From Malacoraja senta (lineage: Eukaryota): a DNA stretch of 64,000 bases. The stretch covers positions 1,612,001 through 1,676,000 of the forward strand of contig CM075981.1 of NCBI GenBank assembly GCA_038087875.1. Reading direction: 5' to 3'. Under the pieces are notes generated by a model. The model was given only the letters and a program-made list of their open reading frames with translations, was not told where the DNA came from and did not search any database. Position numbers and translations under genes: made by a program. Every line of letters begins with the position of its first letter. Positions within the stretch are counted from its first letter, which is position 1. Below are positions 1 through 64,000 of this stretch, piece by piece.

Positions 1-2288
1 TTGCTAACTAATGAATGGTTTTGCAGAACTGCAAAGGGTATTGTGACTAAAAAGGGAAGAAGCCCGATACCAAGTAGTACTGCAGAAAAAAACACATCTG
101 CTCTAAACAATAAGAACCAGTGCAGAAATGTGCTGATTGTGTGATTAGCTGGACACATGACTACTCATGTATAAATATACTGCCTGTGCACAGAACAATT
201 GAGTGGGACCGTGAGGGGCAACGATTATGTAAACATACTCATGGATGCTCTCCAACTCCCACGTGCGTAATAAAGAGGAATTGTTACATTCTTAAAGTGA
301 CTAATGTGGTTTGTTGTTTGATAGCGCGGATTGAAATTTAACATTGGCGTAGTCGGCAGGATTTCGCTGGGACCATCCCTGACGACTGCGTAAGCAGCTG
401 TTATCTGGCCGGGTCCTCGAGGGGGTAAAAAGTGTACTATCGGATCCATTGAGTCTGAACTCCCGAACGAGTTTTCGGGAAACCGTGGTCCCTCGTCTGA
501 GGTTGATCTGGTTCCCTGCCGAGATCCACAAGAGTCAGAGGTAAGAGAAACATCGTTATAATGGTCAAAAGGTGGGTTAATTGAACATTCAGACTAAGAA
601 GAGTGGGGTCTGTGTAAATTAAGATAATAATTGAACATTCCCATCGTAATTCCTTGCAAAGGTCAGCCTAAGCACACCACAACCCATTGTCTCTGGGCCA
701 AAATATTATGGGTTCAAGTCCGTAAAGGGGCAATAGATCAAGCAAGAACATGGGTTCAAGATGATAGTGGTCTAAAGCAGATAAGCCCAAGATGTAAAAT
801 AATCCTCAAGCGTGGGTAAGGGGCCTCACTGAAACTTGGTCAAGACTGGATTTTACCTGCCTCAGTGACCAGTTGCAAATAAACTGATCTTAAGTGAGCC
901 CATCCCTAGATACGGCCTAGCCAAGAGGAAATGGGGAGGGATGTGAGTAATTTAGCGTGGAACGGCAGAAATATTCATAGATTTTCTAATTTATTAGAAT
1001 GCAAGAAGTAAGTCAAGAGTGTTTTATTATCATAGAGTATGTACTTGCAGCAGCACAATAGAGCAATATACATGAATTCCTTTATCTTTTGTACTAACTG
1101 AGAATGCAAGGTGGAGGAAGGGGAGGAAGGCAATGTAGATGTGGTTGTGTAAAAGGCAATGAATGCTTTGTATCTGAGGGCATCTGCCCAAGGACATGTG
1201 TAACTAAATTTGGCCAATGTGTAATAAAAATAATTTGTTCTGAAAATAAGCCCCCGGAGTCCACGTGAAATGTTCCCATCTACAACGCCCCTCCCCAGTA
1301 CATGAGTACACGACCTACGGGGTAAGTTGGGACAAATGGCCTGTTTCTGCGTTGTATGACTCAATGACTTCAATACAATCTAGCCTGGGAACAATTGTTT
1401 CTTTGATATTAAGGGATCTATGGAAATAGAACTAGTACTGGAAACTGACATGATAAAGGATAAGCTACGATTTTAATGCATGGTGTAGTTATGAAGGACC
1501 GAATGGGGCCTGATATATTTGTTCAATAAATTGTTCACCCAACAATACACATTTATTTGTTTTGAACACATTTCCAGTCAATGTACAAACACATCAAAGG
1601 CCAACGTGCGATGGAAAGAAATATATAGTTCTGAGCCAAATGTGTGAGCTGCATCTTGCTGTGGTCAACGTGCTTCCTGTTAATATGAGCCGTTGAGCAA
1701 AACACAAAAAAAAACACTTCAGTGGTTCAAGCAGCATATGTGAAAGGAAATGGGCAGGTGACATTTCAAGTCAGGACCCTACTTCAGACTGGTGTTACTT
1801 TTTCAGAATATGACTGCAGCAGCAGAAACCCACAAACAAACAATGTTCATAGGTTCATAAGTTCTAAGTGCAGATTTAGGCCTTTCGGCCCATCAAGTCT
1901 ACTCCGCCATTCAATCATGGCTGATCTATCTTCCCCTCTCAACTCCATTCACCTGCCTTCTCCCCATAACCCCTGACTCCCACACTAATCAGGTATCTGT
2001 CAATCTCTGCCTAAATATCCATCGAATTGGCTTCCACAGTTGTCTGTTGAAATAAATTCCACAAATTCACCAACCTCTGACTAAAGAAATTTGGCCCATA
2101 TCTCTCTAAACCTATCCTGTCCAGCTTCCCTCAGGTTCCTATTAAATCTTTCCCCAACCTTAAACCTATGCCCACTGCTTCTCAAATGATGTCCTCTGGT
2201 TCTCAAGTATTCAGCAATAACATGTAGAGTATAAGAATGTTATCTCAGGGAGAGCACATTGCCCTGGCAGGTCAGTGGGTGGAACACA

Positions 2289-2776
2289 GTGGCACAGCGG
2301 TAGAGTCGCTGCCTTACAGCGCCTGAGACCCAGGTTCGATGCTGGCCTCGGGTGCTGTCTGTATGGAGTTTGTACGTTCTCCTTGTGTACACATGTTTCT
2401 CGGGGTGCTCCGGTTTCCTCCCACACTCCAAAGACATATAGGTTTGTAGGTTGTTAAAGAAGGAACTGCAGATGCTGGAAAATCGAAGGTACACAAAAAT
2501 GCTGGAGATACTCAGCGGGTGCAGCAGCATCTATGGAGCGAAGGAAATAGGCAACGTTTCGGGCCGAAACCCTTCTTCAGACTGAAGAAGGGTTTCGGCC
2601 CGAAACGTTGCCTATTTCCTTCGCTCCATAGATGCTGCTGCAGCCGCTGAGTTTCTCCAGCATTTTTGTGTACCTTAGGTTTGTAGGTTAAATTGCACAG
2701 TAAATTGTATATGGGGTGAACACTGGTTGGCGCGGTCTCAGTGGGCCGAAGAGCCTGTTTCCACGCTGTATCTATA
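2289..2776 (+). mobile_element. tRNA-derived V-SINE (HE1-like), split by the palindrome (also ~41216-41703)
   Basis: tRNA-like head gtggcacagcggtagag...ggttcgat, then the V-domain ggagtttgtacgttctcc...ccggtttcctcccacactccaaagac. Confidence 0.75.
2453..2675. mobile_element. PLE-derived palindromic insertion (95-bp arms, 2486-2676) inside a V-SINE
   Basis: Inverted arms around a 1-nt centre (2581), two mismatches; 14-bp direct repeat taggtttgtaggtt at 2439-2452 and 2676-2689. Confidence 0.85.
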
Positions 2777-3844
2777 ACGTTTTTTTGCCAATTGCACACT
2801 CCAGAAGTAGATGGATAACAGTTTTGTCCAGAGCACAGCTGCCTTGTGCAGATCTGTGGTTGTGCAACACAACGCAACGCAAAAAGGATCTGACTTTGGA
2901 GCCCTTCCCACCACCACCCAACGTAGGATGTTCACAGTCGGCTTGCAAAACCATCGAGGAGGATGTACCATAGACTTAATTCTGCAGTTTGCTTGCCGGT
3001 TTGCAAGCATGCAGCTCCCATGTTGCTACCCAGGGTTCAATCCTTGTTCTTGCCTGCAAGGTAAGTTGAAATATATGTCAGACAATCACACATTGGCACA
3101 GCAGGTAGAGCCGCTGCCGCACAGCATCCGAGTCCCAAGTTCGATACTGACCTCGAGTGCTGTCTGTAAATCATTTGTAACCAATGATGTAGAATTTCAT
3201 GATCACGGCAGGATTAAAAACGTATTAATTTGTATGAATCTCTGGAGGAACTCCAGGAATCGCAAAACATTAAAGTGAATCTGCTTGGCCGTCACTCCAT
3301 ATTTTCCTTACTTTTGTCAAAATTATTTTGAAATGTATCTCCCAGTAGGTGTGGAGACGCTCAGGAGGGAAGTCCAGAAGAGAGTGTGAATGGTTTACAT
3401 CAGCGTGGCCAAGCAAAACCTGGGCCACAGTTTCGCTGAACACTTGTGCTTGGTCTGTCATGACCCAGAATCGCGCTTGATAGACACCCCATCCTCAACC
3501 TCCCCCGCTGATGCAGAGCAGCAGCAGTTTAGCACGATGCACTGCAGCAACTCACCAAGACTCCCTCGACAGCGCCTTGCAATTGCAAAAGGCTCCGTGT
3601 TCAAGGCATTATTCTTCACCATTCCCACCAACACTGGCTGGGAAGTGCTTTGGAACGACCTGTGCAGGTGGTGAGGGACGGTGTACAGTATCTGTCTCTC
3701 ATCGCAATCTAGGTGGAATTCAACACAGTTACGAAAATGATTGGGCGGTCTCCCCTGTACACAGTGATGTATATTATAATGTATCTGTTTGTGAAAGGCT
3801 AATTTTCCTCTTCAAATTATGAAATATTTAACCTTCAGTTTCAT

Positions 3845-4138
3845 GTGCACTGTGGGCAGGGAGCGCAGAAAGAGTGGTTGTAGGTAAAGCGATCACAATC
3901 GTATGTCACTATGCAGCAGCGTACCGCTCACACACAAATACTGGTGCCGTGGGACAAGTCGCCAACGTACACGTGTGGTGGAAACAAATGGGAAACATGG
4001 ACAGAGCGGAAGAGTGTCAATCACAGATAACCCGGCACGAGGAACATTTACTGTGACTGTGGAGGATCTTAACTCTGGAGATACAGGATGGTACAGATGT
4101 GGAATTATTACATCTGGCGATCCAACATTTAAAGTACA
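3845..4138 (+). pseudogene. Orphan V4-type Ig pseudo-exon (copy A)
   Basis: V4-like sequence. Acceptor tttcag mutated to tttcat; 1-nt deletion (cacacaaatactgg) frameshift; C' Cys to Arg; 3' end and donor lost after FKVH; no leader upstream. Confidence 0.9.
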
Positions 4139-5099
4139 CAACAAAAACCGTGCAGGTTTTCATATCCTGAAGTTAAACCAAATCTCGATGTATATGATAT
4201 CACGAGGTATTGTCAGGTTGTACGTGTGCAGAATGGATTTCTGTGCCCGGTGTGGATTCATAGGGGTCCATCTTCCAGACAGCAATGTGTTGGGGGTGGT
4301 CGGGTCAAATAAAGCGTGGTTCCCACTGTCAATGAGTCTGATGACTTCACATTGTCTTTTGCAGAGACGCGATGAGTCAGAAGCTGGCCACTCGACCCAC
4401 GAATTACAATGAAGACACCTAGCTTGCACCAACAGTGAGGGAATTCTGCACCGCGATGAAATATTTATGCATCATCCTGCTTTGTCAACTGATATCAATT
4501 CGACGGAATATACGTCTATTGCAATTCAACTAATGAATTCATGAAAGTGACTTCAAAGCAATGTTCCAAAGTTTCCAAACCATATCTGTTTCCAAAACGC
4601 ATTTCCCGCAATGATCTGATTGTTTGTCACCTCTTCCAAGGTTTCTTTCGTCACCTTCGAACTGTTGTTTTAACCTTTGCATGTTTTCCGTTGCTCCAAC
4701 GTCTTATACTCTGTTAAACTATATTATATGCATTCAACTTCCTGGAAAAAAATGTTTTCGCTGATTACTGAATAATAATGCATCATAATGCTTCTTAATA
4801 AATTGTTATTGTCGATAAATTGTTTGTCTGATTTGTTTTGTATATACTGCAACTTTAGTGATGAAGAACAGACTGCAATCAGACTGCTGGATATTCCTCC
4901 GGTTGCCAAACGTTAAAGGCGTTTAGGAAAGGCAATCAGTTAATCTTTCAGACCATGCTATTCTATCAAATCAAAGTTATGCAACGACATTGTTTTGACT
5001 ATTAGCCTAATTTTTTTTATCTCCACAGATGTTGACTGACGCGCTAAGCACATCTAACATCTGCAGATTTAATTTCCGATATGCAACTAATTTTTAGGT

Positions 5100-5700
5100 T
5101 GGAAGGAACTCCAGATGCTGTTTTAAACTGAAGATAGACATAAATTGCTGGGGTAACTCAGCGTGATAGGCAGTCGCTTGTTGCCGCTCAGTCCGCCTAA
5201 ATCTACCTGATATCCCGGTCGCTAAACACTTTAACACCCCCCTCCCATTCACACACTGACATTTCAATCCTGGGCATCCTCCATTGTCATAGTGAGTCCC
5301 AGCGTAAATTCGAGGAACAGCACCTCATATTTCGCTTGGGCATCTTACACCCCAGCCGTATGAACAATTACTTCACTAACTTCAAGTAACCCTTGCTTTC
5401 CCTCTCAATCCACCCGCCCTCCCCTCCCCTCCCCCACCTTCCCAGTACTCCGATCAGTTTGACAGTCCCCGGTTATATTTTATCTCTAATTGCGTTGTTG
5501 TCACCTTCTCCCAGCTAACAATAATCTATTCTACATTTTCCTTGATCCACATCACCTTTGGTTTCACGCCTTACAGTTCCTTATCCAAGTATCTCCCTCT
5601 CCCCTGACTTCAGTCTGAAGAAGGGTCTCGACCCGAAACGTCACCCATTCCTTTCATTCATAGATGCTGCCTGTCCCGCTGAGTTACTCCAGCATGTTGT
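5100..5700 (+). mobile_element. Penelope-like element 3' fragment with inverted 5' tail (also ~43985-44705)
   Basis: Decayed GIY-YIG C-terminal homology (PVAKHFN..PSH, HLIFRLG) plus a ctgaaga...gaaacgtc hammerhead-type motif at 5615-5642. Confidence 0.75.
5615..5642 (+). ncRNA. Minimal type I hammerhead ribozyme-like motif of a Penelope-like element
   Basis: CTGAAGA-A-GGGT(CTCG)ACCC-GAAACGTC: CUGANGA core, stem II, GAA followed by palindromic ACGU and H. Similar copies at 2582(+), 2552-2580(-), 24013-24040(-), 35019-35046(-), 44617-44644(+), 58515-58542(+). Stem I looks weak. Confidence 0.6.
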
Positions 5701-5923
5701 ACAACAATATTTTTTGATTAAGTGATTGAATGATACAGCATGGATACAGACCATTTGGCCCACCGATTCCACGTAAACCAGCAATCAACCCTTCCACACT
5801 AATTCTATATCACCCCACTTTCGCGTCTTTTGAGTACAGTAATATTGATATACATTTTAATGCTGCAACGAGTTATTCATTTTGTCTACCGTACAAATGA
5901 GTTAAAGGACAAAAATAAAGGCC

Positions 5924-6120
5924 ACGATGGCGCAACGGTAGAGTTGCTGCCGCACAGCGCTTGCATCGCCGGAGACCCGGGTTCGACGTGTATGGAGTTT
6001 GTACGTTCTCCCCGTGATCGCATGGGTTTTCTTCGATATCTTCCGCCTCCTCCCACACTCCAAAGACGTACAGGTATGTATGTTAATTGGCTTGCTATTA
6101 ATGAAAATTGTCCCCAGTGT
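5924..6120 (+). mobile_element. V-SINE (also ~44922-45125)
   Basis: Same head and V-domain. Confidence 0.7.
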
Positions 6121-6973
6121 GTATGCGGTCAGTGTGGACTCGCTGCTGACACTTTGCTCGCGTTGCTACAACAAGGGTGTGTAGATTCGTATCTCTGAAC
6201 CGCATCTTGCGAGCAACTCGTTGTAACATTGTTTGCTGAAGAGTGTTTGCAGAAGTCATGGGTCAATGGCGAATGAAGACAGAATTAAATTGTTTTGGTG
6301 CATCGTCGGTTCCTCTTTGCAGTATGTTTAGTTGGGCAAGTAAACATGAAATAGCTCCTAACAAAAGATCCTTTACAGAGGGCCGTCAACGCTCATCTAA
6401 CATCAGTGGCGGACACATCAATGTGTTACACCGATGCCACGTGATACACAACATTGACACTGATGTACACAACCCGAATAAACTGCACTCTTCCCCTGAA
6501 AGTAACACACCTAGAACGATAGCCCGCTGCAGATATTAGGCTATATTATAATGCAACTATTTGCCTACAGATTGAAATGAATCGATGCAAGCAGATGTAA
6601 AAAGTCAGCAACTGACATATACATGAACAGAACACTGATAATATATGAGCTCTGTATTGCAATGAAGACAAGTTAACAATTCTATTCAACGTGCATATTT
6701 TACCTTGCTTTAACTTCACTAAGTGTATCACTTCGCCCTTGTTTGAATTACATTACACATGTCAGTTACATTCCACATCCCGCTTTCCCACTTGATCTCC
6801 ATCCTGTGGTAATTCTAGACAAACGTATTCACAGTCCACTACACCATTAATTCTCATTTTCAAAACGTGAATACCATGACAATATTGTTTCAAAGTTTGA
6901 ATTAAAGAGTTGAAGCAGAGAGGAGAAGGTCAAATTCCAATTAACCTCAGCTGATTTCAGGTGAAAATCCCCT

Positions 6974-7654
6974 ACTTCCTCACGCCAGCTTCCTGTTTTG
7001 CCCCTTGTCCCCAGTAATATGCCACAACAAAAGTTCCAATTATTATATTTTTAATCTGCCGGTCCACTTACAAAATCAACGAGAAGAAATGATCCGAAGT
7101 TTACACATCTTAGACGTTTCTACTCTTCTAAATGTCATATTTTATCCAATGTATCATTGTTTACAAGAAGGGTCCCGACCCGAAACATCACCTATCGATT
7201 TTCTCCAGAGATGCTGCCTGGCCCGCAGAGTTCCTCCTGCATTTTTTTTGTCTAGCATTATTTCCACCACTGTTCAGTGTTAACAGACTCTGAGTACAGA
7301 GATAATCACAGCTCCATCCTTACGGATACATCACACTTGACGAAGTGGTTGAAGCAGCAGCAATAACAACATCTAACGAGCATTGGACAGGTCCATGTAA
7401 GGGGAAGGTTTGGGGAGTTTCGGGTTTAAATGTGGGAAAATCTAACTAACTTAGATATGCACATTGGTCTAACGCGTTGGGGAGAAGGGCCTGTTTCCGT
7501 GACGTATGACTCTGTGATCATCTGACCCAACCATTTGTTAAATATAACCCTGATCCTTTCACACTGTAACGTGTGGAGCTGCTGCTGGCTCGCTGTGGTT
7601 CAGGATCTGAAGTCCTGTTCCCTTCTTCGTCATTGCTATTTGAGAGATGCGGTT
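6974..7654 (+). promoter_or_regulatory. Candidate haematopoietic promoter/enhancer motifs upstream of the gene A ATG
   Basis: ACTTCCTC (PU.1/ETS GAGGAAGT, minus strand) at 6974-6981, CTTCCTGT (ETS) at 6989-6996, RUNX-type TGTGGTT at 7594-7600 and TGCGGTT at 7648-7654. Short motifs only. Confidence 0.3.
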
Positions 7655-7720
7655 GTATCTGAGAGCTACGAGCTGAGCGACAGACAGACAAGTGCTGGCC
7701 TCGTCACTGTGGATAAAACA

Positions 7721-7757
7721 ATGTGGATTCCCATTCTTCTCATCTCCTCGCTGCCGG
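7721..7757 (+). CDS. Gene A exon 1, signal peptide [12 protein letters not shown](G)
   Basis: aaaacaATG start, hydrophobic leader resembling CD300-family MWLP..LPG leaders, phase-1 donor G|gtgagt. Confidence 0.85.
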
Positions 7758-10700
7758 GTGAGTGAAAGCCAGATCCGGATATTCCAATGATCAATGTTAT
7801 TTGGGGTCTCATGCACCCTTTCCACAGCAGAGATAGTTAAGTATGTGTAGACATGTAATGGGGGAGATGCAACTCAGTGCATTGTGGTGATGGATCTGAA
7901 ATCACATTTGAATATCTAGACTATGTTCGTAGTTTAACCACTGTTGACACGGTCTAATTGCATCCTGGTGATAGTTTATAGGCATAAAATAGCAAATGAA
8001 TTTGGAGCAGATACTCCAAGATACCTGGACCGAAGGACAGAGGTTACAACATCACCAGGAAGTTAATTCTACACCTTTTAAATGTGTTTACAACTGGGGG
8101 GGGGGGGTGGTCGGGATTGTGGACTCATTGTATCAGTTCAAATATTCCCTGCATTTGTCCAACTCAACTCTGTCGCAAACCCAACAATTCCCCGCAGTCT
8201 GAGACTGAACCACTGTTCTCGCTCTATCCACCCACCCCCAACTCTCTCTCCATCCTCTTTCCAATCCGCAACCCAGTCGCGCTAAAATGCAAGTTCAGGT
8301 TATTGTCACGTGTACCGAGGTACAGTGAAAAGCTTTTTGTTGCGTGCTAATCAGACAGATACATGATTATAATCGATCCTCTTACAGTGCATAGATACAT
8401 GAAAGGGAAATAAAGTGTAAGGTAAAGCCAGCGAAGTCCGATCAAGGGTATTCCGAGGGTCACCAAAGAGGTAGATAGTTCAGCACTGCTCTCTGGTTGT
8501 GGTAGGATGATACTGATGTGTGAGTGCAACTGGAAAGGAACTGTCCCCGAATCTGGCGGTGTGCGTTTTCACGCTAGTAACGCTCTCCGGTAATATACCC
8601 GCATTATTGTAACTCGTCCGTCCTCAGTGTCCTCAGTCAGGGCTTTATAAAGGCAGTGGCGGCGGTGAATGTCTAAACACGGGTCCGGCCCAGTGTCGGT
8701 TGAGAGATAAATGTTTCCGGGACATCTGGGCACCGCCTGGGGTTGAATACATCCTTGACAAGTATTGTAACATAGTTGTATAGTTGTTTATTTCGTTTAT
8801 TTGTTTGTCTTGTATTATGGTGGTGGGTTCTGTTTTGTTTTATTGTATCGTCAATATTATTTTCAATAATTAAATAAATTATTTGATAATATTTTTTTTT
8901 TAAACACGTGTCCGGCCCAGTGTCGGTTGAGAGATGAATGTTGGCTGCGCAGCCGGCGGCACCGCCAATTAAATAGCAAAGTGGGGTCTTTCTTTAGGGT
9001 GAGAGGCCGGGCACCGCCTGGGATTGTTGGAAGGCAGCTCCTGCAACACTGCCGCGCTCCCTCAGAACCGCACTGCGATCCCAGCCCAGTTTCTGCTCAG
9101 GGATCTGGAGTGGGAAGTGAACCCAAATTGTACTGAGCCGCGGACAGAACATTGACACAACTGGTACAATAACAGCACTGTCTGCACTTCAGACCGGAGA
9201 CATTGGTCGTGAAGCAATATGACACATTATGGAACGTTTTACGTTTTCTTTCATGTAATCTTCAAAATGTATCAATTACCATTAAACAGTTAATTTGCTC
9301 TCCATCTGAAAGTTTCTCCGCTCAGTTTCAGGTGCAGTGTGGGCAGAGTGGGAAGTAAAAGGAGTTGTGGGAAGAGAGATCACAATCGATTGTCACTATG
9401 CAGCAGAGTACCGCTCACACACAAAATACTGGTGCCGTGGGAGGAGTCGATCGTGTAGAGTTTTAGTGGAAACAAATGGGCAACACGGACGGAGTGGAAG
9501 AGTGTCAATCACAGATAACCCGGCACGAGGAATATTTATTGTGACTGTGGAGGATCTTCACTCGGAAGATACAGGATGGTACAGCTGTGGAATTTCAACA
9601 TCAGCCGACCATCCAATATTTAACGTTTTACTCGAAGTATCTGACGGTATGTTTCGCAGCGAATGACTTGACGTCTCCAGCAGAAAGACAATACAGGATT
9701 ACAATCGATCCTCTTACAGTGCATAGATACATGAAAAGGAAATTACGTTTAGTGTAAGGCGAATCCAGCAAAGTCCGATCAAGGGTAGTCCGAGGGTCAT
9801 CAAAGAGATAGATAGTTCCGCACTACTCTCTGGATGTGGTAGGATGATTCAGATGCCTGACAACAGCTGTGAAGAAATTGTCCCCGAATCTGGCGGTGTG
9901 CGTGTTCACGCTAGTAACGCTCTCCGGTAAGGGACCTGGAGGTGGGTGGTGAGTGGGCGAGTGGTGAGTGGGTGAGTGGTTGGGTGAGTGGGCAGATGCA
10001 TGGCAGATGAAGTTTAATGTGGATAAATGTGAGTTTATCCACTTTAGTAGCAAAATCAGGAAGGCAGATTATTATCTGAATGTTGTCAGGTTGGGAAAAG
10101 GGGAAGTACAAAGAGATCTGGGGGTCCTTGTTCATCACTCACTGAAAGTAAGCATGCAGGTACAGCAGGCAGTGAAGAAAGCTAGTGGCATGTTGACCTT
10201 AATAACAAGAGGAGTTGAGTACAGGAGCAAAGAAGTCCTTCTGCAGTTGTACATGGCCCCAGTGAGACCACACCTGGATTATTGTTTGCAGTTTTGATCT
10301 CCAAATTTGAGGAAGGACCTTCTTGCTATCGAGGGAGTGCAGTGTATGTTGAGGGAGTGCAACAAGGTTAATTCCCGGGATGGCGGGACTGTCATCTGTT
10401 GATTGAATGGTGCGGGTGCGCTTGTATACTCAGGAATTTAGAAGGATGAGATGGGATCTTATTGAAAAATATAAGATTATTAAGGGATTGGACACGCGAG
10501 AGGCAGGAAACTTTTTCCCGATATTAAGAATAATGGATAGGCCATTTAGAACGGAGATGAGGAAAAACGTTTTCACCCAGAGAGTTGTGAATCTGTGGAA
10601 TCATCTGCCTCAGAAGGCAGTGGGGGCCGATTCACTGGATGCATTCAAAAGAGAGTTAGATAGAGCGCTTTGGGCTAGCGGAATCAAGGGGTATGGGGAA

Positions 10701-13700
10701 AGGCAGGAACGGGGTACTGATTGTGGATGATCAGCCATGAACACATTGAATAGCGGTGCTGGCTCGAAGGGCTGTATGGCCTACACCTGCACCTATTGCC
10801 TATGTATCTATGTATCTCTTTATCTATGTCTGTATCTACAGTTCCTTGTGTCTCCACCTCTGATATTGAAAAGCAAGACCAATCAAATATTCAGCAAGAG
10901 AACACTATACCCGTTAGAGTAACTGGGCGCAGTGGTTTCCTGCTGATTGTTATCGGGTGTTACATTTGTATTTGAAGTGAACCCTACTGATGTTAACGAC
11001 TCACGAATAGATTTAGGTTCTGTTGAGATAAGGAAATAAAAGACAATTAAAGATAGACAAAAAAATGCTGGATTAACTCAGCGAGACAGGCAGCATCGCT
11101 GGAGAGAATGAATGGGTAACGTTTCGGGTCTGAGCATGGGTCTCGACCCGAAACGTCAGAGCGAGAGAGTTAGATGGAGCTCTAAAAGATAGCGGCGCTA
11201 TGGGATATGGTGAGAAGGTAGGAACGGGGTACTGATTGTGGATAATCAGCCATGATCATAGTGAATGTCGGTGCTGGCTCGAAGGGCCGAATGGCCTACT
11301 CCTACCACTGTTGTCTCTTATCTCTTGACCAGCTTTATTGTAACCCGTCTGTCCTCCGTTCTCAGTCAGGGCTATGTAAAAGCAGTGGCGGCGGTGAATG
11401 CCTAAACACGGGTCCGGCCCAGTGTCTGTTGAGAGATGAATGTTGGCAGCGTAGCCGGCGGCACCGCCAATGAAATAGCAAAGTGAGGTATTTCTGCAGG
11501 GTGAGAGGCCGGGCACCGCCTGGGATTGTTGAAAGGCAGCTCCTGCAACACTGCCGCGCTCCCTCAGTACCGCACTGCGATCCCAGCCCAGTTTCTGTTC
11601 AGGGATCTGGAGTAGGAAGTGAACCCTAATTGTACTGACCCGGCGACAGAACACTGACACAACAGGTACAATAACAGCACTGGCTGCACTTCAGACCGGA
11701 GACATTGGCCGTGAAGCAATATGACACATCGTGGAACGATTTAAGTTTTCTTTCATGTAATCTTCAAAATGTATCTATTTCCATTAAACAGTTCATTTGC
11801 TCTCCATCTGAAAGTTTCTCCCCTCCATTTCAGCTGCAGTGTGGGGAGAGACGTATGTAAGAGGAGTTGTGGCAAGAGCGATCACAATCGATTGCCACTA
11901 TGCAGCAGAGTACCGCTCACACACAAAATACTGGTGCCGTGTGCAGAGTCGCCAATGTACGGATGTGGTGGACACAAATGGGCAACAAGGACGGAGTGGA
12001 AGAGTGTCAATCACCGATAACCCGGCACGAGGAATATTTACTTTGACTGTGGAGGATCTTCACTCTGGAGATACAGGATGGTACAGGTGTGGAATTACTA
12101 CATCTAACGGCCGTCCAATGTTAAACGTAGAACTCCAAGTATCTGACGGTACGTTTCGCAGCGATTGACTTGTCGTCTCCACTGAAGTGCCTGATCAATG
12201 TATTCTCCGGGAAGGGTCAGGGCAGCACCGATATCCCGAGGCTCGGCAGCAGTGCAGAGACCTGTGGGGAGCGGGCGGGGGTCGGGAAACCGCACTCATT
12301 TTGCTCTCACCCTGTGCGGGGTCTGCCCCATTGAGCGGCCACCCACTTAGAAACATAGAAACATAGAAAATAGGTGCAGGAGGAGGCCATTCGGCCCTTC
12401 GAGCCAGCACCGCCATTCATTGCCATCATGGCTGATCGTCCCCAATCAATAACCTATGCCTGCCTTCTCCCCATATCCCTTGATTACACTACACCCTGGA
12501 GCTCTATCTGACTCTCTCTTAAATCCATCCAGTGATTTGGCCTCCACTGTCCTCTGTGGTAGTGAATGCCACAAATTCACAACTCTCTGGGTGAAAACGT
12601 TTTTTCTCACCTCTGCCTTAAATGGCCTCCCCTTTATTCTAAGACTGTGGCCCCTGGTTCTGGACTCGCCCAACATTGGGAACACTTTTCCTGCATCTAG
12701 CTTGTCTAGTTCTTTTATAATTGTATGTCTTTCTATAAGATCCCCTCTCATCCTTCTAAACTCCAGTGAATACAAGCCTAGTCTTTTCAATCTCTCCTCA
12801 TAAGACAGACCCGCCATCCCAGGGATCAATCCCGTGAACCTATGCTGCACTGCCTCAATCACAAGGATGTCCTTCCACAATTAGGAGACCAAAACTGTAC
12901 GCAATACTCCAGATGTGGTCTTTCCAGAGCCCTATACAACTGCAGAAGAACCTCTCTACTATATTGAAATCCTCTTGTTATGAAGGCCAAAATTCCATTA
13001 GCTTTCTTCACTGCCTGCTGTACCTGCAAGCCAACTTTCAGTGACCAGTGTACAAGGAAACCCAGGTCTCGCTGCGCCACCCCCTTACCTAACCTAACCC
13101 CGTTGTGATAATAATCTGCCGCCTTGTTTTTGCCACCAAAGTGGATAACCTCACATTTATCTATATTATACTTCCACGCATCTGCCCACTCACTCAACCT
13201 GTCCTGGTCACCCTGCAACCTCCTAACATCCTCTTCACAGTTCACACTGCCATCCAGCTTTGTGTCATCCGCAAACTTGCTAGTGTTGCTCCTAATTCCC
13301 TCTTCCAAATCATTAATATATATGGTAAACAGTTGCGGCCCAAACACCGAGCCTTGCGGCACTCCACTCGCCACTGCCTGCCATTCTGAAAAGGACCCGT
13401 TCACTCCTACTCTTTACTTCCTGTCTGCCAACCAATTTTCTATCCACGTCAACACCCTACCCCCAATACCAATCGCTCTAATTTAAGTCACCAGTCTCTC
13501 GGGCGGGTCCTTATCAAAGGGTTTCTGAAAGTCTAGATATCCTACATCCACTGGCACCACTTCATCCATTTTACTTGTCACATCTTCAAAAAATCCAGAA
13601 GATTAGTCAAGCATGATTTTCATAAATCCATGCTGACTTGGACTAATCCTTTTACTGTTATCGAAATGCCCCATTATTACCACTGTAATAATTGACACCA

Positions 13701-16700
13701 GCATCTTTCCCACCACCGAAGTCAGGCTAACTGGTCTATAATTCCCCGTTTTTTCTATCGCTCCTTTTTTGAAAAGTGGAATTTAACTTCTCATTCACTT
13801 CACTTTTCACTTAAAGTGGAATGCTCAGCACATTTCCCTTCCTCTGAACTGTATGAAATGTCACCCTGTCAGAAGTTTGCATTTCGACTCAAACTAATAA
13901 TCCGACAGATCAGTGAGAAACAAGTGTTGCTCGCGGTCTGAATACCCCGGGAGTTTAAAAAATCAGTCCCCAGAGCTCAATAGACTGCGATCAGTCCTCC
14001 CGTGGTAGGCCATCCCGCTTCCCGCCCCCACCTCAGGGATCAGTCATTCCCTCCCAAACCCCGCGCTCTCTCTCTCTCCCTCTGCCCCATCAATGCGCCC
14101 CCATCTCCAGCAGCCACCGTCCACCCACCGCCCGGCAGTCAGCCAACCTCTCCACCCGGACATTTCCCCGGTGTTAAGCAGAATAAACTCATCTTTCACC
14201 CCATCAGCCGTCGCACACAACACATAATCCTCCAACATTTTCGCCACCTCCAACGGGATCCCACTACTAGACACATCTTTCCATCTCCACCGCTATCTGC
14301 TTTCCGAAGAGACCGTTCCTTCCGTAACTCCCTGGTCAACGTCCATCCCCCCCCCCCCCCCCAAAAAAAACCATCCTCTCCCCAAGTACCTTCCCCGACA
14401 ACTGCAGGAGATAGATCACCTGTCTCGATACCTCCTTCCTCTACTCCGTCCAAGGTCTCCAACAATCTTTGCGGGTGAGGATTGACTAGCATCTCCTCCA
14501 AGCTCACCTACTACATCCGCTGTTCCAGGTGTGAACTACTGTATATCGGCGAGACCAAGCGCAGACTCGTCGATCGTTTCGCTGATTAACTCCGCTCAGT
14601 CTGCTTCGGCCGACGCTACTTCCCGATTGCTAAACACTTTAATTCCCCCTCCCATCCCCAAACTCAACTTTCTGTCCTGGACCTCCTCCACTATCCAACG
14701 TAAATAGGAGGAAAAGCACCTGGGAAACTTACAACCCATCGGTTTGAATATTGACTTCTCTAACTTCAAGGAACCCTTGCTTTACTCCTGTCCCCATCCC
14801 GCCACCATCCTAGCTCTCCAGTTAGTTGCACAGTCAAACTGATTTTATTTTACTTATTGTATGCCTCGTTGTCACCTTCCTTCAGCTCACAATGATCCAT
14901 TGTCCATTTTCTTTTCACCTTTGATCACTTGTTTTCACACCTTACCTTTCCATTTATCTTCTGTCTCCCTGTCCCATGATTCTCAGGCTGAAGATGGGTC
15001 TCGACAGGAAACGTCACCCATTCCGTCTTTCGAGAGATGCTGCCTGCTCGTTGCGTTACTCCAGCATTTTGTGTCTATCTTAAAGGGATCGTAATTCGTT
15101 TTCCACAGCAGAGATGGTTAAGTGTGTGTAGACATGTAATGGGGGAAATGGAACTCAGTGCATTGTGGTGCTGGATCTGAAATCACACTTGAATATCTAC
15201 ACAATGTTCGTAGTTTAACCACTGTTGACACATGGTCGAAATACATCCTGACGATAAATGAAAGGCTTAAAATAGCGAATAAATTTGAAGCAGATACTGC
15301 AAGACACCTGGACCGAAGGCGAGAGGTTCCAACGTCATCTGGAAGTTAATTCTACACTTTTAAAATGTGTTTACCAAGGAGGTGGAAGTCAGGATTGTGG
15401 ACTCATTGTGTCAGTTCAAACATTCCCTGCATTTGTCCAACTCAACTCTGTCGCAAACCCAACAATTCCCCGGAGTCTGAGACTGAACCACTGTCCTCGC
15501 TCTATCCACCCACCCCCAACTCTCTCCCATCCTCTCTCGGATCCGTGGCCCAGTCGTGCTGAATTGTCCATGGCGAGCCGGGGTCATTGGGAATAAATCC
15601 TGTCCCAGATGAGCAGCGGGACATTGGGCTCACAATTCAGTTTAGTTTATTATCACGAGTACCGAGGTACAGTGAATCTGGCGATGTGCGTTTTCACGCT
15701 AGTAACGCTCTCCAGTAAGGACCCGCTTTATTGTAACCCGTCCGTACTCAGTCAGGGGGTTGTAAAGGCAGTGGCTGCGGTGAATTTCTAAACACGGGTC
15801 CGGCCCAGTGTCGGTTGAGAGATGAATGTTGGCAGCGCCGAAACTGATATAGCAAAATGGGGTCTTTCTGAAGGGGATAGGCCGGGTATCGCCTGGGATT
15901 GTTGATAGGCAGCCCCTGCAACACTGCCGCGCTCCCTCAGTGCCGCACTGCGATCCCAGCCCACTTTCTGCTGAGGGATCTGGAGTGAGAAGTGAACCCA
16001 AATTGTACTGACCAGGGGACAGAACACTGACACAACTGATACAATAACAGCACTGCCGCACTTCATACCGGATACATTGGTCGTGAAGCAATATGACACA
16101 TCATGGAACGATTATGTTTTTCATGTAATCTTCAAAATGTATCTATTACCATTAAACAGTTCATTTGCTCTCCATCTGAAAGTTTTTCCCCTCCATTTCA
16201 GCTGCAGTATGGGGAGAGAGGAATGTAACAGGTGTTGTGGGAAGAGCGATCACAATCGATTGTCACTATGCAGCAGATTACCGCTCAAACACAAAATACT
16301 GGTGCCGTGGGTGGAGTCGCCAATGTACAGATATGGTGGAAACAAATGGGCAACACGGACGGAGTGGAAGAGTGTCAATCACAGATATATCGGCACTAAG
16401 AATATTTACTGTGACTGTGGAAGATCTTCACTCTGGAGATACAGGATGGTACAGGTGTGGAATCACAGCATCCACCGAACATCCATTGTTTCCCGTATAT
16501 CTCCAGGTATCTGACGGTACGTTTCGCAGCGATTGGCTTCATGTCTCCACTGAAATGCCTGATCCATGTTTTCTCCGGGAAGGGTCAGGGCAGCACCGAT
16601 ATCCCGAGGCTCCGCAGCAGGGCAGAGACCTCCGGGGAGCGGGCGGGGGTCGGGAAACCCCACTCATGTTTGCTCGCACCCAGTGCGGGCTCTGTCCCAC

Positions 16701-19700
16701 TGAGCGGCCACCCACTTCAAGACACTCAACACATTTCCCTGCCTCTGAATTGTATGAAATATCACCCTGTCAGAGGTTTGCATTCCGACAAATTAATAAC
16801 CCGACAGATCAGTGAGAAACAAGTATTGCTCGCCGTCTGAATACCCGGAGAATGATAAACAGGGAATCATTCCACAGAGCTCAACAGACTGCGTTCAGTC
16901 CTCCCGGGGCAGGCCAGCCCGCTTCCCGCCCCCACCTCAGGGATCAGTCACTCCCTCCCCATCCCGCACACTCTCTCTCTCCCTCTGCCCCGTCAATGCG
17001 TCCCCACTGCCAGCAGCCATTGTCCACCCATCGCCCGCCAGCCAGCCAGCCTCTCCTCCCGGACATTTCCCCGGTCGTAAGCAGAATAAACTCATCTTTC
17101 GCCCCATCAGCCGTCGCACACAGCATATAATCCTCCGACATTTGCGCCACCTACAATGGGATGCCACAACTAGCCACATCTTTCTATCTCCATCGCTTTC
17201 TGCGTTCCCTCCGCAACTCCCTGGTCAACTCGTCCTCACCCCCACCCCACTCCCCACCCCCCACCCCCGTCCCGTTACCTTCCCCTACAACTGCGGGAGA
17301 TGCAACACCAGTCACTATATATCCCCCCTCTACTCCGTCCATGGGCCTCAACAGTCTTTTCGGGTGAGGCAGAGGGTTCCTTGCATCTCCTCTAACCTCA
17401 TCTACTCTATCCGCTGTTCCAGATGTGAACAAGCGGATATAGTAGATGGGAGACCAAGCGCAGACTCGGCGATCGTTTCGCTGAACAACTCCGCTCAGTC
17501 TGCCTCGGCCTACGCTACATCCCGATTGCTAAACACTTTTATTCCCCCTCCCATTCCCAAACTGATCTTTCCGTCCTGGACCTCCTCCAGTGTCAGAGTG
17601 AGGCCAAAGGCAAATTGGAAAAACAGCGCCTCATATTTCGCTTGGGCAGCTTACAACCCAGCGGTTTGAATATTGACATCTCTAACTTCAAGTAACCCTT
17701 GCTTTACTCCTTTCCATCCCGCCCCCATCCGAAACCTCCAATTAGATTCACCTGATAATATTTTACTGATTGTATGCCTCGTTGTCACCTTCCCTTCAGC
17801 TGACAATTATTCATTCTACATTTCCCTTTAACATTGTCACCTTTTATCACTTGTTTTAACATCTTACCCTTCCATTTCTCTTCTGTCACCCAGAACATGA
17901 CTGTCAGGCTGGAGAAGGGTCTCGATCCGAAACTTCACCCACTCCTTCTCTCGAGAGATGCTGCCTGCTCCGCTGAGTTCCCCCAGCATTTTGTGTCTCT
18001 CTTAAAGCGATCGTAATTAGTTTTCGCGATTAAATTACAAGGCATTGAATTGTGTTTTTGGCACGCTGGTCTTCATCAGTGAGAACATTCAGAATATAAT
18101 TTGAGATAATATGCTTCAGACGTGCAGATGTTCAGTCCACACTTTGGGAATTGTGTTCAGCTTCAGTCACTCAGCTCCAAGAAAATTTGAGATGGACAGC
18201 GTGCAGAAAGGTTTTTGGGCGACGTTGCTGGACAGGATGGGAATGACGCAGGGAGCGATTGGACAAACTCAGACTTCATTCCTTAGTGTGGAAATGATTG
18301 AGAGAGGAACTTATAGAAATGTATCAATCACGAGAAGCATGTTCATTTTCCCACGATGTGTGGAATCAAAAAGTGGAGGACAGAGGTAATTGGGAACTAT
18401 TTAAAGAGGGAGGAATAGTAAGGTGCAATTGACCGTAATGGCATGTTTTGTACAGATGAGTGGCCGAAGCTGAACACAATTCGCACAAGTTCGACCTCAG
18501 CAACATATGTACAACTGAAACATAACATCCCAACATATGTTCTGAGGGACAACATTTTCCACACATTGGGTAATATGTACATGGAACCTGCTGCCAGGGG
18601 AAGTTGTTGAGGCAGTTAGAATAGCAGCATTTAAAATATATTTTGGATATTTGCGTAGATTGGGATCATTGCGAGTGATAAATGAGAAACGCGGACATAT
18701 GGAAATGTCATAGAAAGACATGTTGGTCGGCATGAATGAGCTGTTGTGATGGGCATCTTTCGGTTCTCTATAACTCTAATCTTCTTCGATTTATGTGCTT
18801 CGCACACTCCCAGAGATGTAGACGAGCCGGTAAGGTATCAACCGGACGGTTCGGGCTGAGATAAAGTGCTGCTGAGATTTAGCAAGTGTTTGGTTTTTAA
18901 CCTTTCATACAGGTGACTGAATGTTTGCTCCATTCCCACAGAACCCTTGTCTGCTCCTGTGCTCAGGTATCTGTCAGCAGCAAATGCCTCACGTCTTGGA
19001 GGCTCAGTGTCAGTGTCCTGTGAGTCTCTCCGTGGATCCCTTCCCATCCATTACACATGGTTTGAGAAGAACGAGCATTGGGTTGCAATGATCTTGAAAG
19101 GCAATCAACTGGATCTGAGTTGTGAAATCCTCAGAGGTGAACACCTTCGATATTACTGCACAGCCTCAAATAATCGTGGGACAAAATCCAGTGAAATAGT
19201 CACGGTGAAAGTCTTCAAAGGAGCAGGAACGTGCAGTTATGTGACCGAAATGAACAATGCAGGTGAGTGTTCCTCTCGTGTCCCTGAACCTGCTGCTATT
19301 CGCCTTGCGGTAATGTTCATGTATTTCTTGTTATTTGCAGACGGCATCATTGCAGCCACCGTGAGCTCATGGTGTAAAATGCGAGAGTTTGTTTGGGGGA
19401 CTGGCAAACAATTGCCCGTAGCTTCCACCATGGAGGTGTTGCGCAATTTCAGCAAAGGAGAGAAAGACATGCACTTGTCACAAAGGGTTGAGTGCACTCC
19501 ATCAAATTTCTGCCTTCTGCCTTAAAAATGCCGCTTGGCTGCCGCTTAAGGTCTCACAGTCTCTTTGAGACATTGAAAGCAACCAAATGCATTCTGTTTG
19601 GATCCGCCATCATTTACAATCAAGGATGTACAATTTCATGATCATGTTCATGATTTTAACTGTTAATTTGTGTTAAACTCCAGTAATATCACTAAATTAA

Positions 19701-22700
19701 ATTGTAATCTACTTGGCCGTCACTCCATCAAGTATAACCCTTACTTTTGTCAAAGAGAATTTTGAAATGAACTCCCAGTAGGCGTGGAGACGTTCAGATT
19801 GGAAGTCCAGAATAGAGTGTGAATGGTTTACATCAGAGACACCAAGCTTATACAATGCCAGCGTTTCTTAAACTATTTCAGTGCCATTCACCCTTGAGTC
19901 TTTATTACAAGATTTAATTCACCCTCCACTAAATATTCTTATGTTTTTTTTGGTTATTATCATCTTATTTTCACTTGTGCATAATTTTATATATAATTTA
20001 TTTTGTCACATGAGCAAAACACATGAATTAACTCATTCACCCCAAAATAATTTCATTCACCCTTGGGTAAACCATTTATCAGTTTAAGAAGCACTGGCCG
20101 AGGCTACAATTTCGCCGAACACTTGTGTTTGGTCTGTCATGACCCAGAGTCGTACTTGATAGACACCCGGTTGATGCAGAGCAGCAGCAGTTTGCACCAT
20201 CTGCACGATGCACTGCAGCAACTCACCAAGACTCCCAAGACATTACCTTCCAATTGCAACAGGCTCCGTGTTCAACGCATCATTCTTCACCATTCACACC
20301 CACATTAGCTGGGAAGCGCTTTGGAACGACGTGCAGATGGTGAGGGACGGTGTACAGTATCTGTCTCTCATCGCAATCTAGGTGGAATTCAACAGAGTTA
20401 AGAAAATCATTGGGCGGACGCCCCTGTATACATTGATGTATACTATAATGTATATGTTTGTGAAAGGCTAATTTTGCTCTTCAATCTATGAAAGAATTTT
20501 CCTTCAGTTTCAGGTGCACTGTGGGCAGAGAGCGAAGTACGAGGGGTTGTGGGAAGCGCGATCTCAATCGATTGTCACTATGCAGCAGTGTACCGCTCAC
20601 ACACAAAATACTGGTGCCCTGGGACAAGTCGCCAGTGTAAACATATCGTGGAAACAAATGGGAAACAAGGACAGAGCGGAAGAGTGTCAATCACAGATAA
20701 CCCGGCACGAGGAATATTTACTGTGACTGTGGAGGATCTTCACTCTGGAGATACAGGATGGTACAGATGTGGAATTATTGCACCTGGCGAACCAACATTT
20801 AAAGTACATCTCCAAGTATCTGAAGGTAGGTTTCTCAGTGAGTGACTTCATGTCTCGACTTTGGCATCTGCATAAAACATTTGTTGGGTCACATATGGGA
20901 GTCTGGTGCACAGTTCTGGTCGCCGCTTTATAAAACAAAAGATGTGAAAGGTTTGGAGAGGTTACAGAAAAATGTCACCGGGATATTTAGTTGTAGGTTA
21001 CAAATGCAACATGGAAATGGATCCTTCGGCCCACCGAGTCCACACCGACTAGCGATCACCGGTCACACTGGTTCTATGTTATTCTACTTTCCCATTCGCT
21101 CCCTACACACAATTCTACAATACCGCCATTCTCACACCTCATTAGTGCAACATTATCACTATCAACAATTTTATACAAGGAAATTAAAAAGTTGTTGATA
21201 ATGATACTGTTGCACTAATGAAGTGTTTGAATTTTGGTATTGTAGATTTGTGGCAGAGTTTCAGATTAAAAGAAGATTAACTGCAGATGCTGGAAATATA
21301 AAACAAAGATAGATGGTGCTGCTGTGTATTGGTACAGTGGCAGACATGGTAGTTCCGGCAGCTGGGAGGATGGAGAGACACAGAGATGTTCAAATCTGAT
21401 AAATTGTGAGGAGAAGGAGCAGAGAAGACTTACAAGGGTGTTGTGATGACTTGAGGGCCTGACATACAGGGAGGGATTGAGCAGATTAGGACTTTATTTC
21501 TTGGAGCGCAGGAGGATGAGGGATGATCTCATGGCAGGTAAAAAATCATGCGAGGAATAGATCGAGTTAATACACAGAGTCTTTTGCTCAGAGTAGGGGA
21601 ATCGAGAACCGGAGGACATGGTTTTAATATGAGGAGGGAATGATTTAACAGGAACCTGGGGAGTAACGTATTTTACACAAAGGTTGGTAGGCACATGAAA
21701 CGAACTGCCGACAGAAGTAGTTATGGCAGGTACTATCGTAACATTTAATAAAATATTGGACAGGTACATGAATATGATATGTTTAGTGGGTTAAGGGCCA
21801 AGAAAGGGCAGGTGGAACTCGTGTAGATTGGGCGTGGTGGTCAGCGCAGGCAAGTTAGACCGAAGGGCCTGTTTCTATGCTGTATGACTATGATTCTATG
21901 TAGATGGATGGGTCAGATTCCAACCTGGCGGCTCTGGCTAAGATACAGAGATGGTGGATATTGGCGAGTGGTTGATTTTCAGATGTTCAACCAGTGTCTG
22001 ACAGTTTGCTCCTTACCCACAGAACTCGTGTCTGTTCCTGTGCTTGGATTCCTGTCACCAGTCAATGACTCCTGTCTCGGGGGCTCAGTGACAGTGTCCT
22101 GTGAGGCGGTCAGTGGATCACCGCCCATTAGCTACAGCTGGTATGAAAAGACCCTATCTGTGGATTCAAAGATCTCAGACCAAAATGCCTTGGATCTACA
22201 TTGTCAATCCTTCAAACACCAGCACCATCAATATTACTGCACAGCCTCCAATATTAATGGAACAAAATCCAGTGAAATGGTCAACGTGTCCATCTCCAGC
22301 AGTGACGTACCCTGTAGTTTTCTAGTGAAAATCAACGGCACTGGTAAGTAGTGGAGGGAATGAGGAGAAGAAGGGGAAGTGGGGTGGGGCGGTTTATATG
22401 ATCACAAGTGATAGAAGCAGAAATAGACCATTCAATCATGGCTGATCTATCTTCACCTCTTCATCCCATTCTCCTGTCTTCTCCACATAATCCCCGACAC
22501 CCTGAAATCCATGCACGTTAATTAATGAACATCAATATTAAAATGATAGAATTATGGCCCATTTGTCAATACTTGGTTGCTGGGCTCCAGGAATAGATTC
22601 CCCAGTGCTGGTGTAGGGCAGATTCCTGGCTAGAACCTCCTCTTATGTTTACACAGTTTTAAACTAGGTTTGCAGTTACATCATTCCAAGCACTTTCACT

Positions 22701-25700
22701 TTCCTGCCATCATCTCCACATGACCGACACTCAAACATGGGAAGGGAACAGAAATTATCCGTAAATGTGGCCGCAGTTAACTCCTAGACTATATCAGCTT
22801 TGGTCCACTGTGTTAATGTTGACCATTCAGCACCATCGATACTAATCCCATTTACCATCCCCTCACCCACAGTCTTCTCAGACTTGACAATTCATGTGTC
22901 TTCGCCATCTAGGTTTAAAAATATTCCTTGCTCAGATACCCTCCAAATATTCTACTCCTTAACCCAACCCTATGTTCTCCACTTCTACACACATCTGCTG
23001 TGCTGATTTCCCACAAAGTACCCTATCTATGTTCCTCATAGCTTTACACACCTGTAATAGGTTCCCCCTTCTTTTCCTGTGTGGATTAAAATCTCCGACT
23101 ATCCAGCCTCTCCTTCGAACTGTAATGTTTCATCCCAGGCACTACCCCTCGCATGAAATAACCTCCTTAATTTAGAAATCCAGCGTGGAAGCAGCTGCCT
23201 TTCACCTGTGCACTAATTCTATCCTACTCACTAGGGGCAATTTACAGAAGGCAATTAACCTAAAAACCTGCACGTCTTTAGAATATGGGAGACAACCGCA
23301 GCACTTGAATAAAACCCACGCGGTCACATGGAGAACATAAACACTCCGTGCAGACAGTACCCGAAGTCAGGATTGAACTCGGTCTCGGTCTCAGGTTGCT
23401 GTAAGGCAGCAACTCAACTGGTGGGCCACTGTGCCGCCCTAATGTAGGCAACCTGAGTTGGAACCAGCACTACAGCTTATCACGATAACATCTCCCATTT
23501 GCTGCAAATTACACTGAAGAAACATTGCCCTGTCAATTAAACCTATAAACTCCTTATATCGGACAAACATGCTCTCTTGTTCAACTGCAAGTGAAAAGCA
23601 GTGAAACTGATTTTTATTTCCTTGTTCCAACAGGACTTGAATATTCTTGTGAAACTTCGAAAAGAACCAATTATTCTTCAAGGTAAACTACTCTGTTTCC
23701 AATGAAAGGTGCCATGTACTAATTGCTGGTGTTTTGATTGGGATTGCTTCAATTTGCAGAACGTTGTGTCTTCCGTTTACTGGCATTAAAGGCCCTTGGG
23801 AGTATTGATCTGAATGCACAGTGACACAGCCAGTGGAACCACAGCCTCACAATGCCAAGAACCTGAACTTAGGCGCCGTCTATGTGTGTTCTGCAAATTT
23901 CGCCTTTCATTGTGTTGGAAGGAACTGCAGATGCTGGATTAAACTGAATATAGGCACAAAAAACTGAGTATATCGGCGGGTCTGACAGCACCTTTGGAGA
24001 AAAGGCATAGGTGACGTTTCGGGTTGAGTCCCTTCTTCAGAGTGAGGGGCAGGGGAAAGGGAAACGAGAGCGATATCGACGGTGATATAGAAAGGTATAA
24101 AACATTGAATGAAAGATATGCGACAAAAGTAACGATGATGAATGAAACGATCCATTGTTAGCTGTGCGCTCGGTGAAAACGAGTTGTACGGACAATGAGA
24201 CACTACAAGACAGTCAAATTCGTACAATGACTAGGGTGGGGGAGGGACGGGGAGAGAGGGGATGCAAGGGTTATTTGAAGTTATAGAAATCAATATTAAT
24301 ATCGCTTGGCTGTAAGATGCCCAAGCGAAATATATGGCACTGTTCCTCCAATTTCCATTTGGCCTCACTCTGGCAATGGAGAAAGCACAGAATAGAACGG
24401 TCAGTGTGGGAATGGGAGGGGGAGTTAAAGTGTTTAGCAACTGGAAGATCATATAGTCCCAGGCGGATTGAGCGTATGTGTTCAATGAAACGATTGTCCA
24501 GTCAACGTTTGGTCTTGCTGATGTATAAGAGTCCACACCTGATACAATAGATGAGGTTCGAGGCGGTTCAAATGAACTCTGCCGAACCTCAAATGACTGT
24601 TGAGTTCCTTGGACAGAGTCGAGGGGGGAGTTATAGGGACAGATGTTGCATTTCCTGCAGTTGAACGGGAAGGAATCTGGGGAGAGGTTTGTTTGGATGG
24701 GAAAGGATGAGATAACCAGGGAGGTATAGGTCATAAGGTCATAAGGGATAGGAGTAGAATTGGGCATTCAACAGGATTGCACAGGGAACGGTTTCCTGCA
24801 CTCCACCTGGCACTCAAATGCACTTGGACCATCTCCAAAACCTCCCTCCGCTTTCTCGATCACACAATCTCCATCACAGGAGATAGACTATCGATGGATG
24901 TCTATTATAAACTGACTGACTCCCACAACTATCTAGATCGCACTTCTTCTCACAGGATTTGTGTAAATGTGGTTGATGGTCAGCGCAGACCTGAAGGGCC
25001 AAATGGCCTATTTCCATACTGCGTCTCTCTATGGATCCTATGAGCCCAAATATCAGGAAACATAAGCAATGCTTTTGCATGTGTTTCAAGACTGACACTG
25101 AAAGATAAATTTATCTCTTAAACATTCTTCTAAACAAGAATTTAGAAGAATGAGGGGGGACCTCATTGAGACATACATAACAGTGAAAGGCTTGGATAGA
25201 GTGAATGTGGAGAGGGTGTTTCCACCAGTGGGAGAGTCTAGGATTAGAGGAAGTAGCCTCAGAATTAGATGTTCTTTTTAGGAAGGAGATGAGAAATGTC
25301 TTCAGTTAAAGGGTGGTGAATCTGTGGAATAATTTGCCACAGAATGATGTGGAGGCCAAGTCAGTGGATACATTTAAGGCAGAGATAGATAGATTCTTCT
25401 TTAGTACGGGTGTTGGAGGTTATGAGGAAAAGGCAGGAAATGGGGTTAGGTGGGAGAGAAAAATCAGTCATGATTGTATGGCGGAGTAGACTTGATGGGC
25501 CGATTGGCCTAATTCTGCTCCTATTCCTTATGACCTTATGACCGAATTCTATAATAATATACGTATATAATTTGCAAACCAGATATTAGCTAATTAATCA
25601 GAAGGGAAATTGCTTACATCTCATTGTGTTGTGTATATGCTTGGGTTATAAGAACAGGATCCTCCATTTGTTGCCATTCATATGCACTACGGGCTGAAAA

Positions 25701-28700
25701 GATGAAGTACGAGGGGAAGCTGGCCAGGAATATAAATAAGGATAGTAAAAGCTTCTTTAGAAAATGTTAAGGGAAAAAGAGTAGCAAAATTTGATGTGGG
25801 TCCCTTGAAACCAGACATGGGTGAAATTATTATGGGGAACAAGGAAATGACAGAGGAGTTGAACAGGTACTATGGATCTGGCGTCACTAAGGAAGACACA
25901 AACAATCTCCCAGAAGTACTGGAGGACAGAGGATCAAAGGGGGTAGAGGAACTGAAAGAAATTATCATTAGGCGAGAAATAGTATTGGGTGGGCTAATGG
26001 GACTGAAGGATGATAAATCCCCTGGGCCTGATGGTCTGCATACCAGGGTCCTCAGGGAGGTGGCTCTAGAAATAGTGGACGCATTGGTGATCATTTTCGA
26101 ATGTTCAATAGATTCAGGATCAGTTCCTGTGGATTGGATGATAGCTAATGTTATCCCACTTTTCAAGAAAGGAGCGAGCGGGAAAACGGGGAATTACCGA
26201 CCAGTTAGCCTGACTTTGGTGGTGGGAAAGATGTTGGAGTCAATCATTAAAGAGGTAATAATGGGGCATTTGGATAGCAGTAAAATGATTAGTCCAAGTC
26301 AGCATGGATTTATGAAAGGAAAATCACGCTTGACTAATCTTCTGGAATGGTTTGAGGATGTGACAAGTAAAATGGATGAAGGGCAGCCAGTGGATGTAGT
26401 GTCACTCGACTTTCAGAAAGCCTTTGATAGGTCTCGCATGGGAGACTGGTGACTAAAATTAGAGCACATGGTACTGGTAGGGTGTTGACGTGGATAGAAA
26501 ATTGATTGGCAGACACGAATCAAAGCGTAGGAGTGAACGGGTCCTTTTCAGAATGGCATGCAGTGGCGAATGGAGTGCCGCAAGGCTCGGTGTTGGGGCC
26601 GCAACTGTTTACCATATATATTAATGATTTGGAAGAGGGAATTAGGAGCAACGCTAGCAAGTTTGCGGATGACACAAAGCTGGGTGGCAGTGTGAACTGT
26701 GAAGAGGATGTTAGGAGGTTGCAGGGTGACCTGGACAGGTTGAGTGTGTGGGCAGATGCGTGGCAGATGCAGTATAATATAGATAAATGTGAGGTTATCC
26801 ACTTTGGTGGCAAAAAAAAGGGGGCAGATTATTATCTCAATGGGGTTAGGTTAGGTAAGGGGGAGGAACAGCGAGACCTGTGTGTCCTTGTACACCGGTT
26901 ACTGAAAGTTGGCGTCCAGGTACAGCAGGCAGTGAAGAAAGCTAACAAGAGGATTTCAGTACAGGAGTAGAGTGGTTCTTCTGCAGTTGTATAGGGCTCT
27001 GTTAAGACCACATCTGGAGTATTATGTACAGTTTTGGTCTCCTAATTTGCGAAAGGACATCCTTGTGATTGAGGCAGTCCAGCGTAGGTTCACGAGATTG
27101 ATCCCTGGGATGGCGGGACTGTCTTATGAGGAAAGATTGAAAAGACTAGGCTTGTATTCACTGGAGTTTAGAAGGATGAGGGGGTATCTTATAGAAACAT
27201 ATAACATGCTTTTTATTTTTTAAAGACTGGACAAGCTAGATGCAGGTAAAATGTTCCCAATGTTGGGCGAGTCCAGAACCAGGGGCCACAGTCTTAGAAT
27301 AAAGCGGAGGCCATTTAAGACTGAGGTGAGAAAAAACGTTTTCACCCAGTGAGTTGTGAATTTGTGGAATTTCCTGCACAGAGGACAGTGGAGGCCAAAT
27401 CACTGGATGGATTTAAGAGAGAGTTAGATAGAGCTCTAGGGGCTAGTGGAACCAAGGGATATGGGGAGAAGGCAGGCATGGGTTATTGAGTGGGGGCGTT
27501 CAGCCATGATCACAATGAATGGCGGTGCAATGATAGGGCCGAATGGCCTCCTCCTGCACCTATTTTCTATGTTTCTATGTTTCCATGTTTCCATGTTTCT
27601 ATAGGGCGTTCCCTGCGGTATTCACCATGACTTCTCCATCACTAACCTCACCCCATGGTGTGAGATGAGTATAGTTGCCAAACACAACTACTGCTGCTTT
27701 GCCTTGCAGTGACCTGCTCTAGTGTGGTACTGATAGGAAAATGCATAGTGAATTATGGGCTAAATCACCAACTTGCGGAGTTGGTCAAATTCTCAATGTC
27801 AGGCATTCCAACAGCAGGAAGTGTCTCCACCTAGAACGTGACCCTGTGTGGTAGGCACGTTAAGTCACACTGCTGACCTTGAGATGGTCATGGTGAGCTG
27901 CCTTCTGAAGATGTTCCATATTGCAGACAGCTCTAAACGAACAGTCAATGTCCAAACCAATGTTGGTGGATGTGGAGATGGAGTTGTGAATGGCATTGGG
28001 GTGAGATTTGTGGAATGAAGTGCATTGTTTTCTCTTTGGCATGGTGTTCTCTCCACCGAGGTTGGAACAGGGTTGTAGAACCGCGCTCACAACGTGGTGG
28101 TTTCAAGGATAGCTGCAAATATTTGGGTAAATCCCTCAGATACCACACCACTGCAGTACTGAGGGAGGGCAGCGTGCTAGCTGTAAGATATGAAAACTCC
28201 ATTAACAGTGGCATGGTGGGACAGCGATATAGTTGCTGCCTTATTGCCCCAGAGACTTATGTTCGATCCTGACTCCTGTTGCTGTCTGTTCGGAGTTTGT
28301 TCCTTCTCTCAGAGACCACGTGGGTGTTCTCCAGGTGTTCCAGTTTTCTCCCACATTCCAAAGACGTGCAGGTTTGTAGGTTAATTGGCTTCTGTAAATT
28401 GTCTCTAGTGTGTAGGGTAGATCTAATATATGGTGATTACTGGTCGACGCAGATTTGGTGGGCCGAAAGTCCTGTTTACATGCTGTATCTCTAAAATAAA
28501 TTAAATTAACAACAATACAATTTATTTGTCTTTTTTGTCTTTTGGACAAATTTTTCATTTGGACCCCGTTGAGGTCCAAACGAAATGTCGTTTCTGCAGC
28601 CATACATTACAAAACGAAGAAGACCCGAGACACAACACAATTTACACATACATTCCAGCGCTGTGATGGAAGGCAAAAAAACGTATCTCTCCACTGCACT

Positions 28701-31700
28701 CCCCCCCCCCCCCCCCCCGCCCACCATGTCAGAGTCAAAGTCAAAGCCCCCGGCGGGCGATTATCCCGCGGCCATTAAAGCCACGCCGCTTAATGCAAGG
28801 TCGCGCACCGGGTCTTGGTGTTAGAGCCCCGGCGCGCGCTCGCAAAGTCCGGCGGCCATTCCAAGCCGTGCGGGGCGACGATGTAAAGCCCCGCTCCAGG
28901 TGCTCTTCAACCCCGCAACTCGGGCGGGAGAAGTCGCCGCTGCGGAAGCCCCGAAAAGCGGTCTCCCACCAGGGGACCCGCGGGCTTCCGGTGTTGCCGT
29001 CCGCCAGACCCGCGGTTGTAGCCTCCGAATCTCCGGGGGTCGGGAAGCAGCAGCGATTGTCTCCACCACAGCTCCACCCGCTCCGGACTCGGCCAGCCCC
29101 GCGACGGTGAGTAGTCCGCAGCTCCGCAACTGGAGCCCCAGGTCGTTCCTGCTGGAGGCCGCTCCACGTTGCCCAGCCCCAACGACAACGGAGACCCGAC
29201 AAAGAAAAGGTCGGGTCTCCCGTGCAGGGGAAAGATTTTAAAGTCCCCCCCCCACCCCCACCCCCACCCTCCCACACACATACCCCGACAAAAAAAAAAA
29301 AAAAAAACTACATAAAAACGAGACAAAAATAATAAAGAGACAGACGGACTGCAGAGGCCGCTGCAAACGAGTCGCGCCGCCCACCGTTGGATGATAAACT
29401 AAACTAAACTAAACCAAACTCAGCTGAACTAAACTAAAGTAATCATTGCTATTAATGTGTAACAGTTCCCATGCATTGTTTGTGAAGGAGGAGGGAGGGT
29501 TCCTTAATGTTTGGGCGCAATTGCTCTTGAACCAGTTTCATGATCGTTGGTCAATGTCACCTTACTGTGAGCAGATTAGCTGCTGCGTTACTCACCGAAA
29601 CAGACTCTACACCTCATCTCCTTTGCTGCATACTTCAAAAAAATCATGAAAGGTGCCATATAAATTGTTGACTTTTGTTCTTTACTGAAGGCCAAGAATC
29701 AATGATGAGCCATATCTCACCCTTCCCTATTCTCTGTCCGACAGGATCACTTACATAGTTGCGTCTGGTGTCGCTGTGCTTCTCCTGATTCTCATCATTG
29801 CCTTCTTTTGGTACCAAAAGCGTAAAACCAAGGGTGAGTTTCTGATTTCCCTTAAATAATTTCACAATACTTGTCTCAGTTCCCTCCAGAATGTCAAGAG
29901 ATTTAATTCTGATCTAATCAACAAATGCCCTGCATTAAAGTAATACAGTGTTGGAGGAAGCATGGATGATCAATAATGCTATCACGTTTGATGCTATAAT
30001 GGTGACTCGGTGACAAAAACTATTATTTTAACATCATTGTACTTAAACTGTCTGAGTGTGAAATGGCAGAGATGCGTGAGAACTAAGAGGCTAGGTAGAA
30101 GTAAGATTTACATCGATACTCTCATCCTCTCAGCTGTTAGAATATGCTTCGTGTGATTAGCTGTTGTATTTCAAATCAGATTAAGTCGTGTTTATTGTCA
30201 CATGCACAAGCATGATGAAGCACTGTTACAATGAAGATCACACCTGCAGCCTTACAGGGACATAAACAACGTACAACATACCTGCCTCACACAGAGGGCG
30301 GTGGGTATATGACAGGAGCTGCCAGAGGAGGTAGTTGAGGCAGGGCAGGTCTAGCCTGGACAGGTAATCCAAGATGTGAACACCCATGAACTTGAAGCTG
30401 CCAACTATCTTCACTGCCGATGAAAATGTGAAAGTTCACTGAGCTGTTCCTCAGTCAGAGAGCATTAGTGGAAAGTAAAACAGTAAACATTTCACATCCA
30501 AGACCCATTACAACAGGGAAAGAGGGAAAAGAGGGGGGAACCTCATTGAAAGATCAAATAGTGAAAGGCCTAGATACAGTAGATGTAGAATGGATGTAGA
30601 AGGGACTCAAATAGAGAATGCTATTAGACAGTGTGTGAGGCAGGAGGCAGAGAAGGAAAGCACTCAGGCCCAACATGTAGGGGGGAAAGAAGAAAACAAT
30701 AATAAAAAGAGAATAAGAGGTGGTGGGGTTCTTAAATGTGTGAGCAGAGAAACAGAGGGGTGTCAAATGCGGGCGGAAGCAATAGGTAGCAAGGTGAAAA
30801 GTAAAAGTGGCAGGCAGACAAATCCAGGGCAAAAATCAAAAAGAGCCACTTTTCAACATAATTGTATAAGGGGTAAGAGCGTTGTAAAAACAAGCCTGAA
30901 GACTTTGTGTCTCAATGCAAGGAGCATTCGTAATAAGGTGGATGAGTTGAACATGCAGATAGCAATTAATGATTATGATATAGTTGGGATAACGGAGACA
31001 TGACTCCAGGGTGACCAAGGCTGGGAGCTGAACATCCAGGGATATTCAATATTCAGGAGGGATAGAGAGAAAGGAAAAGGAGGTGGGGTAGTGTTGCTGG
31101 TTAGAGAGGAGATTAACGCAGTGGAAAGGAAGGACATTAGCTTGGAGGATGTGGAATCGGTATGGGTAGAGCTGCGAAACACTAAGGGGCAGAAAACGCT
31201 GGTGGGTGTTGTGTACAGGCCACCTAGCAGTAGTAGTGAAGTTGGGGATGGCATCAAACAGGAAATTAGAAATGCGTGCAACAAAGGCAAAACAGTTATA
31301 ATGGGGGACTTCAATCTACATATAGATTGGGTGAATCAAATTGGCAGGGGTGCTGAGGAAGAGGATTTCTTGGAATGTATGAGGGATAGTTATCTAAACC
31401 AACATGTAGAGGAACCAACGAGAGAGCAGGCTATTCTAGACTGGGTATTGAGTAATGAGGAAGGGTTAGTTAGCAGACTTGTTGTGCGTGCCCCCTTGGG
31501 CAAGAGTGACCATAATATGGTTGAGTTCTTCATTAGGATGGAGAGTGACATTGTTAATTCAGAAACAACGGTTCTGAACTTAAAGAAAGGTAACTTTGAG
31601 GGTATGAGACGTGAATTGGCCAAGATTGACTGGCAATTAGTTCTAAAAGGGTTGACGGTGGATATGCAATGGAAGGCATTTAAAGACCGCATGGATGAAC

Positions 31701-34700
31701 TACAAAAATTGTTCATCCCAGTTTGGCAAAAGAATAAATCAGGGAAGGTAGTGCATCCGTGGATAACAAGGGAAATCAGGGATAGTATCAAAGCAAAAGA
31801 TGATGCGTACAAATTAGCCAGAAAAAGCAGCATACCAGAGGACTGGGAGAAATTCAGAGACCAGCAGAGGAGGACAAAGGGCTTAATTAGGAAAGGGAAA
31901 ATAGATTATGAAAGGAAACTGGCAGGGAACATAAAAACTGACTGCAAAAGTTTTTATAGATATGTGAAGAGAAAGAGATTAGTTAAAACAAATGTAGGTC
32001 CCTTGCAGTCAGAAACAGGTGAATTGATGATGGGGAACAAGGATATGGCGGACCAATTGAATAACTACTTTGGTTCCGTCTTCACTAAGGAAGACATAAA
32101 TAATCTGCCGGAAATAGCAGGGGGCCGCGGGTCAAAGGAGATGGAGGAACTGAGTGAAATCCAGGTTAGTCGGGAAGTGGTGTTGGGTAAATTGAATGGA
32201 CTAAAGGCCGATAAATCACCAGGGCCAGATAGGCTGCATCCCAGAGTACTTAAGGAAGTAGCTCCAGAAATAGTGGATGCATTAGTGCTAATTTTTCAAA
32301 ACTCTTTAGATTCTGGAGTAGTTCCTGAGGATTGGAGGGTAGCAAACGTAACCCCACTTTTTAAGAAGGGAGGGAGAGAGAAAACGGGGAATTACAGACC
32401 AGTTAGTCTAACATCGGTAGTGGGGAAACTGCTAGAGTCAGTTATTAAAGATGGGATAGCAGCACATTTGGAAAGTGGTGAAATCATTGGACAAAGTCAG
32501 CATGGATTTACGAAAGGTAAATCGTGTCTGACGAATCTTATAGAATTTTTCGAGGATGTAACTAGTAGAGTGGATAGGGGAGAACCAGTGGATGTGTTGT
32601 ATCTGGACTTTCAGAAGGCTTTCGACAAGGTACCACATAAGAGATTAGGATACAAACTTAAATCACACGGTATTGGGGGTTCAGTATTGATGTGGATAGA
32701 GAACTGGCTGGCAAACAGGAAGCAAAGAGTAGGAGTAAACGGGTCCTTTTCACAATGGCAAGCAGTGACTAGTGGGGTACCGCAAGACTCAGTGCTGGGA
32801 CCCCAGCTATTTACAATTTATATTAATGATCTGGACGAGGGAATTGAAAGCAACATCTCCAAGTTTGCGGATGACACTAAGCTGGGGGGCAGTGTTAGCT
32901 GTGAGGAGGATGCCAGGAGACTGCAAGGTGACTTGGATAGGCTGGGTGAGTGGGCAAATGTTTGGCAGATGCAGTATAATGTGGATAAATGTGAGGTTAT
33001 CCACTTTGGTGGCAAAAACGGGAAGGCAGACTATTATCTAAATGGTGGCCGATTAGGAAATGGGGAGATGCAGCGAGACCTGGGTGTCATGGTACACCAG
33101 TCATTGAAAGTAGTCATGCAGGTGCAGCAGGCAGTGAAGAAAGCGAATGGTATGTTGGCCTTCATAGCAAGAGGATTTGAGTATAGGAGCAGGGAGGTTC
33201 TACTGCAGTTGTACAGGGTCTTGGTGAGACCACACCTGGAGTATTGCGTACAGTTTTGGTCTCCAAATCTGAGGAAGGACATTATAGCCATAGAGGGAGT
33301 GCAGAGAAGGTTCACCAGACTGATTCCTGGGATGTCAGGACTGTCATATGAAGAAAGACTGGATAGACTTGGCTTATACTCGCTAGAATTTAGGAGATTG
33401 AGAGGGGATCTTATAGAAACGTACAAAATTCTTATGGGGTTGGCCAGGCTAGATGCAGGAAGATTGTTCCCGATGTTGGGGAAGCCCAGGACAAGGGGTC
33501 ACAGCTCAAGGATAAGGGGGAAATCCTTTAAGACCGAGATGAGGAAAAACTTTTTCACACAGAGAGTGGTGAATCTCTGGAACTCTCTACCACAGAGGGT
33601 AGTTGAGGCCAGTTCATTGGCTATATTTAAGAGGGAGTTAGATGTGGCCCTTGTGGCTAAGGGGATCAGGGGGTATGGAGAGAAGGCAGGTACGGGATAC
33701 TGAGTTGGATGATCAGCCATGATCATATTGAATGGCGGTGCAGGCTCGAAGGGCCGAATGGCCTACTCCTGCACCTATTTTCTATGTTTCTATGTTTCTA
33801 TTAGTGGGATAGTCTAGGACCAGAGATCATAACTTCAGAATTAAAGGACATTCCTTTATGATGGACATGAGGAATAATTTAGTTCGTCAGAGGGTGATGA
33901 ATCTGTGGAATTATTTGCCACATAAGGCTGTGGAGCCCGTCAATAGATATTTTAAGGCATAGATAGATTCTTGATTCGTACAGGTGCCCTGGATTATGGA
34001 GGGAAGGCAGGAGAAAGAGGTTAGGAGGGAGAGATAGATCAGCCATGGTTAAATGGCGGAGTAGATGGATGGGCTGCATAGCTTTATTCTACTCTTATCA
34101 CTCATGAACTTATGAAAACCTTTTGAAGCAGATTAGGTTAGGGTGATGGACACAAAATGCTGGAGTAACTGAGCGAAACAAGCAGCATCTCTGGAGAGAA
34201 GTAATGTGTGATGTTTTAGGTCGAAACTCTTTTTCAGACTGATGTCAGGCGAGTGGCAGTACTGACATAAAGTATAGTCGGACACAGTAAGACTGGTCAG
34301 AGAACTTCGAAGGGGGAGTGGATGGAGGGAGGGAAAGCAAGGGCTACTTGAAGTTAGAGAAGTCAATGTTCATACCGCTGGGGTGTAACCAGCCCAAGGA
34401 AATATGAGGTGCTGTTTCTCCAATTTGTGCTGGGCCTCACTCTGAGAATGGATGAGGCCCAGGACAGAATGGTTAGTGTGGGAATGGGAGTAGGAGTTAA
34501 AGTGTTGATCAACCGGGAGATCAGGTAGGTTTAGGCAGCTTCAGTGTGAGATGGGGTAGAGTACAGGGAATATGATCCATTCTGAACATTACGTATAGTA
34601 ACCAAAACAACAGGGCAGATTCTTACTCCATACGTGCAAATATACTGCAGTGCCTTTGGGGTTCTCCTAAATATAAGGTCGTGGCAACAACACGTAGATG

Positions 34701-35912
34701 TTTGTGTGTTGGAAGGAACTGCAGATGGTGGTTTACACTGAAGGTAAACATAAAATGCTCTAGAAATTAGCGGGTCAGGGGCGACATTTTGCCAGCAGCG
34801 CAACAGAAAATCATCAAATATAGTAGTTCTCAGCTTAGCTGGATAAAAGAAACAGATTGAGTATGTGTGTATGTGTATATATACACACTGAACTTATTTT
34901 TCTCTCCCGTTATGTACTATGTCTACATATTCTGTTGTGCTGCAGCAAGTACGATTGTCATTGTTCTATCTGGGACATATGACAATAAAACACTCTATAC
35001 TCTTGAAAAGGAACAGTTGACGTTTCAAGGCGAGACCCTTCTTCAGACTGAGAGTCAGGTGAAAGGGAAACAAGAGATATAGAAGGTACATGGAACAAAT
35101 GAATGAAATATATGAATGAATGATGTTTAAACCTGTTCATAATATGGCTCTATCGACAACATATTTTCCAGAATCCAAGTGCAATACATCACACGGTGAA
35201 GACAACAATGAAATCCAGGTAAAAATGTGAAATATAAATTCTCTGAGTGATGAAAAATATATAATATTGAATTATCTGTGTTTACACAGGCCATTTAGCA
35301 ACACCAGTCCACTCCAGTTAAGAGAACCAGCACAGAAACTGGCCCTTTGGCCCACCGAGTCCACGCCGACCGGTGACCCACGCACACAAAAACTATCCTA
35401 CGCACACTAGGGACAATTTGCAATTATGCCAAACCAATTAACCTACAAACATGTTGTAGGCACTGTCAGGCAACAACTCTACCGCTGCTCCACCATGCTG
35501 CGCTATCTTTGTGTTGTAAACAGCAGCAATGGCCTGTTCTGTACACTGAACAGTTTGAGACCTACTTTGTAATAGACATCTGTTGAGGACCTTTCAAATC
35601 TATTAGGTTGTAAAATGGGATTTTGTTATATTTTAGGAAATGGCAGTGTTGGAAGGGAACCACGTTGATGCAAATCTGCAGCAAATTGGAAACAACAGGG
35701 CAGCTGACCATTTGGATAACAATGAAGGTGGAATCACATATGCAGTGGTGAAATGTCAAAGGAAGTCGAGATCAAGGCACCCTGAGACTCACAACACTGT
35801 TCTCTACGCAGATGTTAATTTTCATCGCAACTGCCCAAAGGGCAATCGGAAACCCCACTCTACTAGGGCTCCAGAGAACTCTGAAACAATTTATGCCTCT
35901 GTTGTTTCTTAG
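7721..35912 (+). CDS. Gene A: 11-exon inhibitory Ig-superfamily receptor, L-V-V-V-C2-V-C2-stalk-TM-cyt (CD300/pIgR-like V domains; MDIR-like), 798 aa
   Basis: join(7721-7757, 9332-9646, 11834-12148, 16202-16516, 18942-19262, 20514-20825, 22023-22343, 23634-23682, 29745-29833, 35172-35218, 35637-35912) = 2397 nt. All introns GT-AG, phases compatible (1,1,1,1,1,1,1,2,1,0), no internal stop. No transcript evidence available. Confidence 0.85.
9332..9646 (+). CDS. Gene A V-set Ig exon V1
   Basis: tttcag acceptor, g|gtatgt donor, 315 nt. Motifs [32 protein letters not shown] (four-Cys CD300/pIgR pattern). Confidence 0.95.
9981..10840 (+). mobile_element. 5'-truncated CR1 fragment in intron V1-V2 (also 48985-49844 in copy B)
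   Basis: [10 protein letters not shown]...RPHLDYC...[11 protein letters not shown]-terminal CR1 ORF2 motifs with frameshifts; microsatellite tail. Confidence 0.9.
11834..12148 (+). CDS. Gene A V-set Ig exon V2
   Basis: tttcag acceptor, g|gtacgt donor, 315 nt; same four-Cys V motifs ([18 protein letters not shown]). Confidence 0.95.
12349..13785 (-). mobile_element. 5'-truncated CR1 fragment in intron V2-V3 (also ~51353-52783 in copy B)
   Basis: Minus-strand [14 protein letters not shown] and RPHLEYC motifs; agaaacat repeats (tail) at the left end. Confidence 0.92.
13990..15082 (+). mobile_element. Penelope-like element fragment (also ~52990-53965)
   Basis: [43 protein letters not shown] and YIGETKRRL-like GIY-YIG remnants. 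Confidence 0.8.
16202..16516 (+). CDS. Gene A V-set Ig exon V3
   Basis: tttcag acceptor, g|gtacgt donor, 315 nt; [18 protein letters not shown]; N-V-T sequon. Confidence 0.95.
16870..18005 (+). mobile_element. Penelope-like element fragment (internally deleted copy at ~55770-56525)
   Basis: Paralogous to 13990-15082; [10 protein letters not shown]...[12 protein letters not shown] remnants. Confidence 0.8.
18942..19262 (+). CDS. Gene A C2-type Ig exon C2a
   Basis: ccacag acceptor, g|gtgagt donor, 321 nt. [18 protein letters not shown]...YYCTASN...SSE resembles FCRL/PECAM-type C2 domains. Confidence 0.92.
20514..20825 (+). CDS. Gene A V-set Ig exon V4
   Basis: tttcag acceptor, g|gtaggt donor, 312 nt; [18 protein letters not shown]. 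Confidence 0.95.
22023..22343 (+). CDS. Gene A C2-type Ig exon C2b
   Basis: ccacag acceptor, g|gtaagt donor, 321 nt; [18 protein letters not shown]...YYCTASN. Confidence 0.92.
23215..23435 (-). mobile_element. V-SINE, minus strand (similar element at ~61900-62090)
   Basis: Reverse complement of the head and V-domain. Confidence 0.65.
23634..23682 (+). CDS. Gene A stalk micro-exon (G)[15 protein letters not shown](R)
   Basis: ttgttccaacag acceptor, ag|gtaaac donor, 49 nt. Supplies exactly the phase 1 to 2 shift needed to join C2b to the TM exon; conserved in copy B at 62278-62326. Confidence 0.85.
23910..24960. mobile_element. Penelope-like element remnant with internal inversion
   Basis: Minus-strand GIY-YIG and 3' end (~24000-24770), plus a plus-strand RT C-terminal piece ([24 protein letters not shown]). 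Confidence 0.75.
25135..25545 (+). mobile_element. Old CR1 3'-end fragment
   Basis: Degenerate [12 protein letters not shown]...RVVNLWN homology, cttatgac tail; absent at the orthologous site in copy B (~63000). Confidence 0.7.
25681..27601 (+). mobile_element. 5'-truncated CR1 (RT region), present in copy A only
   Basis: [33 protein letters not shown]; (tttctatg/tttccatg)n tail. Flanks are contiguous in copy B near 63140. Confidence 0.92.
28208..28500 (+). mobile_element. V-SINE
   Basis: Same head, V-domain and gctgtatctctaaa end. Confidence 0.7.
28508..29390 (-). mobile_element. GC/CpG-rich non-coding repeat, probably a non-autonomous LINE derivative
   Basis: Abrupt GC-rich block inserted in a SINE (taaac)n tail; terminal stem-loop TTTGGACC-7nt-GGTCCAAA at 28558-28580 beside an (attgt)-like tail. 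Family not identified. Confidence 0.45.
29745..29833 (+). CDS. Gene A transmembrane exon [29 protein letters not shown]
   Basis: tctctgtccgacag acceptor, g|gtgagt donor, 89 nt. Uncharged hydrophobic span followed by basic stop-transfer KRKTK. Confidence 0.9.
30598..33800 (+). mobile_element. CR1-clade LINE with near-complete ORF2 (APE endonuclease + reverse transcriptase), inactivated
   Basis: LCLNARS...GITET* (TGA at 31001-31003), then the same frame continues into ORF 31091-33703: [32 protein letters not shown]; (tttctatg)n tail. Confidence 0.95.
34140..34540 (-). mobile_element. Penelope-like 3' fragment
   Basis: Reverse complement matches the 3' end and GIY-YIG tail of the other PLE copies. 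Confidence 0.65.
35172..35218 (+). CDS. Gene A cytoplasmic exon (E)[15 protein letters not shown]
   Basis: attttccag acceptor, cag|gtaaaa donor, 47 nt; phase 1 to 0 links the TM exon to the last exon in frame. Confidence 0.75.
35637..35912 (+). CDS. Gene A terminal cytoplasmic exon with ITIM-ITIM-ITSM
   Basis: tattttag acceptor. Encodes ITYAVV (35733-35750), VLYADV (35799-35816), TIYASV (35886-35903), then TAG. Confidence 0.9.
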   Translation, partial: EMAVLEGNHVDANLQQIGNNRAADHLDNNEGGITYAVVKCQRKSRSRHPETHNTVLYADVNFHRNCPKGNRKPHSTRAPENSETIYASVVS

Positions 35913-37676
35913 GAGAGATCTTTAATTCGGTGTGAGTTTTTAGCAATACTTGCTTTACCACTCTATTTAGATTACACTGCTTTAATCTGTCCTATACGTT
36001 GTGAAAGATGGACACAAAATGCTGGAGTAACTCAACAGGTCAGACAGCATCTCTGGAGAAAATAGACAGTTGATGTTTGACGTTGGGACCCATATTCAGA
36101 TGGTCTGTAGAAAGGTCCTGACCCAAAATGTTACCCATTAATTTTCACCAGAGATATTTCATGACCATCTGAGTTACTCCAGCATTTTGGGTTCGTCTTT
36201 GGATAAACCGGCATATTTTTATAGCTATACTTTGTCAAGCTCCTTCTGAGCTGGTTCGTTCAATTCATCAGGTGTAAGGGGTGATGGGGAGAAGGCAGGA
36301 GAGTGACGTTAGGAGGGAGAGGTAGATCAGCGATGATTCAATGGTGGAGTAGCTTTCATGGGCAAAATTGTCTGCCCCTATCACTGATGACCTTACGAAT
36401 TACACCCACTTCTACGATCTCTTTCATCCGCCAGTATAATGAATGACTCTAGATCACGCATACAAATGATAAAACGCCACTGGTTCCCATTCTTGTCATA
36501 CCCACCCTCACTCCCTCCACCCACAAATTCCCCAACCCTCCCATCATAATTCCTTGCAACGGTCAGCCTAAGCACACCTCAACCCATTGTCTCTGGGCCA
36601 AAATATTGTGCGTTCAAGTCAATAAAGGGGCAATGGACCAAGCAAGAAAATGGGTTCAAGTGGATAGTGGGCTAAGGCAGAGAAGCCCAAGATGCAGCAG
36701 AAGTAAGTTCAATTGGAAATGCTGATCTTAGCAGCATTTCTACAGGACCTCTTCTAAACTCTAGAGGTACTCTGTTCGAAATATACAAAGTTCTTACAGA
36801 GCAGGAGAGTGCAGGTGAAGGGATTAGGTTTTCCATGGCTCGTAGTGAGGAGGGGTTAGTTGGGCCAAAGGGTCTGTTTCTTCGTTGTATGAATCTATGA
36901 CTCGAATAAACTCTAGCCTGGGAACAATTTTTTCTTCAATATTGAAGGATTCACGGAAATAGAACTAGTACTGGATATTGAGATGATAAAGGATAAGGTA
37001 TGATTTTAATGCATGGTGTAGTTATGAAGGACCTAGTGCGGACTGACATATTTGTTCATTAATTTGTTCGCCCTACAATACACTTTTTTTTAACACATTT
37101 CCAGTCAATGTACAAACACATCAAAGGCCATCGTGCGATGGAAATAGATATTGGGTTCTGAGTCAAATGTGTGAGCTGCATCTTTCTGTAGTCAACGAGC
37201 TTCCTGTTAATATGTGCAGTTGAGTAAACACAAAACAACACTTCAGTGGGTCAAGCAGCATCTCTGACAGGAAATGGGCACATGACATTTCAGGTCAAGA
37301 CCCTACTTCAGACTGGTGTTACTTTTCTCCGAATATGACTGCCGCAGAAACCCACAAACATACAATGTGCATAGGTTAGTACGTTTTTAGTGCAGAATTA
37401 GGCATCTCGGCCATTCAAGTCTACTCCACACTTCAATCATGGCTGATGTATTTTCCCCTCCCAACCCCATTCTCCTGCCTTCTCCTTATAATCCCTGAAG
37501 CCCACACTGATCAGGAATCTTTCAATCTCTGCCTCCGAAATATCCATTGACTTGGCTTCCACAACCGTCTGTTAAAATAAATTCCACAGATTCACCACCC
37601 TCTGACTAAGGAAATTTGGCCCATATCTCTCTAAACCTATCATGTCAAGGTACCCTCAGGTTCCTATTAAATCTTT

Positions 37677-37780
37677 CCCCCCTCCCCCCCTCACCCCCTC
37701 AACCCCCCCCCCCCCCGACCTCACCCCCCCTCACCCCCCCCCCCACCTCACCCCCCCCTCTCACCCCCCCCTCTCTCCCC
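37677..37780. repeat. C-rich low-complexity tract, (cctcacccccc)n-like
   Basis: Direct reading. Absent from the paralogous sites at ~2150 and ~41080. Confidence 0.85.
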
Positions 37781-37892
37781 TTAAACCTATGTCCTCTGGT
37801 CCTCAAGTGTTCAGCAAGAACATGTAGAGTGTAAGAATGTTCGCTCAGGGAGAGCACCTTGTCCTGGCAGGTTAGTGGGTTTCAGGTAGAAC

Positions 37893-38150
37893 ACAGTGGC
37901 ACAGCGGTAGAGTTGCTGCATTACCACGGCTGAGATCCTGGTACGATGCTGACTTCGGGTGCTGTCTCTATGGAGTATGTACGTTCTCCCTGTGTCCGCA
38001 TGGGTTTTCTCTGGGTACTCCAATTTCCTCCCACACTCCAAATACATACAGGTTTGTAGGTTAATTTGCTCAATAAATTGTATATGGGGTGAACACTGAT
38101 TGGCGCGGTGTCGATGGGCCGAAGACCCTGTTCCCACGCTGTATCTATAA
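37893..38150 (+). mobile_element. V-SINE, paralog of 2289-2776 without the palindrome insertion
   Basis: Single caggtttgtaggtt at 38049-38062 (empty site). Confidence 0.75.
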
Positions 38151-38549
38151 CGTTTTCTTGTCAATTGCGCACACCGGAAGGAGCTGGATACCAGTCTTGT
38201 CCAGAGCACAGCTGCCTTGTGTACCTCGGACGTTGTGCAACACAACGCAACGATAAAATGGTCTGACTGGGGAGCCCTTCCCACCAACTTGATAGGGCTC
38301 TTAAAGATAGCAGAGTCAGGGGATATGGGGAGAAGGCAGGAACATGGTACTGATTGTGGATGATCAGCAATGATCGCATTAAATGGCGGTGCTGGCTCGT
38401 AGGGCCGAATGGCCTTCTCCTACACCTATTGTCTATTGTCTATTGTCTATAACACCCAAGGAAGGATGTTCACTGTCGGCTTCCAAAACCATCAGGGAGG
38501 AAGTACCATAGACTTAACTCTGCAGTTTGCTTGCTGGTTTGCAAGCATG

Positions 38550-39601
38550 TGTCGAGGAGGATGGTGGCTTAAGAGTTAATGTGTACATGACAGATTGCTT
38601 GTTGCACGTGGTGAGCCTGCTTTACTTACTTAGGATTGTTAACTAATGAATGGTTTTGCAGAACTAAAAAAGGTATTGTGACTAAAAAGGGAAGAGGCCC
38701 GATACCAAGTAGTACTGCAGTTAAAACACATCTGTTCTAAACAATAAGAACCAGTGCAGAAATGTGCTGATTGTGTGATTAGCTGGACACATGACCACTC
38801 ATGTATAAATATACTGCCTGTGCACAGAAAAATTGAGTGGGACCGTGAGGGGCAACGATTATGTAACCATACTCATGTATGCTCTCCAACTCCCGCGTGC
38901 GTAATAAAGAGGAATTGTTACATTCTTAAAGTGACTAATTTGGTTTGTTGTTTGATAGCGCGGTTTGAAATTTAACATTGGCATAGTCGGCAGGATATCG
39001 CTGGGACCATCCCCGACGACTGCGTAAGCAGCTGTTATCTGGCCGGGACCTCGAGGTGGTAAAAAGTGTACTATCGGATCCATTGAGTCTGAACTCCCGA
39101 ACGAGTTCTCGGGAAACCGTGGTCCCTCGTCTGAGGTTGATCTGGTTCCCTGCCGAGATTCACAAGAGTCAGAGGTAAGAGAAACATCGTTATAATAGTC
39201 AAAAGGTGGGTTAATTGAACATTCAAACTGAGAAGAGTGGGGTCTGTGTAAATTAAGATAATAATTGAACATTCCCATCGTAATTCCTTGCAAAGGTCAG
39301 CCTAAGCACACCACAACCCATTCTCTCTGGGCCAAAATATTGTGGGTTCAAGTCCGTAAAGGGGCAATAGATCAAGCAAGAACATGGGTTCAAGTGGATT
39401 GTGGTCTAAAGCAGATAAGCCCAAGATGTAAAATAATCCTCAAGCCTGGGTAAGGGGCCTCACTGAAACTTGGTCAAGACTGGATTTTACCTGCCTCAGT
39501 GACCAGTTGCAAATAAACTGATCTTAAGTGAGCCCATCCCTAGATACGACCTAGCAGAGGGGAAATGGGGAGGGATGTGAGTAATTTAGCGTGGAACTGC
39601 A
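38550..39601 (+). mobile_element. Unclassified ~1.05-kb element, possibly a solo LTR (partial copy at 1-967)
   Basis: Homology to 2915-3010 stops at 38549 and TGT begins; AATAAA at 39512-39517; ends ...gaactgCA. No TSD seen. Confidence 0.3.
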
Positions 39602-41412
39602 GAAATATTCATAGATTTTCTAATTTGTTAGAATGCAAGAAGTGCGACAAGAGTGTTTTATTGTCATAGAGTATGTACTTGCAGCTGCACAATAGAGCAA
39701 TATACATGAATTCCTTTATCTTTTGTACTAACTGAGAATGCAAGGTGGAGGAAGGGGAGGAAGGCAATGTAGATGTGGTTGTGTAAAAGGCAATGAATGC
39801 TTTGTATCTGAGGGCATCTGCCCCAGGACATGTGTAACTAAAGTTGGCCAATGTGTAATAAAAATAATTTGTTCTGAAAATAAGCCCCCGAGTCCACGTG
39901 AAATGTTCCCGTCTACAACGTCCTTCCCCAGTAAATGAGCACACGACGTACGAGCACTTCAGTGCCAACTGTAGAGTACATCAATGCCTGAACTGCAAAC
40001 TTCTGAGTGAGATTCGAAACCAAGAAGATTCAACTGTCATGACCACAGAACCCCCAACCCCTCTCCAAAAAAAGGCAATTTCTGTAGCAGAAGAAAGTTC
40101 GATTGGAAATTCCGGTCTTAGCAGCATTGCTAAAGGACCTCTTCTCAACTCTGGAGGTACTCTGTTCGAAATATACAAAGTTCTTACAGAGCAGGAGAGT
40201 GCAGGGATGAGGCCTATCTTTGCTCAATTATCCAGACGCAGTGAGGAGGGGTAAGTTGGGCCAAATGGCCTGTTTCTGCGTTGTATGACTCAATGACTCC
40301 AATACAATCTAGCCTGGGAACAATTGTTTCTTTGATATTAAGGGATCTATGGAAATAGAACTAGTACTGGAAACTGACATGATAAAGGATAAGCTACGAT
40401 TTTAATGCATGGTGTAGTTATGAAGGACCGAATGGGGCCTGATATACTTGTTCATTAAATTGTTCACCCAACAATACACATTTATTTGTTTTGAACACAT
40501 TTCCAGTCAATGTACAAACACATCAAAGGCCAACGTGCGATGGAAAGAAATATTGGGTTCTGAGCCAAATGTGTGAGCTGCATCTTGCTGTGGTCAACGT
40601 GCTTCCTGTTAATATGAGCAGTTGAGCAAAACACAAAAAAACACTACAGTGGTTCAAGCAGCATATGTGAAAGGAGATGGGCAAGTGACATTTCAAGTCA
40701 GGACCCTACTTCAGACTGGTGTTACTTTTCTCAGAATATGATTGCAGCAGAAACCCACAAACAAACAATGGTCATAGGTTCATAAGTCCTAAGTGCAGAA
40801 TTAGGCCTTTCGGCCCATCAAGTCTACTCCGCCATTCAATCATGGCTGATCTATCTTCCCCTCTCAACTCCATTCACCTGCCTTCTCCCCATAACCCCTG
40901 ACTCCCACACTAATCAGGTATCTGTCAATCTCTGCCTAAAAAATATCCATCGAATTGGCTTCCACAGTTGACTGTTGAAAAAATTCCACAAATTCACCAA
41001 CCTCTGACTAAAGAAATTTGGCCCATATCTCTCTAAACCTATCCTGTCCAGCTTCCCTCAGGTTCCTATTAAATCTTTCCCCAACCTTAAACCTATGACC
41101 ACTGCTTCTCAAATTATGTCCTCTGGTTCTCAAGTATTCAGCAATAACATGTAGAGTATAAGAATGTTATCTTAGGGAGAGCACATTGCCCTGGCAGGTC
41201 AGTGGGTGGAACACAGTGGCACAGCGGTAGAGTCGCTGCCTTACAGCGCCTGAGACCCAGGTTCGATGCTGACTTCGGGTGCTGTCTGTATGGAGTTTGT
41301 ACGTTCTCCTTGTGTACACATGTTTCTCGGGGTGCTCCGGTTTCCTCCCACACTCCAAAGACATATAGGTTTGTAGGTTGTTAAAGAAGGAACTGCAGAT
41401 GCTGGAAAATCG

Positions 41413-41603
41413 AAGGTACACAAAAATGCTGGAGAAACTCAGCGGGTGCAGCAGCATCTATGGAGCGAAGGAAATAGGCAACGTTTCGGGCCGAAACCCT
41501 TCTTCAGACTGAAGAAGGGTTTCGGCCCGAAACGTTGCCTATTTCCTTCGCTCCATAGATGCTGCTGCACCCGCTGAGTTTCTCCAGCATTTTTGTGTAC
41601 CTT
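41413..41603. repeat. Perfect 191-bp palindrome (copy B of the PLE-derived insertion)
   Basis: 41413-41507 is the exact reverse complement of 41509-41603. Confidence 0.9.
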
Positions 41604-42758
41604 AGGTTTGTAGGTTAATGTGCACAGTAAATTGTATATGGGGTGAACACTGATTGGCGCGGTCTCAGTGGGCCGAAGAGCCTGTTTCCACGCTGTATCT
41701 ATAAAGTTTTCTTGCCAATTGCACACTCCAGAAGTAGATGGATAACAGTTTTGTCCAGAGCACAGCTGCCTTGTGCAGATCTGTGGTTGTGCAACACAAC
41801 GCAACGCAAAAAGGATCTGACTTTGGAGCCCTTCCCACCACCACCCAACGTAGGATGTTCACAGTCGGCTTGCAAAACCATCGAGGGGGAAGTACCATAG
41901 ACTTAATTCTGCAGTTTGCTTGCCGGTTTGCAAGCATGCAGCTCCCATGTTGCTACCCAGGGTTCAATCCTTGTTCTTGCCTGCAAGGTAAGTTGAAATA
42001 TATGTCAGACAATCACACATTGGCACAGCAGGTAGAGCCGCTGCCGCACAGCATCCGAGTCCCAGGTTCGATACTGACCTCGAGTGCTGTCTGGAAATCA
42101 TTTGTAACCAATGATGTAGAATTTCATGATCACGGCAGGATTAAAAACGTATTAATTTGTGTGAATCTCTGGAGGAACTCCAGTAATCGCACAACATTAA
42201 AGTGAATCTGCTTGGCCGTCACTCCATATTTTCCTTACTTTTGTCAAAATTATTTTGAAATGTATCTCCCAGTCGGTGTGGAGACGCTCAGGAGGGAAGT
42301 CCAGAAGAGAGTGTGAATGGTTTACATCAGCGTGGCCAAGCAAAACCTGGGCCACAGTTTCGCTGAACACTTGTGCTTGGTCTGTCATGACCCAGAATCG
42401 CGCTTGATAGACACCCCATCCTCAACCTCCCCCGCTGATGCAGAGCAGCAGCAGTTTAGCACGATGCACTGCAGCAACTCACCAAGACTCCCTCGACAGC
42501 GCCTTGCAATTGCAAAAGGCTCCGTGTTCAAGGCATTATTCTTCACCATTCCCACCAACACTGGCTGGGAAGTGCTTTGGAACGGTGAGGGACGGTGTAC
42601 AGTATCTGTCTCTCATCGCAATCTAGGTGGAATTCAACACAGTTACGAAAATGATTGGGCGGTCTCCCCTGTACACAGTGATGTATATTATAATGTATCT
42701 GTTTGTGAAAGGCTAATTTTCCTCTTCAAATTATGAAATATTTAACCTTCACTTTCAT

Positions 42759-43053
42759 GTGCACTGTGGGCAGAGAGCGCAGAAAGAGGGGTTGTAGGTA
42801 AAGCGATCACAATCGTATGTCACTATGCAGCAGCGTACCGCTCACACACAAAATACTGGTGCCGTGGGACAAGTCGCCAACGTACACATGTGGTGGAAAC
42901 AAATGGCAAACATGGACAGAGCGGAAGAGTGTCAATCACAGATAACCCGGCACGAGGAACATTTACTGTGACTGTGGAGGATCTTCGCTCTGGAGATACA
43001 GGATGGTACAAATGTGGAATTATTACATCTGGCGAACCAACATTTAAAGTACA
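42759..43053 (+). pseudogene. Orphan V4-type Ig pseudo-exon (copy B)
   Basis: Frame open, but the acceptor is tttcat, the upstream alternative ag is also lost (ccttcac), C' Cys to Arg, and the 3' end and donor are truncated. Confidence 0.88.
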
Positions 43054-46000
43054 CAACAAAAACCGTGCAGGTTTTCATATCCTGAAGTTAAACCAAATCT
43101 CGATGTATATGATATCACGAGGTATTGTCAGGTTGTACGTGTGCAGAATGGATTTCTGTGCCCGGTGTGGATTCTTAGGGGTCCATCTTCCAGACAGCAA
43201 TGTGTTGGGGGTGGTCGGGTCAAATAAAGCGTGGTTCCCACTGTCAATGAGTCTGATGACTTCACATTGTCTTTTGCAGAGACGCGATGAGTCAGAAGCT
43301 GGCCACTCGACCCACGAATTACAATGAAGACACCTAGCTTGCACCAACAGTGAGGGAATTCTGCACCGCGATGAAATATTTACGCATCATCCTGCTTTGT
43401 CAACTGATATCAATTCGACGGAATATACGTCTCTTGCAATTCAACTAATGAATTCATGAAAGTGACTTCAAAGCAATGTTCCAAAGTTTCCAAACCATAT
43501 ATGTTTCCAAAACGCATTTCCGGCAATGATCTGATTGTTTGTCACCTCTTCCAAGGTTTCTTTCGTCACCTTCGAACTGTTGTTTTAACCTTTGCATGTT
43601 TTCCGTTGCTCCAACGTCTTATACTCTGTTAAACTATATTATATGCATTCAACTTCCTGGAAAAAAATGTTTTCGCTGATTATTGAATAATAATGCATCA
43701 TAATGCTTCTTAATAAATTGTTATTGTCGATAAATTGTTTGTCTGATTTGTTTTGTATATACTGCAACTTCAGTGATTAAGAACAGACTGCAATCAGACT
43801 GCTGCATATTCCTTCGGTTGCCAAACGTTAAAGGCGTTTAGGAAAGGCAATCAATTAATCTTTCAGACCATGCTATTCTATCAGAACAAAATTATGCAAC
43901 GACATTGTTTTGACTATTAGCCTTATTTTTTATCTCCACAGATGTTGACTGACGCGCTAAGCACATCTAGCATCTGCAGATTTAATTTCCGATATGCAAC
44001 TAATTTTTAGGTTGGAAGGAACTCCAGATGCTGTTTTAAACTGAAGATAGACATAAATTGCTGGGGTAACTCAGCGTGATAGGCAGCATCTGTGGATCGA
44101 TCAGGTAGGTTTAGGCGGACTGAGCGGCGGTGAGACGATCGCCGAGCCTGCGCTTGTTCTCGCTTCTCAGCGATCGTTTCGCTGAACACCGCCGCTCAGT
44201 CCGCCTAAATCTACCTGATATCCCGGTCGCTAAACACTTTAACACCCCCCTCCCATTCACACACTGACATTTCAATCCTCGGCATCCTCCATTGTCATAG
44301 TGAGTCCCAGCGTAAATTGGAGGTACAGCACCTCATATTTCGCTTGGGCAGCTTACACCCCAGCCGTGTGAACAATTACTTCACTAACTTCAAGTAACCC
44401 TTGCTTTCCCTCTCAATCCACCCGCCCCCCCTCCCCCACCTTCCCAGTACTCCGATCAGTCTGACAGTCCCCGATTATATTTTATCTCTAATTGCGTTGT
44501 TGTCACCTTCTCCCAGCTAACAATAATCTATTCTACATTTTCCTTGATCCACATCACCTTTGGCTTCACGCCTTACAGTTCCTTATCCAAGTATCTCCCT
44601 CTCCCCTGACTTCAGTCTGAAGAAGGGTCTCGACCCGAAACGTCACCCATTCCTTTCATTCATAGATGCTGCCTGTCCCACTGAGTTACTCCAGCATGTT
44701 GTACAACAATATTTTTTGATTAAGTGATTGAATGATACAGCATGGATACAGACCATTTGGCCCACCGAGTCCACGCAAACTAGCAATCAACCCTTTCACA
44801 CTAATTCTATATCACTCCACTTTCGCGTCTTTTGAGCACAGTAATATTCATATACATTTTAATGCTGCAACGAGTTATTCATTTTGTCTACCGTACAAAT
44901 GAGTTAAAGGACAAAAATAAAGGCCACGATGGCGCAACGGTAGAGTTGCTGCCACACAGCGCTTGCATCGCCGGAGACCCGGGTTCGACGTGTATGGAGT
45001 TTGTACGTTCTCCCCGTGATCGCATGGGTTTTCTTCGAGATTTTCCTCCTCCTCCCACACTCCAAAGACGTACAGGTATGTATGTTAATTGGCTTTGCTA
45101 TTAATGAAAATTGTCCCCAGTGTGTATGCGGTCAGTGTGGACTCGCTGCTGACACTTTGCTCGCGCTGCTGCAACAAGGGTGTGTAGATTCGTATCTCTG
45201 AACCGCATCTTGCGAGCAACTCGTTGTAACACTGTTTGCTGAAGAGTGTTTGCAGAAGTCATGGGTCAATGGCGAATGAAGACAGAATTAAATTGTTTTG
45301 GTGCATCGTCGGTTCCTCTTTGCAGTATGTTTAGTTGGGCAAGTAAACATGAAATAGCTCCTAACAAAAGATCCTTTAAAGAGGGCCGTCAACGCTCATC
45401 TAACATCAGTGGCGGACACATCAATGTGTTACACCGATGCCACGTGATACACAACATTGACACTGATGTACACAACCCGAATAAACTGCACTCTTCCCCT
45501 GAAAGTAACACACCTAGAACGATAGCCCGCTGCAGATATTAGGCTATATTATAATGCAACTATTTGCCTACAGATTGAAATGAATCGATGCAAGCAGATG
45601 TAAAAAGTCAGCAACTGACATATACATGAACAGAACACTGATAATATATGAGCTCTGTATTGCAATGAAGACAAGTTAACAATTCTATTCAACGTGCATA
45701 TTTTACCTTGCTTTAACTTCACTAAGTGTATCACTTCGCCCTTGTTTGAATTACATTACACATGTCAGTTACATTCCACATCCCGCTTTCCCACCTGATC
45801 TCCATCCTGTGGTAATTCTAGACAAACGTATTCACAGTCCACTACACCATTAATTGTCATTTTCAAAACGTGAATAGCATGACAATATTGTTTCAAAGTT
45901 TGAATTAAAGAGTTGAAGCAGAGAGGAGAAGGTCAAATTCCAATTAACCTCAGCTGATTTCAGGTGAAAAGCCCCTACTTCCTCACGCCAGCTTCCTGTT

Positions 46001-46724
46001 TTGCCCCTTGTCCCCAGTAATATGCCACAACAAAAGTTCCAATTATTATATTTTTAATCTGCCGGTCCACTTACAAAATCAACGAGAGGAAATGATCCGA
46101 AGTTTACACATCTTAGACGTTTCTACTCTTCTAAATGTCATATTTTATCCAAATGTATCATTGTTTACAAGAAGGGTCCCGACCCGAAACATCACCTATC
46201 GATTTTCTCCAGAGATGCTGCCTGGCCCGCAGAGTTCCTCCTGCATTTTTTTTGTCTAGCATTATTTCCACCACTGTTCAGTGTTAACAGACTCTGAGTA
46301 CAGAGATAATCACAGCTCCATCCTTACGGATACATCACACTTGACGAAGTGGTTGAAGCAGCAGCAATAACAACATCTAACGAGCATTGGACAGGTCCAT
46401 GTAAGGGGAAGGTTTGGGGAGTTTCGGGTTTAAATGTGGGAAAATCTAACTAACTTAGATATGCACATTGGTCTAACGCGTTGGGGAGAAGGGCCTGTTT
46501 CCGTGACGTATGACTCTGTGATCATCTGACCCAACCATTTGTTAAATATAACCCTGATCCTTTCACACTGTAACGTGTGGAGCTGCTGCTGGCTCGCTGT
46601 GGTTCAGGATCTGAAGTCCTGTTCCCTTCTTCGTCATTGCTATTTGAGAGATGCGGTTGTATCTGAGAGCTACGAGCTGAGCGACAGACAGACAAGTGCT
46701 GGCCTCGTCACTGTGGATAAAACA

Positions 46725-46761
46725 ATGTGGATTCCCATTCTTCTCATCTCCTCGCTGCCGG
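46725..46761 (+). CDS. Gene B signal peptide exon
   Basis: Same sequence as 7721-7757. Confidence 0.85.
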
Positions 46762-49700
46762 GTGAGTGAAAGCCAGATCCGGATATTCCAATGATCAATG
46801 TTATTTGGGGTCTCATGCACCCTTTCCACAGCAGAGATAGTTAAGTATGTGTAGACATGTAATGGGGGAGATGCAACTCAGTGCATTGTGGTGATGGATC
46901 TGAAATCACATTTGAATATCTAGACTATGTTCGTAGTTTAACCACTGTTGACACGGTCTAATTGCATCCTGGTGATAGTTTATAGGCATAAAATAGCAAA
47001 TGAATTTGGAGCAGATACTCCAAGATACCTGGACCGAAGGACAGAGGTTACAACATCACCAGGAAGTTAATTCTACACCTTTTAAATGTGTTTACAACTG
47101 AGGGGGGGGGGTGGTCGGGATTGTGGACTCATTGTATCAGTTCAAATATTCCCTGCATTTGTCCAACTCAACTCTGTCGCAAACCCAACAATTCCCCGCA
47201 GTCTGAGACTGAACCACTGTTCTCGCTCTATCCACCCACCCCCAACTCTCTCTCCATCCTCTTTCCAATCCGCAACCCAGTCGCGCTAAAATGCAAGTTC
47301 AGGTTATTGTCACGTGTACCGAGGTACAGTGAAAAGCTTTTTGTTGCGTGCTAATCAGACAGATACATGATTATAATCGATCCTCTTACAGTGCATAGAT
47401 ACATGAAAGGGAAATAAAGTGTAAGGTAAAGCCAGCGAAGTCCGATCAAGGGTATTCCGAGGGTCACCAAAGAGGTAGATAGTTCAGCACTGCTCTCTGG
47501 TTGTGGTAGGATGATACTGATGTGTGAGTGCAACTGGAAAGGAACTGTCCCCGAATCTGGCGGTGTGCGTTTTCACGCTAGTAACGCTCTCCGGTAATAT
47601 ACCCGCATTATTGTAACTCGTCCGTCCTCAGTGTCCTCAGTCAGGGCTTTATAAAGGCAGTGGCGGCGGTGAATGTCTAAACACGGGTCCGGCCCAGTGT
47701 CGGTTGAGAGATAAATGTTTCCGGGACATCTGGGCACCGCCTGGGGTTGAATACATCCTTGACAAGTATTGTAACATAGTTGTATAGTTGTTTATTTCGT
47801 TTATTTGTTTGTCTTGTATTATGGTGGTGGGTTCTGTTTTGTTTTATTGTATCGTCAATATTATTTTCAATAATTAAATAAATTATTTGATAATATTTTT
47901 TTTTTAAACACGTGTCCGGCCCAGTGTCGGTTGAGAGATGAATGTTGGCAGCGCAGCCGGCGGCACCGCCAATTAAATAGCAAAGTGGGGTCTTTCTTTA
48001 GGGTGAGAGGCCGGGCACCGCCTGGGATTGTTGGAAGGCAGCTCCTGCAACACTGCCGCGCTCCCTCAGAACCGCACTGCGATCCCAGCCCAGTTTCTGC
48101 TCAGGGATCTGGAGTGGGAAGTGAACCCAAATTGTACTGAGCCGCGGACAGAACATTGACACAACTGGTACAATAACAGCACTGTCTGCACTTCAGACCG
48201 GAGACATTGGTCGTGAAGCAATATGACACATTATGGAACGTTTTACGTTTTCTTTCATGTAATCTTCAAAATGTATCAATTACCATTAAACAGTTAATTT
48301 GCTCTCCATCTGAAAGTTTCTCCGCTCAGTTTCAGGTGCAGTGTGGGCAGAGTGGGAAGTAAAAGGAGTTGTGGGAAGAGAGATCACAATCGATTGTCAC
48401 TATGCAGCAGAGTACCGCTCACACACAAAATACTGGTGCCGTGGGAGGAGTCGATCGTGTAGAGTTTTAGTGGAAACAAATGGGCAACACGGACGGAGTG
48501 GAAGAGTGTCAATCACAGATAACCCGGCACGAGGAATATTTATTGTGACTGTGGAGGATCTTCACTCGGAAGATACAGGATGGTACAGCTGTGGAATTTC
48601 AACATCAGCCGACCATCCAATATTTAACGTTTTACTCGAAGTATCTGACGGTATGTTTCGCAGCGAATGACTTGACGTCTCCAGCAGAAAGACAATACAG
48701 GATTACAATCGATCCTCTTACAGTGCATAGATACATGAAAAGGAAATTACGTTTAGTGTAAGGCGAATCCAGCAAAGTCCGATCAAGGGTAGTCCGAGGG
48801 TCATCAAAGAGATAGATAGTTCCGCACTACTCTCTGGATGTGGTAGGATGATTCAGATGCCTGACAACAGCTGTGAAGAAATTGTCCCCGAATCTGGCGG
48901 TGTGCGTGTTCACGCTAGTAACGCTCTCCGGTAAGGGACCTGGAGGTGGGTGGTGAGTGGGCGAGTGGTGAGTGGGTGAGTGGTTGGGTGAGTGGGCAGA
49001 TGCATGGCAGATGAAGTTTAATGTGGATAAATGTGAGTTTATCCACTTTAGTAGCAAAATCAGGAAGGCAGATTATTATCTGAATGTTGTCAGGTTGGGA
49101 AAAGGGGAAGTACAAAGAGATCTGGGGGTCCTTGTTCATCACTCACTGAAAGTAAGCATGCAGGTACAGCAGGCAGTGAAGAAAGCTAGTGGCATGTTGA
49201 CCTTAATAACAAGAGGAGTTGAGTACAGGAGCAAAGAAGTCCTTCTGCAGTTGTACATGGCCCCAGTGAGACCACACCTGGATTATTGTTTGCAGTTTTG
49301 ATCTCCAAATTTGAGGAAGGACCTTCTTGCTATCGAGGGAGTGCAGTGTATGTTGAGGGAGTGCAACAAGGTTAATTCCCGGGATGGCGGGACTGTCATC
49401 TGTTGATTGAATGGTGCGGGTGCGCTTGTATACTCAGAAATTTAGAAGGATGAGATGGGATCTTATTGAAAAATATAAGATTATTAAGGGATTGGACACG
49501 CGAGAGGCAGGAAACTTTTTCCCGATATTAAGAATAATGGATAGGCCATTTAGAACGGAGATGAGGAAAAACGTTTTCACCCAGAGAGTTGTGAATCTGT
49601 GGAATCATCTGCCTCAGAAGGCAGTGGGGGCCGATTCACTGGATGCATTCAAAAGAGAGTTAGATAGAGCGCTTTGGGCTAGCGGAATCAAGGGGTATGG

Positions 49701-52700
49701 GGAAAGGCAGGAACGGGGTACTGATTGTGGATGATCAGCCATGAACACATTGAATAGCGGTGCTGGCTCGAAGGGCTGTATGGCCTACACCTGCACCTAT
49801 TGCCTATGTATCTATGTATCTCTTTATCTATGTCTGTATCTACAGTTCCTTGTGTCTCCACCTCTGATATTGAAAAGCAAGACCAATCAAATATTCAGCA
49901 AGAGAACACTATACCCGTTAGAGTAACTGGGCGCAGTGGTTTCCTGCTGATTGTTATCGGGTGTTACATTTGTATTTGAAGTGAACCCTACTGATGTTAA
50001 CGACTCACGAATAGATTTAGGTTCTGTTGAGATAAGGAAATAAAAGACAATTAAAGATAGACAAAAAAATGCTGGATTAACTCAGCGAGACAGGCAGCAT
50101 CGCTGGAGAGAATGAATGGGTAACGTTTCGGGTCTGAGCATGGGTCTCGACCCGAAACGTCAGAGCGAGAGAGTTAGATGGAGCTCTAAAAGATAGCGGC
50201 GCTATGGGATATGGTGAGAAGGTAGGAACGGGGTACTGATTGTGGATAATCAGCCATGATCATAGTGAATGTCGGTGCTGGCTCGAAGGGCCGAATGGCC
50301 TACTCCTACCACTGTTGTCTCTTATCTCTTGACCAGCTTTATTGTAACCCGTCTGTCCTCCGTTCTCAGTCAGGGCTATGTAAAAGCAGTGGCGGCGGTG
50401 AATGCCTAAACACGGGTCCGGCCCAGTGTCTGTTGAGAGATGAATGTTGGCAGCGTAGCCGGCGGCACCGCCAATGAAATAGCAAAGTGAGGTATTTCTG
50501 CAGGGTGAGAGGCCGGGCACCGCCTGGGATTGTTGAAAGGCAGCTCCTGCAACACTGCCGCGCTCCCTCAGTACCGCACTGCGATCCCAGCCCAGTTTCT
50601 GTTCAGGGATCTGGAGTAGGAAGTGAACCCTAATTGTACTGACCCGGCGACAGAACACTGACACAACAGGTACAATAACAGCACTGGCTGCACTTCAGAC
50701 CGGAGACATTGGCCGTGAAGCAATATGACACATCGTGGAACGATTTAAGTTTTCTTTCATGTAATCTTCAAAATGTATCTATTTCCATTAAACAGTTCAT
50801 TTGCTCTCCATCTGAAAGTTTCTCCCCTCCATTTCAGCTGCAGTGTGGGGAGAGACGTATGTAAGAGGAGTTGTGGCAAGAGCGATCACAATCGATTGCC
50901 ACTATGCAGCAGAGTACCGCTCACACACAAAATACTGGTGCCGTGTGCAGAGTCGCCAATGTACGGATGTGGTGGACACAAATGGGCAACAAGGACGGAG
51001 TGGAAGAGTGTCAATCACCGATAACCCGGCACGAGGAATATTTACTTTGACTGTGGAGGATCTTCACTCTGGAGATACAGGATGGTACAGGTGTGGAATT
51101 ACTACATCTAACGGCCGTCCAATGTTAAACGTAGAACTCCAAGTATCTGACGGTACGTTTCGCAGCGATTGACTTGTCGTCTCCACTGAAGTGCCTGATC
51201 AATGTTTTCTCCGGGAAGGGTCAGGGCAGCACCGATATCCCGAGGCTCGGCAGCAGTGCAGAGACCTGTGGGGAGCGGGCGGGGGTCGGGAAACCGCACT
51301 CATTTTGCTCTCACCCTGTGCGGGGTCTGCCCCATTGAGCGGCCACCCACTTAGAAACATAGAAACATAGAAAATAGGTGCAGGAGGAGGCCATTCGGCC
51401 CTTCGAGCCAGCACCGCCATTCATTGCCATCATGGCTGATCGTCCCCAATCAATAACCTATGCCTGCCTTCTCCCCATATCCCTTGATTACACTACACCC
51501 TGGAGCTCTATCTGACTCTCTCTTAAATCCATCCAGTGATTTGGCCTCCACTGTCCTCTGGTAGTGAATGCCACAAATTCACAACTCTCTGGGTGAAAAC
51601 GTTTTTTCTCACCTCTGCCTTAAATGGCCTCCCCTTTATTCTAAGACTGTGGCCCCTGGTTCTGGACTCGCCCAACATTGGGAACACTTTTCCTGCATCT
51701 AGCTTGTCTAGTTCTTTTATAATTGTATGTCTTTCTATAAGATCCCCTCTCATCCTTCTAAACTCCAGTGAATACAAGCCTAGTCTTTTCAATCTCTCCT
51801 CATAAGACAGACCCGCCGTCCCAGGGATCAATCTCGTGAACCTATGCTGCACTGCCTCAATCACAAGGATGTCCTTCCACAATTAGGAGACCAAAACTGT
51901 ACGCAATACTCCAGATGTGGTCTTTCCAGAGCCCTATACAACTGCAGAAGAACCTCTCTACTATATTGAAATCCTCTTGTTATGAAGGCCAAAATTCCAT
52001 TAGCTTTCTTCACTGCCTGCTGTACCTGCAAGCCAACTTTCAGTGACCAGTGTACAAGGAAACCCAGGTCTCGCTGCGCCACCCCCTTACCTAACCTAAC
52101 CCCGTTGTGATAATAATCTGCCGCCTTGTTTTTGCCACCAAAGTGGATAACCTCACATTTATCTATATTATACTTCCACGCATCTGCCCACTCACTCAAC
52201 CTGTCCTGGTCACCCTGCAACCTCCTAACATCCTCTTCACAGTTCACACTGCCATCCAGCTTTGTGTCATCCGCAAACTTGCTAGTGTTGCTCCTAATTC
52301 CCTCTTCCAAATCATTAATATATATGGTAAACAGTTGCGGCCCCAACACCGAGCCTTGCGGCACTCCACTCGCCACTGCCTGCCATTCTGAAAAGGACCC
52401 GTTCACTCCTACTCTTTACTTCCTGTCTGCCAACCAATTTTCTATCCACGTCAACACCCTACCCCCAATACCAATCGCTCTAATTTAAGTCACCAGTCTC
52501 TCGGGCGGGTCCTTATCAAAGGGTTTCTGAAAGTCTAGATATACTACATCCACTGGCACCACTTCATCCATTTTACTTGTCACATCTTCAAAAAATCCAG
52601 AAGATTAGTCAAGCATGATTTTCATAAATCCATGCTGACTTGGACTAATCCTTTTACTGTTATCGAAATGCCCCATTATTACCTCTTTAATAATTGACAC

Positions 52701-55700
52701 CAGCATCTTTCCCACCACCAAAGTCAGGCTCACTGGTCTATAATTCCCCGTTTTTTCTATCGCTCCTTTTTTGAAAAGTGGAATTTAACTTCTCATTCAC
52801 TTCACTTTTCACTTAAAGTGGAATGCTCAGCACATTTCCCTTCCTCTGAACTGTATGAAATGTCACCCTGTCAGAAGTTTGCATTTCGACTCAAACTAAT
52901 AATCCGACAGATCAGTGAGAAACAAGTGTTGCTCGCGGTCTGAATACCCCGAGAGTTTAAAAAAACAGTCCCCAGAGCTCAATAGACTGCGATCAGTCCT
53001 CCCGTGGTAGGCCATCCCGCTTCCCGCCCCCACCTCAGGGATCAGTCATTCCCTGCCAAACCCCGCGCTCTCTCTCTCTCCCTCTGCCCGATCAATGCGC
53101 CCCCATCTCCAGCAGCCAACGTCCACCCACCGCCCGGCAGTCAGCCAATCTCTCCACCCGGACATTTCTCCGGTGTTAAGCAGAATAAACTCATCTTTCA
53201 CCCCATCAGCCGTCGCACACAACACATAATCCTCCAACATTTTCGCCACCTCCAACGGGATCCCACTACTAGACACATCTTTCCATCTCCACCGCTTTCT
53301 GCTTTCCGAAGAGACCGTTCCTTCCGTAACTCCCTGGTCAACGTCCATCCCCCCCCCAAAAAAAAACCCCATCCTCTCCCCAAGTACCTTCCCCGACAAC
53401 TGCAGGAGATAGATCACCTGTCTCGATACCTCCTTCCTCTACTCCGTCCAAGGTCTCCAACAATCTTTGCGGGTGAGGATTGACTAGCATCTCCTCGAAG
53501 CTCACCTACTACATCCGCTGTTCCAGGTGTGAACTACTGTATATCGGCGAGACCAAGCGCAGACTCGTCGATCGTTTCGCTGATTAACTCCGCTCAGTCT
53601 GCTTCGGCCGACTTACAACCCATCGGTTTGAATATTGACTTCTCTAACTTCAAGGAACCCTTGCTTTACTCCTGTCCCCATCCCGCCACCATCCTAGCTC
53701 TCCAGTTAGTTGCACAGTCAAACTGATTTTATTTTACTTATTGTATGCCTCGTTGTCACCTTCCCTTCAGCTCACAATGATCCATTGTCCATTTTCTTTT
53801 CACCTTTGATCACTTGTTTTCACACCTTACCTTTCCATTTATCTTCTGTCTCCCTGTCCCATGATTCTCAGGCTGAAGATGGGTCTCGACACGAAACGTC
53901 ACCCATTCCTTCTTTCGAGAGATGCTGCCTGCTCCGTTGCGTTACTCCAAAATTTTGTGTCTATCTTAAAGGGATCGTAAATTCGTTTTCCACAGCAGAG
54001 ATGGTTAAGTGTGTGTAGACATGTAATGGGGGAAATGGAACTCGGTGCATTGTGGTGCTGGATCTGAAATCACACTTGAATATCTACACAATGTTCGTAG
54101 TTTAACCACTGTTGACACATGGTCGAATTGCATCCTGGTGATAAATGAAAGGCTTAAAATAGCGAATGAATTTGAAGCAGATACTGCAAGACACCTGGAC
54201 CGAAGGTTCCAACGTCATCAGTAAGTTAATTCTACACTTTTAAAATGTGTTTACCAAGGAGGTGGAAGTCAGGATTGTGGACTCGTTGTGTCAGTTCAAA
54301 CATTCCCTACATTTGTCCGGCTCAACTCTGTCGCAAACCCAACAATTCCCCGGTGTCTGAGACTGAACCACTGTCCTCGCTCTATCCACCCACCCCAACT
54401 CTTTCTCCATCATCTCTCCAATCCGCGGCCCAGTCGTGCTGAATTGTCCAGGGCGAGCCGGGGTCATCGGGAATAAAACCTGTCCCAGATGAGCAGCGGG
54501 ACATTGGGCTCACAATTCAGTTTAGTTTATTGTCACGAGTACCGAGGTACAGTGAATCTGGCGGTGTGTGTTTTCACGCTAGTAGCGCTCTCCAGCAAGG
54601 GACCCGCTTTATTTTAACCGGTCCGTACTCTGTCCTCAGTCAGGGCGTTGTAAAGACAGTGGCTGCGGTGAATTTCTAAACACGGGTCCGGCCCAGTGTC
54701 GGTTGAGAGATGAATGCTGGCAGCGCCGACACTGAAATAGCAAAGTGGGGTATTTCTGTGGGTTGAGAGGCCGGGCACCGCCTGGGATTGTTGAAAGGCA
54801 GCTCCTGCAACACTGCCGCGCTCCCTCAGTACCGCACTGCGATCCCAGCCCAGTTTCTGCGCAGGGATCTGGAGTGGGAAGTGAACCCTAATGGTACTGA
54901 CCCGGGGACAGAACACTGACACAACTGGTACAATAACAGCACTGCCTGCACTTCAGACCGGAGACATTGGCCGTGAAGCAAAATGACACATCATGGAACG
55001 ATTATGTTTTTCATGTAATCTTCAAAATGTATATATTTCCATTAAACAGTTCATTTGCTCTCCATCTGAAAGTTTTTCCCCTCCCTTTCAGCTGCAGTGT
55101 GGGGAGAGAGGAATTTAACAGGAGTTGTGGGAAGAGCCATCACAATCGATTGTCACTATGCAGCAGAGTTCCGCTCACAGGCTAAATACTGGTGCCGTGG
55201 GCAGAGTCGCCAATGTACAGATATGGTGGAAACAAATGGGCAACACGGACGGAGTGGAAGAGTGTCAATCACCGATATACCGGCACTAAGAATATTTACT
55301 ATGACTGTGGAAGATCTTCACTCTGGAGATACAGGATGGTACAGCTGTGGAATCACAGCACCTGCCGACCATTCAATGTTTAACGTATATCTCCAAGTAT
55401 CTGACGGTACGTTTCGCAGCGATTGACTTAATGTCTCCACTGAAAAGCCTGATCCATGTTTTCTCCGGGAAGGGTCAGGGCAGCACCGATATCTCGAGGC
55501 TCCGCAGCAGTGCAGAGGCCTGCGGGGAGCGGGCGAGGGTCGGGAAACCCCACTCATGTTTGCTCTCACCCAGTGCGGGCTCTGTCCCATTGAGCGGCCA
55601 CCCACTTCAAGACACTCAACACATTACCCTGCCTCTGAATTGTATGAAATATCACCCTGTCAGAGGTTTGCATTCCGACAAACTAATAACCCGACAGATC

Positions 55701-58700
55701 AGTGAGAAACAAGTGTTGCTCGCCGTCTGAATACCCGGAGAATCATAAACAGGGAATCAGTCCCCAGAGCTCCACAGACTGCGTTCAGTCCCCAGGTACC
55801 TTCCCCTACAACTGCAGGAGATGCAACACCAGTCACTATATATCCCCCCCTTTACTCCATCCATGGGCCTCAACAGTCTTTTCGGGTGAGGCAGACGTTC
55901 ACTTGCATCTCCTCTAACCTCATCTACTCTATCCGCTGTTCCAGGTGTGAACAAGCGGATATAGTAGATGGGAGACCAAGCGCAGACTCGGCGATCGTTT
56001 CGCTGAACAACTCCGCTCAGTCTGCCTCGGCCTACGCTACATCCCGATTGCTAAACACTTTTATTCCCCCTCCCATTCCCAAACTGAACTTTCCGTCCTG
56101 GACCTCCTCCAGTGTCAGAGTGAGGCCAAAGGCAAATTGGAAAATCAGCGCCTCATATTTCGCTTGGGCAGCTTACAACCCAGCGGTTTGAATATTGACA
56201 TCTCTAACTTCAAGTAACCCTTGCTTTACTCCTTTCCATCCCGCCCCCATCCGAAACCTCCAATTAGATTCACCTGATAATATTTTACTGATTGTATGCC
56301 TCGTTGTCACCTTCCCTTCAGCTGACAATGATTCATTCTACATTTCCCTTTAACATTGTCACCTTTGATCACTTGTTTTAACATCTTACCCTTCCATTTC
56401 TCTTCTGTCACCCAGAACATGACTGTCAGGCTGGAGAAGGGTCTCGATCCGAAACTTCACCCACTCCTTCTCTCGAGAGATGCTGCCTGCTCCGCTGAGT
56501 TCCCCCAGTATTTTGTGTCTCTCTTAAAGCGATCGTAATTAGTTTTCGCGATTAAATTACAAGGCATTGAATTGTGTTTTTGGCACGCTGGTCTTCATCA
56601 GTGAGAACATTCAGAATATAATTTGAGATAATATGCTTCAGACGTGCAGATGTTCAGTCCACACTTTGGGAATTGTGTTCAGCTTCAGTCACTCAGCTCC
56701 AAGAAAAGTTGAGATGGACAGCGTGCAGAAAGGTTTAAGGGCGACGTTGCCTGGACAGGATGGGATTGACGCAGGGAGCGATTGGACAAACTCAGACTTC
56801 ATTCCTTAGTGTGGAAATGATTGAGAGAGGAACTTATAGAAATGTATCAATCACGAGAAGCATGTTCATTTTCCCACGATGTGTGGAATCAAAAAGTGGA
56901 GGACAGAGGTAATGGGAACTATTTAAAGAGGGAGGAATAGTAAGGTGCAATTGACCATAATGTCATGTTTTGTACAGATGAGTGGCCGAAGCTGAACACA
57001 ATTCGCACAAGTTCGACCTCAACAACATATGTACAACTGAAACATAACATCCCAACATATGTTCTGAGGAACAACATTTTCCACACATTGGGTAATATGT
57101 ACATGGAACCTGCTGCCAGGGGAAGTTGTTGAGGCAGTTAGAATAGCAGCATTTAAAATAAATTTTGGATATTTGCGTAGATTGGGATCATTGCGAGTGA
57201 TAAATGAGAAACGCGGACATATGGAAATGTCATAGAAAGACATGTTGGTCGGCATTAATGAGCTGTTGTGATGGGCATCTTTCGGTTCTCTATAACTCTA
57301 ACCTTCTTCGGTTTCTGCGCTTCGCACACTCCCAGAGATGTAGATGAGCCGGTGAGGTATCAACCGGACGGTTCGGGCTGAGATAAAGTGCTGCTGAGAT
57401 TTAGCAAGTGTTTGGTTTTTAACAATTCATACAGGTGACTGAATATTTGCTCCATTCCCACAGAACCCATTTCTGCTCCTGTGCTCAGTTATCTGTCAGC
57501 AGCAAATGCCTCACGTCTTGGAGGCTCAGTGTCAGTGTCCTGTGAGTCTCTCCGTGGATCCCTTCCCATCCATTACACGTGGTTTGAGAAGAAGGAGCAT
57601 CGGGTGTCAACGATCTTGAAAGGCAATCAACTGGATCTGAGTTGTGACATCCTCAGAGGTGAACACCTTCGATATTACTGCACAGCCGCAAATAATCGTG
57701 GGACAAAACCCAGTGAAATAGTCAAGGTGAAAGTCTTCAAAGGAGCAGGAACGTGCAGTTATGTGACAGAAATGAACAATGCAGGTGAGTGTTCCTCTCG
57801 TGTCCCTGAACCTGCTGCTATTCACCTTGTGGTGATGTTCATGGATTTCTTGTTATTTGCAGACGGCATCATTGCAGCCACCGTGAGCTCATGCTGTAAA
57901 ATGCGAGAGTTTGTTTGGGGGACTGGCAAATAATTGCCCGTAGCTTCCACCATGGAGGTGTTGCGCAATTTCAGCAAAGGAGAGAAAGACATGCACTTGT
58001 CACAAAGGGTTGAGTGCACTCCATCAAATTTCTGCCTTCTGCCTTAAAAAATGCCGCTTGGCTGCCGCTTAAGGTCTCACAGTCACTTTGAGACATTGAA
58101 AGCAACCAAATGCATCCTGTTTGGATCCGCCATCATTTACAATCAAGGATGTGAGACCAAGCGGAGGCTTGGCGATCGTTTCGCCGAACACCTCCGGTCG
58201 GTCCGCAATAACCAACCTGAACTCCCGGTGGCTCAGCACTTCAACTCCCCCTCCCATTCCGTATCTGACCTCTCTGCCCTGGGTCTCCTCCATGGCCACA
58301 GCGAGCAACGCCGTAAATTGGAGGAAATGCACCTCATATTCCGCTTGGGCAGTCTACATCCTGGTGGCCTGAACGTTGAATTCTCCCAATTCTGCTAGCC
58401 CTGGCTGTCCCCTCCCCTTCATCAGCCATCTGGTTGTCTCCTCCCCTCCCCCAGCCCTCGGGCTCCTCCTCCGCCTTTTCCTTTTTTCCTTTCTTCTCCC
58501 CACCCCCTATCAGTCTGAAGAAGGGTTTCGGCCCGAAACGTTACCTATTTCCTTCGCTCCATAGATGCTGCTGCACCCGCTGAGTTTCTCCAGCATTTTT
58601 GTGTACCTATGTACAATTTCATGATCATGTTCATGATTTTAACTGTTAATTTGTGTTAAACTCCAGTAATATCACTAAATTAAATTGTAATCTACTTGGC

Positions 58701-61700
58701 CGTCACTCCATCAAGTATAACCCTTACTTTTGTCAAAGAGAATTTTGAAATGAACTCCCAGTAGTCGTGGAGACGTTCAGATTGGAAGTCCAGAATAGAG
58801 TGTGAATGGTTTACATCAGAGAGACCAAGCTTATACAATGCCAGCGTTTCTTAAACTATTTCAGTGCCATTCACCCTTGAGTCTTTATTACAAGATTTAA
58901 TTCACCCTCCACTAAATATTCTTATGTTTTTTGGGTTATTATCATCTTATTTTCACGTGTGCATAATTTTATATATAATTTATTTTGTCACATGAGCAAA
59001 AAACATGAATTAACTCATGCACCCCAAAATAATTTCATTCGCCCTTGGGTAAACCATTCATCAGTTTAAGAAGCACTGGCCGAGGCTACAATTTCGCCGA
59101 ACACTTGTGTTTGGTCTGTCATGACCCAGAGTCGTACTTGATAGACACCCCGTTGATGCAGAGCAGCAGCAGTTTGCACCATCTGCACGATGCACTGCAG
59201 CAACTCACCAAGACTCCCAAGACATTACCTTCCAATTGCAACAGGCTCCGTGTTCAATGCATCATTAGTCACCATTCACACCCACATTGGCTGGGAAGCG
59301 CTTTGGAACGATGTGCAGATGGTGAGGGACGGTGTACAGTATCTGTCTCTCATCGCAATCTAGGTGGAATTCAACAGAGTTAAGAAAATCATTGGGCGGA
59401 CTCCCCTGTATATATTGATGTATACTATAATGTATATGTTTGTGAAAGACTAATTTTGCTCTTCAATCTATGAAAGAATTTCCTTCAGTTTCAGGTGCAC
59501 TGTGGGCAGAGAGCGAAGTACGAGGGGTTGTGGGAAGAGCGATCTCAATCGATTGTCACTATGCAGCAGTGTACCGCTCACACACAAAATGCTGGTGCCC
59601 TGGGACAAGTCGCCAATGTACACATATAGTGGAAACAAATGGGAAACATGGACAGAGCGGAAGAGTGTCAATCACAGATAACCCGGCACGAGGAATATTT
59701 ACTGTGACTGTGGAGGATCTTCACTCTGGAGTTACAGGATGGTACAGATGTGGAATTATTACACCTGGCGAACCAACATTTAAAGTACATCTCCAAGTAT
59801 CTGAAGGTAGGTTTCTCAGTGAGTGACTTCATGTCTCGACTTTGGCATCTGCATAAAACATTTGTTGGGTCACATATGGGAGCCTGGTGCACAGTTCTGG
59901 TCGCCGCTTTATAAAACAAAAGATGTGAAAGGTTTGGAGAGGTTACAGAAAAATGTCACCGGGATATTTAGTTGTAGTTTACAAATGCAACATGGAAACG
60001 GATCCTTCGGCCCACCGAGTCCACACCGACTAGCGATCACCGGTCACACTAGTTCTATGTTATTCCACTTTCCCATTCGCTCCCTACACACAATTCTACA
60101 ATACCGCCATTCACACACCTCATTAGTGCAACATTATCACTATCAACAATTGTATACAAGGAAATTTAAAAGTTGTTGATAATGATACTGTTGCACTAAT
60201 GAAGTGTTTGAATGTTGGTATTGTAGAATTGTGGCAGAGTTTCAGATTAAAAGAAGATTAACTGCAGATGCTGGAAATATAAAACAAAGACAGATGGTGC
60301 TGCTGTGTATTGGTGCAGTGGCAGACATGGTAGTTCTGCCAGCTGGGTGGATGGAGAGACACAGAGATGTTCAAATCTGTTAAATTGTGAGGAGAAGGTA
60401 CAGGGAAGACTTACAAGGATGTTGCGAGGGATTGAGCAGATTAGGACTTTATTTCTTGGAGCACAAGAGGATGAGGGATGATCTTATGGCAGGTAAAAAA
60501 TAATGCGAGGAATAGATCGAGTTAATACACAGCCTTTTGCTCAGAGTAGGGGAATCGAGAACCGGAGGACATGGTTTTAATATGAGGGGGGAATGATTTA
60601 ACAGGAACCTGGGGAGTAACGTTTTTACACAATGGTTGGTAGGCACATGAAACGAACTGCCGACAGAAGTAGTTATGGCAGGTACTATCGTAACATTTAA
60701 TAAAATATTGGACATGTACATGAATATGATATGTTTAGTGGGTTAAGGGCCAAGAAAGGGCAGGTGGAACTAGTGTAGATTGGGCGTGTTGGTCAGCGAG
60801 GGCAAGTTAGACCGAAGGGCCGGTTTCTATGCTGTATGACTCTATGATTCTATGTAGATGGATGGGTCAGATTCCAAAATGGCGGCTCTGGCTAAGATAC
60901 ATGGTGGATATTGGCGAGTGTTTGATTTTCAGATGTTCACTCAGTTGTCTGACTGTTTGCTCCTTTCCCACAGACCCCGTGTCTGTTCCTGTGCTTGGCT
61001 TTCTGTCACCAGCCAATGTCTCCTGTCTCGGGGGCTCAGTGACAGTGTCCTGTGAGTCGGTCAGTGGATCCCTTCCCATTAGCTACACATGGTATGAAAA
61101 TACCCCATCTGTGGATTCAAAGATCTCAGACCAAAATGCCCTGGATCTGCATTGTCAATCATTCAAACACCAGCACCATCAATATTATTGCACAGCCTCC
61201 AATAATAATGGAACAAAATCCAGTGAAATGGTCAATGTGTCCATCTCCAGCAGTGACGTGCCCTGCAGTTTTCTAGTGAAAATCAACGGCACTGGTAAGT
61301 AGTGGGGGGAATGAGGAGAAGAAGGGGAAGTGCGGGTGGGGGTTTCATCAGATTACAAGTGATAGAAGCAGAAATAGACCATTCAATCATGGCTGATCTA
61401 TCTTCCCCATTCTCCTGCTTTCTCCTCATAACGTCCGTCACCCTGAAATCCCTGCACGTTATTTAATTAATTTATCAAGATTAATATATGGAATTATGGC
61501 TCATTTGTCAGTACTTGGTTGTTGGGCTCCAGAAATAGAATTCCTAGTGCTGGTGTAGGCTAACATCCTGTATAGAATTGTCTCTTCCATTTACACAGCT
61601 TTAAACTAGGTTTGCAGTGACATCAGTCCATGCACATTCACTTTCCCACCACATGATCCACACACAGATATGGTAAGGGATCAGACATTATCAGTAAATG

Positions 61701-62326
61701 TGGCCACAGTTAAATCCTTGACGACGGTATCCCATTTACCAGCACCTCGTCCATTGCAGCAATTCAGGTACCTCCACCTTCTGGGTTTAAAAATATGTCT
61801 TGATACCCTTGAAACATCCTGCTCCTTAACTTAACCATGTGTTCTCCACATTTACACATATCTGTCGTGCAACATTTCCCAAAAATCCACTGTCTATGCA
61901 GCTCAGAGTTTTTGCACACCTGTAATTGGTTTCCCCTTCCTCACCTGGGGGAGGCGGACAGGAGCACTTGGAGAAAACCCACACGGTCACAGGGAGGTGG
62001 TAAAAATTCCGTACATCCGTAGTCAGGATCGAACCCGGGTCTCTGGCGTTGTAAGGCAGCAACTCTACCGCTGCGCTACTGTGCCGTCGACACCTGGCGC
62101 CAGAGTTGTTACCAGCCCGCCTGCTTGTCGTAACATCTCCCATTTACTCAACTCACACTGAAGAAACATTATCCTGTCTGTTAAGCCTATCAACTACTTA
62201 CATCGGAAAACCATACTCCTTTGTTCAACTGCAAGTGAAAAGCAGTGAAACTGACTTTTATTTCCTTGTTCCAACAGGTCATGAATATTCTTGTGAAAAT
62301 TCGATAACATCCAATTACTCTGCAAG
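46725..62326 (+). CDS. Gene B (paralog of gene A), 3'-incomplete in the window: L-V-V-V-C2-V-C2-stalk
   Basis: join(46725-46761, 48336-48650, 50838-51152, 55092-55406, 57464-57784, 59495-59806, 60974-61294, 62278-62326); splice sites intact, frame open. No TM exon found before 64000. Confidence 0.82.
48336..48650 (+). CDS. Gene B exon V1'
   Basis: Protein identical to V1; same splice sites. Confidence 0.95.
50838..51152 (+). CDS. Gene B exon V2'
   Basis: Protein identical to V2; same splice sites. Confidence 0.95.
55092..55406 (+). CDS. Gene B exon V3'
   Basis: 315 nt, four Cys kept; 15 aa differences from V3. Confidence 0.95.
57464..57784 (+). CDS. Gene B exon C2a'
   Basis: 321 nt, AG/GT intact; 10 aa differences from C2a. 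Confidence 0.92.
58153..58608 (+). mobile_element. Young Penelope-like 3' insertion, copy B only
   Basis: [17 protein letters not shown]...PVAQHFNSPSH...[18 protein letters not shown]. The empty site in A reads caaggatgtacaatttc (~19621-19637); atgt occurs on both sides. Confidence 0.9.
59495..59806 (+). CDS. Gene B exon V4'
   Basis: 312 nt, open; 6 aa differences from V4, including KYWC to KCWC and DTGWY to VTGWY. Confidence 0.9.
60974..61294 (+). CDS. Gene B exon C2b'
   Basis: 321 nt, AG/GT intact; 10 aa differences from C2b. Confidence 0.92.
62278..62326 (+). CDS. Gene B stalk micro-exon (G)HEYSCENSITSNYSA(R)
   Basis: Same acceptor, donor and 49-nt length as the A stalk; Cys and N-Y-S sequon conserved. 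Confidence 0.85.
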
Positions 62327-64000
62327 GTAAACCACTTTATTTCCAATGGAAGTTACAATATAGTAATTGCTGGTGTTTTGGTTGGGAATGCTTTATTTGG
62401 GAGAAATTTGTGCCTGCCTTTCACTGGCATTAAATGCCCTGAGAGTATTGATCTGAATGCACAGTGGCACAGCCGATAGAATCACAGCCTCACAACACCA
62501 CGACCCTGGTTCATTAGGTGCTGTCTGTGCGTGGTCTGCATGTTTTGCCTTTTATTGTGTTGGTTTCATTTAAGTGCTCCAGTTTCCTCCCAGCTCCCAA
62601 AGATGTGCCAGTTGTAAATTGCCCCGTGTGTACAGGACAGCGGTTGAATCTGTGGATAGGGGATGGGGCGGGGAGGGAGGGAGGGTGTTGGACGGTAGTG
62701 CTAGTTGATGAGGAAGTGGGGAAAATAAAAATGGGATTGACAGAGGATCCGTGTGAATGTAGTTGACTGTCGGCACAGACCAGAAGGGCCAAATGGCCTG
62801 TTTCAATACTGTGTTTCTCCATGGGTCTTTTATCCAATGAAACCAAATATCGAAGCATAATCAAATTTTGTACGTCCAGCCATGATCACATTGAATGGCG
62901 GTGCTGGCTCAAAGGGCCGAATGGCCTACCCCTGCACCTCTTGTCTATTGTCTATTGTCTATTGTTTCAAGCCTGACACCAAATATAAATGTATCTCTTA
63001 AATATTCGTTAATAATATGTATATAACTTGCAAACCAATTATTAGTTAACTCTTCAGAAGGGGAATTACACTGGGTTTACATCTCATTGTGTTGTGTACA
63101 TGCTTGGATGATAAGAACAAGTTCTTCCATTTGCTGCTTTTCAGAGAGCGCTTCCTGCAGTATTCACCATGACTTCTCCTTCACTAACCTCATCCCATGC
63201 TGTGAGATGAATATAGTTGCCAAACCCAAGTCTTGCAGTTTAGCTTGGTTGACACTTGCTCTGGTGTGGTGCTGATAGGTAAATGCATTATGAATTATGG
63301 GCTAAGACACCCCCCCTTGATATCACTTATGGCAACACCTTGCCATTGATGGGGTCACGCACCAACAATTCGCTGGCGCAGAATGTGAGAAAAGTCTTGA
63401 ATCAGACCGAATACAGCGAACTGAGTTAACTCAATCAATCAATCAATCAATCAACCGTTATTGTCATTTTAAACATTTCACACATAAATAAAAACAATAA
63501 AAACACTCCAAAATAATAATAATCAATAAATAAATATATAAATAAAACAATCCAGTCCCTGATAAAAACAATACGAATAGCTAAAAAGTGCAGGTAAAAA
63601 AACAGCAACATTAAAATACAAGTAAAAACATTCATAAATAACTGACGCTCCCTTACACATTGAACCTTGAAAACATTGTTTTTTTAAATTATCCCTGAAT
63701 ATTCCATCATAATACAGTCATGAAAGTGGGAACACTTTGTTATTTATCTTGTTACAATTGAAATAGGTCTGGCTTTCTATCACACTCTTGCGATAGGAAA
63801 TAAGAATATTAATAAAACGCACGCCGCTATTAGCGAACCTTTAACCGATTTTTCGAACACACACCATCTACACACCTACCGCGTTAATCCAAGTAATATC
63901 GAGGGGGCGAGATTAAGCATTAACATTTTTAATTTATTTTATTACTTGGCCTCATCCGTTTCCATATTTATTGTCCCACCTCCCTTCCACCATTAGAATT

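Follow-up and report, generated by a model that had tools for sequence, protein, structure and literature searches.

Two neighbouring MDIR genes of the skate Malacoraja senta with a recently shared 5' block on two older 3' ends: a candidate paired receptor

Overview of the locus

The stretch of Malacoraja senta DNA analysed here (64,000 nt, hereafter the window) contains two receptor genes, A and B, arranged in tandem, and two gene relics. We consider it rather likely that the two genes carry a recently shared 5' block on two old 3' lineages, brought about by repeated non-allelic homologous exchange, and that they form a candidate paired receptor. The layout of the window is as follows:

1-38635, + strand: unit A, one tandem copy with a six-Ig-domain MDIR receptor gene
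38636-64000, + strand: unit B, second tandem copy with a six-Ig-domain MDIR receptor gene, cut by the window end
1-22476, + strand: young (homogenised) block of unit A, with upstream DNA, relic, leader and six Ig exons; partner 38636-61417
38636-61417, + strand: young block of unit B, partner of A 1-22476
7721-35912, + strand: gene A, predicted intact inhibitory MDIR, 11 exons, spliced product of 798 aa
46725-64000, + strand: gene B, truncated at the window end, TM and tail exons beyond the window
3835-4412, + strand: activating-type gene relic of unit A, consisting of a V4-like exon standing alone plus a last exon that is degenerate and ends in ...RRDESEAGHSTHELQ
42749-43327: activating-type gene relic of unit B, counterpart of the unit A relic

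The young blocks are colinear (90.6-99.3% identity per aligned piece of the A/B chain), include ~7.7 kb of DNA upstream of the genes, and differ by two insertions found only in B (39953-40247 and 58153-58608). In the relics the splice acceptor CAG is changed to CAT and the donor is absent, with an additional 1-nt deletion in the unit A copy; the last-exon region of the Arg-TM genes of Rhinoraja is 88% alike to A 4141-5171.

AG/GT sites served to define the exon boundaries, and every Ig exon is of phase 1-1. The exons of gene A, all with AG/GT sites, are:

7721-7757, 9332-9646, 11834-12148, + strand: leader (L), V1, V2
16202-16516, 18942-19262, 20514-20825, + strand: V3, C2a, V4
22023-22343, 23634-23682, + strand: C2b, stalk
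29745-29833, 35172-35218, 35637-35912, + strand: TM, cytoplasmic, last exon

The predicted spliced ORF of gene A has its sole stop codon at the end and encodes Ig domains in the order V-V-V-C2-V-C2; a search for RNA runs of the species found none. The uncharged TM and the three ITIM-like motifs of the tail (ITYAVV, VLYADV and TIYASV) suggest that gene A encodes an intact inhibitory receptor. The exons of gene B that fall within the window all have canonical splice sites:

46725-46761, 48336-48650, 50838-51152, + strand: leader (L), V1, V2
55092-55406, 57464-57784, 59495-59806, + strand: V3, C2a, V4
60974-61294, 62278-62326, + strand: C2b, stalk

All eight are open, and the partial product of 661 aa is free of stops.

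Family assignment

The MDIRs, or modular domain immune-type receptors, are known from the clearnose skate (Cannon et al. 2006, Immunogenetics 58:362, cited in PMC3031540). MDIR3 and MDIR5 were both among the top matches of the family search: gene A shares 76% identity with MDIR3 (P0167) along the full length of the latter (696 aa, MDIR3 residues 8-701), and the partial gene B is 76% identical to MDIR5 (P0187) over 452 aa. Pfam identified V-set domains for V1-V4 and Ig_2, Ig_3 and Ig_C17orf99 for C2a and C2b, and the best matches in the PDB were pIgR/CD300 for the V domains and FCRL5/CD22 for the C2 domains. By sequence, modular ectodomain and occurrence in a multigene cluster, A and B belong to the MDIR family, with which they share the combination of CD300/pIgR-type V and FCRL-type C2 domains. 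MDIR3 also resembles gene A in its uncharged TM and ITIM tail, but gene A has one extra N-terminal V domain; what is added here to the known MDIRs is a pair of genomic neighbours with a recently homogenised 5' block of 22.5 kb on old, type-specific 3' ends.

Although pIgR is the best match of the V domains among solved structures (E 8e-60 summed over four domains), we rejected true pIgR orthology, since two FCRL-type C2 domains are interleaved with the V domains and the tail carries ITIM-like motifs, whereas pIgR consists of V-type domains only and lacks both FCRL-type C2 domains and an ITIM tail. The 'pIgR-like' label found on relatives is an automatic similarity name and not a statement of orthology. 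The V domains are also related to CD300, whose genes would resemble the present ones in that an inhibitory gene with ITIMs and a partner with a charged TM have ectodomains kept similar by repeated conversion, and in that the activating member decays readily; CD300 proteins differ in having one V domain instead of six Ig domains with interleaved FCRL-like C2 domains.

Divergence between the two genes

Identity between the two units changes stepwise along the following features:

7086-13540 (B ~46090-52542), + strand: near-identical core that spans the promoter region, the leader, V1 and V2 with their introns, and LINE fragments of old age
22400-22500 (B 61350-61440), + strand: identity breakpoint, 133 nt after the C2b donor
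22477-27769 (B 61418-63311), + strand: old-homology zone of A, containing the exon for the stalk and an intron segment that is conserved (A 27603-27769 / B 63145-63311)
25128-25545, + strand: insertion in A only, gap in the A/B chain
25681-27602, + strand: LINE insertion in A only, with RT ORFs and Pfam RVT_1 matches, gap in the A/B chain

A preliminary description of this DNA had reported a constant offset of 39004 between A and B over more than 4 kb; we find it to be exact over A 7151-12554 (5.4 kb), with 4 mismatches. The core has 7 mismatches in ~6.4 kb (K2P 0.0012), and its identity is not explicable by constraint, because it includes introns and old LINE fragments. In non-coding sites six strata follow one another along A/B, with divergences of 3.5, 1.5, 0.35, 5.2, 2.4 and 17.9%; the third contains the core at 0.12%, and the whole range, from 0.12% to 18%, is 150-fold. 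The best 6-kb window has 6 mismatches where 114 are expected (Poisson P ~1e-40), and none of 5000 permutations matched the observed core. The non-uniform identity that had been set against a single duplication is thus confirmed, by the six non-coding strata and the permutations.

In the coding sequence, 47 aa differ among 661 shared residues. The recount reproduced the differences given earlier for every exon: none at the nucleotide level in the leader, V1 and V2, 25 nt and 15 aa in V3, 14 nt and 10 aa in C2a, 8 nt and 6 aa in V4, 22 nt and 10 aa in C2b (9 whole codons and the split first codon, E/D), and 8 of 49 nt and 6 aa in the stalk. The strongest change-point (log-likelihood gain 346) lies at A 22476|22477, i.e. 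B 61417|61418, just 3' of a short high-copy repeat fragment (~60 bases) common to A and B. In the old-homology zone beyond it raw divergence reaches 17.9% (K2P 0.206, ~80% identity), in agreement with the poor alignment reported for the introns after C2b. The claim of anciently diverged 3' halves holds for this zone but not for the border it implied directly after V2: the stretch from V3 to C2b, at 93-98% identity, consists of intermediate strata and is not ancient, and the old part starts after the C2b exon. Both insertions described as CR1 elements specific to A (25135-25545 and 25681-27601) were recovered with slightly different limits, and the element type is supported as far as a LINE-type RT; the LINE insertion is absent from all three Rhinoraja loci compared (same site in L001 and L003).

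Comparison with other skates

Of the Rhinoraja loci, L001 and L002 encode Arg-TM (activating-type) receptors and L003 an inhibitory one. At the DNA level A and B have ~96% similarity in their 5' parts, and each has ~87% to Rhinoraja; in the 3' parts the figures are 85% for A versus Rhinoraja, 80% for A versus B and 69-78% for B versus Rhinoraja. These incongruent similarities place the coalescence of the two 5' parts after the Rhinoraja split and the divergence of the 3' parts before it; together with the strata they bear out the earlier proposal that the 5' ligand-binding part of two older paralogs was homogenised by conversion or crossover. Both flanks of the breakpoint are colinear with single Rhinoraja genes, and the 3' part of gene A is colinear with L003 through to the gene end.

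The 30 family proteins fall into two clean classes, Arg TM with a short tail and uncharged TM with ITIMs. In the V4+C2b protein tree, proteins group by species regardless of signalling type in three skate genera (A with B from the window, separate from every other skate, support 99/97; Rhinoraja inhibitory with activating, 100/96; Rostroraja MDIR3 with MDIR5, 83/76). The stalks group by type and not by species, B with MDIR5 and A with MDIR3.

The 3' end of gene B

The stalk of gene B, HEYSCENSITSNYSA, keeps the frame and matches clearnose-skate MDIR5 in 13 of 15 residues, and that of gene A matches MDIR3 in 12 of 15, with the qualification that Arg-TM genes of Rhinoraja carry an A-like stalk and the stalk type is not fully diagnostic of the signalling class. 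The last bases of the window provide a second indication:

63312-64000, + strand: B stretch restricted to activating-type loci, 689 bases with matches in the Arg-TM loci of Rhinoraja

This stretch matches L001 (24303-24724 and 1625-2046) and L002 (22545-23014 and 3652-3978) at 79-90%; neither L003, the inhibitory locus, nor gene A nor the rest of the window contains a match to it. In Rhinoraja the corresponding DNA precedes the Arg-TM exon by 0.3-0.6 kb, and the window ends ~560-590 bp before the position of that exon in L001 and L002. Stalk and following intron assign the 3' DNA of gene B to the Arg-TM, short-tail ('activating-type') lineage. The earlier idea of a distinct and perhaps activating end for B is strengthened by the MDIR5-type stalk and by this 3' DNA, the TM exon itself lying beyond the window. 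An Arg-TM exon would presumably follow just past the window end, and coupling to an adaptor, a ligand shared with A and co-expression with A would be expected.

Proposed origin and alternative explanations

The mosaic may have arisen in three steps. One 5' block would have been joined to each of the two 3' ends at a junction 133 nt past the C2b exon, most likely by an unequal crossover that produced a tandem duplication containing a hybrid gene; conversion over a very long tract would leave an identical picture, and crossover is preferred because the tract measures at least 22.5 kb. Later exchanges would have brought parts of the block back to 1.5-2.4% divergence, and a final conversion of ~6.5-9 kb would have removed the differences in promoter, leader, V1 and V2 (0.12%). 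A single layer of exchange is not enough and three or more are required, and the A/B locus comprises at least four age layers. More tentatively, gene A could be a hybrid seen soon after its birth, in which a crossover in the C2b-stalk intron joined the whole ectodomain and promoter of an Arg-TM receptor to an inhibitory end (or vice versa), the two outermost domains being held identical by conversions since then; we regard this as possible, with the odds somewhat against it.

A single recent tandem duplication with no later exchange, its uneven identity reflecting local mutation rates and selection on exons, would accommodate the higher divergence of the V3 exon (7.9%, versus 5.2% in the flanking intron) and the pN/pS near 1 in C2a and V4. 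It is scarcely credible, as the strata are present in non-coding sites alone (0.12% to 18%), the excess in V3 extends to the V3 introns, the pooled pN/pS is 0.58 and shows no excess of replacement changes, and the 3' parts predate the Rhinoraja split. An assembly artefact, in which A and B, or their near-identical core, are haplotypes or a collapsed repeat wrongly arranged in tandem, or B was chimerically joined at the repeat near 61.38 kb, is very improbable, though a high-copy repeat fragment does lie at the breakpoint, none of the listed unitigs bridges the breakpoint because of that repeat, and the read-derived evidence concerns the 3' part of B, outside the 99.9% core. The fragment of ~60 bases is far below long-read length, the window has no N runs, copies of the young block differ by 1.5-5% and by copy-specific insertions of 112-456 bp, and beyond the block 18% divergence and ~2.3 kb of LINE insertions far exceed allelic difference; colinearity of both breakpoint sides with single Rhinoraja genes also speaks against it. 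Half read depth had been named as the mark of a false haplotype duplication, but B-specific unitigs from two other runs, which contain the B stalk region, stand at full depth with heterozygous sites of their own (word depth ~64-70 in X1, the sum of two alleles at heterozygous sites, where the 'other letters' behind the depth argument could partly derive from other paralogs). With no N runs, 1.5-18% divergence, copy-specific insertions and full depth, a haplotig was rejected for the 3' part of B.

The mosaic could also be real and yet yield no working pair, the 3' end of B being a decaying or signal-less remnant and the 5' sharing a matter of array turnover devoid of function. Each unit indeed contains a dead activating-type relic (a V exon stripped of its splice sites and a degenerate tail), the TM exon of B falls beyond the window end, and loss of the activating partner CD300C is frequent in primates (PMC12447643). 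We nevertheless consider this unlikely, given that the eight visible B exons are open and canonically spliced, that the stalk keeps its frame and MDIR5-type residues, and that the part of B from promoter to V2 was very recently re-homogenised with an intact gene.

Relation to known paired receptors and implications

Homogenisation limited to the binding part of paired receptors is described for mammals and Xenopus, and activating/inhibitory pairs with a common binding face are usually interpreted as a sign of arms races against pathogens that exploit the inhibitory partner. In A and B the ectodomains are more alike than cross-species orthologs, and the signalling ends derive from older trans-species lineages. 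By sequence, the pattern appears to be that known as merohomogenisation of paired opposing leukocyte receptors, established for KLRC, KLRI, KLRB, Ly49 and PIR (Fossum et al. 2011, PMC3210942), in this case from a cartilaginous fish, a group for which our literature search found no paper on binding-part homogenisation of paired receptors. In both cases homogenisation after speciation is confined to the ligand-binding part, and the signalling ends, opposite or predicted to be so, are conserved across species; the present case differs in the organism and gene family, in a tract of at least 22.5 kb that takes in upstream DNA, in several dated layers within one locus, and in that the opposite signalling of B is deduced from its sequence type. 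A and B are thus a candidate paired receptor, in which common membrane-distal binding domains would be wired to opposite signals.

The MDIR mosaic shows annotators why gene models in this cluster fuse or break, and the similarity-based names 'pIgR-like' and 'FCRL5' mask two signalling classes. If the hybrid-birth reading is true, the array would be a dated, multi-layer record from which the lengths of tracts and the rates of exchange could be estimated, and partial homogenisation of paired receptors would already have been acting in CD300/pIgR-related receptors of the oldest jawed vertebrates. The mosaic itself, with a clean breakpoint, several age layers and ectodomains that cluster by species in three skate genera, would put paired-receptor homogenisation back to early jawed vertebrates.

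Genes A and B and their relatives

Genes A and B, carried by the two tandem units A (1–38635) and B (38636–64000, cut by the window end), encode receptors with six immunoglobulin (Ig) domains, and every Ig exon in both is of phase 1-1 with AG/GT splice sites. The 11 exons of gene A splice to a protein of 798 aa, with the sole stop at the end, an uncharged transmembrane (TM) segment and three ITIM-like motifs. The first eight exons of gene B are visible (46725–62326) and give 661 aa without a stop before the window ends. A search for RNA runs from this species found none.

Exons of gene A
7721–7757, leader
9332–9646, V1
11834–12148, V2
16202–16516, V3
18942–19262, C2a
20514–20825, V4
22023–22343, C2b
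23634–23682, stalk
29745–29833, TM
35172–35218, cytoplasmic
35637–35912, last exon

The V exons of both genes encode V-set domains that, among solved structures, come closest to pIgR and CD300/CLM; FCRL5 and CD22 are the matches of both C2 exons. Searches of the whole library and of a word index identified relatives across skates, rays and sharks. Most carry the automatic names 'polymeric immunoglobulin receptor-like' or 'Fc receptor-like 5', and clearnose skate (Rostroraja) MDIR3 and MDIR5 are among them. MDIR3 is 76% identical to gene A over the whole length of MDIR3, in keeping with membership of gene A in the MDIR family, and an Amblyraja homolog is 80% identical. The MDIRs have been described as a multigene family with activating and inhibitory members, akin to CD300, TREM and pIgR (PMC3031540).

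Strata of divergence between the two copies

The window is free of N runs and holds 1.6 tandem-repeat units, whose self-alignment forms a single colinear chain from A 1–27769 to B 38636–63311. The observations of the preliminary description were confirmed as a whole, with every number right: the leader, V1 and V2 show no differences between A and B, the constant offset of 39004 is exact across 7151–12554, V3, C2a, V4 and C2b differ by 15, 10, 6 and 10 aa (the tenth in C2b being the split first codon), the stalk differs at 8 of 49 nt (6 aa), and insertions at 25128–25545 and 25681–27602 (the latter with reverse-transcriptase ORFs) occur in A alone. The uneven identity, which it had held to be contrary to one recent duplication, is seen even when non-coding sites are taken by themselves: likelihood segmentation of the aligned non-coding sites only (21,184 sites, 612 mismatches) yielded six strata.

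Divergence strata (coordinates of unit A)
1–1875, 3.5%
1876–6229, 1.5%
6230–15006, 0.35%
15007–17379, 5.2%
17380–22476, 2.4%
22477–27769, 17.9%

Within the third stratum lies a core (7086–13540) with a K2P distance of 0.0012, and since it holds introns and old LINE fragments, its identity is not explained by constraint. The best 6-kb window of the young block (A 1–22476, B 38636–61417) contains 6 mismatches against 114 expected, a value reached in 0 of 5000 permutations, which, together with the six non-coding strata, excludes that A and B arose by one duplication and then diverged undisturbed. There is no support for positive selection on the exons that differ, pN/pS being 0.58 when pooled over exons and clearly above 1 in none of them; given this ratio, and because the excess of differences around V3 extends into the flanking intron, the strata are not attributable to selection on exons.

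Intragenic conversion was considered as the source of the V3 excess. At 73 A/B differences, the V2 state is shared by B at 41 and by A at 28; private states occur in A and in B, those of A clustering at 15842–16081. The donors available in the window (V1, V2, V4 and a relic V) thus do not account for the excess. For the 5.2% module two origins fit: it is the stratum that was reset least, or it was converted by a copy beyond the window.

The strongest change-point falls between A 22476 and 22477 (B 61417 and 61418), 133 nt beyond the C2b donor and directly past a short high-copy repeat fragment common to A and B. Here identity falls from ~95% to ~80% over ~100 bp, with A and B colinear throughout. 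The proposed mosaic of young 5' and old 3' parts stands, its border being relocated to after C2b.

Comparison with other skates

Three loci of Rhinoraja longicauda were used for comparison, L001 and L002 of the Arg-TM type (Arg in the TM, short tail) and L003 of the inhibitory type. Immediately 5' of the breakpoint, A and B match at ~96% and either one matches Rhinoraja at 86–88%; immediately 3' of it, A matches all Rhinoraja copies at 85%, and B matches them at only 69–78% and A at ~80%. These values indicate that the 5' parts coalesced after the Rhinoraja split and that the 3' parts separated before it. With the Rhinoraja distance (~13–15%) as a yardstick, and on the assumption that the Rhinoraja copies are orthologous, the young strata would be ~0.01–0.4 times as old as the Rhinoraja split, and the zone of old homology (A 22477–27769) ~1.4 times.

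In a protein tree of V4 and C2b the clusters follow species, irrespective of signalling type: A and B of the window group together (support 99/97), as do three Rhinoraja proteins including one of the Arg-TM type (100/96) and, weakly, MDIR3 and MDIR5 of Rostroraja (83/76). The stalk clusters by type, B with MDIR5 (13/15 residues) and A with MDIR3 (12/15), though stalk type alone is indecisive for the signalling class, since the Rhinoraja Arg-TM genes have an A-like stalk. Ectodomains that group by species and ends that group by type constitute the defining test of 'merohomogenisation' in paired receptors (PMC3210942), and a comparable pattern has been published for CD300A/CD300C and Siglec-11/16. 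The A/B pair resembles such receptors in both its ectodomain tree and its stalk. The 5' parts of L001 (activating) and L003 (inhibitory) are just 77–91% alike, so the near-identity of A and B is lineage-specific; the Rhinoraja copies nonetheless cluster together in the protein tree. L001 21659–23909 and L003 26555–28805, at non-homologous positions of these two loci, share 2.25 kb at 98% identity, probably a young transposon.

The signalling end of gene B

The 30 family proteins fall into two clean classes by TM and tail, one with an Arg in the TM and a ~45-residue tail without a tyrosine motif, the other with an uncharged TM and ITIMs. It is by analogy with those Arg-TM receptors whose partners are FcR-gamma or DAP12 that the skate Arg-TM receptors may be called 'activating'. 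The entire 3' part of gene A is colinear with L003 at 83–89%, a match that takes in the exons for the TM, the cytoplasmic part and the ITIMs. Both kinds of locus, inhibitory (A, L003) and Arg-TM, contain the stalk and a conserved stretch of intron (A 27603–27769, B 63145–63311), and beyond this segment the two kinds of locus diverge into separate sequence. The last 689 bases of B (63312–64000) give colinear matches of 79–90% to each of the four Arg-TM genes that L001 and L002 contain and have no counterpart in L003, gene A or the rest of the window, which bears out the suggestion that the end of B differs from that of A. The window ends 560–590 bp upstream of the position of the Arg-TM exon in L001 and L002. 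Because its last 689 bases match Arg-TM loci alone and stop so shortly before this position, gene B probably continues beyond the window into a predicted Arg-TM exon, for which MDIR5 and the Rhinoraja genes suggest a WKVGRW-like motif. Within the window no such exon was found by tblastn with activating C-termini or by three-frame reading of 63100–64000 and 27550–28300, the solely matching sequence being a degenerate relic tail (4362–4412, 43277–43327).

The conserved intron segment was considered as a second stalk/TM and rejected, as two skates conserve it at 82–85% in their inhibitory and Arg-TM loci alike and it serves as a coding exon only in the Rhinoraja gene model P0169, ahead of the one for the Arg-TM. 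A different frame gives a second-stalk-like DEYSCQTQ... and then a hydrophobic run. At 62316, in the stalk exon of B, the same-species sequencing run X1 has, at full depth, A where the window has T, changing Tyr to Asn in ...SNYSA, a stalk difference between individuals in the activating-type copy.

Relics and repeats

Other elements in the window
3835–4412 and 42749–43327, activating-type gene relic, one per unit, 3.3 kb upstream of the leader
10868–11053 and 49872–50057, minus strand, stalk/TM-exon-like fragment of another CD300-like gene, in the V1–V2 intron inside the core
28489–29396, G+C-rich block of ~0.9 kb with long G runs, in the stalk–TM intron of A
31004–33700, plus strand, one open reading frame of 899 aa that combines endonuclease-like and reverse-transcriptase parts, in the TM–cytoplasmic intron of A
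36539–38286, older partial copy of unit positions 639–2913 (85–91% identical), immediately before unit B
58153–58608, B-only insertion of 456 bp, very high-copy repeat (word depth 1e5–1e6 in the runs)

The relic consists of a V4-like exon (acceptor CAG changed to CAT, donor absent, 1-nt deletion near 3936 in A) that runs straight into a degenerate last exon with the ending ...RRDESEAGHSTHELQ, the intervening C2, stalk and TM exons being deleted. The minus-strand fragment contains a stop and shares 50% identity with the C-terminal region of the Rhinoraja protein P0006 across 64 aa. The G+C-rich block is absent from the equivalent place in L003. The 899-aa frame has the appearance of a LINE that is nearly intact; among full-length elements it is the one most closely related to the fragments at 9978–10835, 12342–13779 and 25715–27586. 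The partial copy at 36539–38286 indicates that the inter-gene region is a patchwork of earlier duplications. One X1 unitig omits 58149–58608, i.e. has the form of copy A.

Assembly and history of the pair

Several points speak against the tandem being an assembly artefact: the window is gapless, the young block contains copy-specific insertions of 112–456 bp, the copies beyond the breakpoint are 18% divergent and set apart by ~2.3 kb of LINE insertions, and each is colinear across the breakpoint with single genes of another species. In favour of an artefact, none of the listed unitigs from X1 and a second same-species run, X2, bridges the breakpoint; they end at the high-copy repeat located there. 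By homozygous differences, both runs appear to come from another individual than the assembly. They contain 67–72% of the sampled words of the B 3' part, and the B stalk region is represented by a 679-nt contig in X1 (62225–62903) and by 62109–62250 and 62307–62566 in X2. The word depth of B-specific unitigs in X1 (64–70) equals the summed depth at heterozygous sites (minor allele ~20–26 of a total of 65–84), which puts B at full dose, with two alleles of its own. The half read depth that a false haplotype duplication was expected to show is thus not seen, this unitig and depth support covering the 3' part of B.

The shared block spans at least 22.5 kb and continues past the left window edge, and 2724 bases separate the tail end of gene A from the start of unit B. 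In the simplest history, an unequal crossover between the C2b–stalk introns of an inhibitory and an Arg-TM gene would have created the 39-kb tandem duplication and a hybrid gene; subsequent interlocus conversions would have left the strata of 1.5–2.4%, and a final conversion of ~6.5–9 kb the 0.12% core. A very long first conversion in place of the unequal crossover would give the same A/B picture. The interpretation in the preliminary description, that recent exchange homogenised the 5' part of two older paralogs, is supported by the strata and the incongruent ages, with the refinement that, besides the border after C2b, several layers of exchange are needed.

The pair is supported as an intact inhibitory gene A and a gene B with 3' DNA that, as far as the window shows it, belongs to the Arg-TM type. 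No description of pairing of the merohomogenisation type in cartilaginous fish was found in the literature searched. Neither the receptor family nor the evolutionary process is new in itself; the novelty lies in finding them together in a cartilaginous fish, and the pair is a good, clean example of this and no surprise.

Follow-up and report, generated by a model that had tools for sequence, protein, structure and literature searches.

[quoted passage not shown] The 2006 MDIR abstract reportedly gives one to six Ig domains per receptor, and to the best of our knowledge the literature on these proteins has been sparse since that year. They are multigene activating and inhibitory receptors similar to CD300, TREM, FCAR, and pIgR (PMC3031540), and the member of most concern here is MDIR3 of the clearnose skate, Rostroraja/Raja eglanteria (P0166; Cannon et al., 2006, Immunogenetics 58:362, as cited in PMC3031540). 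The MDIR3 protein is cDNA-derived and has the order V-V-C2-V-C2-TM-ITIM. Mammalian CD300 and pIgR carry V domains of the same type as the gene described below, with four cysteines including a C-C' pair; CD300 (CMRF35-like) receptors, however, have a single V domain with two disulfides, a stalk behind it, and no C2 domain, while pIgR has V domains only and a non-ITIM tail with transcytosis signals. ITIM signalling is likewise a property of CD300a and CD300f. The FCRL family shares tail ITIMs with the gene described below, but its ectodomain is built from C2-type domains only and lacks the CD300/pIgR-type V domain.

The window analysed here is a stretch of 64,000 nucleotides from Malacoraja senta (contig CM075981.1), to which all positions below refer unless stated otherwise. 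It is highly probable that 7721-35912 on the + strand (gene A) is an intact MDIR3-type gene with a V/C2 ectodomain and an ITIM tail, lying in a tandem array with a period of ~39 kb. Eleven exons splice to one frame of 2397 nt (798 aa) that closes with a TAG at 35910-35912, and the splice-site readout of the rebuilt model gave GT-AG for every intron; the 11 canonical exons, their phases, and the single frame proposed in the initial annotation were recovered exactly. The order is leader, V, V, V, C2, V, C2, 49-nt exon, TM, 47-nt exon, and tail (Table 1). Exon 1 begins with the first in-frame ATG and ends at the donor CCGG/gtgagt; its leader is the same in the neighbouring gene B and in the Amblyraja radiata locus L001, and agrees with the MDIR3 N-terminus. 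No charged residue was found in the TM helix by hydropathy scan, and a motif scan of the tail identified two ITIMs (ITYAVV and VLYADV) and an ITSM-like motif (TIYASV). The earlier description of the gene as complete, intact, and coding for a receptor with ITIMs is supported. The V1 and V4 exons each have a second AG 6 nt upstream of the acceptor (ctcag/TTTCAG/GTG), and the alternative acceptors at 9326 and 20508 would each add the residues VS, giving a product of 802 aa if both were used. A VSG at the V1 and V4 junctions of the cDNA-derived MDIR3 protein and of the A. radiata model fits the upstream acceptor.

Table 1. Features of gene A, the tandem paralogue gene B, and the orphan V pseudo-exon, in positions of the window.
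Feature	Position	Strand	Phase	Evidence or remark
Gene A exon 1, start codon and most of signal peptide (12 residues + 1 nt)	7721-7757	+	0>1	
Gene A exon 2, V1, V-set Ig domain	9332-9646	+	1-1	Pfam V-set 8.6e-14
Gene A exon 3, V2, V-set Ig domain	11834-12148	+	1-1	Pfam V-set 3.6e-13
Gene A exon 4, V3, V-set Ig domain	16202-16516	+	1-1	Pfam V-set 2.5e-11
Gene A exon 5, C2a, C2-type Ig domain	18942-19262	+	1-1	Pfam Ig_C17orf99/Ig_2
Gene A exon 6, V4, V-set Ig domain	20514-20825	+	1-1	Pfam V-set 4.6e-13
Gene A exon 7, C2b, C2-type Ig domain	22023-22343	+	1-1	Pfam Ig_3 6.9e-08 + Ig_2
Gene A exon 8, 49-nt micro-exon, membrane-proximal stalk (15 residues)	23634-23682	+	1>2	
Gene A exon 9, TM helix and basic stop-transfer stretch (29 residues)	29745-29833	+	2>1	Hydropathy scan
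Gene A exon 10, 47-nt micro-exon, juxtamembrane cytoplasmic (16 residues)	35172-35218	+	1>0	
Gene A exon 11, cytoplasmic tail and stop codon	35637-35912	+	0	Motif scan
Orphan V pseudo-exon	42761-43054			
Gene B, tandem paralogue	46725-62326	+		Eight exons open, GT-AG sites; runs off window
Gene B leader	46725-46761	+		
Gene B V1'	48336-48650	+		
Gene B V2'	50838-51152	+		
Gene B V3'	55092-55406	+		
Gene B C2a'	57464-57784	+		
Gene B V4'	59495-59806	+		
Gene B C2b'	60974-61294	+		
Gene B 49-nt exon	62278-62326	+		

Structural comparisons supported the domain types that had been assigned to the ectodomain. The best solved relatives of the V domains in the PDB are pIgR (1.4e-59, summed over four domains) and CD300f (CLM-1; 4e-19), and each V domain carries the extra C-C' cysteine pair, with cysteines at positions 20, 34, 41, and 85. 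For the C2 domains, FCRL5 is the best solved relative (7.3e-38 over four stretches), C2a matching CD22 d6-d7 as well, and C2b shares 77-79% identity with the final C2 domain in P0003, P0001, and P0025. With four V and two C2 exons, gene A differs from the single-V CD300; its interleaved C2 domains and its ITIMs set it apart from pIgR, and the V-set type of four of its six Ig domains from the FCRL family. The traits of an MDIR are found instead: by Pfam and PDB comparison the ectodomain mixes CD300/pIgR-like with FcR-like Ig domains, the gene belongs to a multigene cluster (two tandem copies in the window and several units on one A. radiata chromosome), and a cytoplasmic ITIM is combined with an uncharged TM, as in inhibitory MDIRs.

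Judged by its sequence, gene A lies inside the chondrichthyan MDIR family and is of the MDIR3 type. The predicted protein is 76.4% identical to MDIR3 over 696 aa and collinear with it from the leader to the C-terminus; the placement "within or beside" the MDIR family in the initial annotation thus holds for its first half, whereas "beside" can be dropped. The likeness extends to the leader, the C2a-V4-C2b core, the stalk, the TM, the juxtamembrane peptides, and the three tyrosine motifs, which MDIR3 and the A. radiata proteins all retain, the third reading SIYASV in MDIR3 and TIYASV in gene A. The peptides of the two micro-exons match MDIR3 in 12/15 (49-nt exon) and 13/16 (47-nt exon) residues, which shows that these small exons were not picked by accident. 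The TM of exon 9 also aligns with that of MDIR3, and is 64-73% identical to those of P0003 and P0001. MDIR3, however, has two N-terminal V domains, while gene A has exons for three, and this third N-terminal V exon is what the gene sequence adds to the cloned receptor. Gene A is thus an intact gene of an already described family, with one V-type exon more than its cloned relative.

The suggestion that this architecture is unusual or undescribed was not supported by a wider comparison. The close relatives P0003 and P0164 served as database queries. In about 90 annotated chondrichthyan relatives from skates, rays, sharks, and a chimaera, named pIgR-like or FCRL5-like, the interleaving of V and C2 domains is the rule, and both MDIR3 and the A. 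radiata protein P0167 show V-V-C2-V-C2-TM-ITIM. Among these about 90 relatives, none has the exact order V-V-V-C2-V-C2-TM. P0003 of Rhinoraja longicauda (809 aa) and P0153 of Leucoraja erinacea (803 aa) resemble gene A in the number of Ig domains (six), in their micro-exon peptides, and in having an ITIM tail; unlike gene A, they follow the strict order V-C2-V-C2-V-C2.

The gene model is conserved across two skate genera. At the A. radiata locus L001 (CM021389.1), all 11 exons are present in the same order, open and with their splice sites, at 86.6-100% nucleotide identity, and collinear blocks spanning introns and exons are about 84-92% identical. The 47-nt exon is 95.7% identical with its splice sites kept, and the 49-nt exon is conserved with its splice sites as well. 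The A. radiata protein P0167, annotated like P0164 as "polymeric immunoglobulin receptor-like", is 80% identical to the gene A product over 690 aa. The annotated products P0164 and P0167 nevertheless contain five Ig domains, compared with the six encoded by the exons of gene A. The NCBI model P0164 at L001 takes V1 and V2 and omits V3, although the V3 orthologue at 21089-21403 of that locus is intact and has its splice sites.

This observation bears on which product the gene makes. Because each of the six Ig exons has phase 1-1, any subset of them keeps the frame closed, and the closure of the phases is therefore evidence for the 3' part of gene A only. Expression, and the presence of V1, V2, and V3 together in a single transcript, are features that we only infer. 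We give about an even chance to the six-Ig product, with V1, V2, and V3 in one protein, as a plausible maximal isoform of gene A. Somewhat below this we place the reading that gene A normally yields an MDIR3-like receptor with five Ig domains (V-V-C2-V-C2), for which one of the exons V1-V3, most likely V3, is skipped, and that the six-Ig form is rare or absent. The cDNA-derived MDIR3 protein has precisely this order, P0164 uses V1 and V2 while passing over an intact V3, and the uniform phases would let the frame survive such skipping. On the other hand, the splice sites of V3 match those of its neighbours in quality, V3 is open in gene A, gene B, and A. radiata, and other annotated models include exons of the V3 type (P0167 D2 and P0152 D3). 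Besides, A. radiata cluster models are often chimeric over two or three gene units (P0005, P0165, and P0167, the last being stitched from three), and we therefore gave less weight to the A. radiata annotation on the use of V3; a template with five domains may have shaped P0164 itself. When the V3 open frame (192 aa, region 1-93) was used to look for transcript-derived fragments that include the flanks of V3, the protein search matched only short annotated CD300-like proteins.

The three N-terminal V exons separate in the domain tree. V1 groups with D1 of the A. radiata proteins P0164/P0165 (support 99/83), V2 with D2 of P0164 (100/96), and V4 falls in a membrane-proximal V clade with MDIR3 D4 (100/99). 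As each of V1, V2, and V3 has a different V domain of A. radiata or Leucoraja as its partner in the tree, we regard them as old, separately kept lineages. Their distinctness, the phase 1-1 borders, the start GA(V/L)WAE that each V exon keeps after the leader, and the many V/C2 combinations among annotated relatives would also suit alternative cassettes, by which one gene could yield several receptors differing in the membrane-distal V domain, a splicing-based repertoire. We consider this rather unlikely, as much of the variety in relatives comes from different gene units or chimeric models and not from splicing. Equally doubtful is the wider proposal that cassette use, combined with gene conversion among the tandem genes and with divergence focused on the loops (V3 vs V3'), would endow skates with a repertoire of paired innate receptors based on both germline and splicing.

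With gene structure, domain types, family membership, and conservation observed as described above, a mode of action may be proposed, in which ITIM function is predicted from the motifs and the ligand and signalling are conjectural. The product would be a type I membrane protein with CD300/pIgR-like V and FCRL-like C2 domains, a stalk, and an uncharged TM. Its membrane-distal V domains may bind a putative ligand, whereupon the tail tyrosines could be phosphorylated by Src-family kinases, and the SH2 phosphatases SHP-1, SHP-2, or SHIP would be recruited and damp activating signals in leukocytes.

Sequencing runs were searched with the C2a exon and with the tail plus downstream sequence as queries. 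Runs X1 and X2 covered 16401-22400 at even depth, introns included, with zero exon-exon joints; as the introns are covered like the exons and the joints are missing, these are DNA runs. Runs X3 and X4 matched repeats only. That only DNA runs matched the locus would agree with gene A being a silent or decaying member of a large multigene family, as would a dN/dS near 1 for several exons (all Ig exons lie at 0.4-1.1, on few substitutions) and the dead V pseudo-exon in the same array. With counts this small, the ratio demonstrates purifying selection for no individual V exon, and it was set aside as a test of V3 use. We nevertheless judge such a state very improbable, since the 11 exons, 20 splice sites, and three tyrosine motifs are intact both in gene A and in its A. 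radiata orthologue, whereas in the true pseudo-exon of the array decay is evident: its acceptor is gone, its 3' end is truncated, and its frame is shifted.

Self-comparison of the window revealed an ~39-kb repeat with a mosaic of identities from 79 to 99.3%. The block 5183-14614 and its partner copy share 99.27% identity, and gene A and gene B do not differ at all in their V1 and V2 exons (100% identity). Such near-identity might raise the suspicion of an assembly artefact; a duplicated haplotype, however, is expected to be near-identical uniformly, and A. radiata shares the tandem layout. Each 39-kb unit contains only a single leader, TM exon, and tail, which speaks against the exons belonging to two or more shorter genes, the case that had been named as a possible refutation of the single-gene model. 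We give very little credence to either of these explanations.

These 11 exons, shared by two skate genera, provide a clean cross-species gene model. The present annotation of the MDIR cluster is unreliable, with an intact exon skipped in one model and others stitched over several units, and the gene A model can serve as a template for its re-annotation. The orphan V at 42761-43054 was also considered as an extra 5' exon and rejected: the AG of its acceptor is AT, the Cys of the second disulfide is lost, and its truncated 3' end has no donor.

With V4 as the query, phmmer was run across the whole library, and two word-indexed searches came after; together these yielded about 90 chondrichthyan relatives, labelled 'polymeric immunoglobulin receptor-like', 'Fc receptor-like protein 5' or 'uncharacterized', and including 'Modular domain immune-type receptor 3' and '5' (MDIR3, MDIR5) of Rostroraja eglanteria. 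Spliced gene A matched best to the Amblyraja radiata protein model P0167 (80% identity over 690 aa), and MDIR3 (76% identity over 696 aa) was also among the best matches. Both of these proteins are laid out as V-V-C2-V-C2-TM-ITIM; MDIR3 is collinear with gene A over its full length, leader included, but lacks one whole V domain. When V and C2 profiles were used to score the domain order of each relative, interleaving proved standard in skates, rays, sharks and Callorhinchus, with layouts including (V-C2)x2 to x6, V-V-C2-V-C2, V-C2-V-V-C2 and V-V-V-C2, while the exact order V-V-V-C2-V-C2-TM was absent among these annotated relatives. Judged by these identities and domain orders, gene A lies inside the MDIR family and its interleaved V and C2 domains are not unusual. 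The initial annotation had suggested an undescribed architecture within or beside the family; "within" and the unmatched exact order stand, whereas "beside" does not. We are highly confident of the identity of gene A and of its family membership. It is a new, apparently unannotated member of a known family, of the MDIR3 type, and its sole candidate novelty is a predicted extra membrane-distal V domain.

The window is vertebrate DNA, with introns full of LINE sequence. An independent rebuild of gene A reproduced the previously claimed 11-exon, 798-aa model, with GT-AG at every intron and a single open frame of 2397 nt. The accompanying argument from phase closure holds for the 3' part, where the constraint is real (1>2, 2>1, 1>0), but not for the six Ig exons; since all of these are phase 1-1, any subset likewise closes the frame, and phase closure is thus weaker support than had been implied. 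That the 49-nt and 47-nt micro-exons are chance picks out of 13 kb of intronic sequence is ruled out by their peptides, which share 12/15 and 13/16 residues, respectively, with the cDNA-derived MDIR3 protein, by the conservation of both exons and their splice sites in A. radiata, and by a second copy of the 49-nt exon in the tandem paralogue, gene B. For V1 and V4, an additional acceptor lies 6 nt before the first (ctcag/TTTCAG/GTG). The 'VSG' at the V1 and V4 junctions, present in cDNA-derived MDIR3 as well as in the A. radiata model, fits this upstream acceptor, so that a product of 802 aa is more likely than one of 798 aa.

Features of gene A and its surroundings (window positions)
Feature	Position	Size or identity	Remark
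Gene A	7721-35912 (+)		
Leader exon		37 nt	first
V1, V2, V3 exons	V3: 16202-16516	315 nt each	after leader
C2a exon		321 nt	after V3
V4 exon		312 nt	after C2a
C2b exon		321 nt	after V4
Stalk exon		49 nt	after C2b
Transmembrane (TM) exon		89 nt	after stalk exon
Juxtamembrane exon		47 nt	after TM exon
Tail exon		276 nt	last
C2b donor read-through	22344-22358		G-K-stop following 'INGT'
G+C-rich stretch	28500-29330		intron just upstream of TM exon
LINE	30590-33800 (+)		intron between TM and 47-nt exons
LINE open frame	31091-33703	870 aa	unbroken
Older fragments, same LINE kind	9978-10830 (+), 12349-13782 (-), 25715-27600 (+)		
V4-like pseudo-exons	3850-4139, 42761-43054		~4 kb upstream of each leader
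Gene B leader	46725		
V3' exon (gene B)	55092-55406		
Tandem repeat	1-23900 matches 38636-62563	~39 kb	
Repeat copies	5183-14614	99.27%	V1, V2 exons identical between genes A and B
Repeat copies	around V3	94%	
Repeat copies	around C2a	97.5%	
Repeat copies	over V4-C2b	90.6%	
Repeat copies	beyond C2b	79%	

The earlier typing as CD300/pIgR-type V and FCRL-like C2 domains proved right. Pfam called V-set in the four V exons and Ig_2/Ig_3/Ig_C17orf99 in C2a and C2b; the closest solved structures were pIgR (1.4e-59 over four domains) and CD300f/CLM-1 (4e-19) for V1, and FCRL5 (7.3e-38), then CD22 d6-d7, for C2a; and each V domain has four cysteines (positions 20, 34, 41 and 85), namely the canonical pair and, as is typical for CD300 and pIgR, a C-C' pair. 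The transmembrane helix has zero charged residues, and the tail carries two ITIMs (ITYAVV, VLYADV) and an ITSM-like motif (TIYASV). From this combination, conserved in MDIR3 and A. radiata, we infer an inhibitory receptor, which would recruit SH2-domain phosphatases upon phosphorylation of its tail tyrosines. In CD300, V domains of this type bind lipids, and in pIgR they bind polymeric Ig; either would be a reasonable first guess for the ligand. Besides, the relatives P0004 and P0005 end directly after C2b with 'VTSHGKWGAGC..', resembling read-through of the following intron, and the window has a stop after G-K at this donor, suggesting that secreted forms may arise via donor loss or intron retention after C2b.

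In the V-domain tree, V1 clusters with the first domain (D1) of the A. radiata models P0164 and P0165 (support 99/83), V2 with P0164 D2 (100/96), and V3 with V3' of gene B, P0167 D2 and Leucoraja P0152 D3 (95/94), while V4 falls in a membrane-proximal V clade with MDIR3 D4. Since each groups with different V domains of other skates, V1, V2 and V3 are, on this tree, old lineages maintained separately; a recent local triplication is ruled out by the same groupings. All 11 exons of gene A have counterparts, in unchanged order, at the A. radiata P0164 locus (L001); each of these is open and keeps its splice sites, and nucleotide identity to gene A is 86.6-100% in the exons (about 84-92% in collinear aligned blocks of introns and exons). 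The NCBI model P0164 takes V1 and V2 from this locus and passes over the intact V3. The omission could be genuine exon skipping, or could equally stem from fitting the model to the five-domain MDIR3 template; as P0005, P0165 and P0167 join exons of two or three adjacent gene units, the A. radiata annotation is poor evidence either way. At their loci (CM021389.1, 33.37-33.74 Mb; L002-L004), these three models pass over internal leaders and tails, and gene units of the cluster vary in exon set, e.g. leader-V1-V3like-C2b. Between gene A and A. radiata, dN/dS values, from small counts, were 0.88, 0.49 and 0.56 for V1, V2 and V3, and 1.05, 1.10 and 0.39 for C2a, V4 and C2b; by this measure V3 is no more neutral-looking than exons known to be used. 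A protein search for transcript-derived fragments around V3 gave nothing informative. We regard the chances as evenly balanced that the predicted six-Ig product is one real isoform of gene A.

Two run searches returned the same pair of sequencing runs (X1, X2); no other public run contains the gene A locus. Over window 16401-22400, coverage by the contigs of these runs is even across introns and exons, with zero splice joints, and hence the runs are DNA. Mismatches to the window affect about 1-3% of contig positions in the same region, the variant letters being at full depth, which points to another individual, haplotype or close paralogue.

Gene B has the same eight 5' exons, all intact, and extends past the window end. 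Identity between the repeat copies is a mosaic. This speaks for genuine paralogues undergoing gene conversion and against a duplication introduced by the assembly, and it suggests conversion over the 5' half of the copies. V3 and V3' differ at 15/104 residues (dN/dS 0.74), four of them in a CDR1-like stretch (25-30) and six in a CDR3-like stretch (90-97), and the framework is almost unchanged.

The LINE in the gene A intron between the TM and 47-nt exons carries an endonuclease and reverse-transcriptase frame. As the orthologous A. radiata intron lacks the element and its flanks abut (L001 ~33090), the insertion is lineage-specific, and possibly recent. In the G+C-rich stretch there are G/C runs, and numerous open frames overlap on either strand. 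The orphan V4-like pseudo-exons show an acceptor changed from AG to AT, an extra-disulfide Cys replaced by Arg, and a truncated 3' end without donor; the copy upstream of gene A has a frameshift in addition. A. radiata has the same V4-like relic (L001 4126-4434), together with a C2b-like remnant.
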